This document shows, piece by piece, positions 1 through 64,000 of a DNA stretch of 64,000 bases. The stretch comes from Isurus oxyrinchus. Lineage: Eukaryota. The stretch is taken from positions 124,001 through 188,000 of the forward strand of contig JANJGN010000926.1 in assembly GCA_026770705.1 (NCBI GenBank), read 5' to 3'. The notes below the pieces were generated by a model that ran no database searches, had not been told where the DNA came from, and worked only from the letters and a program-made list of their open reading frames with translations. The position numbers were made by a program, and so were the translations under genes. The stretch's first letter is position 1. Every line of letters starts with the position of its first letter.

Positions 1-845
1 TAAAAAGAGGTTTAGTCTGTGGGTGTGTTTGTGTGTGTTTCAATTGGATTAAAGCCAGCCAGTCTGGGTACTTTGATGTATAGTAGTTTTGAGATGTAAA
101 CAATGAGGTAAAGTGGTAATTTGCATTTTTAAATAGAGCATTCAATGTCTGGGGGTGAAATCTTAAACCAATCAACATTTATATTAAGAATAAAATTGAG
201 ACAATGAAAGGGGATTTATTGTTAGAAGAGGTGGAGTTCAAAGGTCCTGATGATACAATGAGAATTTACATTCAAATAGAAGTGCTGGGTATAACTTGAG
301 CAGTTTTGTGTGTGCAGAGCAGAGGCTTGTAACATCAAAGCAGCTGTAAGCCTTCACCTGTCTGCAAAGGAACCAAAGTGAAAGGAACCTCATTTGGAAT
401 TTGTGAGGTGAAAATGCTTTGCTGGAATCTGCTTAAATTCTATGGGTTATCTTAGAGGAGATTAGTTTGGGAATTTGTTAAAAAGTTATGATAATACTAG
501 TTTGTAGCCAAGCGCATATGTTTAACTAGTGCAAATTAATAAATGCTTCATGTAGTATGATATAAAACCATCCCGAGAACTGGTGGTCTTATTCCTGAAT
601 TTAGAGCTGCATCTCAAACATTCCACTGGGAAATATAGGTTATGACAGTTGTTTAAAGTTTCCCTCTGGGATTTTAAACAACAGCCTTTACCAGTTGCTG
701 TGTCATAACAGAGAGACAGCATGATACTGAACCATTGCTGACTCCACAGGTACAAATCAGTGGGTAACTGGGCTGGGAATCTGGGACACGTGTTGTCTAC
801 ACACTGAGGTTGAAGCTTTGGAGTGAGTGTAAACAGCTCCTGTAC

Positions 846-927
846 CTGGTGCTTCACAGAGAGTGGACTGGGGGTCAATGCAATGTCACTGGTCCCTGAA
901 ACTCTCTCCTCCATCGCTGTCTTTCTC
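846..927 (-). CDS. Duplicate cytoplasmic exon 1 (KRKTAMEERVSGTSDIALTPSPLSVKHQ) of a second tail module downstream of gene A
   Basis: 82-nt exon with ttatttcag| acceptor and |GTACAG donor, phase 2/0; near-identical to 3768-3849; no TM exon seen between it and 2065. Confidence 0.7.
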
Positions 928-1059
928 CTGAAATAACACAATAACACACTGTGGTTATCATATAGCAGTGAGTCAGTGCAGCACAGACACAGAGCCCACT
1001 GTAACCTTACACCAACGACTGGACTGTCACTTTCAATCACTTCTACACAAAGCACAGAA

Positions 1060-1525
1060 TCTAGAATCTCGACACCATCCAGGACAAAGCAGCTCGATTG
1101 ATCGACACCCCATCCACCACATTAAACATTCACTCCCTCCACCATGAACACACAGTGGCAGCAGTGTGTGTACCATCTACAAGATGCACTGCAGCAACTC
1201 AGCAAGGCTCCTTCAACAGCACCTTCCAAACCCACGACCTTTACCATCTAGAAGGACAAGGGCAGCAGACACATGGGAACACCACCACCTGGAAGTTCCC
1301 CTCCAAGTCACTCACCATCCTGACTTGGAAATATATCACCGTTCCTTCACTGTCGCTGGGTCAAAATCCTGGAGCTGCCTCCCTAACAGCACTGTGGGTG
1401 TACCTACACCACATGTACTGCAGTGGGTCAAGAGGGCAGCTCACCACCACCTTCTAAAGGGGCAATTAGGGATGGGCGTTAATGCTGACATCACCAGTGA
1501 CAGCCACATTCGATGTAAGAATTAA
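1060..1525 (+). mobile_element. CR1/L2-clade LINE 3' fragment (copies at ~3980-4445 and, minus strand, 45200-46270)
   Basis: Same sequence recurs; the longer copy at 45758-46252 encodes RT motifs (GVAQCSVLGPTIFSCFIND, ADD). Confidence 0.75.
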
Positions 1526-2064
1526 AAATCTCACAGCTCAATGTATTTATTGTGAGCCTGCGGCACACACACCCTGTCGAAGGAGCCTTTGTGGTTCCAT
1601 TGTTAATCGAAGCAGATCAGAGTTACTACAACAACTTGCATTTATATAGCACCTTTAATGTAGCAAAATGTCCCAAGGCTCATCCGGGGATTGTTAGTCA
1701 CATCTTCACCTGACTCTGAGGCACATGAGGAAATATTAGGGACAGGAGACCAACAGCTGAGTCAACAAAGTCAGTTATTAATGGGCATCTTAAAGGAGGA
1801 GCTGGAGATAGAGAATGAGATACAGACAGAGAGAGAAAGACTGAGAGAGAGAGAGAGAGAGACACAGTGAATCTCGGTCCCCAATGGCTCAGCATCCAGT
1901 CCTCTCTGGAGAAGCATTTCATTCCAAACCACACCAACCGCAGCCCAATTGCATCCCTTCCTCCCTCTCTCCCCCTCTCCCCCAGTGGGTTGTTTGCTAT
2001 TCCCAGGAATCTCAATCCCTACCCCCACCCCCACACCTCCTCACTCCCACTCCCCATTTCTCAT

Positions 2065-2313
2065 TCAGTTATGCTCGAACCTGATCTGTGCGTATTCCGT
2101 CTCCTCTTCCCTGTGGACAGACCCATCACCACTGGACATCCTCAAGACTTGGGGATTGGTGTAGAGAAACTCTTCAGGTTTGTCGGCGTTCCCATGTCCA
2201 ACATCGCCTCCCACTGGACCTTCAGAGAGACCCCGGGGAGCTAGGGTCTCCCCCTCGCTAGTTGTGTCTCTGGTTGTGTTCCGGGGCTCAGTAATCAGCA
2301 CGTTCTGTTTACC
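2065..2313 (-). CDS. Gene A terminal cytoplasmic exon (degenerate ITIM FLYTNP; ITSM-like TEYAQI)
   Basis: tttctctgtag| acceptor, phase 0, 249 nt to TGA; ends EEETEYAQIRFEHN*, typical of a Siglec-type tail. Confidence 0.88.
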   Translation of the reverse strand, partial: GKQNVLITEPRNTTRDTTSEGETLAPRGLSEGPVGGDVGHGNADKPEEFLYTNPQVLRMSSGDGSVHREEETEYAQIRFEHN

Positions 2314-2876
2314 CTACAGAGAAATGGAAACAGAAGACATCCTCACATCATTTACTGGCACTGATAGGGTTAAATTATTGTGCAGACTCGTTAATGTCAA
2401 TCATGTCTCAGTGGGTTTAACCCTCTCCCTCGCTTGGCCTAAATAGCCAAGTGGTAATGTTACTGGGTTTGTAACCCCAATATCAAGAGTTCAAATCTCA
2501 CAATGGCAAGCTATGAAACAATATAACCTCAACTGAAACAGATCAAAACAAGTTTGTATTCAAAAGAGTTAACCATCTCTCTCATGTCATATGAAAGATA
2601 CCACCTATGGTAGGGCAGCACTCACACAGTACTGACCCTCCGACAGTGCAGCACTCCCTCAGTACTGACCCTCTGACAGTGCAGCGCTCACTCAGTACTG
2701 ACCCTCTGTCAGTCTTGCACTCCCTCGGTAATGGCTCTGGTGAGTGACAGTTGGATTCTGCACTCAAGTGTCTGGTGTGAAGCTCATTAACATGCACCTT
2801 GTAATCAGAGAGAGGATGAGAGAGAGAGAAAGAGAGAGAGAGAGAAAGAAAGGGAGGTTGGGATAGAGAGAGAGAC

Positions 2877-3632
2877 TGTCATGATGCGATTAATAAATAT
2901 CATGTTATTGGAAATTATTTTTATTCACATCGGGGTTTAGTCTGTGGGTGTGTCTGTGTGTGTTTTAATTGGATTAAAGCCAGCCAGTCTGGGTACTTTG
3001 ATGTATAGTAGTTTTCAGATGTAAACTGAGGGATACAAATTTGTATTTTTAAACAGAGCATTCAACGCCTGAGAGTGAAATCTTAAACCAATCAACATTT
3101 ATTTTGTTGATAAAATTGATACTATGACAGAGGATTTATTGTTGGAAGAGATGGAGTTCAAAGGTCCTGATGATACATTGAGAATTTACATTGAAAGAGA
3201 AGCACTGGGTATAACTTGAGCAGTTTTGTGTGTGCAGAGCAGAGGCTTGTAACATCAAAGCAGCTGTAAGCCTACACCTGTCTGCAAAGGAACCAAAGTG
3301 AAAGGAACCTCATTTGGAATTTGTGAGGTGAAAATGCTTTGCCTGGTGTCTGCTTAAAGTCTATGGGTTGTCCTGGAGGAGATTATTTTGAGAATCTGTT
3401 AAAAAGTTATGATAATACTAGCTTGTAGCCATGTGCATATGTTTAACTTGAGTAAATTAATAAATGTCTCATGTTGTTTGATATAAGACCCATGTCGAGA
3501 ACTGGTGGTCTTATTCCTGAATTTAAAGCTGCATCTCAAACATTCCACTGGGAAATATAGGTTATGACAGTTGTTTAAAGTTTCCCTCTGGGATTTTAAA
3601 CAACAGCCTTTACCAGTTGTTGTGTCATAACA
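2877..3632. mobile_element. Solo-LTR-like insertion (TGTCATGA...TCATAACA), absent from the gene B intron; partial copy at 1-710
   Basis: TG...CA ends with short imperfect terminal inverted repeat; flanks are contiguous in the paralogue near 48295. Confidence 0.55.
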
Positions 3633-3767
3633 GAGAGACAGCATGATACTGAACCATTGCTGACTCCACAGGTACAAATCAGTGGGTAACTGGGCTGGGA
3701 ATCTGGGACACGTGTTGTCTACACACTGAGATTGAAGCTTTGGAGTGAGTGTAAACAGCTCCTGTAC

Positions 3768-3849
3768 CTGGTGTTTCACAGAGAGTGGACTGGGGGTCAA
3801 TGCAATGTCTCTGGTCCCTGAAACTCTCTCCTCCATCGCTGTCTTTCTC
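3768..3849 (-). CDS. Gene A cytoplasmic exon 1 (KRKTAMEERVSGTRDIALTPSPLSVKHQ)
   Basis: ttattgcag| acceptor, |GTACAG donor; phase 2 matches the TM exon and phase 0 matches the terminal exon. Confidence 0.85.
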
Positions 3850-4571
3850 CTGCAATAACACAATATCACACTGTGGTTATCACATAGCAGAGAGTGAGTG
3901 CAGCACAGACACAGAGCCCACTGTAACCTTACACCAATAACTGGACTGTCTCTTTAAATCACTTCTGCACAAAGCACAGAATCAAGAAACTCGACACCAT
4001 CCAGGACAAAGCAGCCCGATTGATCTACACCCCATCCACCACATTAAACATTCACTCCCTCCACCATGAACACACAGTGGAAGCAGTGTGTGTACCATCT
4101 ACAAGATGCACTGCAGCAACTCAGCAAGGCTCCTTCAACAGCACCTTCCAAACCCACGACCTCTACCATCTAGAAGGACAAGGGCAGCAGACACATGGGA
4201 ACACCACCACCTGGAAGTTCCCCTCCAAGTCACTCACCATCCTGACTTGGAAATATATCATCGTTCCTTCACTGTCGCTGAGTCAAACTCCTGGAACTCC
4301 CTCTCTAACAGCACTGTGGGTGTACCTACACCACATGGACTGCAGCGGGTCAAGAAGGCAGCTCACCACCTCATTCTCAAGGACAATTAGAGATGGGCAA
4401 TTTAATAACGGCCTCACCAGTGACAGTCACATTCGATTAAAGAATTTAATATCTCACAGCTCAGGAGGAAGCCACTCAGCCCATCGTGCCTGTTCTGGCC
4501 CTTTGTAAAAACTGTCCAAATAGTCCTAAGCAAATGTTTAGATTAAAATCAAGTTAAATCTTCAGACTTAC

Positions 4572-4668
4572 TTTCTCACACAGATGAAGATGAAGATTCC
4601 AGCCAGGAAAACACTCAACATGATCCCAGCCGTGAACAATCCTACTGTCCATTTACTGGAGTCTCTAC
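4572..4668 (-). CDS. Gene A transmembrane exon (GRDSSKWTVGLFTAGIMLSVFLAGIFIFICVRK), uncharged TM
   Basis: tttttacag| acceptor, |GTAAGT donor, 97 nt, phase 1/2; hydrophobic ~23-aa stretch followed by basic residues. Confidence 0.9.
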
Positions 4669-5097
4669 CTGTAAAAACAGCCATTAATTACTGCACTACA
4701 GGTTTACAATGATGCTCCGATGTATCTCGAGAAGCGATACACTCACTCAGTGTTTAAATACTCATTCTCGGGCAATGCTGACATTTATTGTCCATCCCTA
4801 GTTTCCCCTTGAGAAGGTGGTGGGGGGTCTTCCTCCTGAACCACTGGTTTGTCCCAAACTGGGAGACCAGTTCAGAGGGCAGGTAAGAGTTAACCATGTT
4901 GGTGTTTGAGACTGGAGTCACATACACACCCAGACCTGTTAAAATGGACAGGTTTCCCTCACTAAATGTGTAATTATATCTTTAATTTCTATATATATGT
5001 ATCAACTAACATCACTAAAATAATCATTTATCACCTCATCCTCACACTGTTGTTTGTGGGATCTTGCTCTGCACAAATCAGCTGTTGCGTTTCTCAA

Positions 5098-5245
5098 CGT
5101 AATCTATGTAACATTTATATATATTATTTATCAATGTAATCTATGTAACATTTATATATAATATTTATCAATGTAATCTATGTAACATTTATATATAATA
5201 TTTATCAATGTAATCTATGAAATGTTTATATATAATATTTTATCG
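5098..5245. repeat. AT-rich ~33-bp minisatellite (TGTAACATTTATATATAATATTTATCAATGTAATCTA-like); longer array at 50020-50525
   Basis: Visible tandem units; copy number differs between paralogues. Confidence 0.9.
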
Positions 5246-5589
5246 TTTGGGAGGAGAACCTGAGTATTGCTGAGAAAGGACATTTTGTCAAAGCTTTCTG
5301 TCTTGCACCCAATGAAGCAGCTTATCTGGGGGAGAGGGTTCCAGATTTCCACTCCCCTTTGTGTGAAGAAGTGCTTCCTGACATCACCCCCTGAACGGCC
5401 TGGCTCCAATTTGACCAAGTGTTGCCATTGTCACATGAGGTCAGACGATTCAAAGCTTGGTCAAAGGGGTCAGTTGTAAAGAGCATCTTAGAGGAGGTAG
5501 AGAGAGAGGTGGAGAGGTTGAGGGAGGGAATTCTCGAGTTTAGGGATCAATCCAGCTGAGTGGAGATCGATCCTGAGCGAGTCTCTCAC

Positions 5590-5883
5590 CTTTGACCCAC
5601 AGATACATCTTGAACATGGCTTCCCCGTGTGGGTTTTGAACCGAGCAGGATGCCATCACTCCCCCCTCATCCTGGGGTCTCATCAGGGTGAGGGAACCAG
5701 TCACCAGATGCCCATCTCTGACCTGCCACGACACAAAACCTCCGTGTGTTTGGTTACCACTGATGTTGGCACTGGGCAGGTGCCAGGTGAGGTCTCCGGG
5801 TGGGTTGGAGTTGGCTACACAGATGCAGGTGACCCCCTCTGACCTCCGAGTGCACTCCGACTGCTGGGAAATCTCCGGCTTAT
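5590..5883 (-). CDS. Gene A membrane-proximal Ig C2 exon, MAG-domain-5-like (YKPEISQQSECTRRSEGVTCICVANSNPP...SCSVQNPHG)
   Basis: 294 nt, phase 1/1, AG/GT intact; S-x-C...C-x-C-V-x-x-S-N-P pattern of the membrane-proximal domain of MAG/Siglecs. Confidence 0.88.
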
Positions 5884-6189
5884 CTGAGGAGGGAAGGACA
5901 ACAATGAGACAACTTCATAGCAAAGTTAGAGCGTAAGATAGAATCTTCACATGAAACACTCATTCCTGCCTTTGTTACCTCCGCACTCGACTATCCCAAC
6001 ACTCTCCTGCCCTACCTCCCATCTTCCACTCTCCGTAAACATCAGCTCATCCCAAACTCTGCTGTCCCCATGTCCTAACTCACACCGAGTCCCGTTCACA
6101 CATCACTCCCTGTTGGTCACTGAGCTACACTGGCTCCCGGTCCGACAATGCCACAATTTTAAAATTTACATCGTTTCAAATTCCTCCTT

Positions 6190-6450
6190 ACCCCCTCCCT
6201 ATCTCTGTTACCTCCTCCAGCCCCTATAACCCTCCCTATCTCTGTAACCTCCTCCAGACCCCACAACCCTCCCTATCTCTGTTACCTCCTCCAGCATCTA
6301 CAACCCTCCCTATCTCTGTTACCTCCTCCAGCCCCTACAACCCTCCCTATCTCTGTTACCTCCTCCAGCCATCACAACCCTCCCTATCTCTGTAACCTCC
6401 TCCAGCCCCCACAACCCTCCCTATCTCTGTAACCTCCTCCAGCATATACA
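6190..6450. repeat. ~37-bp minisatellite CCCTCCCTATCTCTGTAACCTCCTCCAGCCCCTACAA (also 25990-26280, 51470-51710, 60380-61380)
   Basis: Visible tandem units next to LINE 3'-tail sequence. Confidence 0.85.
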
Positions 6451-6801
6451 TCCCTCCGAGGTCTCTGCGTTCCTCCAATTCCGGCCTCTTGACCATCCCC
6501 CGATTCCTATCGCTCCACCATTGGCGGCCGTGCCTTCAGCTGCCTGGGCCCCGAGCTCTAGAATTCCCACCGTAAACCTCTCCATGTCTATCTCTCTCCT
6601 CATTTCAGACACTCCTTAAAATCTGGCCTCTTTCTCTGAGCTTTCAGTCCCTGTTCTGATATCTCCTTATGTATCTCGGAGAGGCGCAGGGTGAAAAAAG
6701 CAGGGAGGTGATGCTAGTTATGCTAAACCACAGCAAGGAAGCTGCCCTCAGACAGAAAGTGTTTGAGTTTTAAGCAGAGACAGGGGGAGTAAAATGCTTA
6801 C

Positions 6802-7075
6802 ATTGTACGTTCAGGTGGGTGATGTTGGAGGTGCTGTTACCCACTGGGTTCCTCGCTGTGCAGTAGAAACCTGCATCATTCTCCCGTGTTACAGGAGTGA
6901 AGGAGAGAGTGCGGCTACTTGTGTTTAACTGGGTGCTGGTGTTCCCCTCGATCCTGAACCAGGTGTAATGAGATCGGTGGGACACTTTCACTGGAGCAGG
7001 TTAATGTGATATTGCTTCCCTCTCTTATCCCACCTGAGGATCTGCTGATGGACACCATCGTCTCCTGTGGGGGAT
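6802..7075 (-). pseudogene. Gene A Ig C2 exon with a 2-nt deletion frameshift (YPPQETMV...REGSNITLTCSSESVPPIS/HYTWFR...FYCTARNPVG)
   Basis: Splice sites intact but length is 274 (276 expected); the two halves of one Ig domain lie in different frames around 6970. Confidence 0.85.
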
Positions 7076-7399
7076 CTGGAACAAAGACAGAGAACAATCA
7101 GCAGATAATCCCCACACCCCACAGCTCTCCGAAATCTCTGTGCTCCTCCAATTCCGACCCCTTGCACATTCTCCCATTCCCATCTCTCCACCATTGGCGG
7201 CCGTGCCTTAAGCTGCCTGGACCCTAACCTCTGGAATTCCCTCCATCATTTCTCACCTCCTTCGGACAAAATCTGACCCCGAGTCACATTAGGAGATATT
7301 AGGAGAGGTGAGCAAAAGCTCGCTGAAAGCAGGAGGTTTTAACGGTGTGTCTTAATGGTTTTAAGGAGCATCTTAATGGTTGAGAAAGAGTTGGAGATT

Positions 7400-8620
7400 G
7401 TGTATCTCCCGCGCATCCCCCCTTGCAAATTCCTCTCCCTCCCAGAGCAATGTAAGGGTCCCTCCTGTCTTCACTTTTCACCCCACCAGCCTCCTCATTC
7501 AAAGGATCATTCTCCGCCATTTCCGCCAACTCCAGCATGATGCCACCACCAAACACATCTTCCCTTCACCACATCCGCCCCCCCCCCACCCCCCCCATGT
7601 TGGCATTCCATAGGGATCATTCCCTCGAGGTCACCCTGGTCCACTCCTCCATCACCCCTAGCACCTCAACCCTCTCCGATGACATCTTCCCATGCATTTG
7701 CAGAAGGTGCAACACCTGCCCCTTTACTTCCTCCCCCCTCACTGTCCAATGACCCAAACACTCCTTCCAGGTGAAGCAGCGCTTCATGCAGACTTCCTTC
7801 AATTTAATCTACTGCATTCACTGCTCCCAGTGTGGTTTCCTCTACATTGGAGACACCAAACACAGACTGGGTGACCACTTTTCAGAATACCTTCAGTCTG
7901 TCTGCAAGAACGACCCAGACCTCCCTGTCGCTTGCCATTTTAACACCCCACCCTGCTCTCATGCCCACATGTCCGTCCTTGGCCTGCTGCATTGTTCCAG
8001 TGAAGCCCAACACAAACTGGAGGAACAGCACCTCATCTTCCGACCTGGCACTTTACAGCCTTCCCGACTGAATATTGAGTTCAACAATTTCAGATCATGA
8101 ACTCTCTCCTCGATCTTCACTGCTTTTTGACCCGATTTTTTAATATATACATTTTAATTGTTTTACTTGTTAATTTTTTTCCACTTATTTTTATTATTAT
8201 TATTTGAAATTCATTTCCATTTTTATTGATTGTTTTATCCACAGATTTTAGTCTATTTTCGATCTTTATTCCCTCCACTGTCCCCTCCCCCTTCCACACC
8301 CCCACGAGGGCCATCTGTCTCTTTCCAGAGTGCTTACCCTGGTCCGCCCATTATCACACTCTGCTTAATGTCACCATTAGCACCTCCTTTATCCAATACC
8401 ACCACTGTTAACAACCCTTTGACCTTTTGTTTATGACATCTTCCACAATCTCTCCATTGCCTCCACCTATCGCTGGTTTTCTATCCAGCTCCACCTGTCC
8501 CATCGCCCCCCCTTAGACAGGATATATTTCACCACATGTCTACTTCCCTTTAGCTCTGAAGAGGAGTCTTACGGACTCCAAACGCTAACCCTGTCTTTCT
8601 CTCCACAGATGCTGCCAGAT
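7400..8620 (+). mobile_element. Degenerate Penelope-like element 3' part (GIY-YIG remnant plus 3' tail); paralogous copy ~51850-52900
   Basis: NLIYCIHCSQCGFLYIGDTK...LNIEFNNFRS matches the C-terminus of the 27167-29737 ORF. Confidence 0.85.
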
Positions 8621-8946
8621 GCTCAGAATCAGCTGGATGGACAGAAAGACCAATGAGTGACTTAGATCAAGAGGAGACGTTCAGCAATTAAAAGGGTTGT
8701 TCAGGACAGTTAGAGAGAGAAAGGTCGTCAAGTACGGAGATTGGAAACGAAGACCTGACAGCCTTGTCCTCACAACCATTGAAGGAGAAACTGAGAGCAA
8801 AAACAGAAAGGGAGAGGAAAAATTGGGTGTGTGGATAACGTGGACTGAGCGAGGATTGAAGAAAACTGGATTAAAAACAACACGATCCCAATGGCTCCAT
8901 GGAGACCACGGAGACAACAAACAAACAAATGTATCTCCACACTCAC

Positions 8947-9228
8947 ATTCCACAGTGATGGTTATGAACCCCTCCACTGCTCCATGTTCATTCTCTGCCA
9001 CACACTGATAGTCTCCAGTGTCCCTGGATGTAACGTGAGGAATCACCAACCACAGCTCATTGTTGGAACTTGTTCTGTTCATTGGGACATTAAGATGTCG
9101 CCACGTCAGGTTAGAAGCTGGGAAGCTCTCGACAGAGCAGATTATCACTGCAGAATTCCCCTCAATTATGTTGATCGATGAAGCGTTAATCATATCAAGA
9201 GAAGTAATTGATGGGTTCCGTGGTGCAT
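8947..9228 (-). CDS. Gene A Ig C2 exon, copy b (HAPRNPSITS...IEGNSAVIICSVESFPASNLTW...DTGDYQCVAENEHG)
   Basis: 282 nt, phase 1/1, canonical C...W...DxGxYxC. Confidence 0.9.
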
Positions 9229-10188
9229 CTAAATACAAATAAAGGTTTCATTGTGAGCAAACACAGTGCACAGCAAGACTCCAGGTATCATCTCTCTCCA
9301 TCTGGTGTCTATGTGCATGTCAAGGCTTCTTTCTCCATTATAATTTTCTCTGTCACCATTTGTAACATTCACTGCCAGTGTGTTCCTTTTTGCATATTCA
9401 TGGGAAGTGGATGTATCTATCTAGACCAGCATTTATTACCCATCCCTAATTGCCCTTGAGGAGGTGGTGGTGAGTTTTTCACCTCCAGAGGATTCCCAGC
9501 CTCTGACCGGCTCCTGTAGCCACAGTATTTATGGCCGGTCCAGTTAGTTGTTTGGTTAACATCCCCCAGGATGTGGATTGTGGGGGATTCAGTGATGTGA
9601 AAGTGATTGAATATCAAGGGAAGTTGGTTAGATTCTCTCTTGTTGGAGATGATCACTGCCTGGTGCTTGTGTGGTGTGAACGTTACTTGTCATTTCTCAG
9701 CCCAAGCTGAGTGTTGCTCAGCTCTTGCTGCATGTGGATATGTAAACTGTCACGCTGTAATTACAGCCTTCCACCAGAGGAGACACTGTCGGGCTAGAAG
9801 AAAAGAAAGTGTCTTTCACATGATCAGGATGTTCAGGGAGATTTCACCATGGAGGAATTGCTTTGGAATAGTGGGGTATTGGGTGATAAATCTACAATTC
9901 ACTGTTCAGGAGGTTGCTCCATCCAATTCAGTGTCTTGATGATCTGGAGTTTACCTTCCTTCAACACAGAATCAGAGCTGCTACCGAGACTCGAGTGCAG
10001 CACTGAGACANNNNNNNNNNNNNNNNNNNNNNNNNNNNNNNNNNNNNNNNNNNNNNNNNNNNNNNNNNNNNNNNNNNNNNNNNNNNNNNNNNNNNNNNNN
10101 NNNNNNNNNNNNNNNNNNNNNNNNNNNNNNNNNNNNNNNNNNNNNNNNNNNNNNNNNNNNNNNNNNNNNNNNNNNNNNNNTAACTCAC

Positions 10189-10470
10189 GTTCCACAGTGA
10201 TGGTTATGAACCCCTCCACTGCTCCATGTTCATTCTCTGCCACACACAGATAGTCTCCAGTGTCCCTGAATGTAACGTGAGGAATCCCCAACCACAGCTC
10301 ATTGTTGGAACTTGTTCTGTTCATTGGGACATTAAGATGTTGCCACGTCAGGTTAGAAGCTGGGAAGCTCTCGACAGAGCAGATTATCACTGCAGAATTC
10401 CCCTCAATTATATTGATCGATGAAGCGTTAATCATATCAAGAGAAGTAAATGAGAGATTCTGTGGAGCAT
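10189..10470 (-). CDS. Gene A Ig C2 exon, copy a (DAPQNLSFTS...DTGDYLCVAENEHG)
   Basis: 282 nt, phase 1/1, splice sites intact; near-identical to 8947-9228. Confidence 0.9.
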
Positions 10471-11399
10471 CTAAGAACAAATCAAGTGTTTAATGTGAGC
10501 AAGCACTGTGCACAGCAAGACTCCATGCATCATGTCTCTGTATCTGATGCCTGTGTGCATTTCTAGGCACCTTCCCTCAAGATAAGTTCCTATGTCACAT
10601 TTACAATGGGCACTGCCTATGTAAACTGTCACACTGCAGGAGCATTCTCCCACCAGAGACCCTGCCCATCCAGATTTAAAGAAACTCCCTTTCACATCCT
10701 CAGGATGTCCCCAAGGGCTTGACAGGCAATGAATTATATTTAATCGATGGAGCACTGAGGGGTAAATCTACAATTCTCTGTTAAGGATTTTGCTCATCCA
10801 ATTCAGGGTCTTGTTGATCTGGAGTTTACCTTCCTTCAGCACAGAATCGGAGCTGACACCGAGACTCCAGTGCAGCACTGANNNNNNNNNNNNNNNNNNN
10901 NNNNNNNNNNNNNNNNNNNNNNNNNNNNNNNNNNNNNNNNNNNNNNNNNNNNNNNNNNNNNNNNNNNNNNNNNNNNNNNNNNNNNNNNNNNNNNNNNNNN
11001 NNNNNNNNNNNNNNNNNNNNNNNNNNNNNNNNNNNNNNNNNNNNNNNNNNNNNNNNNNNNNNNNNNNNNNNNNNNNNNNNNNNNNNNNNNNNNNNNNNNN
11101 NNNNNNNNNNNNNNNNNNNNNNNNNNNNNNNNNNNNNNNNNNNNNNNNNNNNNNNTGTGTGTTGTCTGTGTGCGCGTGTGCATGTGNNNNNNNNNNNNNN
11201 NNNNNNNNNNNNNNNNNNNNNNNNNNNNNNNNNNNNNNNNNNNNNNNNNNNNNNNNNNNNNNNNNNNNNNNNNNNNNNNNNNNNNNNNNNNNNNNNNNNN
11301 NNNNNNNNNNNNNNNNNNNNNNNNNNNNNNNNNNNNNNNNNNNNNNNNNNNNNNNNNNNNNNCATGTGTGTGTGTGTCTGTTGGTGCGTGTGTGGTCTG

Positions 11400-12450
11400 T
11401 GTAACCTGTAAACCTAACCCTTCCACACTGATGGTCACGAACACCCCCCACTGCCAACAAATTTATCTCAGTAAGGAACATGGCACTGCCAACCTCGTCA
11501 ATACCATCTTCTAAACAGGGGATTGGGTAGGAGTCTGGTTTTATTGCTGCATTAACCTTTCTGTAATCTATGCAGAATCTGGTTGGAAATGAAATACCTG
11601 CTCCTTTTTACCTCCCTCCCTACGATGGTATCATTTTAACATATTGATGTGTCACAGCCGATTCTTTATTCTACAATCTGGGGTGTCTATCAAATAATTT
11701 ACTTGACCAACCCTCCTAATTACCTTGTGGGGACCACTGAACTGCGCTTTCAGAGGCTCCCCCTGCCAAGGCAATGATACTAACACGTCATCCCCCTGGT
11801 TGTGATGTTCGGGTCACAGCTTGCCTGTCTGCCCCATTCCTTCATCTCTGTTTGAGAAACTATAAGATGTTCTTGTGCCACTTTGGAGGCTCCCATGAGC
11901 CGTTCCTGAAACATGGACACATCATCTGAAATAGAGGATTCATCCCTCTGTCCGGAATATCTTTCTTTGATGTATTTCAGACAGCCTCTTATCTCGTGTC
12001 CATAAGTTATTCCAAAAAGACTAAAACCTGCCGATTCAGTTGGTGAATCTCGTGTGGGAAATGCAAGAAAATCCAGTCCTTTGTCCCAGTCATGGGGTGT
12101 TCATGACAATAGCTTCAATCATTGTTTTGAGGGTTTGTTGGTCCCTCTCTAAAGATCCCCGTGTCTATGGATGATATGCTGTGGACTTTAACTGTTTTAT
12201 ACCCAAATTACTCATTATGTTCGGAAAATTTTAAGACATAGAGATGGAACCTTGATCTGACTGGATCTCCAGCGGTAATCCATAATGGATAAAAAATTGG
12301 GTTAACTTCCCTATTACTACTTTAGCTGTAATTGTTCCTAAAGGGATGGCCTCTGGAAATCGAGTTGTCATATCCATCATAGTGAGGCCATACTGGAGTC
12401 CGGCTTTCATTTTCGATAATGGTCTAATACAGTCCACTAATGCTCGTATC
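11400..12450 (-). mobile_element. Degenerate Gypsy-type LTR retrotransposon integrase fragment (copy ~54340-55390)
   Basis: LTMMDMTTRFPEAIPL...YGLPLEIQSDQGS is an rve integrase core motif. Confidence 0.8.
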
Positions 12451-12589
12451 CATTGGTAACGGACAATTAGCTCACTGGAGGAGGGGAATCCACAAATATC
12501 CCCATCCTCAATGATGGGGGAGCCCAGCACATCAGGGCAAAAGATAAGGCTGAAGCATTTGCTACAACAATTATCCATTTCTGTCTGGC

Positions 12590-14650
12590 GTAAAAATAAA
12601 TCAGGAAATGGTGCTCAACCAGGGCTTACAAAAGAAATTAGGGATAGTATTAGATCCAGAGAGGAGACATAAAATTGCCAGGGGAAGCAGCAATGCTGAG
12701 GATTGGGAGCAGTTTAGAATTCAGCAAAAGTGGACAAAAAGATTGATCAAGAAGGGGAAAATGGAACATGGGAGTAAACTTGCAGGGAATGTAAAAACCG
12801 ACTGTAAAAGCTTCTATAAATATGTGAAGAGAGAAAGATTAGCAGTGACCGATGTAGGTTCCTTGCAGTCAGAAATGGGGGAAATTCTAATGAGAAACAA
12901 AGAAATGGCAGAAGAACTGAACATATATTTTGGTTCTGTCTTCACAAAAGAGGACACAAATAATTTCCCAGGAATGTTAGGGAACCAAGTGTCTAGTGAG
13001 AGGGAGGAATTGAAGATAATCAGGATTAGTTTTAAAAAATGAATCTGGAGAGATTAATGGGTTAAAGGTTGAACAGTCCCCAGGGCCTGAAAATCTACAT
13101 CCCAGAGACTAACGGAAGTGACCCTGGAAATATTGGAAGCACTGGTGGTCATCCTCCAAAATTCTATAGGCTCTGGAGCAGTTCCTATAGATTGGAGGGT
13201 GGCAATTGTAACCCCACTATTTAAAATAGAAGGGAGAGAAAAATCAGAGAATTACAGATCAGTTAGTCTAACATGGGGAAAACGCTAGAGCCTATTATAT
13301 AAGGTGTGCTAATGGAACGCTTGGAAAGCATTAATGGGATTAGACAAAGTCAGCATGGGTTAATGAAAGGAAAATCATGCTTAACTAATCTACTGGAGAT
13401 TTTGAGGATGTAACTTGTGGAATAGATAAGGGATAACCAGTGGATGTGGTGTTTTTAGATTTCAAGAAGGCTTTTGATAAGGTCCCACATAAGAGGCTAG
13501 TGAGCAACATTAAAGCCCATGGGATTGGGGGTAATTTACTGGCATGGATTGAGAATTGGTCGACAGACAGGAAACAGAGGGTCAGAATAAATTAGTCTTT
13601 ATCTGAGTGGCAGGCGGTGACTAGTGGTGTACCACAGGGATCCGTGCTTGGGACCTAACTATTCATGATATATTTAAATGACTTGGGTGAGCGAGCCAAG
13701 TGCAATATTTCCAGGTTTTCTGATGACACAACGCTGGGTAAGGGTGTGAGCTGTGAGGAGGATGCAAAGAGGCTTCAAGGCGATTTAGACAAGTTGTGTG
13801 TGTGGGCAAACACATGGCAGATGATGTGGATGAATGTGACATTGTAGGCTTTGGTGTGAAAAACAGAAAGGCAGAGTATTATTTAAATGGTGATATAATG
13901 GGAAATGTGGATGTACAAAGGGATCTGGGTGTCCTTGTGCACTAGCCAATGAAAGTAAACAGGCAGGTGCAGCAAGTAATTCGGAAGGCAAATGGTATGT
14001 TGGCCTTCATTGCAAGAGGATTTGTGTTCAGGAGTAGGGATGTCTCACTGCAGTTATACAAGGTCTTGGTGAGACTGCAAATGGGGTACTACGTGCCGTT
14101 TTGGTCTCCCTCCCTAAAAAAGGATAGACCTGCCGTCGAGAGAGTGCAGAGAAGGTTCTCTAGGCTGATACCAGGGGCGGCAGGACTGTCGTATGAGGAG
14201 AATTGGTACGACTGGGTCTGTATTCACTAGAGTTTAGAAGAATGAGAGGAGACCTGAATAAACGTAAGAAATTCTAACAGAGATAGACAGACTGGATGGA
14301 GGGAGGATGCATCCCTTGGTTGGGGAGTCTAAAACCAAGGGCGACAATCTCAGGATACAGGGCAGGCCATTTTGGACTGAGATAGGGAAACATTTCTTCA
14401 CTCAGAGGGTGGTCAATCTGTGGAATTCTCCATCACAGAGGCTGTGGAGGCCGGGTCACTGAGTGTATTCAAGAAAGAAACTGATAAATATTTTGATAGT
14501 AGGGGCATCAAAGGGTACGGAGAGAAAGCGGGAATAAGGCTTTGAGATAGAGGGTCAGCCTTGATCATATTGAATGGCGGAGAAGGCTTGAAGGGCTGAA
14601 TGTCCTAATCCTGCTCCTAGTTTCTATGTACCTAGGTATCTATAGAACTA
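12590..14650 (+). mobile_element. Degenerate 5'-truncated CR1 LINE (copy ~55530-57590)
   Basis: ORF2 remnants KSFYKYVK, DFKKAFDKVPH, GVPQGSVLGP, VERVQRRFSRLIPG; CR1-like 3' end. Confidence 0.9.
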
Positions 14651-15001
14651 TCTCTCTCCGTGTTCTATTCTCATGTGACCTTGAGTAACTGATGATAAAT
14701 ACTATCTATTTACATTGTTAATATTAAACTTTTATACTACATCTCCCCCAAAATCTTTGACATCAATGAAGACAATATTTATATTATCCTATATTGTCTT
14801 TTAAGTTCAACCTTGGCCCCCTCTGCCTTATCAGGTAGGCATAAACAATCCCAAGGCTCAATACAGGAAGAGCTCTCCCTGGTCAATATCACTAATAAAA
14901 AAGGACCTGTTTTGTCTTCAACCCAGTGATGTTTGTGGGATCTTGCTCTGCACATTGTATCCTATTACAGCTAATATAGAATCAAGGGTGTCAGTACTTA
15001 C

Positions 15002-15298
15002 CTTGTACAGTTAGTACAAGGGTCCGCTCCGATGAAACAGATGGATATCTCACTCTGCAGCAGAGTGTGTGTCCGTGGTGTTTGAGTGATGGGATCAGGG
15101 TCAGAACAGAAGTATAGGTCAGAGTGACACCATGCTGAGTTACAGTGTTTGAGACTGATCCAGGTACGTCAGTGGGAGTGTCCCAGGTTAAGACAGGTGC
15201 TGCTGTTCCATTGCACGTTGTGTTGAAGGTGCAGCTTACATCCACACGCTTTCCTGCAATAATTTCAGCAGGGAATATCATGGGTTTATCTGTGAAAT
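15002..15298 (-). CDS. Gene A Siglec domain-2-type C2 exon (DFTDKPMIFPAEIIAGKRVDVSCTFNTTCNG...TSVLTLIPSLKHHGHTLCCRV)
   Basis: 297 nt, phase 1/1; extra Cys after the B-strand Cys and SxLTLxPxxxHHGxxLxC, typical of Siglec D2. Confidence 0.92.
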
Positions 15299-15549
15299 CT
15301 AACAGACAGAGAATGGATCCTTTTAGAGAAATATAATGTGAAGCATCAGTTCAAATAGAAATCACAGTCCCACAAGAGAAAGCACTTTTACAAGGATGAT
15401 ATCAGAACTGAGAGATTACAATGATCAGGAAAGATTTTCTTGCTCTTTGGCAGTAGTGTTTCTGTCTCTCAGCTTAATACACGTTCACTCCGAGACATGT
15501 GAATTGAGAACACTGGATGAGAGAAGAGGCTCAGACCAGAGATTGGAGT

Positions 15550-15690
15550 TAAAAGCAGAATACTGCGGATGCTGAAAATCTGAAACAAAAACAAAAATTG
15601 CTGGAAAGACTCAGCAGGTCTGACAGTATCAGTGGAGAGGAAGACAGGGTTAACGTTTCGAGTCCGTATGACTCTTCATCAGACCAGAGG
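15550..15690 (-). mobile_element. Penelope-like 3' tail fragment carrying a minimal hammerhead core
   Basis: Matches the 26630-26765 terminus; minus strand reads CTGATGA-A-GAGTC-ATACG-GACTC-GAAAC-GTT. Confidence 0.75.
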
Positions 15691-16157
15691 TTTGAGTTCA
15701 CTGGCTTCTCATTTCCTCAGTGATCTGGGTGATTTATTACATTGTGGTTTGTTGGATCTTGCTGTGCACAAACTGCCTGCTGTGTTTTACATCTGTGACT
15801 ACAATTCAGGAATAATTTCATTGGCTGTGAAGGGATTTGGATCCTCCTGAGGTGGTAAATTGCGCTGCAGAAATGCACATCTTTCTTTTATCGATACGTC
15901 AGACTTTTAAACAGGACAGGAGAGATTGATGGGTGTGGATAACCTGATAATGCTGTTAATGCTTTTCATCATTGATATTAAAGTGAGTATTAGACGTTGC
16001 TTTAGGACTGAACTGGAAGCTATCACCAGGTTATTGAGAATCAGACAGTGTGTTATAATAAGCTGTGTTTTGTGTTAATATGTAAAAGTCACAGTTTGTG
16101 TTATCTCCCATTGAGTGTTGAATGTGAATTGTTGAGTAATTATAACACAGCACTTAC

Positions 16158-16526
16158 CAGAAACGTGAAGCTGGGTTACAGGATAGTAGTTGTAACTATT
16201 ACTGCTGTCAAATTCTATTCTGAAAAAATAAGGTCCTGCATCTTCCCGTCTGATGTTGTTTATAATCAGGGAACAGTTGCCATCTTTCAGGTCTCCAGAC
16301 AGCCGGGTCCGATTGTGGAACCGTGGTAACTCGTGACTGTGATCTTTGGAGTGAAAGGCAATGGGAGCCCAGGGAATCTGTTTCTCATTATTAAACCAGA
16401 CTCCACCTCGCGGTTGGTTTTCCAAATGTGCTGGATAACTGTAATGACATGGAATCTGTACACACGAACCTTCCTGCGCTGTCACCTCTCGTGGAGTGTC
16501 ACCTTTCCACTCTTGTGACAGTCCAA
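16158..16526 (-). CDS. Gene A Siglec V-set sialic-acid-binding domain exon
   Basis: 369 nt, phase 1/1; GSCVQIPC, RTRLSGDLKDGNCSLII and DAGPYFFRIE with the F-strand essential Arg and the B-E intrasheet Cys pair. Confidence 0.95.
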
Positions 16527-17388
16527 CTGAGGAGAGAAATATCAAATATTTAACTCTGGAAGGTTTGTAGATCCACTAGACTCGATATCCACCCCCTCCA
16601 TCACTGGGGCACAGTGGCTGCAGTGTGGACCATCTACAGGACACACATGGAACTCCCCAAAGTTTCATAATGGATGGAAGAGAATCCTGGACACAGGAGT
16701 GGACAAGTTCATTCTACATTGGCTCATGGTCCTCAGGACCCTGTTTAGTGAAGCCAGTCTTCCACCCAACACAGTGTCTACAAGATACACAGGGAAACTG
16801 TGTAAACATCTCATCTCTCTACACTGACTGGTTTGGCTTCAGTTTAACTTTCAGTTATTTTACTTCCTTATTGTGGTTGCTATGGTGAAACTGTGCAGGA
16901 AGTGCGAGGGCTGGACTCTCTGTCTATTCTGACTGCAGCTGTGATGTAGTCGTGGAGGTTTTCAGTAAAATGAAACCGTCTGATCTCCTCCATCCCCGAG
17001 GTTTAGGGAGTGAATTCCAGAGCTCAGGCCCCAGGCAGCTGAAGGCCCGGCCGCCAGTATTGGAGTGATGGGAATCGAGGGATGGTCAAGAGGCCGGAAT
17101 TGGAGTAACACAGAGATCTGGGACGTTGGTTGGGAGAGTTGCAGGAGGTTACAGAGATAAGGACGCAGTGTGAGGCAATGGATGCATTTGAACAAAGAGA
17201 TGTGTATTTTAAGTTTGAGATGTTGTAGGACCAGGAGTCAGATAGTTTAGGGGTGATGGGTGAATGGGACTTGGTGTGAGTTTGTACACTGGCTCACTGC
17301 TGAATCAGTTCCCTATCACAGCTCCATAAGAATGATCTTTTACAAAGACTATTCACCATAAATCTGTCCGAGCTGACAATGATATTAC

Positions 17389-17428
17389 CTTGGAGAAGTG
17401 ACAGGAGGAAGTAAGATTTCCCGATCAT
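17389..17428 (-). CDS. Gene A leader exon, coding part (MIGKSYFLLSLLQ); exon begins at 17470
   Basis: ATG plus hydrophobic core, |GTAAT donor in phase 1 joining the V exon (…LLQVGLSQEW); acceptor tttctctttcag at 17471. Confidence 0.85.
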
Positions 17429-17878
17429 TGTCCACTCCCAGATATTTCCTCAGCTTCTAACTCTGAAGTTCTGAAAGAGAAAGGAGTTAATGAGACTTCA
17501 ACTCTTGTCTGAATGCTCTCGAGAGATCAGAACTGCTTTTAGACAATGTCTTCACAGATTAATTTGATTCTCTGTGGGATGATAGGTGCTCTGCAGAGAG
17601 TTACAAGGCTTTAAGAAAGACAAACAATGAAGGATTTGCATTTCTATAGCACCTTTCACCACCTCAGGACGTCCCCAAGCTCATGTCTCTGCACTTCCCT
17701 CATCCCTTGAGCTAGAAAGATGTTCTGTACAACAGACTTGAGCCTCACACCCAGATCTCAATAATCAGTAGAAATCTTTCAAAGGCATCAATCATTGGAA
17801 TCTGTCTTTATAAAGTCACAACATCAACATAGGACGGTGTTGGTCGTGGAAGTGAATTCCAATCGTTCCGTTACTTAC

Positions 17879-17980
17879 CCAGGACCTGTCCGACTGCTCG
17901 CCTGGGGAGGAACTGCCCACACGCTCTGCTTGGGCTGAATGACCTCTTCCTGTGCTGCCCCCTCTGTGTGTTTAAATAGA
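17879..17980 (-). promoter_or_regulatory. Candidate non-coding first exon and promoter of gene A
   Basis: GG|GTAAGTAA donor at 17878, TATTTAAA at 17971-17978 and an ETS-like CAGGAAG just downstream of it (minus strand); sequence-only guess. Confidence 0.3.
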
Positions 17981-18239
17981 AAGGGTGGATGTGTCACTGT
18001 GAGACAAAATGAAGAAGTGGGTAATCAGTGAGAAGTTCGAGGATGTTTTGTGCTCTCAGCAAAACGTTTACCATGTGTGATCTGTCAGCTCATATTTGGG
18101 CAGCTGTAGTCATCAAGCTTCTCCATTGGCTCCGTGGGATTAGACTCCTCCCCCTCATCTCAGAGGCTGAAGTGCAGGCGATAGAGTTCCCAATACAGGT
18201 CTCTGGCCGTATGATACATGTTGACAATCCCCGATATCA

Positions 18240-19700
18240 TTACTGAAGGAGTGCTGCACTGTCAGGGGTATAGTACTGAGGGAGCGCTGCACTGTGTGAG
18301 GGTCAGTACTGAGTGAGTGCTGCACTATCAGAAGGTCAGTAATGTGGGATTGCTGCACTGTCAGAGGGCCAGTAGTGAAGGATTGCTGCAATGTCGGAGG
18401 GTCAGTACTGAGGGAGTGCTGCACTGTCAGAGGGACAGTAATGTGGGAGTGCTGCACTGTCAGAGGGTCAGTAATGTGGGAGTTCTGCACTGGAAGAGGG
18501 TCATTAATAAGGGAGTGCTTCACTGTCAGGAGTATAGTACTGAGGGAGTGCTGCACTGTGGGAGGGTCAGTACTGAGCGAGTGCTGCACTGTTAGTGGGG
18601 TCAGTACTGAGGGTCTGCTGCACTATCAGAGGGTCAGTAATGTGGGAGTGCTGCACTGTCAGAGGGCCAGTAGTGAAGGAATGCTGCAATGTCGGAGGGT
18701 CAGTACTGAGGGAGTGCTGCACTGTCAGAGGGACAGTAATGTAGGAGTGCTGCACTGTCAGAGGGTCAGTAATGTGGGAGTGCTGCACTGTCAGAGGGAC
18801 AGTAATGTGGGAGTGTTGCACTGGAAGAGGGTCCTTAATGAGCGAGTGATGCACTGTCAGAGGATCAGTAATGAGGGAGTGCTGAACTGTCAGCGGGTCT
18901 GTACTGAGTGAGATTTGCACGGTCGGAGGGTCAGTATTGAGGGGGTGCCAGACTGTGGGAGGGTTAGTACTGAGGTAGAGAGGAGTGTGAGAAGATATCC
19001 TTTCATGGCAAAGTTTAACTGGAATTTATTTAAACAGAGATTCTAGTACTGTGTGTTATTGCTAAAGAAAGGATATGAGGAACTAAGTCTAGTTCCCCTC
19101 AGCCTAAAAATAATGTTCTCCGATTTCAATGATTTAGCATTGAAACCTCCCACTTTGGGCATCAGTCTTGATTTAAACAACTCGCACAGCACTGTGGTAG
19201 GGTGAGTACTGAGGATGTGCTGCACTGTGGGAGGGTGAGTACTGAGGGAGTGCTGCACTGTGGGAGGGTGAGTACTGAGGGAGTGCTGCACTGTGGGAGG
19301 GTGAGTACTGAGGGAGTGCTGCACTGTGGGAGTGAGAGTACTGAGGGAGTGCTGCACTGTGGGGGGGAGAATCCTGAGGGACAGCTGCATAGTGGGAGTT
19401 TGAATACTGAGGGAATGCTGCCCTGTCAGAGTGTCTGTACCTAGGGAGTGCTGAACTGTCGGAAAGTCATTAGTGATGGAGGGGTACAGTATCAGAGGGT
19501 CAGTGTTCAGGGATTGTTGCACTGTCAGATTGTCAGCCATGAGGGAATCCTGCACGGTCAGAAGGTCAATGATGACGGGGTGAAGCACTTGAAAAGGGTC
19601 AATAATGAGGTAGTGCAGCACTGTCAGAGGGACAGTAATGAGGGAGCGCTGAACTGACGGAGGGTCAGCACTGAGGAAACGCTGCACTGTCAGTTCTGAG
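18240..19700. repeat. 33-bp minisatellite CAGTACTGAGGGAGTGCTGCACTGTCAGAGGGT (also 2610-2730, 37727-38150, 40220-40650, 47890-48215)
   Basis: Visible tandem units; they generate the spurious TVQHSLSTDPL ORFs. Confidence 0.95.
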
Positions 19701-20389
19701 TGTGGTCTGCACTGTCCTAAGTGCATTCTAGGCACTGCCCAAGATTCCGCCTGATGTCCGTGTAACAACAACATCATGTACACGTCGAGAATATTTCTCA
19801 CTGTGTCTGTGCAGCAAGACAGCTTTGGAATGGCACCACCACTGGCAGCAGTGTGCAACTACAATGTGACATGTTTACATTGGAAGTTTCTATAATAAGG
19901 ATGGGCACAGGAATTTATATAATAGAGAAAATGTGACAACAAGAAGCTTTTCTTTGAGGCAAGAATTTGGCAGCAAAATAAGAATTTTAATCTATAAATA
20001 TTTACAGAACAGGCTGAGCATTTTAATCACTTGTGTTAATCAATGTAATTTTATTCATAACCCAAATGCTTCTTACAATCTATCGCAGCATGAAAAAGGT
20101 GCAGCATTCAGAAAGCACATTCCAATCAGAGAACAGAGTTTAGCAACGTCACATTTCTGTTCATTCCTATTCGACCATGTTGGCTGCACACAGCCAGACA
20201 ATGCCGTGGTTATGATGTGTCCACACAGCAGGACTGGGGAGCACCAGGTATAAGGAAAAGTTTCAGCTTGCTGAGGAGAAGAAGGAGAATCTCTCGTTCC
20301 AGGTTTCTCTCCGTACATTAAGAAGCAGGCATGCCGATGTTTCATTGCACTCTGTCTGCTGATGGGAGTCCGCTTGGAAATTGCTGTTT

Positions 20390-21010
20390 GTGCTGATGGA
20401 AAGAATAAGCTTTTCATAAATCGAGGGATTGAGAACAAACACAGGGAGGTTATGCTGAACATTTATAAAGCTCTGGTTAGGTGACAACTAGAGTATTGTG
20501 TCCAGTTCTGGTCTCCTCACTTTGGGAAGGAAGTGAGGGTCCTTGAGAGGGTGGGGAGGAGATTGAGCAGAATGGGTCCAGGGATGAGGGATTTTAGCTA
20601 CAAGGTTGGGTTGGAGAAGCTGGGGTTGTTCTCCTTGGAGCAAAGGAGATTGAGGGGGGACCTGATCGAGGTGTACAAGATGATGATGGGTTTAGATCAG
20701 GTAGACAAAGAGAAGCTGTTGCCATTAGCTGATGGTACAAGGACTGGGGGACACAGATTGAAGGTTTTGGGCAGAGGGGGGATGTGAGGAGGAACTTTTT
20801 TACACAGCGAGTGGTTATGAGCTGGAACTCGCTGCCTACGAGGATGGTGGAAGTGGAGATGATGAACGATTTCGAAAAGAAATTGGATGGACACTTGAGG
20901 GGAAATAAACTCACAGGGATACGGGGATAGAGCGGGGGAATGGGACTGACTGGATTACTCTACAGAGAGACAGCATGGAGTCGATGGGCCAAATGCCGTC
21001 CTTCTGTTCC
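20390..21010 (+). mobile_element. CR1 LINE 3' fragment
   Basis: LEKLGLFSLEQRRLRGDLIEVYKMM is the CR1 ORF2 C-terminus. Confidence 0.85.
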
Positions 21011-21037
21011 ATGATGAGATTGTTGCTGTACAAAGCT

Positions 21038-21177
21038 TCAATCAGGCTGTCGACTTCCTTTCACTGTTTGTCTCTCCCAGACACAGACTCCAGTGATAGT
21101 GATAACCACAGCCACAAGGAATATCACAGCTCGTATTCCCAGGATCAGGATCACGTGCAGAATCTCTCCTCCACTGT
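21038..21177 (-). CDS. Gene C TM/short-tail terminal exon with intramembrane Arg (xSGGEILHVILILGIRAVIFLVAVVITITGVCVWERQTVKGSRQPD*)
   Basis: Pyrimidine-rich acceptor tttctttctgtgtgttctctag| in phase 1; long hydrophobic segment with Arg (CGA at 21131-21133); 12-aa Tyr-free tail; not in the ORF track. Confidence 0.8.
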
Positions 21178-22294
21178 CTAGAGAACACACAGAAAGAAAT
21201 CATCACTGACTCTCCGCTTTCAATCTCTCACTCTGGCTGAACAATCAAGCTTCATATCACTGCAACATTTGCTGTAATATTGACCCATCCACTGGGATTC
21301 AATGTGGAATGAATGTTTTCATTGTAAACACTCTAAGAGTGGACAATCGGAACTTTCCCCTTAGCGTGGAACATTGGTGAGAATGGATCATTGTGCTGTT
21401 GGACTCCCTGTCCAATGTTTCTCTCCATCGCTGTGTACAGGATTGTGCTGTAGAAAATTCTGGAAACGTTTAGTGCAGGGTGGAAATCCATCTCGGACGT
21501 GTGTGCGAATCGGGCAGGATCGAGATGGACTCCCCCACGGACTTACACCCCCCGCTTAATAAACAGTTCCAATCTTTACCCAGAGAGAGGGGAGAATATG
21601 GAACTCGCTCCCACAGGGAGTGGTTCAGGTGAGTAGTAGCAAATTGGGAAGTGAAATTGCTTGAAAAGCTGGGAGATGCAAGGGTTAAGTGCTACCATGC
21701 CACCACTGGTGGGAGAGTGTAACTGCAGCGTGACGTTTACATAGGCAATCCCCATTATGAACAGGGACATTGGACATCATGTGCAAAATGGGCTCTGGAA
21801 AGGTGAGAACATGATGTAAGCTTTTCACCAACAGAAATGCCTTCGTAAACCTCTCCATCTCTCTCTTACTGTCAGATACTCAAACAACATTTCACACAGA
21901 ATTAATCAGGAGGAGTTGGGACAGGTGACTGGTCAAAGGGTTAGGTTTCAGGAAGCTTTTTAAAGGAGGATAGAGAGTTAGAGAGGCAGAGAGTATCTGT
22001 GAGAATCTCTGTGCATCTGGGTGTCTAATAGACTTTGCAATTTCCGCGTTCTTCCATAAACTTGAAAGGGAATACAACTCCCAGAATCCATGTCAACTCT
22101 CCGGTGCAGCACTGAGGGAGGTCAGGTAACCCACGGGGGAGAATGTGTTAGTGTGTTTGTTTGTGAGTGTGTCCTTTTGTGTGCTCATACATGTGGGATT
22201 GTGTGTCTGCACGTGTCTATTTAGGTTTGTATAATTGTGTGTGTTTGTGTAGTGTTTGAATCTGAGAGAGCTGTTGAAGTCTGTGTACACTCAC

Positions 22295-22480
22295 GTTCCA
22301 CAGTGATGGTTATGAAACCCTCCACTGCTCCATGTTCATTCTCTGCCACACACTGATAGTCTCCAGTGTCCCTGGATGTAACATGAGGAATCACGAACCA
22401 CAGCTCATTGTTGGAACTTGTTCTGTTCATTGTGATATTCAGATGTCAGGGCAGGACTCAACATGACAGATCACAGGTTT
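22295..22480 (-). pseudogene. Gene C decayed third Ig C2 exon (5' part lost, internal frameshifting deletion)
   Basis: 3' half MNRTSSNNELW...DYQCVAENEHG and donor are intact; VICHVESCP is out of frame, ASNLTW is missing, and no usable acceptor was found. Confidence 0.8.
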
Positions 22481-22770
22481 ACCAACAGGAAGTGAACAAC
22501 AATTTATATTTAATGGGAAGAGAGTGCTGATTGATTGGCAAGTGGTCTCTGATTGGAGGTGGTGTTGCCATGGAAAATAATGTGTGCGAGCTGTAAACTT
22601 TAGACAGATTGTCTCTTCATTCAGCAATAATCATATAAAGATCAGTTAACTTCTATCGACTGTGAAGCACTTTGAGAGGTCTGAGAATGTAGATACTGAG
22701 AATGGGCTGCACTGTCAGAGGGTCAGCGCTGAGGGAGTGCTGATGTAGAATGAAAGGTGTCGGTACTTAC

Positions 22771-23067
22771 CTTGCACAGTTAGTACGAGGGTCCGCTCCG
22801 ATGAAACAGATGGATATCTCACTCTGCAGCTGAGAGTGTGTCCGTGGTGTTTGAGTGATGGGATCAGGGTCAGAACAGAAGTATAGGTCAGAGTGACACC
22901 ATGCTGAGTTACAGTGTTTGAGACTGATCCAGGTACGTCAGTGGGAGTGTCCCAGGTTAAGACAGGTGCTGCTGTTCCATTGCACGTTGTGTTGATGGTG
23001 CAGCTTACATCCACACACTTTCCTGCTATAATTTCAGCAGGGAATATCGTGGGTTTATCTGTGAAAT
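22771..23067 (-). CDS. Gene C Siglec domain-2-type C2 exon
   Basis: 297 nt, phase 1/1, open, near-identical to 15002-15298 and 57941-58237. Confidence 0.9.
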
Positions 23068-23880
23068 CTAACAGACAGAGAATGGATCCTTTTAGAGAAA
23101 TATAACGTGAAGCATCAGTTCAAATAGAAATCACAATCCTACAAGAGAAAGCACTTTTACAAGGATGATATCAGAACTGAGAGATTACAACGATCAGGAG
23201 AGAATTTCCTATTTTCAGACTTAGTGGAGTTTCTGTCTCTCAGATGAATTCACTTCCACTTCGAGACAATTGAATTGACAATCCCAGGTGAGGGTGGGGG
23301 AGCAGCTCACAGTTCCTGACACACTGGCTTGTTACTTTCTCCGAAATCTGCCAGATTAAAATTCTATCCTGTTCCCAGCAGGAGAGAATCCATTTGAACC
23401 AATCACTGAACCGGCATCTAAAGCAGATGATCAGGTTATTGATCACATTGCTGTTTCTGGGAGCTTCCTGTGAATAAATTGGCTGCTGTGTGTCCCATAT
23501 TACAACAAGGGCAACATTTCAAGAATTATTTCATTGGTTGTGAATCCATTTGCAATGTACAGAGGTGTTGAAAGGCGCTATAGAAATGCGAATCTTTCTT
23601 TTGTCGATATGTAAGACTGTCAAACAGGGTTAGGGAGATCGATGGGAGTGGATATCCCGAAAACATTGATGGACACAGTCAATACATTTAATCATTGATA
23701 TTAAAGTGAGTATTAGAGGTTGCTTTAGGACTGAACTGGAAGCTATAACCAGGTTATTGAGAATCAGACAGTGTGTTATAATAAGCTGTGTTTTGTGTTA
23801 ATATGTAAACGTCACAGTTTGTGTTATTTCCCATTGAGAGTTGAATGTGAATTGTTGAGTAATTATAACACAGCACTTAC

Positions 23881-24249
23881 CAGAAATGTGAAGCTGGGTT
23901 ACAGGGTAATAGTTATGGCTCGGACCATTGTCAAATTCTATTCTGAAAAAATAAGGTCCTGCATCTTCCCGTCTGATGTTGTTTATAATCAGGGAACAGT
24001 CGCCATCTTTCAGGTCTCCAGACAGCCGGGTCCGTTGGCGGAACCGTGGTAACTCGTGACTGTGATCCTTGGAGTGAAAGGCAATGGCAGCCCAGGGAAT
24101 CTGATTCTCATTATTAAACCAGACTCCACCTCGCGGTTGGTTTTCCAGACACGATGGATAACTGTAATGACAAGGAATCTGTACACATGAACCTTCCTGC
24201 GCTGTCACCTCTCGTGGAGTGTCACATTTCCACTCTTGTGAGGGTTCAA
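23881..24249 (-). CDS. Gene C V-set exon V2 (essential Arg retained; extra Cys in WKCD and YPSC)
   Basis: 369 nt, phase 1/1, open, YFFRIE motif. Confidence 0.92.
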
Positions 24250-24309
24250 CTGGGGAGAGAAATCTCAATATTTAACTCTGGATGGTTTGTGGATCCACTA
24301 GACTCAACT

Positions 24310-25105
24310 TTACAGATGAGGCTGAATTGGGGGGATGGTCAATACTGAGGAGGACGACAACAAATTATTTTGGCAGGAAGAATAGAAAAACAGGATATTA
24401 TTTAAATGGAGAGAGGCTGCAGAATGCAGTACAGAGGGATCTAGGTGTCCTTGTACATGAATCACAGAAAGTCAGCATTCAGGAACACCACGGAATGAGG
24501 AAGGCAAGTGGAATGTTGGCCTTTATTGCAAGTGGATGGAGTATAAAAGGAGGGAAGTCTTGCAACAGCTGCACAGGGTGTTAGTGAGATTGTAACAGGA
24601 TCATTGTGTACAGGCAGTTCAGAGAAGCTTCACTGGGCTGATTCCTGGGATTAAAGGGTTTGTCCTGTGAGGAAATGTTGAGCAGGTTGGGCCTGTATCC
24701 ATTGGAGTTTAGAAGAATGAGGGGTGACCTTATTGAAACATATCCGATTCCGAGGGGGCTTGACAGGGTGGATGCTGGGAGGATGTTTCCCCCTCGTGGG
24801 GGAATCTAGAACCAGGGAGCACAGTTTCGGAATGAGGGCTCCCCCATTTAAGACTGAGATGAGGAGGAATTTCCTCTCTCAGAGGGGCGCTAGCCTGTGG
24901 AATTCTCTTCCCCAGAGAGCAGTGGAGGCTGGGCCATTGAATAGACTCAAGGCTGAGTGAGGCAGGTTTTTGATCGACAAGGGGGTCAAGGGTTTGGGGG
25001 ACAGGCAGGAAAATGGAGTTAAGGCCACAACCAGATCAGCAAGAGCAGGCTCGAGGGGCTGAATGGCCTGCTCCTGTCCCTATTTCTTATGTTCCTACAT
25101 TCTTA
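24310..25105 (+). mobile_element. CR1 LINE 3' fragment (paralogous copy ~59480-60310)
   Basis: YYLNGERLQ..QRDLGVLVH and FKTEMRRNFLSQR motifs. Confidence 0.85.
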
Positions 25106-26726
25106 CCTTCTTAAAATATTAAAGCTGCAGAATAAACATGCAAGTGACTGACCCGCTCGACCCACCTTCCATCTGGGGGTCCCATGGGGAGGACCCTTCC
25201 TGAGCCAGATCCACCAGCCAACATGGTCTGGATCCGAGCACAGGAGACACGGGGGGGAGTGACTAACAGGCTCCTTGTGACAGGCCCCGTCTGTCCAATG
25301 GCTGGCTTTCAGCTGCCAAGGCCAGAGTGGTCCTTGCTAAAACCGGCTCAGGACAGGCCAGGACCCCTGTGCAGACCCCCTCCAGCGCTGCAGCCTCTGT
25401 ACAAACCCCTCATGCGCTTGTGGAGAGACACAAACAAGGCTGCACATTACCGAGGAGAATCCCCTCTACGGACTAAGGTGCTGACTCATCACCTTAAACT
25501 CAGCAAATGAGGAGGCTCTCGCTCGGTATCGGGACTTGGCATTCGCTCAATAAAAATAATCAAATTACATTTTGGTCAGAAATCTAAGGAGGTTGTACAT
25601 TCCCTCAAAAATAAGACTCGATCTGGGGTCTAGGGTCAAAGGGCAACAACTTATATTTACACAACAACTTGAACATGACAAATCACCCCAAGGTGCTACA
25701 CAGGAGCGTCATAAAACAAAGTATGTCACGCAGACACATGTGGAGATATTAGCGACAGCTGGCCAGAAGAGGACGGTGTTATGGAGAATCTTCAAAGGGG
25801 GATGAAATGGATAGTGAGAGAGAGACAGAGCGATAGAGAGAGTGAGAGAGAGGGACGAAGAGGGGTTGAGGGAGGGTATTACAGAGCTCGGGTCCCAGGC
25901 AGCTGAAGGCACGGCCGCCGATGTTGGAGTGATGGGATCGGGGGATGGTCAAGAGGCTGGAATTGGATGAGAGCAGAGACCTCAGAGGGTTGGAGGGGCT
26001 GGAGGAGGTTACAGAGATAAGGAGGGTTGTAGTGATTGGAGGAGGTTACAGAGATAGGGATGGTTGTAGAGGCTGGAAAATTTAAGAGAGATTGGGAGAG
26101 TGTAGGGTATGGAGGAGTTCGCAGAGCTAGAGAGGTTTGTAGTGGCTGGAGGAGGTTGCAGAGATTGGTAGGTTTGTTGTGCAGGATGATTTTACAGATA
26201 TAGGGAAGCAGCAGAGGCTTGAAGAGGTTACAGAGATAGGGAGGGTTGTAGGTACTGGAGGAGGACGAGGAGATTACGGAGATAGTGAGGAAACAAAGAT
26301 GAAAATTTGGACATTGAGACTTTGCTTGACCAGGAGCCAGTCTCGGTCATCGAGCAGAGCGGGTGATAAGGGAACGGGACTTGGTGTGAGTAAGGACGTG
26401 GTCAGCAGTTTTGGATGGCCTCAAGTTTATGGAGTGTAGAGCGTGTGTTGGAACAGTCGAGTCTGGAGGTAATGAAGGCATGGATGAGGGTTTCAGCAGC
26501 AGATGAGCTGAGACAGGGTGATGTCGTGCGATGTTACGGAGGTGGAAATAGACGGTGTTAGTGAGGGCGCAGATATGAGGCCGGAAGCTCATCTCAGGAT
26601 CAAATGGGACAACAAAGCTGTGAACAGTTGAAAACAAAGAAAACTGCGGATGCTGGAAATCTAAAACAAAAACAGAATTACCTGGAAAAACTCAGTAGGT
26701 CTGGCAGCATCGGCGGAGGAGAAAAG

Positions 26727-26765
26727 AGTTGACGTTTCGAGTCCTCATGACCCTTCGACAGAACT
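26727..26765 (-). ncRNA. Minimal type I hammerhead-ribozyme-like motif in the Penelope terminus (mirror copy 30379-30417, + strand)
   Basis: AGTT-CTGTCGA-A-GGGTC-ATGAG-GACTC-GAAAC-GTC-AACT: stem I, variant core, stem II, GAAA, GUC triplet. Confidence 0.65.
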
Positions 26766-27166
26766 TGATTTCGAGTCCAGGAAAGAGTTGAAATATAAGC
26801 TGGTTTAAGGTGTGTGGGGGGGGGGGGGGGGGGAAGGAGAGAGAGAGAGAGACAGAGGTGCTTGTGTAGACAAACAAGCAGTGATAGAAGCAGATCATCA
26901 AAAGATGTCAGTAACAATGGTACCAAAGAACACATAGGTGTTAAAGTTAAAGTTGGTGATATTATCTAAACGAATGTGCTAATTAAGAATGGATGGTAGG
27001 GCACTCAAGGTACAGCTCTAGTGGGGGTGGGGGGAGCATAAAGGATTTTAAAATATTTAAAAATAATGGAAATAGGTGGGAAAAGAAAAATCTATAAAAT
27101 TTATAGGGAAAAAAAAGGGGGAAAAAAAGGGGGAAACAGAAAGGGGGTGGGGATGGGGGAGGGAGC

Positions 27167-29737
27167 TCACGACCTAAAGTTATTGAATTCAATATTCAGA
27201 CCGGAAGGCTGTAAGGTGCCTAGTCGGAAGATGAGGTGTTGTTCCTCCAGTTTGCGTTGGGCTTCACTGGAACAATGCAGTAAGCCAAGGACAGACATGT
27301 GGGCAAGAGAGCAGGGTGGAGTGTTAAAATGGCAAGCCACAGGGAGGTTTGGGTCATTCTTGCGGACAGACCGCAGGTGTTCTGCAAAGCGGTCGCCCAG
27401 TTTACGTTTGGTCTCTCCAATGTAGAGGAGACCACATTGGGAGCAACGAATGCAGTAGACTAAGTTGGGTGAAATGCAAGTGAAATGCTGCTTCACTTGA
27501 AAGGAATGTTTGGGCCCTTGGACGGTGAGGAGAGAGGAAGTGAAGGGGCAGGTGTTACATCTTTTGCGTGGGCATGGGGTGGTGCCATAGGAGGGGGTTG
27601 AGGAGTAGGGGGTGATGGAGGAGTGGACCAGGGTGTCCCGGAGGGAGCGATCTCTACGGAATGCCGATAAGGGGGGTGAAGGGAAGATGTGTTTGGTGGT
27701 GGCATCATGCTGGAGTTGGCGGAAATGGCGGAGGATGATCCTTTGAATGCGGAGGCTGGTGGGGTGATAAGTGAGGACAAGGGGGACCCTATCATGTTTC
27801 TGGGAGGGAGGAGAAGGCGTGAGGGCGGATGCGCGGGAGATGGGCCGGACACGGTTGAGGGCCCTGTCAACGACCGTGGGTGGAAAACCTCGGTTAAGGA
27901 AGAAGGAGGACATGTCAGAGGAACCGTTTTTGAAGGTAGCATCATCGGAACAGATGCGACGAAGGCGAAGGAACTGGGAGAATGGGATGGAGTCCTTACA
28001 GGAAGCGGGGTGTGAGGAGCTGTAGTCGAGGTAGCTGTGGGAGTCGGTGGGTTTGTAGTGGATATTGGTGGACAGTCTATCACCAGAGATTGAGACAGAG
28101 AGGTCAAGGAAGGGAAGGGAAGTGTCAGAGATGGACCACGTGAAAATGATGGAGGGGTGGAGATTGGAAGCAAAATTAATAAATTTTTCCAAGTCCCGAC
28201 GAGAGCATGAAGCAGCACCGAAGTAATCATCGATGTACCGGAGAAAAAGTTGTGGAAGGGGGCCGGGGTAGGACTGCAACAAGGAATGTTCCACATATCC
28301 CATAAAGAGACAGGCATAGCTGGGGCCCATGCGGGTACCCATAGCCACACCTTTTATTTGGAGAAAGTGAGAGGAGTTGAAGGAGAAATTGTTCAACGTG
28401 AGAACAAGTTCAGCCAGACGGAGGAGAGTAGTGGTGGATGGGGATTGTTCGGGCCTCTGTTCGAGGAAGAAGCTAAGGGCCCTCAGACCATCCTGGTGGG
28501 GGATGGAGGTGTAGAGGGATTGGACGTCCATGGTGAAGAGGAAGCGGTTGGAGCCAGGGAACTGGAAATTGTTGATGTGACGTAAGGTGTCAGAGGAATC
28601 ACGGATGTAGGTGGGAAGGGACTGGACAAGGGGAGAGAGAAGGGAGTCAAGATAACGAGAAATGAGTTCTGTGGGGCAGGAGCAAGCTGAGACGATCGGT
28701 CTACCAGGGCAGTTCTGTTTGTGGATTTTGGGTAGGAGATAGAAGCGGGCCGTCCGAGGTTGGGCGACTATCAGGTTGGAAGCTGTGGGAGGGAGATCCC
28801 CAGAGGAGATGAGGTCAGTGACAGTCCTGGAAACAATGGCTTGATGTTCAGTGGTGGGGTCATGGTCGAGGGAGAGGTAGGAGGAAGTGTCTGCGAGTTG
28901 ACGCTCAGCCTCCGCGAGGTAGAGGTCAGTGCGCCAGACAACAACAGCACCACCCTTGTCAGCGGGTTTGATGACAATGTCAGGGTTGGACCTGAGAGAA
29001 TGGAGTGCAGTAAGTTCAGAGAGAGACAGGTTAGAATGGGTGAGAGGAGTAGAGAAATTGAGACGACTAATGTCGCGCCGACAGTTCTCAATGAAAAGAT
29101 CAAGAGAAGGTAAGAATCCAGAGGGAGGGGTCCAGGTGGAGGGAGAATATTGGAGATGGGTAAAAGGATCTGTTGAACTGGGAGAGGACTCCTGCCCAAA
29201 GAAGTGAGCCCGGAGACGAAGACGGCGAAAGAAGAGTTCAGCATCATGCCGAGCCCGAAATTCATTGAGGTGAGGGCGTAAGGGTATGAAACTAAGTCCT
29301 TTGCTGAGCACTGAACGTTCAGCATCGGAGAGGGGAAGGTCAGGGGGTATAGTGAATACACGGCTGGGGCTGGGATTGGAAGATGGGGTGGGGACGGAGG
29401 GACAGGCTGGGGTGGAGGGTCCTAGATGGGTGTTGGTGTCGATGAGTTGTTGGAGCTTGCGTTCCTTAGCAGTTGAGAGAAAGAGAAAAAGTTTCTTGTT
29501 GAGGCGTCGGATGAGCCGAAGGATAAAATGAAACTGAGGGCACGCGCAGCTTTGAAAAAGGGTACGGCGGTGCTGCTGGAGGGAAAGGTCGAGTGTGTTC
29601 ATATGGCGGCGCATGGCACTGAGTGTGGATTTCAGAATGTGACGGGAACAGCAGTCTGAGAAACGTTTTATGTCCCGGAGATACCGGTAATCCTGGGTGG
29701 GTTCGAAAGATGAGGGGTGGAATTTCAGTTGAAATCC
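27167..29737 (-). CDS. Penelope-like reverse transcriptase + GIY-YIG endonuclease (5'-truncated; frame stays open to ATG 30079 through the inverted repeat)
   Basis: KPADKGGAVV, LPKIHK, GRPIVS, QIKGVAMGT, RYIDD, NLVYCIRC..C..LYIGET...RFAEH, GLN; no stops. Confidence 0.93.
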   Translation of the reverse strand, partial: GFQLKFHPSSFEPTQDYRYLRDIKRFSDCCSRHILKSTLSAMRRHMNTLDLSLQQHRRTLFQSCACPQFHFILRLIRRLNKKLFLFLSTAKERKLQQLIDTNTHLGPSTPACPSVPTPSSNPSPSRVFTIPPDLPLSDAERSVLSKGLSFIPLRPHLNEFRARHDAELFFRRLRLRAHFFGQESSPSSTDPFTHLQYSPSTWTPPSGFLPSLDLFIENCRRDISRLNFSTPLTHSNLSLSELTALHSLRSNPDIVIKPADKGGAVVVWRTDLYLAEAERQLADTSSYLSLDHDPTTEHQAIVSRTVTDLISSGDLPPTASNLIVAQPRTARFYLLPKIHKQNCPGRPIVSACSCPTELISRYLDSLLSPLVQSLPTYIRDSSDTLRHINNFQFPGSNRFLFTMDVQSLYTSIPHQDGLRALSFFLEQRPEQSPSTTTLLRLAELVLTLNNFSFNSSHFLQIKGVAMGTRMGPSYACLFMGYVEHSLLQSYPGPLPQLFLRYIDDYFGAASCSRRDLEKFINFASNLHPSIIFTWSISDTSLPFLDLSVSISGDRLSTNIHYKPTDSHSYLDYSSSHPASCKDSIPFSQFLRLRRICSDDATFKNGSSDMSSFFLNRGFPPTVVDRALNRVRPISRASALTPSPPSQKHDRVPLVLTYHPTSLRIQRIILRHFRQLQHDATTKHIFPSPPLSAFRRDRSLRDTLVHSSITPYSSTPSYGTTPCPRKRCNTCPFTSSLLTVQGPKHSFQVKQHFTCISPNLVYCIRCSQCGLLYIGETKRKLGDRFAEHLRSVRKNDPNLPVACHFNTPPCSLAHMSVLGLLHCSSEAQRKLEEQHLIFRLGTLQPSGLNIEFNNFRS

Positions 29738-31387
29738 ACGTAAACTGGGCGACCGCTTTGCAGAACACCTGCGGTCTGTCCGCAAGAATGACCCAAACCT
29801 CCCTGTGGCTTGCCATTTTAACACTCCACCCTGCTCTCTTGCCCACATGTCTGTCCTTGGCTTACTGCATTGTTCCAGTGAAGCCCAACGCAAACTGGAG
29901 GAACAACACCTCATCTTCCGACTAGGCACCTTACAGCCTTCCGGTCTGAATATTGAATTCAATAACTTTAGGTCGTGAGCTCCCTCCCCCATCCCCACCC
30001 CCTTTCTGTTTCCCCCTTTTTTTCCCCCTTTTTTTTCCCTATAAATTTTATAGATTTTTCTTTTCCCACCTATTTCCATTATTTTTAAATATTTTAAAAT
30101 CCTTTATGCTCCCCCCACCCCCACTAGAGCTGTACCTTGAGTGCCCTACCATCCATTCTTAATTAGCACATTCGTTTAGATAATATCACCAACTTTAACT
30201 TTAACACCTATGTGTTCTTTGGTACCATTGTTACTGACATCTTTTGATGATCTGCTTCTATCACTGCTTGTTTGTCTACACAAGCACCTCTGTCTCTCTC
30301 TCTCTCTCCTTCCCCCCCCCCCCCCCCCACACACCTTAAACCAGCTTATATTTCAACTCTTTCCTGGACTCGAAATCAAGTTCTGTCGAAGGGTCATGAG
30401 GACTCGAAACGTCAACTCTTTTCTCCTCCGCCGATGCTGCCAGACCTACTGAGTTTTTCCAGGTAATTCTGTTTTTGTTTTAAAGCTGTGAACAGATTGG
30501 CTTCAATCTCAGAGAGCTGCCAGGGAGAGGAATGGAGTTGGTAGCGAGGGAACAGAGTTTGGAGCGGGGAATGAAGACAATGGCTTCAGTCTTTCCAATA
30601 TTTAATTGGAGGGAATTTCTGCCCATCCAGTACTGGATGTCGGATAAGCAGCCTGATAATTTAGCAGCAGTGGAGGAGTCGAGAGAGGTGGTGGTGAGGT
30701 AGAGCTGGGCATCCTCAGTGGACAGGTGAAAACTAACACTGTTCAGATGATGCTGCAAAGCCATTGCAAGTGATTCTCTGGCTACGATGAGATGGATAAG
30801 AATGGAGCCAGGGGAGAGCAGTCCCACCCAGCTGGACGACAGTGGAGAGGGGTTGGAGGAAGATGGTGTGGTCGAGCGTGTCAAAGGCTGCAGACAGATC
30901 GAGAAGGAGGAGGAGGGAAAGTTGACCTTTGTCACAGTCACACAGGATGCCATTTGTGACCTTGATAAGAGCTGTTTCAGCACAGTGGCTGGGGTGGGAA
31001 CCTGATTGGAGGGATTCAAACATGGAGTTCCGGGAAAGATGGGAACGGATTCGGGAGATGGAAACACGTTCAAGGACTTTGCAGGTGAAAGAGAGGCTGG
31101 AGATGGGACGGGGGTTTACACGGACAGTGTGAGGGGTGGAAGGTGTAGTGGGGAGGAGACACTTCACTCAGGGGGGAGGTGTCATCACCCCTCAGCTCGG
31201 TTTACGTTACAGCTATGATGTGGATTCAATCACACACAATAAGCTCATGGATCTGGGAGCAGAAATAAACAAATCATTAAAAATAGTGACGCTGGTTAAC
31301 ACGGTCAAAAAACAAGCAAATCAAACACTATTATTTCCCATTGAGTGTTGGATGTGAATTGTTGAGTAATTATAACGCAGCACTTAC

Positions 31388-31774
31388 CAGAAACCTGAAG
31401 CTGGGTTACAGGATAGTAGCTGTATCTATTTCTGCTGTCAAATTCTATTCTGAAATAATAATATCCTGCATCTTCCCGTCTGATGTTGTTTATAATCAGG
31501 GAACAGTCGCCATCTTTCAGGTCTCCAGACAGCCGGGTCCGATGGCGGAACCGTGTTAACTCGCGATTGTGATCCTTGGAGTGAAAAGCTATTGTCCCTC
31601 TAGACCTTGTATTCCATGTATTCCATGTGTACCATTTCACGTACCAGATTCCGACACGTGCTCTCCCTACTACACGTGCTGGATATCTGTAGTTACATGG
31701 AATCTGTACACACGAACCTTCCTGCGCTGTCACCTCTCGTGGAGTTTCACCTTTCCACTCTTGTGACAGTCCAA
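31388..31774 (-). CDS. Gene C V-set exon V1 (divergent loops, essential Arg retained in YYYFRIE)
   Basis: 387 nt, phase 1/1, open, splice sites intact. Confidence 0.92.
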
Positions 31775-32399
31775 CTGGGGAGAGAAATATCAATATTTAA
31801 CTCTGGATGGTTTGTAGATCCACTAGACTCGATATCCACCCCCTCCTTCACGGAGTCAGAGTGGCTGCAATGTGGACCATCTACAGGACACACAGGGATC
31901 TCCCCAATGTTTCACAATGGATAGAAGAGAATCCTGGACACAAAAGCGGAAATATTCATGCTACATTGGCTCATGGTCCTCAGGACCCTGTTTGTGTACA
32001 AACCTGCTCTGCAACAGAACTGAAGTTGGGGAAAATCCATTTGGAATTCCATTGTCCAGGGCATTGGGTTAACTTGCTAAGTTTGTTTTAAATCTAACAT
32101 TTATTTTTGGTCTGTTGCCTTAAAGGAAGTGTAACTGGGAGTCAGGTTAATTAGGAATTTTAGGAGTTATTATAGCAGTCATTGTAGTCTTATGTATGTG
32201 CTTGAAATCTTTTATTTTGATGACAAATATTTTAATTTATTGTTTTAAATCTCTAAATGTCTTGATGGAGTTATTGCTTCTGAATTCAGTGCACAATCAT
32301 AACAAATACAAATTGCAAAATCATTATGATAGTGTGACCAAGTTTCTCTCATGGACTTGGTCTGCCTGGCACACATCACCTGCCAAGTGATAACACTGT

Positions 32400-33707
32400 T
32401 GTAATATGCCTTTCAGGGACAGCAGCATGACATCACTCGAGGGGAAGTGTGTCATGTGATTTTTAGGAACTGGAGTTGGCTTAAGTAAGTTCGATGTATA
32501 TTTGTGTGTGTTAGGCATAAGGTCTATCTTTAAGTTCAAGTTTAGCTTGTATTTCTGTATTTGGGTGTTTAGAAAAGGGGGAACTTGACTTAAAAAGAAG
32601 CCAGCATTCCATTGAGGTTTTATGTCTGTTGAAGGGAAGTCAAAACAAATACAAGGTGTAAGAAACTGTGCTGTTGCCTAGCAACAGTGATCCAGAGGGA
32701 AGGACCCACAGAGACCGAGAAAAACAGAAAAGTACTTTCAGTTCTGTTGAAAGGAGTTGCCAGGAGAAGCAGCAAAGGAGCGGGACAGATAGTCAGTCCC
32801 AAAGTAAAGATGAAGCCAAAACTATCGAGTGGAACAGGAGAAAGGGCCCAAGAAAACCTTCTAGTCAAATCTGGAAAAGGCCCTGTTAAGTGAAGTTAAG
32901 AGTGAGGAGCGGACAAAGGCTTCAAGCTTAAAGGAAGAAGCAGCAGGACACAGACCTAAAGCAAAATAGGCTTGTGAGAAGCCAGAAGATCCTAGGAGAC
33001 ACCACAGGTTGGTGACTCATTACTACGGCCATGTGAAGCCATGGTGTTCCATTGACACGGCTGAGCATTGGAGAGACAGGGCGTGGAAGGAAGGCTGAAT
33101 GCACGTGGCGATCCAGGGGGCAGGAACATGGGAAGGAGAGTTTGAAATAGTGAAAGTGGTCCCTTGTGGAAGGTGCCTGAGTGAAAGTGTCATGTTGGAG
33201 AAGATTCCAAAGTGTGTTCTTGGAGAGTGGAGATTGGAAACCCTCATATGGATATCTCAGTTCAGTGAGACTGGTTGGCTCACAGTGTAACAAGCGTCTG
33301 GGGACAGCTGAGGAGAGAACCATAGCATTTGTTTCAAGTGGGCTCTGTCACTTGGTTTAAGAGTGTGGTGTCCCTGACCACAGGTCGTCTATTGGTTTAC
33401 ATGGACTGTGTACTTAGTGTGAACATGATAGTATAAGATAGTTATTGTAACTTGTGTTATCTTTGTGAATCTGTATATATCTGCAAAGATATAGGTCTGG
33501 GTGAAGGAGTAATGTAATATAGTTTGTCTTTCCTAGTTTAATAAATGTTTTATTCTTTTGTTAGAAGTTCATCAGATGATTCCTGTGACTCTGTTCAGTA
33601 GCCGCACTCCACATTCCTAAATAAAAAATAAAAGTTAGGACCTATCAAGCTGAGTTCCACCCTGGGATCTGACTTGCCCAGTAGTAACATCAGCTGGGAT
33701 GATAACA
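32400..33707. mobile_element. Solo-LTR-like element (partial copy from ~63618 to window end)
   Basis: TGT...ACA ends, AATAAA near 3' end, no coding capacity. Confidence 0.4.
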
Positions 33708-34499
33708 CCATCCAGTCCAAGTTTCACTTTGGCCTGTGAGCAGAACACAGCTCACACAGTTTGGCTGCAGGTGTCTCCCAGCTTTCTATCTTTGTATATC
33801 TGTTCTCATGTCCCCGTTCTAAATAAATGAACCCACAATGTATTTACCCAATTCCGAATCAGTGGCTGGTGCCTTTATATCATTATAAAAACACAGCATG
33901 GTGATCAGCGGTGGCCAAACATTCTGGCAGCAAGATTCAGTACAGGTATGACGTGGTGAACAGCCTTAGATCGAGCTACATGACATGAGATGACCCTCGA
34001 CGCTTTGGTCAGACCACAACAGAGACAAAGCATCAGAGAGGGTTGAAATCGCAGTGTACTGACTGCTCAGGAAACCTTTGAAGACACAGTGACGGGAAAG
34101 AGCTCAAGTAAAGAGCTGGGGAGCAGACGGATCCCTCGTGGTGAGATTACAGCACACGGCCTGTAGGTCAGTGAGTGGGACAGTGCGTATCGCCAGGACC
34201 AGCAGCGGGTTAGCTCAGTCAGGGAAGGCGAATGACCAGGGTGTGGGCTGGATTGATAGTGAGCGAGGGAGAGTCAAACACACAAAAACCATTATAAAAA
34301 TCAGCCCAGAGAAGTTAGTGATTATAACGGGCGGCTTCGAGATTGCTGAACAGCAAATTGAATAAAAAACAAAGACTCCATTACTCCGTGGTGTGTTCCT
34401 GCCACAACCCGTCTTCGTGGGCGGAGCTTCGGAAAAGCACGTGAAAGGGGCTAAAGCGACACTCATCCCAGGTCCTGTAGGAGAAGGAAGGTCAAAGGA

Positions 34500-35250
34500 A
34501 TATTGTCAGAATGTCCACGAAATTCCCCAGTTTGAACTGGGATGTAGCTGACCGACTATCTGAATTCAGAATGTTTAAACAGCGTACAGAGCTCTGGTTT
34601 CCTGATTCAGCTGTGACTGAACCAGACGGGCAAGCCATGAAAATTCACCTCGCGATTGGGAATGAAGGTCTACACAGGCTGAACACGTCAGGATTAACAG
34701 CAGAAGAGCGAAAGGATCCCCAATAAATATGGACGACATTGGAAGACAGGTTCAGAATCAGGTGAAACTCCATATTCATCAACTAGAGTTTATGTCATTT
34801 CATCAGCCTACACAATCCATAGACCACTTCATCAGCCGATGTAGAGAAAAGGGTACGCACTGTGATTTCAAACACAGAGCCTGCAGACAGAGTTGTTGAG
34901 TTGGTGATCGCTTCCATTGCCATGGAAGCCTTCCAGAAAGATCTGCTAGATAAGACCAAAACCTATAGCATTGAAGAGCTACTCAAGGATGGACATAAAT
35001 ACGAAGTAATCCTCGCAGGTCAACGAAGCTTACAGGTCCTCAGTACAACATCAATTGTTGACACACTCACTAGAACATCCAAACCTAGTGAGACGTGTGG
35101 AAGGTGTGGCCTTCTGCAGGCACCAAGGAAATGCCCAGCTTTCCACCAATCCTGCAAGGCTTGTGGCAGAAAGGGCTATTGACAGCGGCAGGGCACTAGA
35201 GCAAAGGCTGATGCAGTTACAAAGAGCCGTGCGCTGATCCAAACAGACCC
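34500..35250 (+). mobile_element. Degenerate Gypsy-type gag with zinc-knuckle remnants
   Basis: FRMFKQRTELWF...IHLAIGNEG and CGRCG...CPAFHQSCKACGRKG; stops and frameshifts. Confidence 0.65.
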
Positions 35251-37073
35251 TACACAATGGGGAACCTTCAAGCAATAAGAATGACCATCCGCTATCCCAT
35301 CAGGAACATATACATGTGGTGATTGACAAACCAGGAAATGGCAATGATGTGCATGGCGAGACGAGGAGCGGTGATCGATATTCCACCTCTCACACATATC
35401 CTGACGTGGCTTGCCAATAAATTGTGGATTCTGGTCTTTATTGATCTTTCTGGGCACATCGAATAAACTGAAAATGTCCCATAGGGGTGGGATTTTCTGG
35501 CCCCACCCACTGCCAGGATTGTCCGGTCCGGCCGAAAGCTAATGGTTTTATGTCTGTCCCAGTCTCAGAAACTACCCCATTACCTCTGTTCATGACATAA
35601 CATTGAAATATGCAGAAAGTTTCAACAATATTGGCAGTTTCAAGGGAGCTGCATCATTACACCTGCAGGAGAATGCAAGTCTGTCAGACTCCTTGCATTC
35701 AAATAAATACAATCCAACTTTGTCACACTATCCTGTGCCTTAACTGGCCAATAATTTCTATGCCTTCCAGGTTCACTTTCTCTCTCTTCTAATTTTGGCT
35801 GTGCCTCTCCCTCTGCTGAACCTCCTCTCGGGATCCCATCCCCTGCCATGTTAGTTTAAAGCCCCCCCAATTGCATCAAGGGCAAAATGCCAATTGAAAC
35901 CAGGGACAACATCCAAGAATGACAATCCCACAGATCACTGTGAGCATTTAAAGACACCTCCAGACAAGGTTACCACCACAAGATCTGGGCGTCACAGCAG
36001 ATCACGTCAATGCGTTAGAGACTCAAATATTAGCAGATCTAAACACTTGTGTAATTGTCAAGAAATTTGAAAATGATACCAGAAACCTTTTGTTCCCTGT
36101 CCTTCTCAAAGATCCATCCCTGCAGCGGTAGCCTTAAGAGTTATTGATGTGGGGCTTAATTTATCAGATTGTAGAATGATCTGGAAGAGAAGGAAGCCAT
36201 TTGCCCATCGAACATGTGCTGGGCCTTTGAAAGATCTGTCCAATTATTCCCACTCTCACCTCTGCTCTCTCCTCCACAGCCCTGCAAAATGTTCCCTTCA
36301 AGTATTTATCCAGTTCCCCTTCTGAAAGTTCCTGTTGAATCTGCTTCCACCGCCCTTTCAGGCAGTGAGTCAATGGTCTCTCTCTGAGCTGCAAAGTGCT
36401 CAGATTCTGTGAAATTTAAACTCTGCAGCAGGTCAGAGACACTCATGATAACTCAGAATATTTGACAGTTTTACACACGGACAGCTTTGCCTCCCTTCTC
36501 TCTTTCAGTTATCTTGCTCCCTTATTGAAGTATCTAGCAAGGTGAGAATGGACAGGAAGTGTGACACTGAACAGCCTGTCTATTCTAGGAGCTGCTGTGT
36601 TGTCTTCATGGGAAATTCTGACTAAAATCAGCAATAGACACAAAATTTCAGGGCATTGTTATCCGAGTCCTAACATCAGGATAGACCTCAACCCCCAGGT
36701 TTTATCCCTGATTCTCTATTCAGCCGATCGCTCCCCTGTCACTGGCTGACCTACACTGACTCCCAGTCCAGCAATGACTCAAATTTCAAATTCTCATCAT
36801 CGATTTCTTACCCCACCATCCCCCCTCTACACTCCCGATCCCTGTAACCTCCTCCAACCCTAAAAACCTCTGAGATCTCTGCTCTCCTCCAATTCTGCTG
36901 TCAGGCAGGGAGTCAGTGTATGTCAGTGAGCACAGGGATGATGGGTGAATGGGACTTGGTGTGAGTTTGTACACTGGCTCACTGCTGAATCAGTTCCCAA
37001 TCAGAGCTCAATAAGAATGATCTTTTACAAAGACTATTCACCATAAATCTGTCTGAGCTGACGATGATATTAC

Positions 37074-37113
37074 CTTGGAGAAGTGACAGGAGGAAGTAAG
37101 ATTTCCCGATCAT
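37074..37113 (-). CDS. Gene C leader exon, coding part (MIGKSYFLLSLLQ); exon begins at 37155
   Basis: Same peptide as the gene A leader; flanks 36930-37400 match 17240-17720. Confidence 0.85.
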
Positions 37114-37404
37114 CGTCGACTCCCAGATATTCCTTTAGCTTCTAACTCTGAAGTTCTGAAAGAGAAAGGAGTTAATGAGACTTCACCTCTTGTCCGAATG
37201 CTCTCGAGAGATCAGAACTGCTTTTAGACAGTATCTTCACAGACTAATTTGATTCTCTGTGGGATGATAGGTGTTCTGCAGAGAGTTACAAGGCTTTAAG
37301 AAAGAAAAGCAAGGAAGGACTTGCATTTCCATAGCACCTTTCACCTCCTCAGGGTGTCCCAAAGCTCATGTCTCTGCAATTCCTCATCCCTTTGGTGCCA
37401 AGAC

Positions 37405-37650
37405 TGTGGTTGAATGGCCTCATCCTGTTCCTGTATAACAGATTCAAGGCGGCTAAATAGGCCTCTTCCTTTTCCTGTGTGACAGGCGCGAGGGGGCTGA
37501 ATGGCCTCCTCCTGTTCCTGTGTAACAGGCTCGAGGGGCTGAATGGCCTGCTCCTGATCCTGTGTAACAGGCTCGAGGGACTGTATGGCATCCTTCTGTT
37601 CCTTTGTAACAGGCTCGAGGGACTGAATGGCCTCCTTCTGTACTGTAACC
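37405..37650. repeat. ~40-bp tandem repeat AACAGGCTCGAGGGGCTGAATGGCCTCCTCCTGTTCCTGTGT derived from a CR1 3' tail
   Basis: Unit matches the CR1 end at ~25045-25080. Confidence 0.75.
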
Positions 37651-40600
37651 TTGTTGCTGTAACTGCCTCTTTTGTTTCATTCAGCTGAATCTTCAGCTGT
37701 TTAGTCTATTCCTTTTATCTCTTGGGTCAGTACTGAGGGAGTGCTGCACTGTCAGAGTGTCAGTACTGAGGGAGTGCTGCACTGTCAGAGGGTCAGTACT
37801 GAGGGAGTGCTGCACTGTCAGAGGGTCAGTACTGAGGGAGTGCTGCACTGTCAGAGTGTCAGTACTGAGGGAGTGCTGCACTGTCAGAGGGTCAGTACTG
37901 AGGGAGTGCTGCACTGTCGGACGGTCAGTACTAAGGGAGTGCTGCGCTGTCAGAGGGTCAGTACTGAGGGAGTGCTGCACTGTCGGAGGGTCAGTACTGA
38001 GGGAGTGCTGCACTGTCAGAGGGTCAGTACTGAGGGAGTGCCGTACTGTCAGAGGGTCAGTACTGAGGGAGTGCTGCACTGTCAGAGGGTCAGTACTGAG
38101 GGAGTGCTGCACTGTCAGAGGGTCAGTATTGAGGGAGTGCTGCACTGTCAGAACTGCCGTAATTCAGATGATGTTTGAAATTAGCAACATGCCTCGTGTA
38201 AAATTCTAAATCATCAGCCCAATATAAATAGATCAGTCCTGTACGTTTCACTTTACTGCAAATTGTTCATGGTTTCATTTCCTTGTTAACCAGGCTCGTG
38301 TGATGACTATTTTTAAATAATGTTTGTTATTTGGAACAAGGGGCCATGCCTGAACAGATAACTGTCGGATCAAGCAGCTGGGTTTTTTCTTGAACCTGGC
38401 TTCATTCAGATGTTTGCTGCTGGACATGAGATCATTAATGTGTGAATGTAGAATCGGAGTCACCTCAGTGAACAGCAGCATTGGTTGAACAGCCTGATCT
38501 GCAATAAGAACTGCTGAACACAATGTCCATTCAGAACAGCTCGGTCCCCGATCAGAGAAACAGCCTCAGACAGAACCAACTGACGCTGGAATCCATACAA
38601 TTTATCAACGTGTTGGGAGTTAGTTTGATGTCGGAGATGGAGTGTTACTGGGAAGGAGGGAACCCGTCAGGATGAATAGCTCGATGTACGACAAGGAAAG
38701 GATGAGCTAAGAGGGGTTGGTCACGGACAGACGGAGCGTGTGAAGACTCAACAGCTAATGGCAGGTGAAGAGCTGGAAAAGTGTCTTTTCAACACAAGGT
38801 TTAGACACAGAACTCGATGTTTGATCGGGTATTTCAAACCAGAGAAACTCTTTACAGGGTGAATGGACCTTGTCAATAATCCATCCAGCCAACCTCGCCT
38901 GGAGATTAGTCCAATATTAGACACTAAACCGAGTCCCCCGTCTGCCCTCTCGAGCGGGTGTGAAAGATCCCACAACCACTATTTGGAGGAAGAGCAGGGG
39001 GGAGATCTCCCCGGTGTCCTGGCACCAATATTTATCCCTCAACGAACATCACTAAAAACAGGTGATCACATTGCTGTTTGTGGGAGCTTGCTGTGCGCTA
39101 ATTGGCTGCTGCGTTTCCTACATTACAACAGTAACCACACTTCGAAAAAAGGGTGAACTCTATTGTAAAGTGTTCTGGGACATCCAGAGACCATGCTGTA
39201 CAGAAGAGATTTGACAGGAGCAGCAAGTGTTTTACTTACAGGAGAATGAGTCCCCAGGGTTGTAGAGTCAATCCTGTCAGATGAATGTCTAACTGGAGAC
39301 ACTTCAGGGAGCTGATCTAATTCTGGAAATGTTCAGTTTAGCAGGATCGGAGGAGAGATGATCTTCCTCTCCTGACTGCATCGGACACGAGGTGAACTGG
39401 CTCTGGGAGGAGGGTCAGTGTTAACCCAGTTTTTCTGTGTTTGAGGGAGATGTGAAACTGGGGAAGTCACGTGGTTTTTTGGTGTGGTAACTCCATGTCT
39501 TTATTTGGTGCAGCACTCATTTAGTTCATGTCATTGTTTCAATGCTACAAAACCACAGCGCATTCTGGACTATTCCTGCCTGACCTGCTGTCAGATACAC
39601 ACAGTCTGACAGAGAGGAGGAAAAGTGGTCCCTAGCAACGTGTGAAACTGTGAACTCGGCTCAGTCAGAATGCACACGCAGACACACACACACATGTACA
39701 CACATTTTCTCTTGTTCATTCTTTTAAACACACACACTCCCTCTCAAATACACACACCCTCTCTCGCACACTCCTTCTCTCAAACACATACACCCTCTCT
39801 CTCAAACACACACACACACGCTCTCACGCACACGCTCTCTCACATACACACTCTCTCTTTCACACACACACTATCTAACACACACAGATTCTCTCTCTTT
39901 CTTTCTCTCTCACACATAAGCTCTCTCTCTAACACAGACATTCCCTTTCTCTCACACACACTCTCTCTCTCTCACACAATTCAGCTACCTCACTCTCTCA
40001 TGCGCACACACTCTACCTCTCTTTTGCTCTCTCACACATTTTCTCTTTCTCTCTATCCTTCTCTCTCGCACACATACGCACTATCACTCTCTCACACACA
40101 CATTGTCTCTCTTTCTCACACACGCACTCACTCTCTCTCTCTCTCTCTCCAAGACAGCAGGTTGGGGTTTTCAAACCGTCTCAAGGTTTCAGCTCAAAAC
40201 CCAGATGGACTCTCCCCAGTGAGGGAGTGCTGAGGGAGTGCTGCACTGTTGGGGGTCAATATTGAGGGAGTGCTGCACTGTCAGAGGGTCAATATTGAGG
40301 GAGTGCTGCGCTGTCAGGAGTTCAGTACTGAGGGAGACCCTGCTCTGTCAAAGGGTCAGTACTGAGGCAGTGCTGAACTGTCAGAGGGTCAGTACTTAGG
40401 GAGTGCTGCACTGTCAGAGGGTCAGTACTGAGGGAGTGCTGCACTGTTGGAGGGTTAGCACTGAGGGAGTGCTGCACTTCCAGAGGGTCAGTACTGAGGG
40501 AGAGCTGCACTCCCAGAGGGTCAGTGCTGAGGGAGTGCTGCACTCCCAGAGGGTCAATACTGAAGGAGTGCTGCACTCTCAAAGGGTCAATTCTGAGGGA

Positions 40601-40939
40601 GTGCTGCACTGTCAGAGGGTGGGCACTGAGGGAATGCTGCTCTGTCAGACCTACCATATTTCAGATGATGTTTGAAATTAGCAACATGCCTCATGTATAA
40701 TTATATATCATCAACTCAAAATAAATAGATTATTCCTGTACATTTTACTTTTACTGTAAATTGTTTGTAGTTTCATCTCCTTAGGAGCCAGGCTTGTCTG
40801 ATCACTATTTTTAAATAACGTTAATAATAAAGAAGCGACAATCCACACGCACACAGGTACACACACACACACACTCACTCACAAGGGTACATAGACAGAC
40901 ACACACTCACTCACACATGTTCACCCAGACACACACACA

Positions 40940-43200
40940 CAGACACACACTGACTCACAGAAGCAGACAGACAGATACACACACAGACACACAAGTCATA
41001 ATTAAAAAGTTAGAGTCCAATAAAAATTTAAAAGAATATATGATTAATACAATTGCTTGTCTTTGAGGTGTAGATTTTTGATGTTTGCAGCTGTTCAAAG
41101 TTAATTGGTTACCTGTGGCATCCTGGTGGTGATTTGATTCAGATTTGCATTTTGTTGAAGACGCTCTGTTAGCTTCAGAAAGAGAGAGAGAGAGAGAATT
41201 TCTGCTCTTTTCCAGCAGTGTTTTTGGATGACTGCCATCTTTCTTTTTCCTCCTACTTTTTCTTATATCTGCTTGACAGAACCTGTTGTTAAACTCCTGT
41301 CTGTATATTCCCAAAGGGAATTCGATCAGCATGTCTTGCATTCATTGTCGCAGACCAAGTAATCCCTTTTTTGATCTTTGCATCTCTGAAACATTTGATG
41401 CATTTCAAGATATAAATCAACAGGAGATAGAGGCATTTCATCCTCCACAAGGGGTTTTGAATGATTGATGAATATCTGCATGGTGAGCAGTTCCCATTAG
41501 CTTGATAGACCTACAGTGATCAGAGTCCAGCGCTTTGCATTTTTAATGGAGGCCCTGTTTCAAGTGGACCCTGACACACCTCAGTGAGAACTTTCATGCA
41601 ACATGTCTGTAGTGCAATTCATTTGAAGCTTTCCAGAGAAGTGATCAAGTTTGCAGTATCAGCAATCAGGTGACTCGTGACAGCCATTTTTGATCAGTGC
41701 CTAATCTAGTACTTTTGAAAAACAGGTCTCCTTTAAACAGTTCAATACATTTTTGGCTCATTGGCTAAGTTGAAGGAAGCTCTGTTATGACATAACAGAT
41801 GGTAAATGCTGAGCTGTTCAAATCCTGGAGGGAAACTTGAAACAACTGTCACAACTAATTTGCAACTTGTATGTTTTGAGATGTGGGCTTTGAATTCAGT
41901 AGTAATGAGGTTAAGAGGTTTAACAGGTAATTATGGTTGGTTGAAAAAAAGGCTTAAAATATATTTTCCCCAAATACAATTTCCAAAACAAGTCTTTTTG
42001 ATTGTTAAGAATGAACCAATTAAACCACGTTTGTTGGAGTCAAAGAAAGAGTAAGTTTATTAGTTACCTAACTGGAGGAAAAATAATTAAAATGGGACAA
42101 AACACACACACTAACGCACACATACACACACATACACACACACACAAACGCACATACACACAGATAGGTGCACAGGCATATAAACACAGACACATACACA
42201 CAGNNNNNNNNNNNNNNNNNNNNNNNNNNNNNNNNNNNNNNNNNNNNNNNNNNNNNNNNNNNNNNNNNNNNNNNNNNNNNNNNNNNNNNNNNNNNNNNNN
42301 NNNNNNNNNNNNNNNNNNNNNNNNNNNNNNNNNNNNNNNNNNNNNNNNNNNNNNNNNNNNNNNNNNNNNNNNNNNNNNNNNNNNNNNNNNNNNNNNNNNN
42401 NNNNNNATAATTATAGAGTCCAATAAAAAATTAAAAGAGTCGTTTGCTTGTACTGCAGCGTAGGCTGTGAAGTTTGAAGCTGTTTTAAATTAGTTGGTTT
42501 TCTGTAGATTCCTGTATTTTATCTGGCTCAGACTTGCACATTGTTGAAGACACTCTGTTAGCTTCAGACAGAGAGAGAGAGAGGGAGAAATCATTTCTGC
42601 TCTTTTCCAGCAGTGTTTGTGGAAGACTGCCATATTTCTTTTTCCCCTCCTTTCTCTTATATCTGCTTGGCAGAACCATTTGTTAAACTCCTGTCTGTAT
42701 ATCCCTGAAGTCAATTCGATCAGCATGTTTTACATTCATTGTTATAGACCAAATATTCCCATTTTTTTATCTTTGCATCTCTGGAACATTTGATGCATTT
42801 CAAGATATAAATCAACAGGAGATGGGGGTATTGTATCCTCCACAGGGGGTTTTGAATGGCTGATGATTCTCTGCTTGGTGAGCAGTTCCCACTGTTTTGA
42901 TAGAACTACAGCTGATCAAAGTCCAGTACTTTGCATTTTAATGCCTTCCTTTTAAGAGTGTCCCTGTTTGAAGTGGACCCTGACACACCCCAGGCGTGAA
43001 CTTCCATGCAACAGGTCTGCAGTGCAATTCATTTGAACCTTTCCAGAGAAGTGATCAACTTCACAGTATCAGCAATCAGGTGACTCGTGTCAGCCATTTT
43101 TGATCTGTGTACAATCTTGTATTTCTTTGAAAAACAGATCACTTTTAGACAGTTCAATACGTCTTTGGTCTGTTAGTTAAGTTGTAGGAAGTTCTTAATC
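40940..43200. repeat. Two diverged direct copies (~40990-41790 and ~42410-43200) of an ~800-bp non-coding element flanked by CA/TG microsatellites
   Basis: Colinear similarity by eye; possibly LTR-derived. Confidence 0.7.
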
Positions 43201-46200
43201 GCAGTTTGTTGTCGCTCGGATATTGTCTTTGTGTGTGTGTTTGTGTGTGTGAGTGAGTGTGTGAGTGAATGTGTGTCTGTGTGTGTGAATGTGAGTGTGC
43301 TTGTGTCTGTCTGNNNNNNNNNNNNNNNNNNNNNNNNNNNNNNNNNNNNNNNNNNNNNNNNNNNNNNNNNNNNNNNNNNNNNNNNNNNNNNNNNNNNNNN
43401 NNNNNNNNNNNNNNNNNNNNNNNNNNNNNNNNNNNNNNNNNNNNNNNNNNNNNNNNNNNNNNNNNNNNNNNNNNNNNNNNNNNNNNNNNNNNNNNNNNNN
43501 NNNNNNNNNNNNNNNNNNNNNNNNNNNNNNNNNNNNNNNNNNNNNNNNNACAGAGTGAAACCTCCTTGAGTCTGGCCACTGTGTTTAACATTTAAGGCAC
43601 ACAGACAGGATGTGGTTAAAAGGTGAAACCACAAGGAGTGAGTGACTTTCTCAGTGACTGTCTCTCTGTGGGTTTCCTGTGGGTTTCTGTGAACTGCCTG
43701 TGGTTTTAAAAAGAATCTTCCAACCCCACATGCACGGCATCAAATAAGGATTTGGAAGCTGCTGCTCAGAGAGTAACTAGTCCCCCGAGAATTCACAGCC
43801 CCTCAAACACAGATTAACAGCATTAATCCTGACCGTCAGCCCACTCACTCATTGCCTCTTGTCTCAGACACTAGAAAGTGGAAGTTAAGGCCGGATTTTC
43901 ACTCCCGGGTCGGGGGACACAGAGACGGCAGGAAAAAATAACAAAATAGGTCTCGAGCACACAGAGCTCCAAGGGAAGGGTCGTGCTGCAGCTAAGGTGT
44001 GAGACATGGCACATTCCGCGGATGCAGCATTGAGGCTTGTATGTCTACACAGCTGATGTAGGTGCACATGGAACACATGTGAATGAGCACTGTGATGCAC
44101 ACACACCCTGGAGAGTAATATCCCTCCATGCACTACATATCAGGCTAACATCAACTCATGTTGTCATTGCTGACTCACAGGGTTGAAGCAGGTCACAGAG
44201 ACGGCTGCGTCTGGGGTTGGGCCAGCCTCCCTGAGACTCACCGTCCTAACATTTGATTGGATCACGTCTGATCTGTATCTTAACCCCATCCACCCGCCTC
44301 GGTTCCGTGACCCTTAACTCCCCGACCCAACAAAAATCTCCCAATCTCAGTTTTGAAATTTACAATTGACCCCTCCCAGTCTCGACAGCTTTTTCTGGGG
44401 GAGTGAGTTCCAGATTTCCACCCCCCCTTTGTGTGAAGAAGTGCTTCCTGACATCACCCCGTGAACGGCCTGGCTCCAATGTTAATGTTCTGCCCCCTTG
44501 TTCTGAACCCTCCTCACCTCAACCCCATCAGAGGAAATAGTTTCTCTCTATTGCCCGTAACAAAGCCTTTAATCATCTTAAACCCCTCGATTAGATCACC
44601 CCTTAATCTTCGAGACTCGAGGGAACACAAGCCTGGTCTGTGCAACCTGTCCTCGGGATTTCACCCTTTCAGCCCCGGGATCCTTCTGGTGACACTGCAC
44701 AGCACCCCCTCCAAGGACAATATATCCTTCCTAAGCTGCTGGACCCAGAACTGAACTCAGTGACACCAGATTGGTTGTGAGGGGATCTTAATAAAACTGT
44801 GCCAGACACTTCAAAAATCTCTTCAATTCAACCTTGTAAACGCAGTAGGAAAAATCCCAGGGGGCCATTATATCTTAGCAACATCGTAAACTTGGCCAAA
44901 AGAATCCCCCTGGTCACTCCTGAGTGTTACTCATATTGTAAACACAATGTATACAGCTCCTCCAGTCTCTGAGAAGCAAAGGTAGGACACTAGAGCACCA
45001 CCACTGGCAGGAGGCTGTAATTACAGTGTGACATGTTTACATGGGAATGTTCCATTACCAATGACACAGGAATTTAAATAATCAGAAGGGCATGTGACAA
45101 CAGGAAGTGGTGCCTTGGAGAATGGAATTATTCACTAGAGTACGTATTTAATTTGATAAAAATGTACAGAAATGTCAGGGCATTTTAATTGCTTCTTTTT
45201 TGTATTCATTCACTGTCACTGGCGAGGCCAGAATTTATTGCCCATCCCTAATTGTCCTTGAGAATATGGGGGTGAGCTGTCTTCTTGAGCTGCTGCAGTC
45301 CCTGTGGTGTAGGTACACCCACAGAACTGTTAGGGAGGGTGTTGCAGGATTCTGACCCAGCGACAGTGAAGGAACGGTGATATATTTCCAAGTCAGGATG
45401 GTGAGTGACTTCGAGGGGAACTTCCAGGTGGTGGTGTTCCCATGTGTCTGCTGCCCTTGTCCTTCTAGATGGTAGTGATCATGTGTTTGGAAGGTGCTGT
45501 CTAAGGAGGCTTGGTGACTCCCTGCGTTGCATCTTGTAGATGGTACACACACTGCTGCCACTGTGCGTCAGTTGTAGAGGGAGAGAATGTTTGTGGACGG
45601 GGCGCAAATCAAGCGGGGCTGCTTTGTCCTGGACGGTGTCGAGCTTCTTGAGTGTTGTTGGAGCTGGACACATCTAGGAAAGTGGAGAGTATTCCATCAC
45701 TTCTGACCTGTGCCTTGAGGTTGGTGGACAGGTTTTGGGGAGTCAGGAGGTGAGTTACTACCACAGGATTCCCAGGCTCTGGCCTGCTCTTATAGTCACA
45801 GTGTTTATATGGCTAGTCCAGTTCAGTTTCTTGTCATTGGTAACCCCCAGAGTGTTGATAGTGTGGGATTCAGCAATGGTGATGCTATTGGACATTAAGG
45901 GGAGATGGATATATTCTCTCTGGTTGGAGATGGTCATTGCCTGGCACTTGTGTGGCATGAATGTTACTTGCCACTTGTCAGGCCAAGCCTGGATATTGTC
46001 CAGGTCTTGCTGCATTTGGACATGGACTGCTTCAGCATCTGATGAGTCATGAATGATGTTGAACGTTGTGCAATCATCAGCGACCATCCATAATTCTGAC
46101 CATCTGATAGAATGAATGTCATTGATGAAGCAGCTGAAGATGGTTGGGCCTAGGACACTACACTGAGCAACGCCTGCGGTGATGTCCTGGAACTGAGATG

Positions 46201-47456
46201 ACTGACCTCCAACAACCACAACCACCTTCCTTTGTACTTGGTATGAATCCAACGAGTGGAGAGTTTTCCCTGTGACATGACATGGCAGATGATGTGTGCT
46301 TGGTGCTCCAAATCCACAAGGGAAAATTGGTCACACTGTCACAATAGTTTTGTAATTTGTATTTATTACAAGAAGCGTGCACTGAATTCAGGAGTAATGA
46401 GTTGACTACAACCTTTAGAGATTTTAAAAATTGGATTAAGATATTTATTAACAAAATAAAAGATTTCAAGCACAGACATAATACCACGGTTAGTTACAGC
46501 TAAAATATATTCTCAAATTCCTAATTAACCTGACTCCCAGTTACAGAGCCTGTTTAAGGCAACAGTCCAAAATAAGATTTTAGATTAAAAACAAACCCAG
46601 CGAGTTAACACAGCACACACTTGACACTGGAATTCTAAATGGATTTCTCCAACTTTATTTACTGAACATAACAGACTTATGCACAAATGCCTGGAGGCTT
46701 CTTCAAGCCTGTTTCACACACTCCTGTTAGATCTTACATGGCCCCCAACATAGCCTTTCATTCTCCTTTATACATGTTTCTCTCTCTTTGATGTGTAAAT
46801 TCTTTGGAACTGTACCTTTCCCATAATATAAACTTTCATGTTGCCAATATTGTCAATGAAGTTTGGGTAAAATTAAAAAAAAAACTCCTTAGCTTTGCTT
46901 ATTGGGCTTGTCCTAAACAGACCGACATCCCTTTGAAATCTAAACAACCCCTTCACACCTTACATGTTAACACAGCCTCCATGTGTTCTCATTAGCATTT
47001 CAAGTACATTTCTACATCTAGCTTCTTTTGATAATCTCAAGCTTGCAGTCTACCTGACTCCAGATGTAATTAAGCCACACAGACAGAACCATCTACACTC
47101 ACACCCATAAACCTAGTCTACAACAAACCAGGTGAATAGTATGCAAATTATTATACTTTCGTACCACCCCTGATTCCCATTGATTGCAGTTATGCTCGGG
47201 CTCCGAGAGGCCACACTCGGTCAAATGCAGCCTTAATGTTAAGGGCAGTCACTCTCACCTCACCTTGTATTAACAGATGTAAAATTATACATAACCCAAA
47301 AGCTTCTCGCAATCTTTTACAGCATGGAAAAAGGTGCAGCATTCAGAAAGCTCACTCAGAGCCAATAAAAAAAGTTGAGCAACATCATATTTGTGTTCAT
47401 TACTATTTGACCATGCTGGCTGCACACACCCCACAGCCCCGCTCCCTGTTTCACAC

Positions 47457-47705
47457 TCAGTTTTTCTGGAACCTGATCTGTGCGTATTCCGTGTCCTCGC
47501 TCCTGTGCACAGTCCTGTCACCGCTGGGCAGCTTTGAAAAGTTGATGTTGGCGTAGAGAAGCTCGTCGGTATTGTCGGGGTTCCCATGTCCAACATCACC
47601 TCCCACTGGACCTTCAGAGAGATCCCGGGGAGCTGGGGTCTCCCCCTCACTAGTTGTGTCTCTGGTTGTTTCCCGGGGCTCAGTAATCAGCACGTTCTGT
47701 TCATC
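47457..47705 (-). CDS. Gene B terminal exon with ITIM (LLYANI) and ITSM-like motif (TEYAQI)
   Basis: 249 nt, phase 0; DELLYANINF...TEYAQIRFQKN* matches the two-tyrosine tail layout of inhibitory Siglecs. Confidence 0.92.
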   Translation of the reverse strand, partial: DEQNVLITEPRETTRDTTSEGETPAPRDLSEGPVGGDVGHGNPDNTDELLYANINFSKLPSGDRTVHRSEDTEYAQIRFQKN

Positions 47706-48428
47706 CTACAGAGAAATGGAAACAGAAGACATCCTCACATCATTTACTGGCACTGATAGGGTTAAATTATTGTGCAGCCTCGTTAGTGTCAGTCGTGTCT
47801 CAGTGGGTTTAAGCCTTTTTTTCCCTCTCTTTCTCTGTCTCTCTTTCTCTCTCGCTTTCTCTCTCTGTGTATAATTTAATCTCTATCACACTCCAACAGT
47901 GCAGCACTCCCTCAGTACTGACCCTCTGACAGTGCAGCACTCCCTCAATACTGACCCTCTGACAGTGCAGCACTCCCTCAGTACTGACCCTCTGACAGTC
48001 CAGCACTCCCTCAGTAATGACCCTCTGACAGTACAGCACTCCCTCAATACTGACCCTCTGTCAGTGCAGCACTCCCTCAGTACTGACCCTCTGACAGTGC
48101 AGCACTCCCTCAGTACTGACCCTCTGACAGTGCAGCACTCCCTCAGTACTGACCCTCTGACAGTGCAGCACTCCCTCAGTACTGACCCTCTGACAGGGCA
48201 GCACTCCCTCACTACTGACATCAGGTGCCTTGTCATTATTGTGTTCAGGTTTCTGGTCAAAGAGCGAGTGATGGAGGGTGACAGAGGCTGGGAGCGAGAG
48301 ACAGTGCTGTCCACTGAGCCATTGCTTCACAGGGCGATATCTGTGTGTAACCCGGCTGATAATCTGGTATACGTGTTGTCTACACACTGAGATAGAAGCT
48401 TTGGAGTGAGTGTAAACAGCTCCTGTAC

Positions 48429-48510
48429 CTGGTGCTTCACAGAGAGTGACCTGGGGGTCAATGCATTGTCACTGGTCCCTGAAACTCTCTCCTGCGTTGC
48501 TGTCTTTCTC
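48429..48510 (-). CDS. Gene B cytoplasmic exon 1 (KRKTATQERVSGTSDNALTPRSLSVKHQ)
   Basis: 82 nt, phase 2/0, AG/GT intact. Confidence 0.85.
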
Positions 48511-49386
48511 CTGCAATAACACAATATCACACTGTGGTTATCATATAGCAGAGAGTCAGTGCAGCACAGACACAGAGCCCACTGTAACCTTACACCAACA
48601 ACTGGACTGTCTCTAGTTCCAATAAGGGATATCAGCATGACATCACTATAATGGAAGTGTGTCATGTGATCCAATCTTAGTTTGACTTTTGCTTTGAGCA
48701 GAACACACACTCACAGCTCTGATGCCTTCAATCTTTCTCCGTATGTATAACTGTTCTCGTGCCGAGTCCTGATAAACAAACCGAAACATTCTCACCCAAA
48801 CCCTGTGAGCGATTGGTGCTTTGTTTCTTGTACAGTAAATAAGCCTAAGGTATAATATCATTATAATGACACGCCATATCTTTGACCCCCCCTCCACCCC
48901 TGCTCTTCCCCCCATAGCCCTTCAAATGTTCCCCCTTCAAGTATTTATCCAATTCCCCTTTTGAAAGATCCTATTAAATCTGCTTCCAGCGCCCTTTCAG
49001 GCAGCACCTTCCAGATCACAGCAACTGATTATTATTCATCTGGATAACGGGCAATGAAAAACTCTCTCTGGATCGTAAGGGACAAAGAGACCAGTTAGGG
49101 AGAGGCATCTGGCGCTTAACACAAGGGAAACAATCACCGACTTCAGGAAAGAACATTGAAGCAAATATTTATCCAGGAGTAATCGTGCAGAGTGAGGAAT
49201 CTCTGGGTCTCGTGATTGTTTACCTGGATACAGGACAATGAAAGGTTCTCTCCGGATCACAGTGGACACAGGGATCACTTACGGAGAGGGAACTGGTGCT
49301 GATCCCAAGGGAAACAATCACCGACTTAAGGAAAGAACATTGAAGCAAATGTTTATATTAAAATCAAGTTAAATCTTCAGACTTAC

Positions 49387-49483
49387 TTTCTCACACAGAT
49401 GAAGATGAAGATTCCAGCCAGGAAAACACTCAACATGATCCCAGCCGTGAACAATCCTACTGTCCATTTACTGGAGTCTCTAC
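49387..49483 (-). CDS. Gene B transmembrane exon (uncharged, same as gene A)
   Basis: 97 nt, phase 1/2, matches 4572-4668. Confidence 0.9.
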
Positions 49484-50872
49484 CTGTAAAAACAGCCATT
49501 AATTACTGCACTACAGGTTTACAATGATGCTCCGATGTATCTCGAGAAGCGATACACTCACTCAATGTTTAAATACTCATTCTCGGGCAATGCTGACATT
49601 TATTGTCCATCCCTAGTTTCCCCTTGAGAAGGTGGTGGGGGGTCTTCCTCCTGAACCACTGGTTTGTCCCAAACTGGGAGACCAGCTCAGAGGGCAGGTA
49701 AGAGTTAACCATGTTGGTGTTACAGACTGGAGTCACATATACACCCAGACCTGTTAAAATGGACAGGTTTCCCTCCCTTAAGATAATTAGTGACCCATAT
49801 TATATATGTAATTTCTATTTTTATGTATCAACTACCCTCCCTAAAATAATCAATTATCACCTCAATTTCACGCTGTTGTTTGTGGGATCTTGCTGTGCAC
49901 AAATCAGCTGTTGCGTTTCTTACATGATGACAGTGAGCTCACTTTGAAACTGCTTCACTGGTTATCGAGCGTTTTGGGAATTCCTAAGTATTTTATCAAC
50001 GCAAGTCTTATATTTCGATTTAATCCATGTAACATTTATATATAATATTTATCAATGTGATCCCTATAGCATAAATTTATAATATTTATCAATATAATCT
50101 ATGTAACATTTATATATAATTTTTATCCATTTAATTTCTGTAATATTTATATATAATGTTTCTCGATTTAATCCATGTAACATTTATATATTATATTTAT
50201 CCATGTAATATATGTAACATTTATATCTAATATTTATCCATTTAATCTGTGTAACATTTATATTTAATTTTTCTCAATGTAATCTATAACATTTATATAT
50301 ATTTTTCAATATAATCCATGTAACATTTATATATAATATTTATCAATGTAATATATGTAACATTTATATATAATATTTATCAATGTAATATATGTAACAT
50401 TTATATATATTTATCCATTTAATCTATGTAACATTTATATATAATATTTCTCGATGTTATCTATGTAACATTTATATATAATGTTTCTCGATGTAATCTA
50501 TGTAATGTTTATATATAATATTTAGTCGTTTGGGAGGAGAACCTGAGTATTGCTGAGAAAGGACATTTTGTCAAAGCTTTCTGTCTTGCACCCAATGAAG
50601 CAGCTTATCTGGGGGAGAGGGTTCCAGATTTCCACTCCCCTTTGTGTGAAGAAGTGCTTCCTGACATCACCCCCTGAACGGCCTGGCTCCAAGTTGACCA
50701 AGTGTTGCCATTGTCACATGAGGTCAGGTGATTCAAAGCTTGGTCAAAGGGGTAAGTTGTACACAGCATCTTAGAGGAGGTAGAGAGAGAGGTGGAGAGG
50801 TTGAGGGAGGGAATTCTCGAGTTTAGGGATCAATCCAGCTGAGTGGAGATCGATCCTGAGCGAGTCTCTCAC

Positions 50873-51166
50873 CTTTGACCCACAGATAAACCTTGAACAT
50901 GGCTTCCCCGTGTGGGTTTTGAACCGAGCAGGATGCAATCACTCCCCCCTCATCCTGGGGTCTCATCAGGGTGAGGGAACCAGTCACCAGATGCCCATCT
51001 CTGACCTGCCACGACACAAAACCTCCGTGTGTTTGGTTACCACTGATGTTGGCACTGGGCAGGTGCCAGGTGAGGTCTCCGGGTGGGTTGGAGTTGGCCA
51101 CACAGACGCAGGTGACCCCCTCTGATCTCCGAGTGCACTCCGACTGCTGGGAAATCTCCGGCTTAT
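50873..51166 (-). CDS. Gene B membrane-proximal MAG-D5-like C2 exon
   Basis: 294 nt, phase 1/1, open. Confidence 0.88.
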
Positions 51167-53230
51167 CTGAGGAGGGAAGGACAACAATGAGACAACGTCA
51201 TAGCAAAGTTAGAGCGTAAGATAGAATCTTAACACTGAAACACTCATTCCTGCCTTTGTTACCTCCGCACTCAACTATCCCAACACTCTCCTGCCCGACC
51301 TCCCATCTTCCACTCTCTGTAAACATCAGCTCAACCCAAACTCTGCTGTCCCCATGTCCTAACTCACACCAAATCCTGTTCACACATCACTCCCTGTTGG
51401 TCACTGAGCTACACTGGCTCCCGGTCCGACAATGCCACAATTTTAAAATTAACATCGTTTCAAATCCCTCCTTACCCCCTCCCTATCTCTGTTACCTCCT
51501 CCAGACCCTTCAACCCTCCCTATCTCTGTAACCTCCTCCAGCCCCTTCAACACTCCCTATCTCTGTAACCTCCTCCAGCCCGTTCAACCCTCCCTATCTC
51601 AGTAACCTCCTCCAGCCCCTACAACCTTCCTTATCTCTGTAAACTCCTCCAGCCCCTACAACCTTCCTTATCTCTGTAAACTCCTCCAGCCTCTACAACC
51701 CTCTGAGATCTCTGTGCACCTCCAATTCCAGCCTCTTGACATTCCCCCGATTCCTATCGCTCCACCATTGGCGGCCGTGCCTTCAGCTGCCTGGATCCTA
51801 ACCTCTGGAATTCCCTCCCACATTTATCACCTCCTTCGGACAAAATCTGACCACCATCAAAAGCATCTTCCCTTCACCCCCACCCTGTTGGCATTCCACA
51901 GGGATCATTCCCTCCAGGACACCCTGGTCCACTCCTCCATCACCCCTAGCACCTCAACCCTCTCCGATGACATCTTCCCATGCATTTGCAGAAGGTGCAA
52001 CACCTGCCCCTTTACTTCCTCCCCCCTCACTGTCCAATGACCCAAACACTCCTTCCAGGTGAAGCAGCGCTTCATGCAGACTTCCTTCAATATAATCTAC
52101 TGCATTCACTGCTCCCAATGTGGTCTCCTCTACATGGGACAGACCACACAGACTGGGTGATCGCTCTGATGAACACCTTCGGTCTGTCCACAAGCATGAC
52201 CCAGACCTCCCTGTCGCTTGCCATTTTAACACCCTACCCTGCTCTCATGCCCACATGTCCGTCCTTGGCCTGCTGCATTGTTCCAGTGAAGCCCAACACA
52301 AACTGGAGGAACAGCACCTCATCTTCCGACCTGGCACTTTACAGCCTTCCGGTCTGAATATTGAGTTCAACACTTTCAGATCATGAACTCTCTCCTCGAT
52401 CTTCACTGCTTTTTGAACCCTTTTTTATGTATTCATTTTAATTGTTTTATTTGTTGACTGTTTTCCACTTATTTTTATTATTATTATTTGAAATTCATTT
52501 CCATTTTTATTGATTGTTTTATCCGCAGATTTTAGTCTATTTTCGATCTTTATTCCCTCCACCGTCCCCTCCCCCCTCCACACCCCCACGAGGGCCATCT
52601 GTCTCTGTCCAGAGTGCTTACCCTGGTCCGCCCATTATCACACTCTGCTTAATGTCACCATTAGCACCTCCTTTATCCAATACCACCACTGTTAACAACC
52701 CTTTGACCTTTTGTTTATGACATCTTCCACAATCTCTCCATTGCCTCCACATATCGCTGGTTTTCTATCCAGCTCCACCTGTCCCATCGCCCCCCCTTAG
52801 ACAGGATATATTTCACCACATGTCTACTTCCCTTTAGCTCTGAAGAGGAGTCTTACGGACTCCAAACGCTAACCCTGTCTTTCTCTCCACAGATGCTGCC
52901 AGATGCTCAGAATCAGCTGGATGGACAGAAAGACCAATGAGTGGCTTAGATCAAGAGGAGACGTTCAGCAATTAAAAGGGTTGTTCAGGACAGTTAGAGA
53001 GAGAAAGGTCGTCAAGTACGGAGATTGGAAACGAAGACCTGACAGCCTTGTCCTGACAACCATTGAAGGAGAAACTGAGAGCAAAAACAGAAAGGGAGAG
53101 GAAAAATTGGATGTGTGGATAACGTGGACTGAGCGAGGATTGAAGAAAACTGGATTAAAAACAACACGATCCCAATGGCTCCACGGAGACCACGGAGACA
53201 ACAACCAAACAAATGTATCTCCACACTCAC

Positions 53231-53512
53231 ATTCCACAGTGATGGTTATGAACCCCTTCACTGCTCCATGTTCATTCTCTGCCACACACTGATAGTCTCC
53301 AGTGTCCCTGGATGTAACGTGAGGAATCACCAACCACAGCTCATTGTTGGAACTTGTTCTGTTCATTGGGACATTAAGATGTCGCCACGTCAGGTTAGAA
53401 GCTGGGAAGCTCTCGACAGAGCAGATTATCACTGCAGAATTCCCCTCAATTATATTGATTGATGAAGCGTTAATCATATCAAGAGAAGTAATTGAGAGAT
53501 TCTGTGGTCCAT
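53231..53512 (-). CDS. Gene B third Ig C2 exon (single copy)
   Basis: 282 nt, phase 1/1, DGPQNLSITS...DTGDYQCVAENEHG. Confidence 0.9.
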
Positions 53513-56500
53513 CTAAAAATATATAAAGATTTTAATGTGAGCAAACACAGTGCACAGCAAAACTTCCTGTATCATCTCGCTGTAGCTGATGCCTGTGTGC
53601 ATTTCTAGGCACCTTCTCTCAAGATAAGTTCCTATGTCACATTTACATTGGGCACTGCCTATGTAAACTGTCACACTGCAGGAGCATTCTCCCACCAGAG
53701 ACCCTGCCCATCCAGATTTAAAGAAACTCCCTTTCACATCCTCAGGATGTCCCCAAGGGCTTGACAGGCAATGAATTATATTTGATTGATGGAGCACTGA
53801 GGGGTAAATCTACAATTCTCTGTTCAGGAGGTTGCTCATCCAATTCAGGGTCTTGTTGATCCGGAGTTTACCTTCCTTCAACACAGAATCAGAGCTGATA
53901 CCGAGACTCCAGTGCAGCACTGAGAGANNNNNNNNNNNNNNNNNNNNNNNNNNNNNNNNNNNNNNNNNNNNNNNNNNNNNNNNNNNNNNNNNNNNNNNNN
54001 NNNNNNNNNNNNNNNNNNNNNNNNNNNNNNNNNNNNNNNNNNNNNNNNNNNNNNNNNNNNNNNNNNNNNNNNNNNNNNNNNNNNNNNNNNNNNNNNNNNN
54101 NNNNNNNNNNNNNNNNNNNNNNNNNNNNNNNNNNNNNNNNNNNNNNNNNNNNNNNNNNNNNNNNNNNNNNNNNNNNNNNNNNNNNNNNNNNNNNNNNNNN
54201 NNNNNNNNATGTGCGTGCTTACGTGTGTGTGTGTGTGTGTGTGTGTGCGTGCGTGTGTGTGTTGTGTGTGTGCGCGTGTGCGTGTGAATGTGCGTGCTTA
54301 CATGTGTGTGTGTGTCTGTTGATGTGTGTCTGGTCTGTGTAACCTGTAAACCTAACCCTTCCACACTGATGGTCACGAACACCCCCCACTACCAACAAAT
54401 TTATCTCAGTAAGGAACATGGCACTGCCAACCTCGTCAATACCATCTTCTAAACAGGGGATTGGGTAGGAATCTGGTTTTATTGCTGCATTAACCTTTCT
54501 GTAATCTATGCAGAATCTGGTTGGAAATGAAATACCTGCTCCTTTTTACCTCCCTCCCTCCGATGGTATCGTTTTAACATATTGATGTGTCACAGCCGAT
54601 TCTTTATTCTACAATCTGGGGTGTCTATCAAATAATTTACTTGACCAACCCTCCTAATTACCTTGTAGGGACCACTGAACCGCGCTTTCAGAGGCTCCCC
54701 CTGCCAAGGCAATGATACTAACACGTCATCCCCCTGGTTGTGATGTTCGGGTCACAGCTTGCCTGTCTGCCCCATTCCTTCATCTCTGTTTGAGAAACTA
54801 TAAGATGTTCTTGTGCCACTTTGGAGGCTCCCATGAGCCGTTCCTGAAACATGGACACATCATCTGAAATAGAGGATTCATCCCTCTGTCCGGAATATCT
54901 TTCTTTGATGTATTTCAGACAGCCTCTTATCTCGTGTCCATAAGTTATTCCAAAAAGACTAAAACCTGCCGATTCAGTTGGTGAATCTCATGTGGGAAAT
55001 ACAAGAAAATCCAGTCCTTTGTCCCAGTCATGGGGAGATCATGACAATAGCTTCAATCATTGTTTTGAGGGTTTGTTGGTCCCTCTCTAAAGATCCCTGT
55101 GTCTATGGATGATATGCTGTGGACTTTAACTGTTTTATACCCAAATTACGCATTATGTTCGGAATATTTTAAGACATAGAGATGGAACCTTGATCTGACT
55201 GGATCTCCAGCAGTAATCCATAATGGGTAAAAAATTGGGTTAACTTCCCTATTACTACTTTAGCTGTAATTGTTCCTAAAGGGATGGTCTCTGGAAATCG
55301 AGTTGTCATATCCATCATAGTGAGGCCATACTGGAGTCCGGCTTTCATTTTCGATAATGTTCTAATACAGTCCACTAATGCTCGTATCCAATGGTAACGG
55401 ACAATTAACTCACTGGAGGAGGGGAATCCACAAATATCCCCATCCTCAATGAAGGGGGAGCCCAGCACATCAGGGCAAAAGATAAGGCTGAAGCATTTGC
55501 TACAACAATTATCCATTTCTGTCTGGCGTAAAAATAAATCAGGAAATGGTGCTCAACCAGGGCTTACAAAAGAAATTAGGGATAGTATTAGATCCAGAGA
55601 GGAGACATAAAATTGCCAGGGGAAGCAGCAATGCTGAGGATTGGGAGCAGTTTAGAATTCAGCAAAAGTGGACAAAAAGATTGATCAAGAAGGGGAAAAT
55701 GGAACATGGGAGTAAACTTGCAGGGAACGTAAAAACCGACTGTAAAAGCTTCTATAAATATGTGAAGAGAGAAAGATTAGCAGTGACCGATGTAGGTTCC
55801 TTGCAGTCAGAAATGGGGGAAATTCTAATGAGAAACAAAGAAATGGCAGAAGAACTGAACATATATTTTGGTTCTGTCTTCACAAAAGAGGACACAAATA
55901 ATTTCCCAGGAATGTTAGGGAACCAAGTGTCTAGTGAGAGGGAGGAATTGAAGATAATCAGGATTAGTTTTAAAAAATGGAGCTGGAGAAATTAATGGGT
56001 TAAAGGTTGAACAGTCCCCAGGGCCTGAAAATCTACATCCCAGAGACTAACGGAAGTGACCCTGGAAATATTGGAAGCACTGGTGGTCATCCTCCAAAAT
56101 TCTATAGGCTCTGGAGCAGTTCCTATAGATTGGAGGGTGGCAATTGTAACTCCACTATTTAAAATAGAAGGGAGAGAAAAAAACTGGGAATTACAGATCA
56201 GTTAGTCTAACATGGGGAAAACGCTAGAGCCTATTATATAAGGTGTGCTAACGGAACGCTTGGAAAGCATTAATGGGATTAGACAAAGTCAGCATGGGTT
56301 AATGAAAGGAAAATCATGCTTAACTAATCTACTGGAGATTTTGAGGATGTAACTTGTGGAATAGATAAGGGATAACCAGTGGATGTGGTGTTTTTAGATT
56401 TCAAGAAGGCTTTTGATAAGGTCCCACATAAGAGGCTAGTGGGCAACATTAAAGCCCATGGGATTGGGGGTAATTTACTGGCATGGATTGAGAATTGGGT

Positions 56501-57940
56501 CGACAGACAGGAAACAGAGGGTCAGAATAAATTAGTCTTCATCTGAGTGGCAGGCGGTGACTATTGGTGTACCACAGGGATCCGTGCTTGGGACCTAACT
56601 ATTCACGATATATTTAAATGACTTGGGTGAGGGAGCCAAGTGCAATATTTCCAGGTTTTCTGATGACATAACGCTGGGTAAGGGTGTGAGCTGTGAGGAA
56701 GATGCAAAGAGGCTTCAAGGCGATTTAGACAAGTTGTGTGTGTGGGCAAACACATGGCAGATGATGTGGATGAATGTGACATTGTAGGCTTTGGTGTGAA
56801 AAACAGAAAGGCAGAGTATTATTTAAATGGTGATATATTGCGAAATGTGGATGTACAAAGGGATCTGGGTGTCCTTGTGCACTAGCCAATGAAAGTAAAC
56901 AGGCAGGTGCAGCAAGTAATTCGGAAGGCAAATGGTATGTTGGCCTTCATTGCAAGAGGATTTGTGTTCAGGAGTAGGGATGTCTTACTGCAGTTATACA
57001 AGGTCTTGGTGAGACTGCACATGGGGTACTACGTGCCGTTTTGGTCTCCCTCCCTAAAAAAGGATAGACTTGCCATCGAGAGAGCGCAGAGAAGGTTCTC
57101 TAGGCTGATACCAGGGGCGGCAGGACTGTCGTATGAGGAGAATTGGTACGACTGGGTCTATATTCACTAGAGTTTAGAAGAATGAGAGGAGACCTGAATA
57201 AACGTAAGAAATTCTAACAGAGATAGACAGACTGGATGGAGGGAGGATGCATCCCCTGGTTGGGGAGTCTAAAACCAAGGGCGACAATCTCAGGATACAG
57301 GGCAGGCCATTTTGGACTGAGATAGGGAAACATTTCTTCACTCAGAGGGTGGTCAATCTGTGGAATTCTCCATCACAGAGGCTGTGGAGGCCGGGTCACT
57401 GAGTGTATTCAAGAAAGAAACTGATAAATATTTTGATATTAGGGGCATCAAAAGGTACGGAGAGAAAGCGGGAATAAGGCTTTGAGATAGAGGGTCAGCC
57501 TTGATCATATTGAATGGCGGAGAAGGCTTGAAGGGCTGAATGTCCTAATCCTGCTCCTAGTTTCCATGTACCTAGGTATCTATAGAACTATCTCTCTCCG
57601 TGTTCTATTCTCATGTGACCTTGAGTAACTGATGATAAATACTATCTATTTACATTGTTAATATTAAACTTTTATACTACATCTCCCCCAAAATCTTTGA
57701 CATCAATGAAGACAATATTTATATTATCCTATTTGTCTTTTAAGTTCAACCTTGGCCCCCTCTGCCCTATCAGGTAGGCATAAACAATCCCGAGGCTCAA
57801 TACAGGAAGAGCTCTCCCTGGTCAATATCACTAATAAAAAAGGACCTGTTTTGTCTTCAACCCAGTGATGTTTGTGGGATCTTGCTCTGCACATTGTATC
57901 CTATTACAGCTAATATAGAATCAAGGGTGTCTGTACTTAC

Positions 57941-58237
57941 CTTGCACAGTTAGTACGAGGGTCCGCTCCGATGAAACAGATGGATATCTCACTCTGCAGC
58001 TGAGAGTGTGTCCGTGGTGTTTGAGTGATGGGATCAGGGTCAGAACAGAAGTATAGGTCAGAGTGACACCATGCTGAGTTACAGTGTTTGAGACTGATCC
58101 AGGTACGTCAGTGGGAGTGTCCCAGGTTAAGACAGGTGCTGCTGTTCCATTGCACGTTGTGTTGAAGGTGCAGCTCACATCCACACGCTTTCCTGCAATA
58201 ATTTCAGCAGGGAATATCGTGGGTGTATCTGTGAAAT
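57941..58237 (-). CDS. Gene B Siglec domain-2-type C2 exon
   Basis: 297 nt, phase 1/1, open. Confidence 0.92.
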
Positions 58238-59050
58238 CTAACAGACAGAGAATGGATCCTTTTAGAGAAATATAACATGAAGCATCAGTTCAAATAGAAA
58301 GCACAGTCCCACAAGAGAAAGCAATTTTACAAGGATGATATCAGATCTGAGAGGATACAATGATCAGGAGAGAATTTCCTATTTTCAGACTTAGTGGAAT
58401 TTCTGTCTCTCAGATGAATTCACTTCCACTTTGAGACAATTGAATTGACAATCCCGGGTGAGGGCGGGGGAGCAGCTCACAGTTCCTGACACACTGGCTT
58501 GTTACTTTCTCCAAAATCTGCCAGATTTAAATTCTATCCTGTCGCCAGCAGGAGAGAATCCATTTGAACCAATCACTGAACCGGCATTTAAAACAGATGA
58601 TCAGGTTATTGATCACATTGCTGTTTCTGGGAGCTTCCTGTGCACAAATTGGCTGCTGTGTTTCCCATATTACAACAAGGGCTACATTTCAACAATTATT
58701 TCAATGGTTGTGAATCCATTTGCGACGTCCAGAGGTGGTGAAAGGTGCTATAGAAATGCAAATCTTTCTTTTGTTGATATGTAAGAATTTTAAACAGGAT
58801 TAGGGAGATTGATGTAAGTGGATAACCTGATAACATTGATGGACACAGTCAATACATTTAATCATTGTTATTAAAGTGAGTATTAGAGGTTGTTTTCGGA
58901 CTGAACTGGAAGCTATTAGCAGGTTATTGAGAATCAGACAGTGTGTTATAATAAGCTGTGTTTTGTGTTAATATGTAAATGTCACAGTTTGTGTTAATTC
59001 CCATTGAGTGTTGAATGTGAATTGTTGAGTAATTATAACATAGCACTTAC

Positions 59051-59419
59051 CAGAAACGTGAAGCTGGGTTACAGGGTAATAGTTATGGCTCGGACCATTG
59101 TCAAATTCTATTCTGAAAAAATAAGGTCCTGCATCTTCCCGTCTGATGTTGTTTATAATCAGGGAACAGTCGCCATCTTTCAGGTCTCCTGACAGCCGGG
59201 TCCGATGGTGGAACCGTGGTAACTCGTGACTGTGATCCTTGGAGTGAAAGGCAATGGGAGCCCAGGGAATCTGTTCCTCATTATTAAACCAGACTCCACC
59301 ACGCGGTTGGTTTTCCAGACACGTTGGATAACTGTAATGACATGGAATCTGTACACACGAACCTTCCTGTGCTGTCACCTCTCGTGGACTGTCACCTTTC
59401 CACTCTTGTGAGGGTTCAG
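59051..59419 (-). CDS. Gene B V-set exon (essential Arg retained)
   Basis: 369 nt, phase 1/1, GSCVQIPC / DCSLII / YFFRIE. Confidence 0.93.
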
Positions 59420-62400
59420 CTGGGGAGAGAAATCTCAATATTGAACTCTGGATGGTTTGTGGATCCACTAGACTCAAAATTTACTGATGAGGCTGAATTG
59501 GGGGGATGGTCAATACTGAGGAAAATGGCAACAAATTAATTTGGCAGGAAGAATAGAAAAACAGGATATTATTTAAATGGAGACAGGATGCAGAATGCAG
59601 TACAGAGGGATCTGGGTGTCCTTGTACATGAATCACAGAAAGTCAGCATTCAGGAACACCACGGAATGAGGAAGGCAAGTGGAATGTTGGCCTTTATTGC
59701 AAAGGGATGGAGTATAAAAGGAGGGAAGTCTTGCAACAGCTGCACAGGGTGAGATTGTATCAGGAGCAGTGTGTACAGTTCTGGTCTCCTTACTTAGGGA
59801 GGGATAGACTTGCATTGAAGGCAGTTCAGAGAAGCTTCACTGGGCTGATTCCTGGGATTAAAGGGTTTGACCTGTGAGGAAATGTTGAGCAGGTTGGGCC
59901 TGTATCCATTGGAGTTTAGAAGAATGAGGGGTGAGCTTATTGAAACATATCCGATTCCGAGGGGGCTTGACAGGGTGGATGCTGGGAGGATGTTTCCCCC
60001 TCGTGGGGGAATCTAGAACCAGGGAGCACAGTTTCGGAATGAGGGCTCTCCCATTTAAGACTGAGATGAGGAGGAATTTCCTCTCTCAGAGGGGCGCTAG
60101 CCTGTGGAATTCTCTTCCCCAGAGAGCAGTGGAGGCTGGGCCATTGAATAGACTCAAGGCTGAGTGAGGCAGGTTTTTGATCGACAAGGGAGTCAAGGGT
60201 TTGGGGAACAGGCAGGAAAATGGAGTTAAGGCCACAACCAGATCAGTGAGAGCAGGCTCGAGGGGCCGAATGGCCTGCTCCTGTCCCTATTTCTTATGTT
60301 CCTACATTCTTACCTTCTTAAAATATTAAAGCTGCAGAATAAACATGCAAGTGACTGACCCGCTCGACCCACCTTCCATCAGGGGCTGGAGGAGGTTACA
60401 CAGATAGGGAGGTTTGTGGGGGCTGTAGGAGGTAACAGAGATAGGGAGGGCTGTAGATACTGGAGGTGGTTACGCAGATAGGGAGGGTGGTAGGACCTGG
60501 AGGAGGTTGCGGAGATAGGGAGGGCTGTAGGGATTTGAGGAGTTTATGGAGATGGGGAGCGTGTAGGGACTGGAGGAGGCTGCAAGGGCAGAGAGGGTTT
60601 TAGGGGCAGGAGGAATTTACAGGGATAGGAAGAGTTGTAGGGGCTGGACGGATTGCAGAGGTAGGGAGGGTTGGAATGGCTGGTGGAGGTTTCAGAGGTA
60701 GGGAAGGGTTGCAGGGACTGGAGGGGTTTACAGAGATGGGGGAGTTTTTGGGGCAGGATGGGGTTACAGAGATAGGGAGGGTTGTAGGGGCAGGACGATG
60801 TTACATAGATATGGAGTGTGGCTGGGGCTGAGGGAGGCTACAGAGATAGGGAGGGTTATAATGGCTGGAGGAGGTTACAGAGATAAAGGAAACTCTTAGG
60901 GACTGGAGGAGGTTACAGAGATAGGGAGGGTTGTAGTGGGCTGGAGGAGGTTACAGAAATATGAAGGGTTGTAAGAGATGGACCAGCTTACAGAGATAGG
61001 GAGAGGTATTTGGTCTGGAGAAGGTTGCAGAGATAGGGGAGGTTGTTAGGACTGGAGGAGGGTACAAATATCGCGAGGGTTATCGGGGCTTGAGGAGGTT
61101 AAAGAGATAGGGAGGGGTGTTGGGTCCGGAGGAGTTTGCAGTGATAGGAATGGTTTTCGGGATTGGAAGAGAGTACTGAGATAGGAGGGTTGTAGGGACT
61201 GGAGGAGACTCCTGAGATAGGGAGGGTTGTAGGGACTGGAGGAGGCTCCTGAGATAGGGAGGGTTGTAGGGACTGGAGGAGGCTCCTGAGATAGAGAGGG
61301 TTGTAGGGACTGGAGGAGGCTCCTGAGATAGGGAATGTTGCCGTGGATGAAGATAAAGGAGGAGATTACTGTAATAGGGAGGAAAAATATTCAAAAATTT
61401 GGACATTGAGACTTTGCTTGACCAGGAGCCAGTCTCGGTCATCGAGCAGAGCGGGTGATAAGGGAACGGGACTTGGTGTGAGTAAGGACGTGGTCAGCAG
61501 TTTTGGATGGCCTCAAGTTTATGGAGTGTAGAGCGTGTGTTGGAACAGTCGAGTCTGGAGGTAATGAAGGCGTGGATGAGGATTTCAGCAGCAGATGAGC
61601 TGAGACAGGGTGATGTCGTGCGATGTTACGGAGGTAGAAATAGACGGTGTTAGTGAGGGCGCAGATATGAGGCCGGAAGCTCATCTCAGGATCAAATGGG
61701 ACAACAAAGCTGTGAACAGATTGGCTTCAATCTCAGAGAGCTGTCAGGGAGAGGAATGGAGTTGGTAGCGAGGGAACAGAGTTTGGAGCGGGGAATGAAG
61801 GCAATGGCTTCAGTCTTTCCAATATTTAATTGGAGGGAATTTCTGCCCATCCAGTACTGGATGTCGGATAAGCAGCCTGATAATTTAGCAGCAGTGGAGG
61901 AGTCGAGAGAGGTGGTGGTGAGGTAGAGCTGGGCATCCTCAGTGGACAGGTGAAAACTAACACTGTTCAGATAATGCTGCAAAGTCATTGCAAGTGATTC
62001 TCTGGCTACGATGAGATGGATAAGAATGGAGCCAGGGGAGAGCAGTCCCACCCAGCTGGACGACAGTGGACAGGTGTTGGAGGAGGATGGTGTGGTCGAG
62101 CGTGTCAAAGGCTGCAGACAGATCGAGAAGGACGAGGAGGGAAAGTTGACCTTTGTCACAGTCACACAGGATGCCATTTGTGACCTTGATAAGAGCTGTT
62201 TCAGCACAGTGGCTGGGGTGGGAACCTGATTGGAGGGATTCAAACATGGAGTTCCGGGAAAGATGGAACCGGATTCGGGAGATGGAAACACGTTCAAGGA
62301 CTTTGGAGGGGATAGAGAGGCTGGAGATGGGACAGGGGTTTACACGGACAGTGTGAGGGGTGGAAGGTGTAGTGGGGAGGAGACTCTTCACTCAGGGGGG

Positions 62401-62611
62401 AGGTGTCATCACCCCTCAGCTCGGTTTACGTTACAGCTATGATGTGGATTCAATCACACACAATAAGCTCATGGATCTGGGAGCAGAAATAGGCAAATCA
62501 TTAAAAATAGTGACGCTGGTTAACACGACCAAAAAACAAGCAAATCAAACACTATTATTTCCCATTGAGTGTTGGATGTGAATTGTTGAGTAATTATAAC
62601 ACAGCACTTAC

Positions 62612-62989
62612 CAGAAACGTGAAGCTGGGTTACAGGGTAATAGTTATGGCTCGGACGATTGCCAAATTTTATCGTGAAAAGATAATGTCCTGCATCTTCC
62701 CGTCTGATGTTGTTTATAATCAGGGAACAGTCACCATCTTTCAGGTCTCCAGACAGCCAGGTCCGATGGTGGAACTGTGATAACTCGCGACTGTGACCCT
62801 TGGAGTGAAAGGCTATAGACCATTTAGACCATTTGTTCCGTATGTATCTTCTCATTTTCCAGATTCAGACCTGTGGTTTCTTTACCAAATCTGATGGATA
62901 ACTGTAATGACATGGTATCTGTACACACGAACCTTCCTGCGCTGTCACCTCTCGTGGAGTATCACCTTTCCACTCTTGTGACAATCCAA
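62612..62989 (-). pseudogene. Gene B upstream pseudo-V exon (in-frame TGA at 62865-62867; essential Arg replaced, HYLFTIK)
   Basis: 378 nt with intact splice sites, positional equivalent of gene C V1. Confidence 0.88.
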
Positions 62990-64000
62990 CTGGGGAGAGA
63001 AATATCAATATTTAACTCTGGATGTTTTGTTGATTCACTAAGCTCGATATCCACCCCCTCCATCACTCGGGCACAGTGGCTGCAGTGTGGACCATCTACA
63101 GGACACACAATGAACTCCACAAGGTATCAAACCAGATGGAAGAGAATCCTGGACACAAAAGCGGAAAAGTTCATTCTACATTGGTTCATGGTCCTCAGGA
63201 CCCTGTTTGTGCAGAAGCCTGTTCTCCAACAGAACTGAAGTTGGGGACAATGCATTTGGAATTCCACTGTCCGGGGCATTGGGTTAACTTGCTGAGTTTG
63301 TTTTAAATCTAACATCTATTTTTGGTCTGTTGCCTTAAAGGGAGTGTAACTGGGAGTCAGGTTAATTAGGAATTTTAGGAGTTATTATAGCAGTCATTGT
63401 AGTCTTATGTATGTGCTTAAAATCTTTTATTTTGATGACAAATATTTTAATTTATTTTTTTAACTCTCTAAAGGTCTTGGTGTAATTATTGCTTCTGAAT
63501 TCAGTGCACACATCTCATAATAAATACAAATTGCAAAATCATGATGATCGTGTGACCACCTTTCTCTCATGGACTTGGTCTGCCTGGCACACATCACCTG
63601 CCAAGTGATAACACTGTTGTAAACTGCCTTTCAGGGACAGCAGCATGACATCACTCGAGGGGAAGTGTGTCATGTGATTTTTAGGAACTGGTGTTCGCTT
63701 AAGTAAGTTCTATGTGTATTTGTGTGTGTTAGGCAAAAGGTCTATCTTCAAGTTCAAGTTTAGTTTGTATTTCTGTATTTGGGTGTTGAGAAAAGGGGGA
63801 ACTTGAGTTAAAAAGAAGCCAGCATTCCATTGAGGTTTAATGACTGTTGAAGGGAAGTCAAAACAAATACAAGGTGTAAGAAACTGTGCTGTTGCCTAGC
63901 AACAGTGATCCAGAGGGAAGGACCCACAGAGAGAGAGAAAAACAGAAAAGTACTTTCAGTTCAGTTGAAAGGAGTTGCCAGGAGACGCAGCAAAGGAGCG

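Follow-up and report, generated by a model that had tools for sequence, protein, structure and literature searches.

A probable inhibitory/activating pair of Siglec-like receptor genes in a tandem cluster of the shark Isurus oxyrinchus

The window is a stretch of 64,000 nucleotides from Isurus oxyrinchus (GCA_026770705.1, contig JANJGN010000926.1, positions 124,001 to 188,000). It carries part of a tandem cluster of elasmobranch Siglec-like immunoglobulin-superfamily receptor genes, among them A, B and C, all on the minus strand, gene C lying 36 kb downstream of gene B (Table 1). AG acceptors and GT donors flank every exon of genes B and C; Ig exons are in phase 1. Gene A has its 3' part in common with gene B. 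Both flanks of the gap at 53928-54208 are collinear with paralogue A, which is gapped at the same spot. Since no exon of gene B or C abuts a gap, the reading frame is not affected by them.

Table 1. Features of genes B and C and their surroundings; positions are those of the window.
Feature	Position	Strand	Basis and remarks
Gene B V1, upstream V exon	62612..62989	-	In-frame TGA at 62867-62865; arginine replaced (LFTIKF); alignment with gene C V1
Gene B V2, V-set exon	59051..59419	-	Sequence and Pfam
Gene B D2, C2-set exon	57941..58237	-	Sequence and Pfam
Assembly gap	53928-54208		Gene B D2-D3 intron; TG/CA microsatellite at flanks
Gene B D3, Ig exon	53231..53512	-	Sequence, open frame
Gene B D4, Ig exon	50873..51166	-	Sequence, open frame
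Gene B TM exon	49387..49483	-	WTVGLFTAGIMLSVFLAGIFIFICV; membrane span without charged residue
Gene B first cytoplasmic exon	48429..48510	-	Sequence
Gene B last exon	47457..47705	-	ITIM LLYANI, ITSM/ITIM-like TEYAQI, stop
Assembly gap	43314-43549		Between gene B stop (47457) and gene C leader (37113)
Assembly gap	42204-42406		Between gene B stop (47457) and gene C leader (37113)
Gene C leader exon	37074..37113	-	MIGKSYFLLSLLQ; phase-1 donor GGTAAT; tblastn with shark homologue leaders, 100% over 13 aa
Gene C V1, upstream V-set exon	31388..31774	-	Intact open frame, YFRIE arginine; Pfam V-set and Ig_CD22; AG/GT sites
Gene C V2, V-set exon	23881..24249	-	Siglec-type: C21, C26, C84, FFRIE arginine
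Gene C D2, C2-set exon	22771..23067	-	Pfam C2-set_2 at 1e-8; CxxxxC pair VSCTINTTC
Satellite piece (33-nt satellite)	22694..22742	-	3' edge of B-C homology block; blastn; arrays by TRF
Gene C D3 remnant	22295..22447	-	3' half only; without acceptor; first Cys missing
Gene C terminal exon	21038..21177	-	Stalk, Arg TM (ILILGIRAVIF), Tyr-free 13-aa tail, stop
Candidate poly(A) signal of gene C	20050..20055	-	First AATAAA after stop (pattern scan)

Gene B is the inhibitory-type gene. By frame check it encodes 556 aa counted from V2, with a single terminal stop; to judge from its sequence, the upstream V1 is probably a pseudo-exon. In the tail, 17 residues separate LLYANI from TEYAQI (start-to-start 23). 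Cetorhinus P0003 and Carcharodon P0239 have tails with 89% identity to the last exon, and all seven gene B exons occur in the same order in Stegostoma model P0018.

Gene C is the activating-type gene. Its five exons are all open, in phase and provided with canonical splice sites. The frame check gives 281 aa, or 410 aa with V1, and a single terminal stop. The terminal exon, 140 nt and the only copy within the 64-kb window, translates to SGGEILHVILILGIRAVIFLVAVVITITGVCVWERQTVKGSRQPD followed by the stop; its TM is characterized by a single Arg within a hydrophobic span of ~29 residues and has no detectable similarity to the TM of gene B. Private variants of gene C are Cys at V2 residue 8 and Cys17 and Ile24 in D2. 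The gene has two extra cysteines, which, like its broken D3 remnant, weigh against the paired reading. The D3 remnant is 95% identical in nucleotides to D3 of genes A and B over 161 nt (22287-22447). The block around the candidate poly(A) signal is 80% identical to the 3' flank of gene B.

The first two domains of genes B and C are nearly the same: V2 is identical at 114/122 aa (93.4%; 95.9% nt) and D2 at 95/98 aa (96.9%; 98.3% nt), and the V2-D2 intron has 93.7% nt identity. The block as a whole (22739-24613 against 57909-59778) is 94.7% identical in nucleotides, stops sharply at 22739, 33 nt beyond the D2 donor, and resumes at half of the D3 exon. Because B and C are 94-98% identical, introns included, the pairing event is recent. 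pN/pS between the genes is ~0.5, on 14 and 5 differences, too few to separate constraint from neutrality.

The original prediction had described gene B as V, C2 domains, neutral TM and the motifs LLYANI and TEYAQI, and gene C as V, C2, Arg-containing TM and a short Tyr-free tail, with almost the same V and D2 joined to opposite signalling modules; each of these elements is present on the minus strand. Its comparison with SIGLEC5/14 and SIGLEC11/16 is borne out in the position of the homology limit, just after D2 (PMC4042635). As in these human and primate pairs, the genes are adjacent, lie on one strand and share a block ending after domain 2, and conversion tracts of primate SIGLEC5/14 cover the first two domains only (PMC4042635). 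As in SIGLEC5/14, an ITIM and an ITIM-like motif belong to one partner, a basic TM residue and a short tail to the other (PMC4042635). Unlike in SIGLEC5/14, the activating gene ends in a shark-specific cassette without detectable similarity to the TM of the inhibitory gene, extra upstream V exons are present and may give tandem V-V forms, and both DAP12 association and ligand are putative.

The family to which genes B and C belong comprises 94 members across ~20 elasmobranchs, in many domain combinations, annotated automatically as Siglec or CD33-like. In 14 RefSeq models, from Carcharodon, two species each of Scyliorhinus and Chiloscyllium, and Hemiscyllium, the Arg-TM exon (VILILGIRA.IF) does not vary; it is conserved in models of three shark orders, and in 13/14 it is the last coding exon, straight after an Ig exon, the exception being P0256, which runs on for 233 residues. 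For the terminal exon of gene C, identity is 91-93% with that of Carcharodon P0189-P0191; with Scyliorhinus and Chiloscyllium models it is 77-81%. The Arg-TM cassette is old within sharks, and both module types, inhibitory and Arg-TM, persist across at least three shark orders. V2-D2-Arg-TM models with 90-97% identity to gene C exons are Carcharodon P0189, P0190 and P0191 ('Siglec-12', 'CD33-like'); S. canicula P0153 and P0154 ('Siglec-13/14') have the same order at ~80%. The junction LTVQ|DSGGE is identical in gene C and these RefSeq models. Tandem V-V models occur in relatives (P0003, P0005, P0006).

Genes B and C may alternatively be just members of a large module-shuffling family, alike through recent segmental duplication and not through selection for matched ligand binding, so that 'paired' would describe an architecture and not a functional unit. 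The size and varied domain combinations of the family are consistent with this, as are the gene B V2, which is closer to the V2 of an Arg-TM model (Carcharodon P0189, 96.7% aa identity) than to that of gene C, the exon divergence between B and C, which is about that of their introns, and the 3' part common to genes A and B. The explanation is nevertheless held to be somewhat unlikely: the homology limit lies directly behind domain 2, where SIGLEC5/14 and 11/16 have it too, and both module types are retained over at least three shark orders.

The V domains of genes B and C are Siglec-type by sequence and predicted fold. In a phmmer search of the PDB, the top 17 matches to gene C V2 are all Siglecs, with E from 3e-16 (Siglec-5) to 7e-12, the best being Siglec-5, -7, -8 and CD33, whereas PILR-beta reaches E 2e-3 only. 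Pfam assigns V-set and Ig_CD22 to V2. In the AF2 model (pLDDT 87.8) the predicted fold has Siglec V domains as all of its top 45 Foldseek matches (TM 0.79-0.89), among them sialoadhesin, CD33, Siglec-7, Siglec-10 and MAG (TM 0.80-0.89). The F-strand arginine in GPYFFRIEF aligns with GSYFFRVE of Siglec-5 and GRYFFRME of Siglec-7, and EGSCVQIPC with EGLCVLVPC of Siglec-5. C21, C26 and C84 of the V domain are invariant or nearly so in the family alignment. PDB matches to gene C D2 include D2 of MAG, CD33, Siglec-8, -5 and -10, and the extra cysteine in VSCTxNTTC aligns with VSCMVPDNC of MAG D2. The three V cysteines, a pair within the sheet and one for a bond between domains, and the extra cysteine of D2 are expected to form the Siglec disulfide bonds. 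The assignment of the V domains to the Siglec type, proposed earlier, stands.

Receptors with a Siglec fold could recognise a ligand other than sialic acid, for example a protein. The family alignment has exceptions in the arginine column, the arginine is lost from B V1, and the G-strand aromatic of mammalian Siglecs, read by eye in the sequence, is not obviously conserved. Such a ligand is considered unlikely, because B V2, C V2, C V1 and A V all retain the FFR arginine together with the N-terminal Trp and the Siglec disulfide pattern, and the best structural matches of the modelled domain are sialoside-bound Siglec domains.

Splice joints were found in contigs from runs labelled 'RNA?' by guess. 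The joint 22771/21177, which links D2 to the Arg-TM exon at GT..AG sites and skips the D3 remnant, occurs in contigs of four runs from two organisms and two studies, and the joint 23881/23067, from V2 to D2, in contigs of three runs; the shorter side of these contigs is only 23-31 letters. Genes A, B and C do not differ in the last bases of D2. Since the genome has further copies of the 140-nt Arg-TM exon elsewhere, the joint to 21177 is not assignable to gene C alone: the D2-to-Arg-TM splice is proven for the family, not for gene C specifically. The original prediction had named the lack of this splice as a refutation; the splice was seen, with its origin from gene C or a paralogue insecure. 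Over sites specific to gene C (V2 and the 5' part of D2) the contigs have mostly B- or A-type letters; over the Arg-TM exon the two deepest runs have zero differences from gene C.

It is quite improbable that gene C is an incomplete copy of a B-type gene in decay, lying upstream of an Arg-TM exon by chance, with the spliced contigs coming from intact activating paralogues elsewhere: the D3 remnant and the deletion junction at the satellite, a Penelope-like retroelement in the V1-V2 intron, the A- or B-type letters and the several further Arg-TM exons would fit it, but the five exons are intact and canonically spliced, the TM exon is matched without difference in the two deepest runs, V2-D2-TM(R) is annotated also in Carcharodon P0191 and S. 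canicula P0153 and P0154, and an intronic D3 remnant is harmless if skipped.

Genes B and C are thus probably an inhibitory/activating-type Siglec-like pair formed via 5'-end homogenisation, and the two receptors would be expected to see the same ligand with opposite signals. Gene B would be the inhibitory receptor, its tail motifs phosphorylated on Tyr and recruiting SH2 phosphatases. In gene C, D2 would be spliced straight to the old, shark-wide Arg-TM exon with its motif-free tail of 13 residues. The predicted product could not signal alone; by analogy, an ITAM adaptor, for instance DAP12 or FcR-gamma, would supply the acidic residue that its Arg pairs with. A literature search found no papers on these two adaptors in cartilaginous fish. 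The shared block, which spans introns, ends 33 nt past the D2 donor at the satellite and resumes at half of D3, indicates that a B-type gene replaced or homogenised the ligand-binding end of an activating gene, by segmental duplication or gene conversion with a deletion afterwards. Sialic-acid binding, adaptor and phosphatase recruitment, and any role in host-pathogen conflict or against sialylated pathogens are putative.

Teleost NITR and LITR have the same paired design, an ITIM tail in one form and a charged TM with a short tail in the other. In other paired IgSF receptors, too, namely PILR alpha/beta, KIR and LILR, like ectodomains are joined to opposite ends, an ITIM tail in one form and a charged TM with a short tail in the other, which is the general design of genes B and C (PMC13358205). 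Unlike the shark genes, PILR, KIR, LILR, NITR and LITR have V domains that are not Siglec-type. The likeness to CD33-related Siglecs extends to the V-set plus C2-set ectodomain and to a membrane-proximal ITIM and distal TEYxxI ~20 residues apart; beyond these motifs, phmmer gave no similarity between the gene B tail and the tetrapod CD33-related members examined.

In a quick ML tree of 150 V domains, the V exons of the window belong to a clade of elasmobranch sequences (SH-aLRT 96), and the tetrapod CD33-related-like sequences form a clade of their own (99), the deeper nodes being weak and without curated anchors. In this they differ from SIGLEC5/14, and the tree does not put the shark clade inside the tetrapod one. 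The mammalian numbers on the shark RefSeq models (Siglec-8, -10, -12, -13, -14) are flagged as not reflecting orthology. The original prediction had proposed an independently evolved and possibly undescribed system. Independence is reasonable for the pairing event itself, which is recent, the V exons of the window lying in the elasmobranch clade; the Arg-TM cassette, however, is old in sharks, and the tree nodes that bear on its link to CD33-related Siglecs are weak. 'Undescribed' applies only in part: a literature search found no paper describing elasmobranch paired Siglec-like genes, but for the great white shark, for catsharks and for bamboo sharks RefSeq models already exist (Siglec-12/13/14, CD33-like). 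Unlike the pair described here, these are automatic predictions under borrowed mammalian names, and the literature search found none presented as a paired system.

A 2020 account of teleosts states that fish genomes have no CD33-related Siglecs (PMC7226832). The elasmobranch family may be sister or ancestor of the tetrapod CD33-related Siglecs, the whole design descending from the jawed-vertebrate ancestor and lost in teleosts, but this is rather doubtful. The whole design, so understood, comprises the Siglec V-C2 ectodomain, the ITIM plus TEYxxI tail, adaptor-coupled partners and 5' homogenisation of neighbours. If it were ancestral, sharks would give a 'decoy and counter-decoy' system, independent and active to this day, in which the pathogen-mimicry theory of paired Siglecs could be tested.

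The textbook case of a host answering pathogens cloaked in sialic acid is that of paired Siglecs. To our knowledge, they have so far been known from mammals only. A shark pair would mean that the paired-Siglec solution arises repeatedly or is ancient, and the shark cluster would give a second system for testing how the match between activating and inhibitory partners is maintained by gene conversion.

The Ig-superfamily exons of the window (45.6% G + C, six runs of N) form a tandem set, on the minus strand throughout. Comparison of the window with itself gives three related receptor units, genes A, C and B; the leader of gene B probably lies outside the window. Identity between genes A and B is 97.7% from the C2-type exon D2 into the next intron and 94–95% further 3', with just 87% in the V exon. 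Between genes B and C it is 94.7% over 22739–24613 and 57909–59778, which cover the V-set exon V2, the intron and D2, and 98.4% across the 567 nt immediately upstream of this block. Another block, 30482–32782 against 61706–64000, is 93% identical and carries an additional V exon (V1).

All exons were read together with their splice sites; they were joined solely to count stops, and searches and folding were done exon by exon. Ig exons of genes B and C are phase 1. Each gene has one terminal stop. Gene C encodes 281 aa without V1 and 410 aa with it, gene B 556 aa from V2. The gene structures of the original prediction, with near-identical V-set and D2 domains in B and C, are borne out by the open frames, the splice sites and identities of 114/122 (V2) and 95/98 (D2). 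Opposite signalling modules, also predicted, are read in both genes: an uncharged membrane span and motif-bearing tail in gene B, an Arg-containing span and Tyr-free tail in gene C. The hydrophobic span of gene C is ~29 residues long with a single arginine (ILHVILILGIRAVIFLVAVVITITGVCVW), followed by the tail ERQTVKGSRQPD. This terminal exon is present in a single copy within the window and has no similarity to the TM exon of gene B. The upstream V exon of gene B (62612–62989) contains an in-frame TGA (62867–62865) and no longer has the essential arginine (LFTIKF). Since its copy in gene C is intact, the outermost domain may differ between the partners.

Genes, exons, assembly gaps and satellite arrays of the Siglec-like cluster (window positions)
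Feature	Position	Strand	Remarks
Gene A	about 9–17428	minus	self-comparison
Gene C	21038–37113	minus	self-comparison
Gene B	47457 to beyond 62989	minus	self-comparison
Gene C leader	37113–37074	minus	MIGKSYFLLSLLQ; located via leaders of shark homologues
Gene C V1	31774–31388	minus	intact
Gene C V2	24249–23881	minus	
Gene C D2	23067–22771	minus	
Gene C terminal exon	21177–21038	minus	acceptor TTCTCTAG; stalk, TM and tail
Gene B V2	59419–59051	minus	
Gene B D2	58237–57941	minus	
Gene B D3	53512–53231	minus	
Gene B D4	51166–50873	minus	
Gene B TM exon	49483–49387	minus	uncharged
Gene B cytoplasmic exon	48510–48429	minus	
Gene B last exon	47705–47457	minus	ends ELLYANINFSKLPSGDRTVHRSEDTEYAQIRFQKN, then stop
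Gap	42204–42406		between gene B stop and gene C leader
Gap	43314–43549		between gene B stop and gene C leader
Gap	53928–54208		gene B D2–D3 intron; adjoins TG microsatellite
33-nt satellite arrays and fragment	18237–19690, 37724–38152, 40226–40649, 47896–48219, 22694–22742		between and inside genes

No exon abuts a gap, so the frame across the gaps is not in question. The gap in the D2–D3 intron of gene B may conceal an exon; both its flanks align collinearly to gene A, itself gapped at this spot. Against a concealed exon, the homologous protein models P0005 and P0021 pass from D2 directly to a D3-type domain, and the Stegostoma model P0018 has seven of the seven gene B exons in the same order without an additional piece. 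In gene A, a 1.5-kb segment at the 3' end, which contains the first cytoplasmic exon, is tandemly duplicated (9–1540 and 2934–4463, 93% identity). The last exon of gene A (2068–2310) retains TEYAQI; its first motif, FLYTNP, is no longer an ITIM. Carcharodon models P0011 (LLYANP) and P0255 (LLYVNP) have the same motif change, which is therefore common to both species.

V2 is matched in Pfam by V-set and 'CD22-like first Ig', and D2 by C2-set_2. Against all PDB sequences, the best 17 matches of V2 are Siglecs, led by Siglec-5 (3e-16) and followed by Siglec-7, Siglec-8, CD33, sialoadhesin, MAG and Siglec-10. GPYFFRIEF of V2 aligns with the YFFR(V/M)E strand that bears the essential arginine, and EGSCVQIPC with EGLCVLVPC. 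In the AlphaFold model of V2 (27 sequences, pLDDT 87.8), Foldseek ranks 1–45 are Siglec V domains with TM scores of 0.79–0.89. D2 matches the second domains of MAG, CD33, Siglec-8, -5 and -10; its extra cysteine is aligned with that of MAG. Thus the V domains do not group outside Siglecs by PDB sequence, alignment or fold matches. By V-domain criteria, applied to sequence and predicted fold, genes B and C are members of the Siglec family; by analogy, their ligand would be sialic acid.

Transcript evidence was sought in sequencing runs sharing 31-mers with 20600–24400, four of which were chosen and aligned at a likeness of at least 97% (X1–X3 from one sample, X5 with another organism code and study). 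The data are assembled contigs of presumed RNA origin; they carry no levels, ends or strand and do not separate gene C from its paralogues. A contig joining 22771 to 21177 is present in all four runs; 1593 nt are skipped, with GT..AG on the minus strand, in exact agreement with the predicted D2-to-Arg-TM splice. The V2-to-D2 joint (23881/23067) is present in three runs. Even with RNA status presumed, a canonical exon–exon joint is hard to obtain from DNA. The shorter side of these joints is just 23–31 letters, the D2 end is identical in genes A, B and C, and contigs at C-specific sites (the 5' part of D2, and V2) have mostly A- or B-type letters; the splice is thus shown for the receptor type in these animals, not yet tied to gene C. 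The predicted joint of D2 to 21177 therefore stands for the receptor type, but not yet in its assignment to gene C itself. Loose contig ends further show V-to-V2 and paralogue-derived D2-to-D4-type junctions, together with use of a cryptic acceptor inside V2. In X1 contigs, a V exon end (..QLHVS) is joined to this internal TTACAG acceptor at 24162. The Carcharodon isoform P0011 has the same odd N-terminus, so 24162 looks like a recurrent cryptic splice, which would truncate the V domain. Unspliced contigs lead from the Arg-TM exon into the intron before it (21125–21632), and past 21632 into non-window sequence resembling a common interspersed repeat. Intron retention, a paralogue or DNA carry-over could account for them.

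With V2 as query, a full HMMER scan gives 33 proteins below 1e-30. Search with an S. canicula member gives 94 proteins; every one with a named source is elasmobranch, from about 20 shark, skate and ray species. Exon by exon, the nearest models are those of great white shark and basking shark, at 89–99% identity, so the window comes from a lamniform or a close relative of that group. The motif VILILGIRA(V/G)IF is present in 14 models spanning three shark orders: Carcharodon P0189, P0190 and P0191 (91–93% identity to the gene C exon), S. canicula P0153 and P0154, S. torazame P0006 and P0090, Chiloscyllium punctatum P0021, P0155, P0156 and P0158, C. plagiosum P0256, and Hemiscyllium P0157. In 13 of the 14, it directly follows an Ig exon (e.g., DSGGE after LTVQ), and the protein ends at most 17 residues on; the exception, P0256, continues for 233 residues past the motif. 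From this distribution among predicted proteins, the putative activating Arg-TM exon is old in sharks. The stingray Hypanus sabinus model P0252 has a different Arg-containing membrane span (ILLISLAVRGVLFLL) with an 11-residue tail. Batoids may have an activating cassette of their own.

Position 22739 marks the end of the B–C block; it lies 33 nt inside the post-D2 intron, at a piece of the 33-nt satellite. Homology restarts at 95% for 161 nt, with only the 3' half of the D3 exon (22447–22287), and ends ~8 nt past the D3 donor. The next 2 kb, including the Arg-TM exon, is unique. An ITIM exon remnant was sought downstream of the gene C TM exon and none was found; the only similarity there to the gene B 3' flank is 80%, over a 166-nt block close to the first AATAAA (20055). 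On the simplest reading, an older activating gene (...D3-TM(R), as in P0006 and P0021) would have had its 5' part overwritten by B-type sequence, and the sequence between the D2 intron and mid-D3 would then have been lost. The satellite fragment coincides exactly with the 3' edge of the block, which suggests satellite-mediated rearrangement. Divergence between B and C is alike in exons and introns; with pN/pS about 0.5 on few changes, this permits no judgement on selection. A retroelement (26662–30482) in the V1–V2 intron of gene C has an intact 970-aa ORF (27167–30079, minus strand). It looks Penelope-like, having a reverse transcriptase domain and matching GIY-YIG weakly. The 746-nt inverted repeats on either side, at 99.9% identity, suggest that it inserted recently; the corresponding site upstream of gene B is without it.

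A quick ML tree built from 150 V domains places the four intact V exons of the window in a shark clade (SH-aLRT 96), nested in a wider group of chondrichthyans, gar, carp, turtle and frog (89). A separate clade (99) holds CD33-related-like proteins of Xenopus, caecilian, turtle and mammals. Deep nodes are weak, and the outgroup names (MAG-like, CD22-like, Siglec-n) are automatic and unreliable as anchors. The ITIM/TEYxxI pattern of CD33-related Siglecs recurs in the tail of gene B. By phmmer against 260 collected proteins, this tail matches only elasmobranch tails and a few further proteins (P0118, P0015, P0047, P0088) and gives no match to the named tetrapod CD33-related-like P0031 and P0038; the CD33-type tail is thus a resemblance at the level of motifs. 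Fish genomes lack CD33-related Siglecs according to a teleost study (PMC7226832). The whale-shark genome paper names Siglecs once, in a list. The literature search gave nothing further on shark or chondrichthyan Siglecs, nor on DAP12 or FcR-gamma in cartilaginous fish. No description of the family was found in the literature searched, but its models are already in RefSeq under borrowed names; as far as that literature shows, the family is annotated but not described. Genes B and C have the same inhibitory/activating design as the SIGLEC5/14 gene pair, from which ligand, adaptor and phosphatase functions would extend by analogy to the shark receptors. Genes B and C are paired inhibitory/activating Siglec-like genes of this design, within a large elasmobranch family.

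Follow-up and report, generated by a model that had tools for sequence, protein, structure and literature searches.

Reviews give a single V-set domain as the rule for Siglecs, and in the available text of PMC7876704 the sole exception is primate Siglec-12 (Siglec-XII, S2V), in which two N-terminal V-set domains precede a C2-set domain; the same text cites a paper on two splice variants. The genes described here, from the shark Isurus oxyrinchus, likewise place two N-terminal V-set domains before a C2-set domain, but they number in the hundreds with 1-10 V exons apiece, include activating as well as inhibitory types, and have an inner V that keeps the essential Arg and bears a dedicated Cys in its BC loop; we infer that the multi-V layout of sharks arose independently of Siglec-12. 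Siglecs 5/14 and 11/16 form pairs with near-identical ectodomains joined either to an inhibitory tail or to a short tail and a charged transmembrane (TM) residue, according to the available portions of PMC6288428 and PMC13358205. The shark cluster also has both Arg-TM and uncharged-TM exons (25 and 38 matches, respectively, in 1.63 Mb), but in contrast to the two mammalian pairs, whose members contain one V apiece, it comprises hundreds of units in which V and C2 numbers are shuffled. The V-C2 module of MAG (Siglec-4), sialoadhesin, CD33 and CD22, the group to which V1 is closest in sequence, has an Arg and Cys pattern in common with the shark V and C2 domains; those proteins, however, contain a single V whose spare Cys bonds to C2, and in the shark a second V stands in C2's place. 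Tandem, same-phase Ig exons within one gene are also a feature of the mutually exclusive arrays of the Dscam1 type, from which the shark genes differ in that joint inclusion stays in frame, the introns are long, the exons are non-equivalent and the diversity lies between genes.

The window that we analysed, 64,000 nucleotides in length, contains such a gene, gene A, whose features are collected in Table 1 with those of genes B and C. We consider it probable (about 0.72) that gene A encodes one receptor of ~410 residues in the order leader-V1-V2-C2-TM(Arg)-short tail, with both V domains included, V1 likely serving as the variable outer sensor and V2 being an inner repeat that is predicted, from its sequence, to be disulfide-stapled to V1.

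Table 1. Positions of features of genes A, B and C in the window (one leader lies beyond it)
Feature	Position	Strand	Description
Gene A leader exon	37113-37074	-	ATG, 13 codons + 1 nt, GT; signal peptide
Gene A V1 exon	31774-31388 (387 nt)	-	First-type V-set, AG/GT ends, phase 1/1, stop-free
V1 spare interdomain Cys codon	31712-31710	-	
V1 essential Arg codon	31451-31449	-	F strand
Penelope-like retroelement	26614..30481	-	In gene A V1-V2 intron; 3.9 kb, half of the intron
Element open frame	30103-27170	-	RT above Pfam cut-off, GIY-YIG below
Element inverted repeat	26662-27407 / 29738-30482		746 bp, one mismatch
Gene A V2 exon	24249-23881 (369 nt)	-	Inner-type V-set, AG/GT ends, phase 1/1, stop-free
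V2 extra BC-loop Cys	24151-24149	-	
V2 essential Arg	23944-23942	-	
Gene A first C2-set exon (Ca)	22771..23067	-	Has the BC-loop Cys that pairs with the V-set Cys in Siglecs
Gene A second C2 exon	22296..22447	-	3' remnant without its 5' part; passed over by the Ca^TM joint
Gene A TM exon	21038..21177	-	Activating type; stop 21040-21038
Gene B leader	G000:C926:192269-192308		Beyond the window
Gene B first-type V	62989-62612	-	In-frame TGA 62867-62865; Thr replaces essential Arg
Gene B inner-type V	59419-59051	-	E-P-S start, BC-loop Cys, Arg
Gene C leader	17428-17389	-	Single-V comparison gene
Gene C V	16526-16158	-	Single, first-type

As the initial annotation had proposed, both V exons of gene A are open, in phase 1/1 and retain the essential Arg, to which we add consensus splice sites; their loops do differ, the exons being ~80% identical with the differences chiefly in loops. 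Both lengths are multiples of 3, and every exon and splice site of the gene is intact. V1 begins with G-L-S, the end of the signal peptide, and has a long, variable CC' loop and no BC-loop Cys; V2 begins with E-P-S and has the extra BC-loop Cys as well as the spare interdomain Cys. Pfam V-set and Ig_CD22 score above cut-off in both V1 and V2, and Ca corresponds to Pfam C2-set_2. The top PDB matches of V1 are sialoadhesin, Siglec-5 and MAG, and its Y-x-F-R aligns with the Y-x-F-R of sialoadhesin. In the TM exon an Arg, present in 25/25 copies of this activating-type exon, lies close to where the hydrophobic stretch begins, and the short tail is without tyrosine. Instead of the single V-set of the canonical Siglec architecture, gene A has two V exons and its paralogs 2-10, and the two V domains of gene A appear to belong to one chain.

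This shark genome holds several hundred Siglec-like paired-receptor units, gene A among them, and the sampled genes have 1-10 V exons. A census of the same 1.63 Mb gave 106 full V exons, and the 42 V-V introns have GT-AG ends and measure 1,644-7,139 nt, the 7.1-kb one being that of gene A alone. First and inner V exons cannot stand in for one another: they differ in N-terminus, Cys and variability. All first V exons start with G-L-S (28/28), and an x-P-S start is found in 30/42 later V exons versus 0/56 V exons directly behind a leader, although G-L-S persists in 11/42 inner V exons. The BC-loop Cys is present in 41/42 later V exons, in none of the 32 first V exons of multi-V genes and in 5/28 single V exons, four of these five lying in disabled genes (three with a broken V; one with a lost ATG, a bad acceptor and a TM frameshift). 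In multi-V genes every first (32/32) and later (42/42) V exon keeps the spare Cys, and 63/63 Ca exons keep its C2 partner. The essential Arg is retained by 17/28 first V exons of multi-V genes versus 41/42 inner V exons (40 by script and one by reading), and mean amino-acid identity is 77% among first V exons (40% in the CC' loop) versus 91% among inner V exons. Pooled pairwise dN/dS gave no sign of positive selection, being <1 in all classes (0.84 and 0.98 in the CC' loop of first and single V exons, respectively; 0.56 among inner V exons). Since the inner V exons of this genome form virtually one branch of the tree (41 inner and 3 single; 99/97), the Cys counts represent one origin and not many, and because paralogs are not independent we set aside Fisher tests on the V-class counts.

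Among 103 database proteins from other species, 30 (RefSeq models) have adjacent V-V domains. The BC-loop Cys occurs in 34/45 of their V domains that lie behind a V, in 1/76 N-terminal V domains (the one being a leaderless model) and in 0/9 others; the Cys rule is present in six shark and ray groups, as grouped by name. RefSeq models P0126 and P0132 of related sharks are leader-V-V-C2-TM(Arg) proteins of 404 and 406 aa, and many shark V-V models carry the RefSeq label 'Siglec 12', a name assigned automatically. The basic multi-V layout is already present in automatic RefSeq models; for the position rule and the scale of the family our literature searches found no earlier account. These searches, on shark Siglecs, returned no paper on this cluster, with subscription reviews and supplements (e.g. 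Supplementary file 9 of PMC8455134, which may list these genes) outside their scope.

The near-confinement of the BC-loop Cys to inner V domains suggests that the domains are likely joined in one disulfide-stapled rod and are not alternatives to one another. In the available text of PMC5150538, Ig1 and Ig2 of MAG are linked by the bond C37-C165, and this bond, together with alignment to CD33, indicates which Cys pair in Siglecs; the interdomain Cys of the shark V and C2 domains both align with those of CD33, and the bond here is predicted. The inner-V Cys stands at the position of C2's partner in the V-C2 disulfide (the offset from the B-strand Cys is +7 in inner V and +6 in C2), which makes a tandem V1-V2-C2 the best reading. 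Default splicing of gene A would keep both V exons; the spare Cys of V1 would bond to the BC-loop Cys of the inner V, instead of to the C2 BC loop as in ordinary Siglecs, and V2's own spare Cys would bond to C2. Such a staple would let the inner V repeat 1-9 times, giving rods of varying reach and sialic-acid valency. Loss of an inner V would leave all Cys paired; loss of V1 would expose an unpaired Cys at the tip and would, where the exon is of the E-P-S type, also create a poor signal-peptidase site. Through the TM Arg, gene A would recruit DAP12 or FcR-gamma as its ITAM adaptor and would be the activating partner to its tyrosine-motif-tailed neighbours. The AlphaFold model of P0012 has three Ig folds (pLDDT 64.5, pTM 0.41), and the predicted complex of V1 and V2 as separate chains scored 0.00, a value that speaks neither for nor against the staple. 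For the V2-C2 part of the model of a natural V-V-C2 protein, the best structural matches are MAG (Z 17.3, rmsd 4.0, 214 aligned) and CD33 (Z 16.5). The conserved Cys provides a concrete, testable rule for the attachment of extra V domains. With this cluster the immune system of cartilaginous fish would gain a large family of activating and inhibitory receptors, and the receptors would offer a model from nature for building multivalent sialic-acid binders.

We also offer, tentatively and with considerable doubt, a broader proposal: the shark V-set may have turned into a self-stapling repeat through one BC-loop Cys that replaced C2 as the partner, in a paired-receptor system of several hundred genes in which a variable tip, often without Arg (11/28), would read pathogen or non-self ligands and sialic acid would be read multivalently by a rod of conserved V domains, 1-9 in number, that bear the Arg. 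If true, this division of labour between tip and rod has no known counterpart in mammalian Siglecs.

The initial annotation had proposed either a tandem V1-V2-C2 protein or a choice between V1-C2 and V2-C2 isoforms. The former is supported by position-specific exon features, sensible only with both V domains in one chain, and by the RefSeq V-V-C2 models. Free choice of exons is unsupported, since V2 no longer has the signal-peptide end and has acquired a Cys, and we found no mechanism of mutual exclusion by frameshift, very short intron or U2/U12 mismatch in gene A, where the V exons (387 + 369 nt) join in frame, ends are GT-AG and introns are long. As candidates for docking-site/selector RNA pairing, three weak inverted matches (51-68 nt, 77-84%) flank V1 in gene A, and these may or may not serve such pairing. 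Splicing was compared at the family level, at 90% likeness, with four contig runs, presumed to be RNA, from two samples and two studies. A leader^V joint to a G-L-S-type V (31774/37074) appears in 3/4 runs, and the V^Ca and Ca^TM (21177/22771) joints in 4/4. Of 288 joints, the 15 listed include no V1^V2, no leader^V2 and no V1^Ca; for V1^V2 this counts weakly against the tandem reading, because most V^V contigs would place as V2-end to V2-start and only skips are listed. A search for short transcript-derived fragments spanning the V-V joint returned only 3 RefSeq proteins.

Regulated alternative splicing as the main mode, with V cassettes yielding V1-C2, V2-C2 and V1-V2-C2 forms of different specificity and gene B skipping its dead V, seems to us improbable. 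It would fit with every V exon being symmetric (phase 1/1), with the persisting G-L-S starts of inner V exons, with the open state of gene B's remaining exons, and with RefSeq isoforms of two sharks: the white-shark locus XP_041037226-230 has V-V isoforms plus a V1-less isoform (P0125), and catshark isoforms X1-X3 (XP_038670868-874) combine the downstream exons that they share with first and inner V domains that differ. The catshark isoforms, however, all retain the order of first-type then inner V, and the two V exons of the white-shark locus begin with 32 identical residues, which could yield a V1-less model by read mis-placement. Moreover, V2 of genes A and B has the E-P-S start that never directly follows a leader, no leader^V2 joint accompanies the leader^G-L-S-type joint among those listed, and choosing among near-invariant inner V domains would add little specificity. 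V1 skipping is at most minor.

The absence of a leader exon between V1 and V2, noted from the start, stands: BLAST, a sliding match and a de novo scan revealed no hidden leader there, and the search for a diverged, separate leader in the V-V introns of genes A and B found none. The leader plus donor (46 nt), slid over both strands, matched only at 37113 and 17428 (46/46), the next best match being 25/46. The scan for ATG-hydrophobic-GT turned up 6 candidates within gene A's V1-V2 intron and 3 within the V-V intron of gene B, and the sole candidate as hydrophobic as the real leader sits inside the retroelement open frame.

Gene B does have the layout of gene A with a stop in its upstream V, and past its V exons the frames of Ca, Cb, Cc, TM and the two tail exons stay open, the tail being of inhibitory type with two tyrosine motifs (tyrosine-motif tails are present in gene C as well). 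That a functional gene B must skip this V holds as logic, but the stop is no evidence of skipping: V is also broken in 10/28 single-V genes, which skipping could not rescue, and four paralogs have an open V of gene B's subtype. Counting against the tandem reading, the downstream exons are open, as far as read, in each of the three multi-V genes whose first V is broken (gene B is one of them), and in a gene with 10 V exons the second is frameshifted amid open exons. The most likely status of gene B is that of a recent pseudogene rather than an obligate skipper.

Less probable than regulated alternative splicing is that the tandem V-V protein is made but the stapled rod is wrong, the extra Cys forming an interchain bond in a receptor dimer or being a neutral passenger. 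Its single origin in the inner-V lineage, the +7 offset where C2 has +6, the two further Cys of gene A that are rare in the family (2/106 V; 1/63 Ca) and the 11/45 V-after-V domains of other species without the Cys (4/6 in rays) would suit such an account. Against this, distant sharks retain the Cys, and it follows position behind a V and not behind a C2 (the V domains behind a C2 in P0004 are without it), and the spare Cys of V1 is never lost, as expected if it is partnered. That the V pair is a relic of local duplication, with gene A or one V unused and the intronic retroelement disrupting V1-V2 splicing, is very improbable, for although pseudogenes are common in the cluster, the long V-V intron with its young element and hairpin is peculiar to gene A and RNA evidence is at the family level, 32/64 sampled V-bearing units are multi-V, only 1/42 inner V exons is broken, their dN/dS is 0.56 and the exons and splice sites of gene A are intact.

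We note, finally, that the Penelope-like retroelement and the Arg-bearing TM exon with its short tail are both additions to the initial annotation. Gene B has no such element at the corresponding site, and the element of gene A is flanked by a 14-bp direct repeat.

We consider it probable (roughly 0.7), judging from sequence, that gene A, in which a leader exon is followed by V1, V2, a C2-set exon (Ca) and a transmembrane (TM) exon, encodes two tandem V domains stapled by disulfides to each other and to the C2 domain. The exon coordinates of the initial annotation proved exact, and V1 and V2 are each open, retain the F-strand Arg, have AG/GT bounds and are a multiple of three in length. Also upheld is its observation that the V1-V2 intron contains no leader: in a 46-position match the window holds two leader copies, at 37113 (gene A) and 17428 (the single-V gene C), with all remaining positions at 25/46 or less, and de novo scanning turned up no convincing leader in the V-V intron of gene A or of gene B, a second two-V gene. 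The gene A intron carries, on the gene's own strand, a young Penelope-like element (26614-30481) with an open frame of 978 codons, a 746 bp inverted repeat with one mismatch and a 14 bp direct repeat at its flanks; a joint of 26613 to 30482 in RNA-type contigs represents the site without the element, as contributed by paralogs or by an allele that lacks it.

Exons of gene A (window coordinates)
Feature	Position	Strand	Remark
Leader	37113-37074	-	40 nt
V1	31774-31388	-	V-set
V2	24249-23881	-	V-set
Ca	23067-22771	-	C2-set
C2 remnant	22447-22296	-	5'-truncated
TM	from 21177, stop at 21040-21038	-	

Both V1 and V2 match Pfam V-set and Ig_CD22, Ca matches C2-set_2, and the closest solved structures are sialoadhesin, Siglec-5, MAG, Siglec-10 and CD33. 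The longer database relatives (n=103) come exclusively from sharks and rays, the nearest, at 90-94%, from Carcharodon and Cetorhinus. The TM segment of gene A bears an Arg, retained in 25/25 TM copies, ahead of a short tail, which is the pattern of activating paired receptors as given in PMC13358205; in genes B and C the TM is uncharged and the tail has two tyrosine motifs. Gene A agrees with the Siglec family in every sequence feature that could be tested and is predicted to function like a paired Siglec; it may bind sialic acid. It departs from the one-V rule for Siglecs, to which Siglec-12 is the exception cited in PMC7876704 and PMC6288428, and its layout is a novel form of the Siglec design that would follow a specific structural rule. 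We found no account of a shark Siglec cluster in the literature searched (subscription papers and supplements excepted); the accessible parts of PMC8455134 and PMC13262535 only touch on Siglecs in passing.

According to PMC5150538, a bond in MAG links the V-domain residue C37 to C165 of the first C2 domain. Alignment to CD33 places matching cysteines in the shark V and Ca domains, the Ca partner (63/63 copies) lying at B-strand Cys +6. The spare Cys of the V domain is never lost in multi-V genes (first V, 32/32; later V, 42/42), and a V followed by another V has no C2 beneath it; the V that follows has gained a Cys at +7, within the loop that holds the partner in C2. The simplest reading of these positions and their conservation would be a chain V1-S-S-V2-S-S-C2 of predicted disulfides, extendable by repeats of the inner V, which would require the two V domains to share a polypeptide. 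On this reading an inner V should be dispensable in splicing, and V1 should not. Gene A has two further cysteines uncommon in the family (within 24249-22771), one close to the V2 start (2/106 V) and one ahead of the Ca B strand (1/63 Ca).

First and inner V exons differ consistently across all 106 full V exons, four single V exons without a leader being set aside. Directly behind a leader the V starts G-L-S in 56/56 cases and x-P-S in none, and the 42 later V exons start x-P-S (30), G-L-S (11) or otherwise (1). Going by the (-3,-1) signal-peptidase rule, G-L-S should finish the signal peptide; E-P-S should not. Within multi-V genes the +7 Cys occurs in 41/42 later V and in 0/32 first V; among single V it occurs in 5/28, four of these five belonging to disabled genes. 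First V domains have a mean identity of 77% (40% in the CC' loop) and lost the F-strand Arg in 11/28; inner V domains have a mean identity of 91% and retain it in 41/42. Since the inner V exons, with three single-V exons, form one branch (99/97) in a tree of 87 open exons (broken exons excluded), their features stem from a single event in evolution that was then copied over and over. Other species show how old this event is: among the 103 proteins the Cys is found in 34/45 distinct V after V, 1/76 N-terminal V (a leaderless model) and 0/9 others, regularly in five shark groups and in only 2/6 in rays. In P0004, a Hemitrygon (stingray) model, V-C2 units rather than V alone are repeated, and the repeated V domains have no BC-loop Cys, in line with a role for it at V-V junctions.

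The TGA in the first V of gene B was confirmed. It had been argued that a functional gene B would have to skip this exon, and its other exons are indeed open, as in two further multi-V genes whose first V is broken, which fits skipping. Open exons also fit a recent stop, the copies being 96-98% alike; four paralogs have an open exon of this V subtype and a fifth has one interrupted by another stop, and, with 10/28 single-V exons broken, dead genes are frequent in the cluster. A young pseudogene is the likelier reading from these comparisons. The gene B leader lies 5.3 kb upstream, beyond the window.

Joint inclusion of V1 and V2 in gene A is unobstructed (in frame, GT-AG), V-V introns spanning 1.6-7.1 kb. 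RNA-type contigs from four runs, whose joints any paralog can yield, contain at family level leader^V (3/4 runs), V^Ca (4/4) and Ca^TM with the remnant skipped (4/4); V1^V2, leader^V2 and V1^Ca are absent among the 15 joints listed of 288. Of the two outcomes initially envisaged, V1-V2-C2 gains support from RefSeq models, 30/103 of which have adjacent V domains and two of which (P0126 and P0132) have exactly the gene A layout, and alternative choice between V exons is unlikely as the main mode. One white-shark locus does have a V1-less isoform (P0125) besides V-V isoforms, but its V2 starts G-L-S and shares 32 identical residues with V1, which makes misplaced reads a possible cause; isoforms of one catshark locus differ in both first and inner V domains, always in that order. 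A mutually exclusive exon array is not supported by reading frame, splice-site type, intron length or exon interchangeability. True alternative choice could occur elsewhere in the Isurus oxyrinchus genome (G000), where leaderless V1-V2-(Ca)-TM units (C323:329828, C150:403168 and C52:2748481) lie directly downstream of leader-V-Ca-Cb units without TM, and a single leader could be joined to either first-type V. At C150:523265-528558 and C52:1790577-1794109, one V is preceded by as many as four leader exons in tandem, ~1.77 kb apart.

The arrangement of two V exons behind one leader is real and more general than the window alone could show. Among 64 units with a full V in 1.63 Mb picked around close V1 matches, 32 have one V exon, 28 two, two three, one five and one seven, and an additional gene has ten, so genes with two V exons are commonplace in this family. 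Exact motifs for V exons (27 nt), leaders (30 nt) and inner V (32 nt) occur 584, 345 and 208 times in G000, reversed controls 0 times; extrapolating from the 27-nt motif's local yield (84/106 V exons) gives about 740 V exons, roughly 450 V-bearing units, which may include both haplotypes. The ten-V gene (C52:2280275-2301058, loci L160-L162) is of inhibitory type, with one first-type V that has lost its B-strand Cys and nine inner-type V at ~2 kb spacing, one frameshifted. In gene C, the fourth C2-type exon, Cd (7075-6802), has 274 nt versus 276 in paralogs, which puts it out of frame, and the gene is consequently dead or skips it. The two cytoplasmic exons recur together, with two such pairs in gene C (928-4667) and four in another gene (C71:2204423-2215270), and the stop ending every pair suggests alternative tails. 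The number of Cb exons, the second C2-set type, varies from 0 to 9 per gene (C926:110721-100628; C71:2140751-2152508), so that the length of the stalk is adjusted on two levels.

What the first reader, a model, noticed from the sequence alone, without database searches (positions are those of the whole stretch)
31388..31774. Hypervariable loops on a fixed framework across five V exons, with independent 9-bp microduplications in the C-C' loop
Frameworks (TPREVTAQEGSCVQIPC, LSGDLKDGxCSLIINNIRREDAG, YYPVTQL) are nearly invariant. Variation concentrates in the B-C loop, the C-C' loop (FNNEKQIPWAP / YVKWYTWNTWNTRSRGT / KMRRYIRNKWSKWS) and the F-G region (DSSNSYN / DSRNRYS / DNGPSHN / GNRPSHN). The long C-C' loops contain tandem 9-mers: tattccatg x2 at 31610-31627 and agaccattt x2 at 62817-62834. 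The C-C' loop is a known specificity determinant in Siglec-7/9, so this suggests diversifying selection.
Basis: partly seen in the sequence, partly recalled or inferred. Interest (0 to 1): 0.7.

Follow-up and report, generated by a model that had tools for sequence, protein, structure and literature searches.

The report
Shark double-V paired Siglec-like receptors
The five exons belong to three shark genes for Siglec-like immune receptors; two of them carry two sugar-binding-type V domains in a row and are likely an activating/inhibitory pair whose outer domain varies, likely by swapping of old loop cassettes and 9-base slippage, with no measurable excess of amino-acid changes over silent ones.

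Summary
Five V exons share a framework and differ in the B-C, C-C' and F-G regions, and both tandem 9-mers lie where stated. (1) The exons form three genes of a lamniform-like shark: a single-V gene and two V-V genes, one with an Arg-bearing membrane segment and short tail, one with ITIM motifs. RNA contigs of this or a close species show a leader-V and a V-V splice. (2) Loop variation sits mainly in the outer V; inner V domains are conserved and usually carry an extra B-C cysteine. (3) dN/dS in the loops is about 1, because silent sites are as diverged as replacement sites. The exons are mosaics of incompatible tracts, so gene conversion among old loop types fits better than simple point-mutation selection, which stays unproven. 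(4) The 62.8-kb exon has an in-frame stop and has lost the essential Arg, and its repeat motif is shared with white and basking shark proteins. Loop-determined specificity, paired receptors and a two-V Siglec are known in mammals; I found no paper on this elasmobranch family in ten searches. New variant of a known kind.

The parts
31388..31774 (-). V31: outer (distal) V-set exon of gene 2; open frame, essential-Arg position kept (codon 31449-31451)
31650..31679 (-). B-C loop of V31
31593..31643 (-). 17-residue C-C' loop of V31, a degenerate 9-bp array; perfect tandem 9-mer at 31610-31627
31416..31439 (-). F-G segment of V31, 'SNSY' type, shared with V16
37074..37113 (-). Leader exon of gene 2; joint 37074-31774 with GT-AG ends in two RNA-type runs
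23881..24249 (-). V24: inner (proximal) V exon of gene 2, no leader of its own, extra B-C Cys at 24149-24151
22771..23067 (-). C2-set exon of gene 2 (a 5'-truncated further C2 remnant lies at 22290-22445)
21038..21177 (-). Membrane exon of gene 2: Arg inside the hydrophobic stretch, short tail without Tyr (activating type)
62612..62989 (-). V62: outer V exon of gene 3; in-frame TGA 62865-62867, essential Arg replaced by Thr (62673-62675), tandem 9-mer 62817-62834
62640..62663 (-). F-G segment of V62, 'PSHN' type shared with V24/V59; likely gene-conversion tract
59051..59419 (-). V59: inner V exon of gene 3 with the extra B-C Cys
47460..58240 (-). Rest of gene 3: three C2 exons, uncharged membrane exon (49386-49484), tail exons with LLYANI and TEYAQI (inhibitory type); leader would lie beyond the window
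16158..16526 (-). V16: single V exon of gene 1 (leader 17389-17428), no extra B-C Cys
2068..15301 (-). Rest of gene 1: five C2 exons (one, near 6.96 kb, frameshifted), uncharged membrane exon, tail with TEYAQI
26662..30482 (-). Penelope-like retroelement in the V31-V24 intron, absent from the gene 3 duplicate

Best explanation
The window holds three shark genes for Siglec-like receptors; genes 2 and 3 have a V-V-C2 ectodomain and are likely an activating (Arg in the membrane segment, short tail) and inhibitory (ITIM) pair, in which the outer V is predicted to read ligands while the conserved inner V likely serves as a disulfide-linked spacer. Shown: exon layout, an open 410-residue frame for gene 2, mosaic exons, the 9-bp array, the stop in V62, and V-V splicing in a family member. 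Inferred: the extra B-C Cys of the inner V takes the place of the C2-domain Cys that pairs with the V-domain Cys in other Siglecs; outer-domain diversity is generated by gene conversion that homogenises the framework and reassorts old B-C/C-C' and F-G cassettes, plus in-frame slippage that adds 3-residue units (11, 14, 17 residues). Inferred with less support: ligand or pathogen pressure keeps the divergent cassettes. V62 is dead; gene 3 would survive only by skipping it.
For: Only two leader exons for five V exons, none between V31 and V24 or V62 and V59; V24/V59 share only about 55 bp of upstream intron with the others. RNA-type contigs: joint 31774-37074 with GT-AG ends in X15 and X18 but not in DNA run X2; one X15 contig joins a V-exon end to a start matching V24. 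Spliced gene 2 is open for 410 residues and 89% identical over 408 to Carcharodon P0126, also V-V-C2 with the Arg membrane segment. Tandem V domains in 31 of 109 hits and 11 of 20 species. Cys at +7 from the B-strand Cys in 40 of 51 domains that follow a V, against 3 of 78 leader-preceded first domains (23 others set aside); the C2 partner Cys is at +6. Loop identity 0.43 among 12 outer vs 0.81 among 15 inner lamniform domains. 27 informative sites fall in blocks with conflicting partitions, 20 of 26 neighbours alike, permutation p 1e-5. 6 of 7 named C-C' types occur with both F-G types. White-shark ITIM and Arg-type proteins share first domains at 97.5% and 94.3%. Loops of 13 or more residues in 9 of 49 lamniform and 0 of 108 other domains.
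Against: No binding, signalling or disulfide was tested; the V-V-C2 model failed (pLDDT 31). The V-V joint rests on one contig laid at 82% likeness and may come from a paralogue; the runs hold under half of the stretch's words and RNA status is the tool's guess. 11 of 51 inner domains lack the extra Cys, including three of the seven-V basking-shark model, so some multi-V RefSeq models may be fused; related domains are not independent counts. V31 and V62 are only 66% identical, so this particular pair is poorly matched in the outer domain, and V62 is broken. Inner domains keep the essential Arg, so they may bind ligand too. Multi-base codon differences inflate the dS estimate. Gene 2 has two further unpaired-looking Cys.
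Confidence: 0.68

Rival explanations
1. One reading: the loops diversified by point-mutation positive selection (dN/dS > 1) for new glycan or pathogen specificities.
For: Variation concentrates at the C-C', F-G and B-C loops. V31/V62 loop pN of 0.42 against 2-7% intron divergence. In single-base-difference codons of B-C plus C-C', 11 replacement vs 1 silent. Length changes of the 11/14/17 series stay in frame. Precedent in Xenopus paired CEACAMs (PMC5112662, passages).
Against: No pair with dN significantly above dS; ML omega about 1 or below. Silent divergence is raised too. Conflicting tracts show recombination, which distorts such tests.
Confidence: 0.3
2. Neutral tolerance with birth-and-death: surface loops accept change, slippage is a by-product of a 9-bp array, and outer V exons are drifting or decaying duplicates.
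For: Omega near 1; V62 has a stop and no essential Arg; gene 1 has a frameshifted C2 exon; gene 2 has a truncated C2 remnant.
Against: The same loop types recur in white and basking shark proteins; the essential-Arg column is R in 146 of 157 domains; inner-domain loops in the same genes stay conserved, so loops are not free everywhere.
Confidence: 0.2
3. The tandem V exons are alternative cassettes and mature receptors carry a single V.
For: RefSeq isoform P0130 joins the leader to the inner V, skipping the outer one of P0016; all exons are phase 1-1, so skipping keeps the frame.
Against: A contig joins a V end to a V24-type start; the extra Cys tracks inner position.
Confidence: 0.12
4. The repeated V exons and loop differences are assembly artefacts.
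For: The window has six N gaps and many repeats.
Against: Copies differ by 2-13% in introns; the same architecture and loop types occur in independent shark assemblies.
Confidence: 0.03

Closest known systems
Paired CD33-related Siglecs (Siglec-5/14, Siglec-11/16)
   Same: ITIM receptor and charged-membrane short-tail receptor with similar ectodomains in one cluster, kept alike by gene conversion (PMC13358205, PMC6288428, passages).
   Different: Two V domains; conversion here appears as short intra-exon tracts among many paralogues; orthology to the mammalian CD33-related group is not established.
Siglec-12 (two V-set domains)
   Same: V-V-C2 layout; loss of the essential Arg and null alleles occur (PMC6288428, passages). 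RefSeq labels many shark hits 'Siglec-12'.
   Different: Elasmobranch models have 2-7 tandem V domains in 11 of 20 species, a position-linked extra Cys, and activating forms; likely a separate origin (inference).
Sialoadhesin, MAG, CD33, Siglec-5/7 V-set domain
   Same: Best structural matches (sialoadhesin TM 0.82, E 1.5e-12); A-strand Trp, F-strand Arg, G-strand aromatic and Cys pattern align.
   Different: C-C' loop 8 residues longer than in sialoadhesin and rich in Trp/Tyr; the PSHN cassette puts His at the G-strand aromatic position.
Xenopus paired CEACAMs
   Same: Non-mammalian paired Ig receptors with conversion of the V-type exon and variation on the CC'FG face (PMC5112662, passages).
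   Different: There silent differences are absent in converted tracts and replacements accumulate; here silent and replacement divergence rise together in the loops.
Skate MDIRs
   Same: Multigene activating/inhibitory Ig receptors of a cartilaginous fish (PMC3031540, passages).
   Different: Described as CD300/TREM/pIgR-like; the window's domains match Siglecs first. MDIR sequences were not compared directly.

Membership tests
Siglec | N-terminal V-set domain of Siglec type followed by C2-set domains, membrane segment, tail | tested here: met
   Pfam V-set and Ig_CD22 above cut-off; fold matches; exon map
Siglec | Essential Arg on strand F | tested here: met
   Aligns with sialoadhesin R97 in V31; present in V16, V24, V31, V59; Thr in V62
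Siglec | B-E intra-sheet Cys pair and a further Cys for the link to domain 2 | tested here: met
   Cys columns scored are C in 139 of 139 domains; B-strand Cys nearly invariant; bonds themselves not observed
Siglec | Aromatic residues on strands A and G | tested here: met
   A-strand Trp 151 of 157; G-strand Tyr in V31 and V16, His in the PSHN type; their role is recalled
Siglec | Arg-dependent sialic acid binding | not testable with these tools
   needs a binding assay
CD33-related Siglecs | Orthology or synteny with the mammalian CD33-related cluster | tested here: inconclusive
   V16 scores best with Siglec-5/CD33/MAG, V31 with sialoadhesin; no genome held; no tree with mammalian sequences
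Paired receptors | Linked genes with similar ectodomains and opposite signalling parts | tested here: met
   Gene 2 Arg membrane segment, gene 3 LLYANI/TEYAQI; inner V 93% and C2 exon 98% alike, outer V only 66%
Paired receptors | Adaptor association and phosphatase recruitment | not testable with these tools
   needs cell assays
Positively selected ligand-binding loops | dN/dS significantly above 1 in the loops | tested here: not met
   five sequences only, ranges include values above 1

The most novel reading that the evidence does not exclude
Elasmobranchs evolved their own family of multi-V Siglecs in which stacked V domains are locked by a newly acquired inter-V disulfide, and lamniform sharks build a germline repertoire of outer domains combinatorially: a slippage-prone 9-bp array sets C-C' loop length while gene conversion shuffles B-C/C-C' and F-G cassettes across activating and inhibitory partners, each combination with its own glycan or pathogen specificity.
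Probability: 0.3. Interest if true: 0.72.

Novelty: new variant of a known kind. Interest (0 to 1): 0.5.

Why it matters
If right, paired activating/inhibitory Siglecs and two-V Siglecs are not mammalian specialities: sharks and rays have an expanded family with the same logic, either ancient or convergent. The natural series of 11-, 14- and 17-residue C-C' loops and two F-G cassettes on an almost fixed frame is a ready loop-swap experiment on how Siglec specificity is encoded. It is also a caution: concentrated loop variation here comes with equally high silent divergence, so it cannot be read as positive selection without dealing with recombination.

Tried and rejected
No whole genome is held, so no genome-wide paralogue set, synteny or DNA for site-wise dN/dS. 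Single-sequence AlphaFold of a V-V-C2 relative failed (pLDDT 31); the second job went to V31, so the inter-V disulfide was not modelled. A profile search for relatives outside elasmobranchs listed only its best 120 of 194 hits; the named ones were all sharks and rays, one unnamed, so it says nothing on bony fish. No RNA holder was on record in the run search. The read-laying tables showed no variant rows inside the V exon (list cut to the best supported), so no allele-level counts. Earlier scan findings: nothing. Cao and Crocker 2011 is not held; Bornhofft 2018 was seen only as cited in PMC9630641 and PMC13324653 and may cover cartilaginous-fish Siglecs. Rejected: five separate single-V genes (only two leaders); both repeats being recent and private; an antibody or TCR V cluster (Siglec Cys pattern and fold, GT donor directly after the G strand). 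The protein tree is the quick, unfinished search on 112 of 157 domains and is used only as a hint. No supplements were read.

Full report
Observation. A six-frame search and alignment recover five V exons on the minus strand, V16, V24, V31, V59 and V62, with the quoted frameworks and loops and canonical AG/GT ends. Both tandem 9-mers are exact at the stated places; codon shuffles of the loops give p 0.004 and 0.003, and 3 of 1247 50-bp windows of the window hold such a repeat. An AlphaFold model of V31 (pLDDT 87, 51 sequences) puts the variable stretches between strands B and C, C and C', and F and G, with confidence under 50 only at residues 52-56 of the C-C' loop.

What the genes are. All 109 protein hits are shark or ray proteins, most annotated as Siglec-, CD33-, CD22- or MAG-like; the best are Carcharodon and Cetorhinus, so the window is likely a lamniform shark (inference). 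V31 matches Pfam V-set and Ig_CD22, aligns to sialoadhesin with W2, R97 and W106 matched by W6, R108 and Y117 (their roles are recalled), and its model's best Foldseek hits are sialoadhesin, MAG, CD33 and Siglec-7. Only two leader exons exist, at 17428 and 37113. Gene 1 is L-V16-five C2-membrane-tail, with a frameshift in one C2 exon. Gene 2 is L-V31-V24-C2-membrane; its membrane segment holds an Arg, its tail is short and lacks Tyr, and the spliced frame is open for 410 residues, 89% identical to Carcharodon P0126. Gene 3 is V62-V59-three C2-membrane-tail with LLYANI and TEYAQI. The V-V-C2 blocks of genes 2 and 3 are duplicates at 93-94% identity, apart from a 3.8-kb insertion. In laid contigs, a joint 31774-37074 with GT-AG ends occurs in runs X15 and X18 and not in the DNA run X2, and one X15 contig joins a V-exon end to eight letters that match the start of V24. 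These were laid at 82% likeness, so they show that the family splices leader-V and V-V, not that this exact gene does.

Where the variation is. Tandem V domains occur in 31 of the 109 hits (the search favoured long proteins) and in 11 of 20 species. Among lamniform two-V proteins, loop identity is 0.43 for 12 outer and 0.81 for 15 inner domains, with frameworks at 0.86 and 0.92. Inner domains carry a Cys seven residues after the B-strand Cys in 40 of 51 cases, against 3 of 78 leader-preceded first domains; 23 other domains were set aside. It is found in all 11 species with tandem V domains, two rays included. The first C2 domain has a Cys at +6, and a V-to-C2 disulfide is described for Siglec-6 (PMC10122656, passages). 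I infer that the +7 Cys accepts the free Cys of the V domain above it. This is untested: the two-domain model failed, 11 inner domains lack the Cys, and the domains are related, so the counts are not independent.

The 9-bp repeats. Both long loops are degenerate period-9 arrays (27 of 42 and 20 of 33 matches at lag 9; codon-shuffle p under 0.001). Loops of 13 or more residues occur in 9 of 49 lamniform and 0 of 108 other domains, and the outer class groups together in a quick tree (SH-aLRT 94, hint only). V31 equals the 14-residue loop type of Carcharodon P0127 plus one 3-residue unit; V62's KWSKWS is found in Carcharodon P0129 and as KWSKWP in Cetorhinus P0003. So two slippage events in different registers are likely, one recent and one old or recurrent. 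A 13-residue class (3 domains) does not fit the 11/14/17 ladder.

Selection or conversion. Pairwise counts give no significant excess of replacements in loops for any of 10 pairs. For V31/V62 loops pS is 0.415 and pN 0.421, framework 0.105 and 0.071, introns 0.022 and 0.069. Codon ML gives omega 0.65 for the framework, about 1.0 for B-C plus C-C' (range 0.5-2) and 0.5 for F-G (0.2-2.5); none differs significantly from 1. For selection: single-base codon differences in B-C plus C-C' are 11 replacement to 1 silent, and V62 may have drifted since its stop. The 27 informative sites form blocks, V24+V59 at the 5' end, V31+V62 in B-C and V16+V31 over nine consecutive sites in F-G; 20 of 26 neighbours agree, permutation p 1e-5. 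The F-G block conflicts with the duplication history and includes silent differences, which indicates tract transfer. In lamniform proteins 6 of 7 named C-C' types occur with both F-G types, and the PSHN type also occurs in five non-lamniform domains. White-shark ITIM and Arg-type models share first domains at 97.5% and 94.3% identity. The best reading is old loop cassettes reassorted on a homogenised frame; selection preserving them is plausible but not shown.

Comparison with what is known. C-C' loop control of specificity is reported for Siglec-7/9 (PMC7165337, one passage) and Siglec-8 (PMC9875244, passages). Paired Siglecs kept alike by conversion and the two-V Siglec-12 are reviewed in PMC13358205 and PMC6288428 (passages); Xenopus CEACAMs give a non-mammalian precedent (PMC5112662, passages); skate MDIRs are a different paired family (PMC3031540, passages). 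Ten library searches listed no paper on shark Siglec clusters; the whale shark genome paper names Siglecs once in passing. The library lacks most subscription journals, Bornhofft 2018 was not seen, and RefSeq already carries automatic 'Siglec-12-like' multi-V models. Membership: Siglec by sequence and fold, binding untested; CD33-related subgroup inconclusive; positively selected loops not met on these data.

Verdict. The feature is real. What stands out is an apparently undescribed elasmobranch variant of known Siglec themes: tandem V domains with a position-linked Cys, activating and inhibitory forms, cassette shuffling and a slippage-prone loop. Interest 0.5; new variant of a known kind.

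Noticed in passing
window 26662-30482: Penelope-like element: 978-residue stop-free frame with RT (E 7.5e-8) and weak GIY-YIG (E 1e-3), flanked by 746-bp inverted repeats 99.9% alike; absent from the gene 3 duplicate, so likely a recent insertion.
   Followed up: partly
window about 6960-6975: Frameshift in the fourth C2 exon of gene 1; the matching exon is missing from gene 3. Real lesion or sequencing error not resolved.
   Followed up: no
window 22290-22445: Only the 3' half of a C2 exon remains in gene 2, between its C2 and membrane exons.
   Followed up: partly
window 822-947 and 3744-3869: A second copy of the first tail exon lies below gene 1's last exon (block 9-1540 repeats 2934-4463 at 93%); a white-shark model (P0024) has a doubled tail.
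   Followed up: no
V24 and the C2 exon of gene 2: Two extra Cys (positions 151 and 283 of the spliced model) not present in V59 or gene 3's C2 exon; partner unknown.
   Followed up: no
Cetorhinus LOC144671591 (P0003, P0112-P0125): Seven V domains, roughly alternating outer and inner types, identical in all 15 listed isoforms of 20; the models have odd N-termini and may fuse neighbouring genes.
   Followed up: partly
run X16 loose end at 31592: An RNA-type contig carries a further C-C' type (FNNEEWRTSS-like) not present in this window.
   Followed up: no
window 18237-19690, 37724-38152, 40226-40649, 47896-48219 (33-bp); 60381-61334, 25985-26264 (37-bp): Dispersed 33- and 37-bp satellite arrays throughout the cluster; could seed unequal exchange.
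   Followed up: no

What the first reader, a model, noticed from the sequence alone, without database searches (positions are those of the whole stretch)
57941..64000. Gene B is a mosaic: 5' block shared with activating gene C, 3' block shared with gene A, switch at the D2 donor
57941-64000 aligns with 22771-32782 (V-D2 intron, CR1 and L2 remnants, upstream V). Sequence past the D2 donor (57940 downward) aligns with gene A (15001 downward), not with C. The 3' part of B's D2 exon has C-type variants (TLSCRV; cttgcacag) while its 5' part has A-type ones (KRV, TFN). A homogenised tract ending at the end of the ligand-binding domains is the pattern reported for SIGLEC5/14 gene conversion.
Basis: partly seen in the sequence, partly recalled or inferred. 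Interest (0 to 1): 0.75.

Follow-up and report, generated by a model that had tools for sequence, protein, structure and literature searches.

The report
Head-swapping in shark paired Siglec genes
In a shark cluster of sugar-recognising immune receptor genes, gene B has a front half like its predicted activating neighbour and a back half like its predicted inhibitory neighbour, likely because such genes swap halves at a shared, almost identical exon, as human SIGLEC5 and SIGLEC14 do.

Summary
The pattern is real. In this Siglec cluster (closest relatives are lamniform sharks), B's 5' block matches C (Arg-transmembrane tail) at 94-98%, and B's stalk matches A (ITIM-like tail) at 98.6%. The nearest-neighbour switch is significant (MaxChi permutation p=5e-5).

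1. The switch cannot be pinned to the D2 donor. All three genes are 97-98% alike across D2, A joins at ~58,370, and C leaves at 57,909, a junction also seen in another organism.
2. The 'A-type' and 'C-type' D2 residues in B are the family consensus (p=0.14 within the exon).
3. The ligand-binding domains are not homogenised: V1 is only 84% alike, and B's V1 has a stop codon.

Across sharks D2 groups by lineage, not by tail type (AU p=0.0004), while the activating tail is conserved. That is concerted evolution of a paired-receptor family. B is most likely a D2 recombinant (0.55). An old two-V inhibitory gene exchanging with both neighbours remains possible (0.33). No read spans the junction, so an assembly chimera is not excluded (0.1). 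It is a known mechanism; 8 literature searches found no description of it in sharks.

The parts
61374..64000 (-). B 5' block, distal part, homologous to C 26,282-26,627 and 30,482-32,782 (upstream flank 95.2%, intron 97-98%)
62612..62989 (-). B V1 exon: in-frame TGA at codon 41, lacks the F-strand Arg; only 83.9% to C V1
60381..61334 (.). 37-bp tandem array (25.8 copies) in the B V1-V2 intron; C has 7.6 copies at 25,985-26,264
59540..60380 (-). B V1-V2 intron, proximal repeat-derived part, 98.0% to C
59051..59419 (-). B V2 exon, intact Siglec-type V-set (YFFRIE), 95.9% to C V2 and 92.4% to A V
58381..59050 (-). B V2-D2 intron, C-like part (B-C 93-96%, B-A 71-85% where alignable)
57909..58380 (-). 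Three-way shared zone (about 140 bp of intron, D2 exon, 32 bp past the donor); the switch lies in here; longest B-C identical run is 233 bp (58,165-57,933)
57941..58237 (-). B D2 exon (C2-set); A-B 97.6%, B-C 98.3%, A-C 97.3%
54341..57940 (-). B D2-D3 intron, 98.6% to A 11,403-15,001, absent from C
53928..54208 (.). 281-N gap between the B intron and B D3 (no N from 54,209 to 64,000)
53231..53512 (-). B D3 exon; upstream flank nearer A D3a (93-95%), 3' part and downstream flank 98.6% to A D3b
50873..51166 (-). B D5 exon, 98.0% to A (B has no D4 exon)
49387..49483 (-). B transmembrane exon, uncharged, 97 of 97 identical to A; close A-B likeness ends at about 49,343
47457..48510 (-). B cytoplasmic exons (48,510-48,429 and 47,705-47,457) with LLYANI and TEYAQI motifs; 90% and 84% to A
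21038..37113 (-). Gene C: signal 37,113-37,074; V1 31,774-31,388; V2 24,249-23,881; D2 23,067-22,771; D3 remnant about 22,447-22,295; Arg-transmembrane exon 21,177-21,038; open frame of 410 aa
2065..17428 (-). Gene A: signal, one V (16,526-16,158), D2 (15,298-15,002), D3a, D3b, D4 (274 nt, frameshift), D5, TM, two cytoplasmic exons; open for 663 aa only without D4

Best explanation
B joins a C-like two-V head to an A-like inhibitory-type stalk, and most likely arose by unequal crossover (or a long conversion tract) within the D2 exon zone, which is nearly identical across this shark Siglec family. Shown: the change of nearest neighbour, the three-way identity of D2, and the lineage-wise grouping of D2 against a conserved activating tail. 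Inferred: D2 is the stretch where misaligned paralogues pair, so heads and tails are reshuffled there again and again; B's head came from a gene of the activating type; later smaller exchanges and deletions gave B a different V1 exon, one D3 instead of two and no D4. Predicted: B makes an inhibitory receptor with a V2 domain close to that of activating C only if its stop-containing V1 exon is skipped (the frame from V2 to the stop is open for 555 aa), so B and C would act as a loose receptor pair.
For: One exchange explains three genes (A = head 1 + tail i, C = head 2 + tail a, B = head 2 + tail i); the alternatives need two. The topology flips from (B,C) in V2 to (A,B) in the D3 remnant, p=5e-5. 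The long introns give similar young ages on both sides: B-C 46 of 2,036 (2.3%), B-A 51 of 3,598 (1.4%). C's tail is old, so C is not a recent truncated copy of B: the exon reading ILGIRAVIF is in white shark and two catsharks, in 10 of 11 C-terminal ends printed, and the departure point 57,909 recurs in run X9. In white shark the GPSH loop of the V next to D2 is in 9 of 11 activating-type and 2 of 12 inhibitory-type gene models (Fisher p=0.003); B and C have it, A does not. Of the 8 relatives' V domains nearest to B's V2, 6 sit on activating-type proteins and 2 on proteins with neither tail type. Discordant genes occur both ways in white shark (P0013, P0117; reciprocal P0128). D2 of activating genes is rejected as one clade (AU p=0.0004), and the 15 lamniform rows form one side of a branch (support 83, not starred).
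Against: The B-type layout is old: whale shark P0029, epaulette shark P0028 and catshark P0003/P0007 carry EPS- or GPS-start, GPSH-loop V domains on inhibitory-type stalks, and the EPS start marks a second V rather than a tail type (EPS 4 of 10 vs 0 of 10 in white shark, two-sided p=0.087). The two intron ages differ (p=0.025), and B-C divergence is uneven (2% to 16%), so one event does not explain everything. The A-like block ends after the TM exon, so it could itself be a bounded conversion tract. White-shark genes are related copies, so the Fisher test overstates independence, and the set came from a search seeded with B's V2. No laid contig spans the junction. B's promoter and signal exon lie outside the window.
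Confidence: 0.55

Rival explanations
1. B is an old two-V inhibitory gene and the hub, not the product: its head was homogenised with activating C by conversion (either direction, as in SIGLEC5/14 and 11/16), and its stalk was separately copied to or from A.
For: Two-V, GPSH-loop inhibitory-type genes exist in whale, epaulette, cat and white sharks. At 58,370 it is A that changes (A-B and A-C both rise from about 72% to 93-98%), and at 57,909 it is C that leaves. The A-like block is bounded at both ends (58,370 to 49,343). Ages differ on the two sides (p=0.025).
Against: Needs at least two recent long exchanges. B's V2 is nearer to white-shark activating-type V2 (95-97%) than to the two-V inhibitory-type genes (93% and 90%). 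None of 12 white-shark inhibitory-type models joins a GPSH-type V to a D3 stalk.
Confidence: 0.33
2. B is an assembly chimera: the assembler crossed from an activating gene into an inhibitory one through the multi-copy D2 exon.
For: A stretch of about 160 bp of D2 (58,165-58,006) is identical in A, B and C. The window has six N runs. The best public run holds only 0.49 of the junction's words, and no listed contig spans it.
Against: 54,209-64,000 is gap-free. The assembly resolved a 950-bp tandem array and 746-bp inverted copies at 99.87%, which suggests long-range data (inference). B has its own substitutions on both sides, so neither half is a copy of A or C. The same head-stalk combination occurs in gene models of other sharks.
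Confidence: 0.1

Closest known systems
Primate paired Siglecs SIGLEC5/SIGLEC14 and SIGLEC11/SIGLEC16
   Same: Neighbouring Siglec genes with related heads and opposite tail types; shared sequence ends near the second domain type; exchanged region groups by lineage, not by function (PMC4042635 and PMC5701461, passages read).
   Different: Not one pair but a family of 20 or more. The most uniform exon is D2, not V. V1 is 84% alike and dead in B, against 97-99% over the converted 2 kb of SIGLEC11/16. Genes carry one to several V exons.
SIGLEC14/5 fusion allele
   Same: 5' part of an activating gene on the 3' part of an inhibitory gene, by recombination in shared sequence (PMC4042635, passages). 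C lies upstream of A in tandem, the order that would give such a fusion.
   Different: B coexists with intact C and A, so a prior duplication or another donor is needed. B's protein differs from A's in its head, whereas the human fusion encodes unchanged Siglec-5. Deletion and polymorphism were not shown.
Shark 'SIGLEC12/13/14-like, CD33-like, MAG-like' RefSeq models (Carcharodon, Cetorhinus, Scyliorhinus and others)
   Same: B V2 is up to 97%, D2 up to 99% and C's TM exon up to 93% identical to white-shark proteins.
   Different: Automatic names only; none of the 12 white-shark inhibitory-type models examined has B's exact combination.

Membership tests
Siglec family | V-set domain of Siglec type followed by C2-set domains | tested here: met
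   Pfam V-set and Ig_CD22 on three V exons, C2-set_2 on D2; top PDB hits Siglec-5, -7, -8, CD33, MAG at E 2e-15 to 2e-13
Siglec family | F-strand arginine for sialic acid | tested here: met
   YFFRIE aligns to Siglec-5 YFFRVE; present in A V, B V2, C V1 and C V2, absent in B V1. That this Arg is the essential one is recalled.
Siglec family | Sialic-acid binding | not testable with these tools
   needs a glycan array
CD33-related Siglecs (mammalian subfamily) | Orthology or synteny with the mammalian CD33-related cluster | not tested
   no cross-vertebrate tree or synteny was made; hits to MAG score nearly as well
SIGLEC5/14-type paired receptors | Opposite signalling modules | tested here: met
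   By sequence only: B has LLYANI and TEYAQI with an uncharged TM; C has an Arg in the TM and a short tail
SIGLEC5/14-type paired receptors | Near-identical ligand-binding domains | tested here: not met
   V1 83.9% with a stop in B; V2 95.9% DNA and 93% protein
SIGLEC5/14-type paired receptors | Exchanged region groups by species, tail by function | tested here: met
   D2 tree of 29 rows rejects an activating clade (p-AU 0.0004); activating TM exon conserved between lamniforms and catsharks
SIGLEC5/14-type paired receptors | Tract ends at the end of domain 2 | tested here: inconclusive
   C's homology ends 32 bp past the donor, but B's switch lies anywhere in 58,370-57,909
SIGLEC5/14-type paired receptors | Activating member binds an ITAM adaptor (DAP12) | not testable with these tools
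   inferred from the TM Arg only
SIGLEC14/5-type fusion allele | Activating gene's promoter on the inhibitory gene, with deletion between, polymorphic | not testable with these tools
   B's 5' end is beyond 64,000, no genome is held, and contigs cannot phase the junction

The most novel reading that the evidence does not exclude
Sharks keep an old array of activating and inhibitory Siglecs in which the D2 exon works as a standing recombination hub that shuffles V-domain heads between the two tail types, and B is a SIGLEC14/5-like fusion that is still polymorphic in its species.
Probability: 0.35. Interest if true: 0.65.

Novelty: new member of a known kind. Interest (0 to 1): 0.42.

Why it matters
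Paired Siglecs kept alike by recombination are described mainly from primates. A conserved Arg-transmembrane tail shared by lamniform sharks and catsharks, with lineage-wise homogenisation of D2, means the same activating/inhibitory design runs in cartilaginous fish, by deep ancestry or by convergence. It gives an independent test of the idea that activating Siglecs are counter-traps against sialic-acid mimicry. The mosaic gene B alone is an expected product of such a cluster; the family-level pattern is the more interesting part.

Tried and rejected
Within-exon mosaic in D2: rejected (p=0.14; B equals the consensus). Majority contigs in runs X5 and X7 over D2 list only 2 and 6 differences from B, and the listed ones are B-private sites.

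C as a recent truncated duplicate of B: rejected, because its tail and junction are in other species.

B and A as one collapsed or allelic copy: unlikely; they differ in V number and exon content and at 51 sites spread along the intron.

EPS start as a marker of activating genes: looked so in white shark (4 of 10 vs 0 of 10) but fails in other sharks.

Placing the breakpoint by likelihood: depends on the assumed rates.

Reads: 24 runs were listed, 20 hold part of the stretch and none half of its words. Four were laid, all as contigs, and no listed piece bridges 58,390-57,909. Of 40 listed differences (70 more not shown), 14 equal both A and C, 5 A only, 11 C only and 10 neither. This shows B has private letters but neither proves nor excludes B elsewhere. 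Contig depth was higher on D2 than on its flanks (X7: 112 vs 6-12), a weak hint of many copies only.

The V-domain tree (57 rows) was mostly unresolved near B. Earlier findings: none by place or words. GENECONV and RDP were not available; a MaxChi permutation was used instead.
Full report
SETTING. The window holds three tandem genes on the minus strand, in transcription order B, C, A (exon map). Their V exons hit Pfam V-set and Ig_CD22, D2 hits C2-set_2, and the best solved relatives of B's V2 are human Siglec-5, -7, -8, CD33 and MAG. A protein search with B's V2 returned 115 hits of 130 candidates; all but one carry names, and these are sharks and rays. The closest are white shark (up to 97%) and basking shark (up to 92%), so the animal is inferred to be a lamniform shark. 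No genome is held for the window. A has one V, a long stalk and Tyr motifs. C has two V, D2, a D3 remnant and a transmembrane exon with Arg. B has two V, D2, D3, D5, a TM exon identical to A's, and LLYANI/TEYAQI motifs. C is open for 410 aa. B is open for 555 aa from V2 but has a TGA in V1. A is open only without its 274-nt D4.

THE OBSERVATION. B 57,909-64,000 aligns to C in three blocks at 93.5-97.1%, and B's D2-D3 intron matches A at 98.6% and is absent from C. Where all three align, V2 and the V2-D2 intron group B with C (96.2% and 92.6%, against 92.2% and 84.7% for A), D2 is a star (97.3-98.3%), and the D3 remnant groups B with A (99.3% against 95.9%). The order of the 145 A-only and C-only sites is far from random (MaxChi 25.2, p=5e-5). 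So the change of nearest neighbour is real.

WHERE THE SWITCH IS. There are two edges, not one. At about 58,370 A starts to match both B and C; at 57,909 C stops matching either. MaxChi peaks at both (23.6 and 25.2). The very close A-B tract does not reach 58,380-58,238 (10 of 143 differences against 51 of 3,598, p=8e-5), so it most likely begins inside the D2 exon or at its donor. The donor is a fair point estimate: B and C share a 233-bp identical run ending at 57,933. But the exon has only ten variable sites, their order is not significant (p=0.14), and a simple likelihood moves between the donor and 58,210-58,170 with the assumed rates.

IS THE HEAD HOMOGENISED? Only in patches: B-C differ by 4.8% upstream of V1, 12.3% in the V1 acceptor flank, 16.1% in the V1 exon, 2.0-3.0% in the V1-V2 intron, 4.1% in V2 and 6.3% in the V2-D2 intron. 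The converted SIGLEC11/16 region is 97-99% identical (PMC5701461, passages). B's V1 is as far from C's V1 as from A's V (83-84%) and has lost its Arg.

THE FAMILY. White shark has at least 12 inhibitory-type and 11 activating-type gene models after I merged isoforms by hand from the accessions; 6 further models with another or no tail were left out of the counts. The activating TM exon is conserved in white shark and two catsharks. In a D2 tree of 29 rows, chosen by me from four species plus the window, activating genes are rejected as a clade (p-AU 0.0004) and lamniform rows group together with modest support. That is the signature of concerted evolution between opposite receptors. The loop at the end of the V next to D2 follows tail type in white shark (9 of 11 against 2 of 12), with exceptions both ways, and B is such an exception. 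Against a simple story, whale, epaulette and catshark models already join this V type to inhibitory-type stalks, so B's layout is old in sharks even if this copy is young.

MECHANISM. The most economical history is one ectopic exchange in the D2 zone between a C-like and an A-like gene, of similar age to the split of the long introns (1.4-2.3%), followed by smaller exchanges and repeat-mediated deletions (one D3 and D4 lost). In form this is closer to the SIGLEC14/5 fusion than to the short 5' conversions (PMC4042635, passages), but fusion and long conversion cannot be told apart while B's 5' end lies outside the window. I give this 0.55, an old hub gene exchanging with both neighbours 0.33, and an assembly chimera 0.1. 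The junction lies in gap-free sequence, but a 281-N gap separates it from B's D3 and tail, and no laid contig spans it. Adaptor binding, sialic-acid binding and V1 skipping are all inferred.

LITERATURE. Eight searches of the open-access library were run. 'siglec + shark + gene conversion' gave 0 papers. The listings for cartilaginous, elasmobranch and chondrichthyan terms showed no study of shark Siglec pairs; the whale shark genome paper mentions Siglecs once (PMC8455134, passage). Passages only were read from PMC6288428, PMC4042635, PMC5701461, PMC8455134, PMC13262535 and PMC13358205; supplements were not read, and subscription papers, including much Siglec-evolution work, are not in this library. 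Absence is therefore weak evidence.

VERDICT. A real but expected recombinant in a fast-shuffling receptor cluster; the precise breakpoint and direction claimed are not established. The family-wide paired-Siglec pattern in sharks is the part worth following. New member of a known kind; interest 0.42.

Noticed in passing
window 26,627-30,482: Young retroelement in C's V1-V2 intron, absent in B: intact 970-codon frame with RVT_1 and a weak GIY-YIG hit (Penelope-like, class recalled), 746-bp inverted copies 99.87% alike, 14-bp target duplication.
   Followed up: partly
window 9-1,540 and 2,934-4,463: 93% duplication giving A a second first-cytoplasmic exon (about 927-846); white-shark relatives have two cytoplasmic modules in tandem, the second like B's.
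   Followed up: partly
window 6,802-7,075: A's D4 exon is 274 nt and shifts the frame; B lacks D4, with the gap falling between related repeat copies.
   Followed up: partly
window 17,249-17,708 and 36,934-37,392: A and C share the signal-peptide exon (40 of 40 identical) and flanks at 94%, although their V flanks are only about 87% alike: A is a patchwork too.
   Followed up: no
window 22,295-22,480: C's D3 remnant has a diverged 5' part with a short deletion and a 3' part 96% like A and B, with an intact donor but no evident acceptor.
   Followed up: partly
window 23,067-22,771 and 24,249-23,881: C has gained extra cysteines in V2 (KCD) and D2 (KCV); the D2 one recurs in 3 of 17 lamniform D2 domains.
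   Followed up: no
proteins P0001, P0002, P0003, P0142, P0052: Other shark models carry 4-7 V domains or 9-11 D3 repeats in tandem, so domain number varies widely; some models may be merged genes.
   Followed up: no
window N runs at 10,011, 10,882, 11,187, 42,204, 43,314 and 53,928: Most of the six N runs border CA/GT-rich repeats, and A and B have gaps at the homologous place; whether they are assembly gaps or masks is unknown.
   Followed up: no
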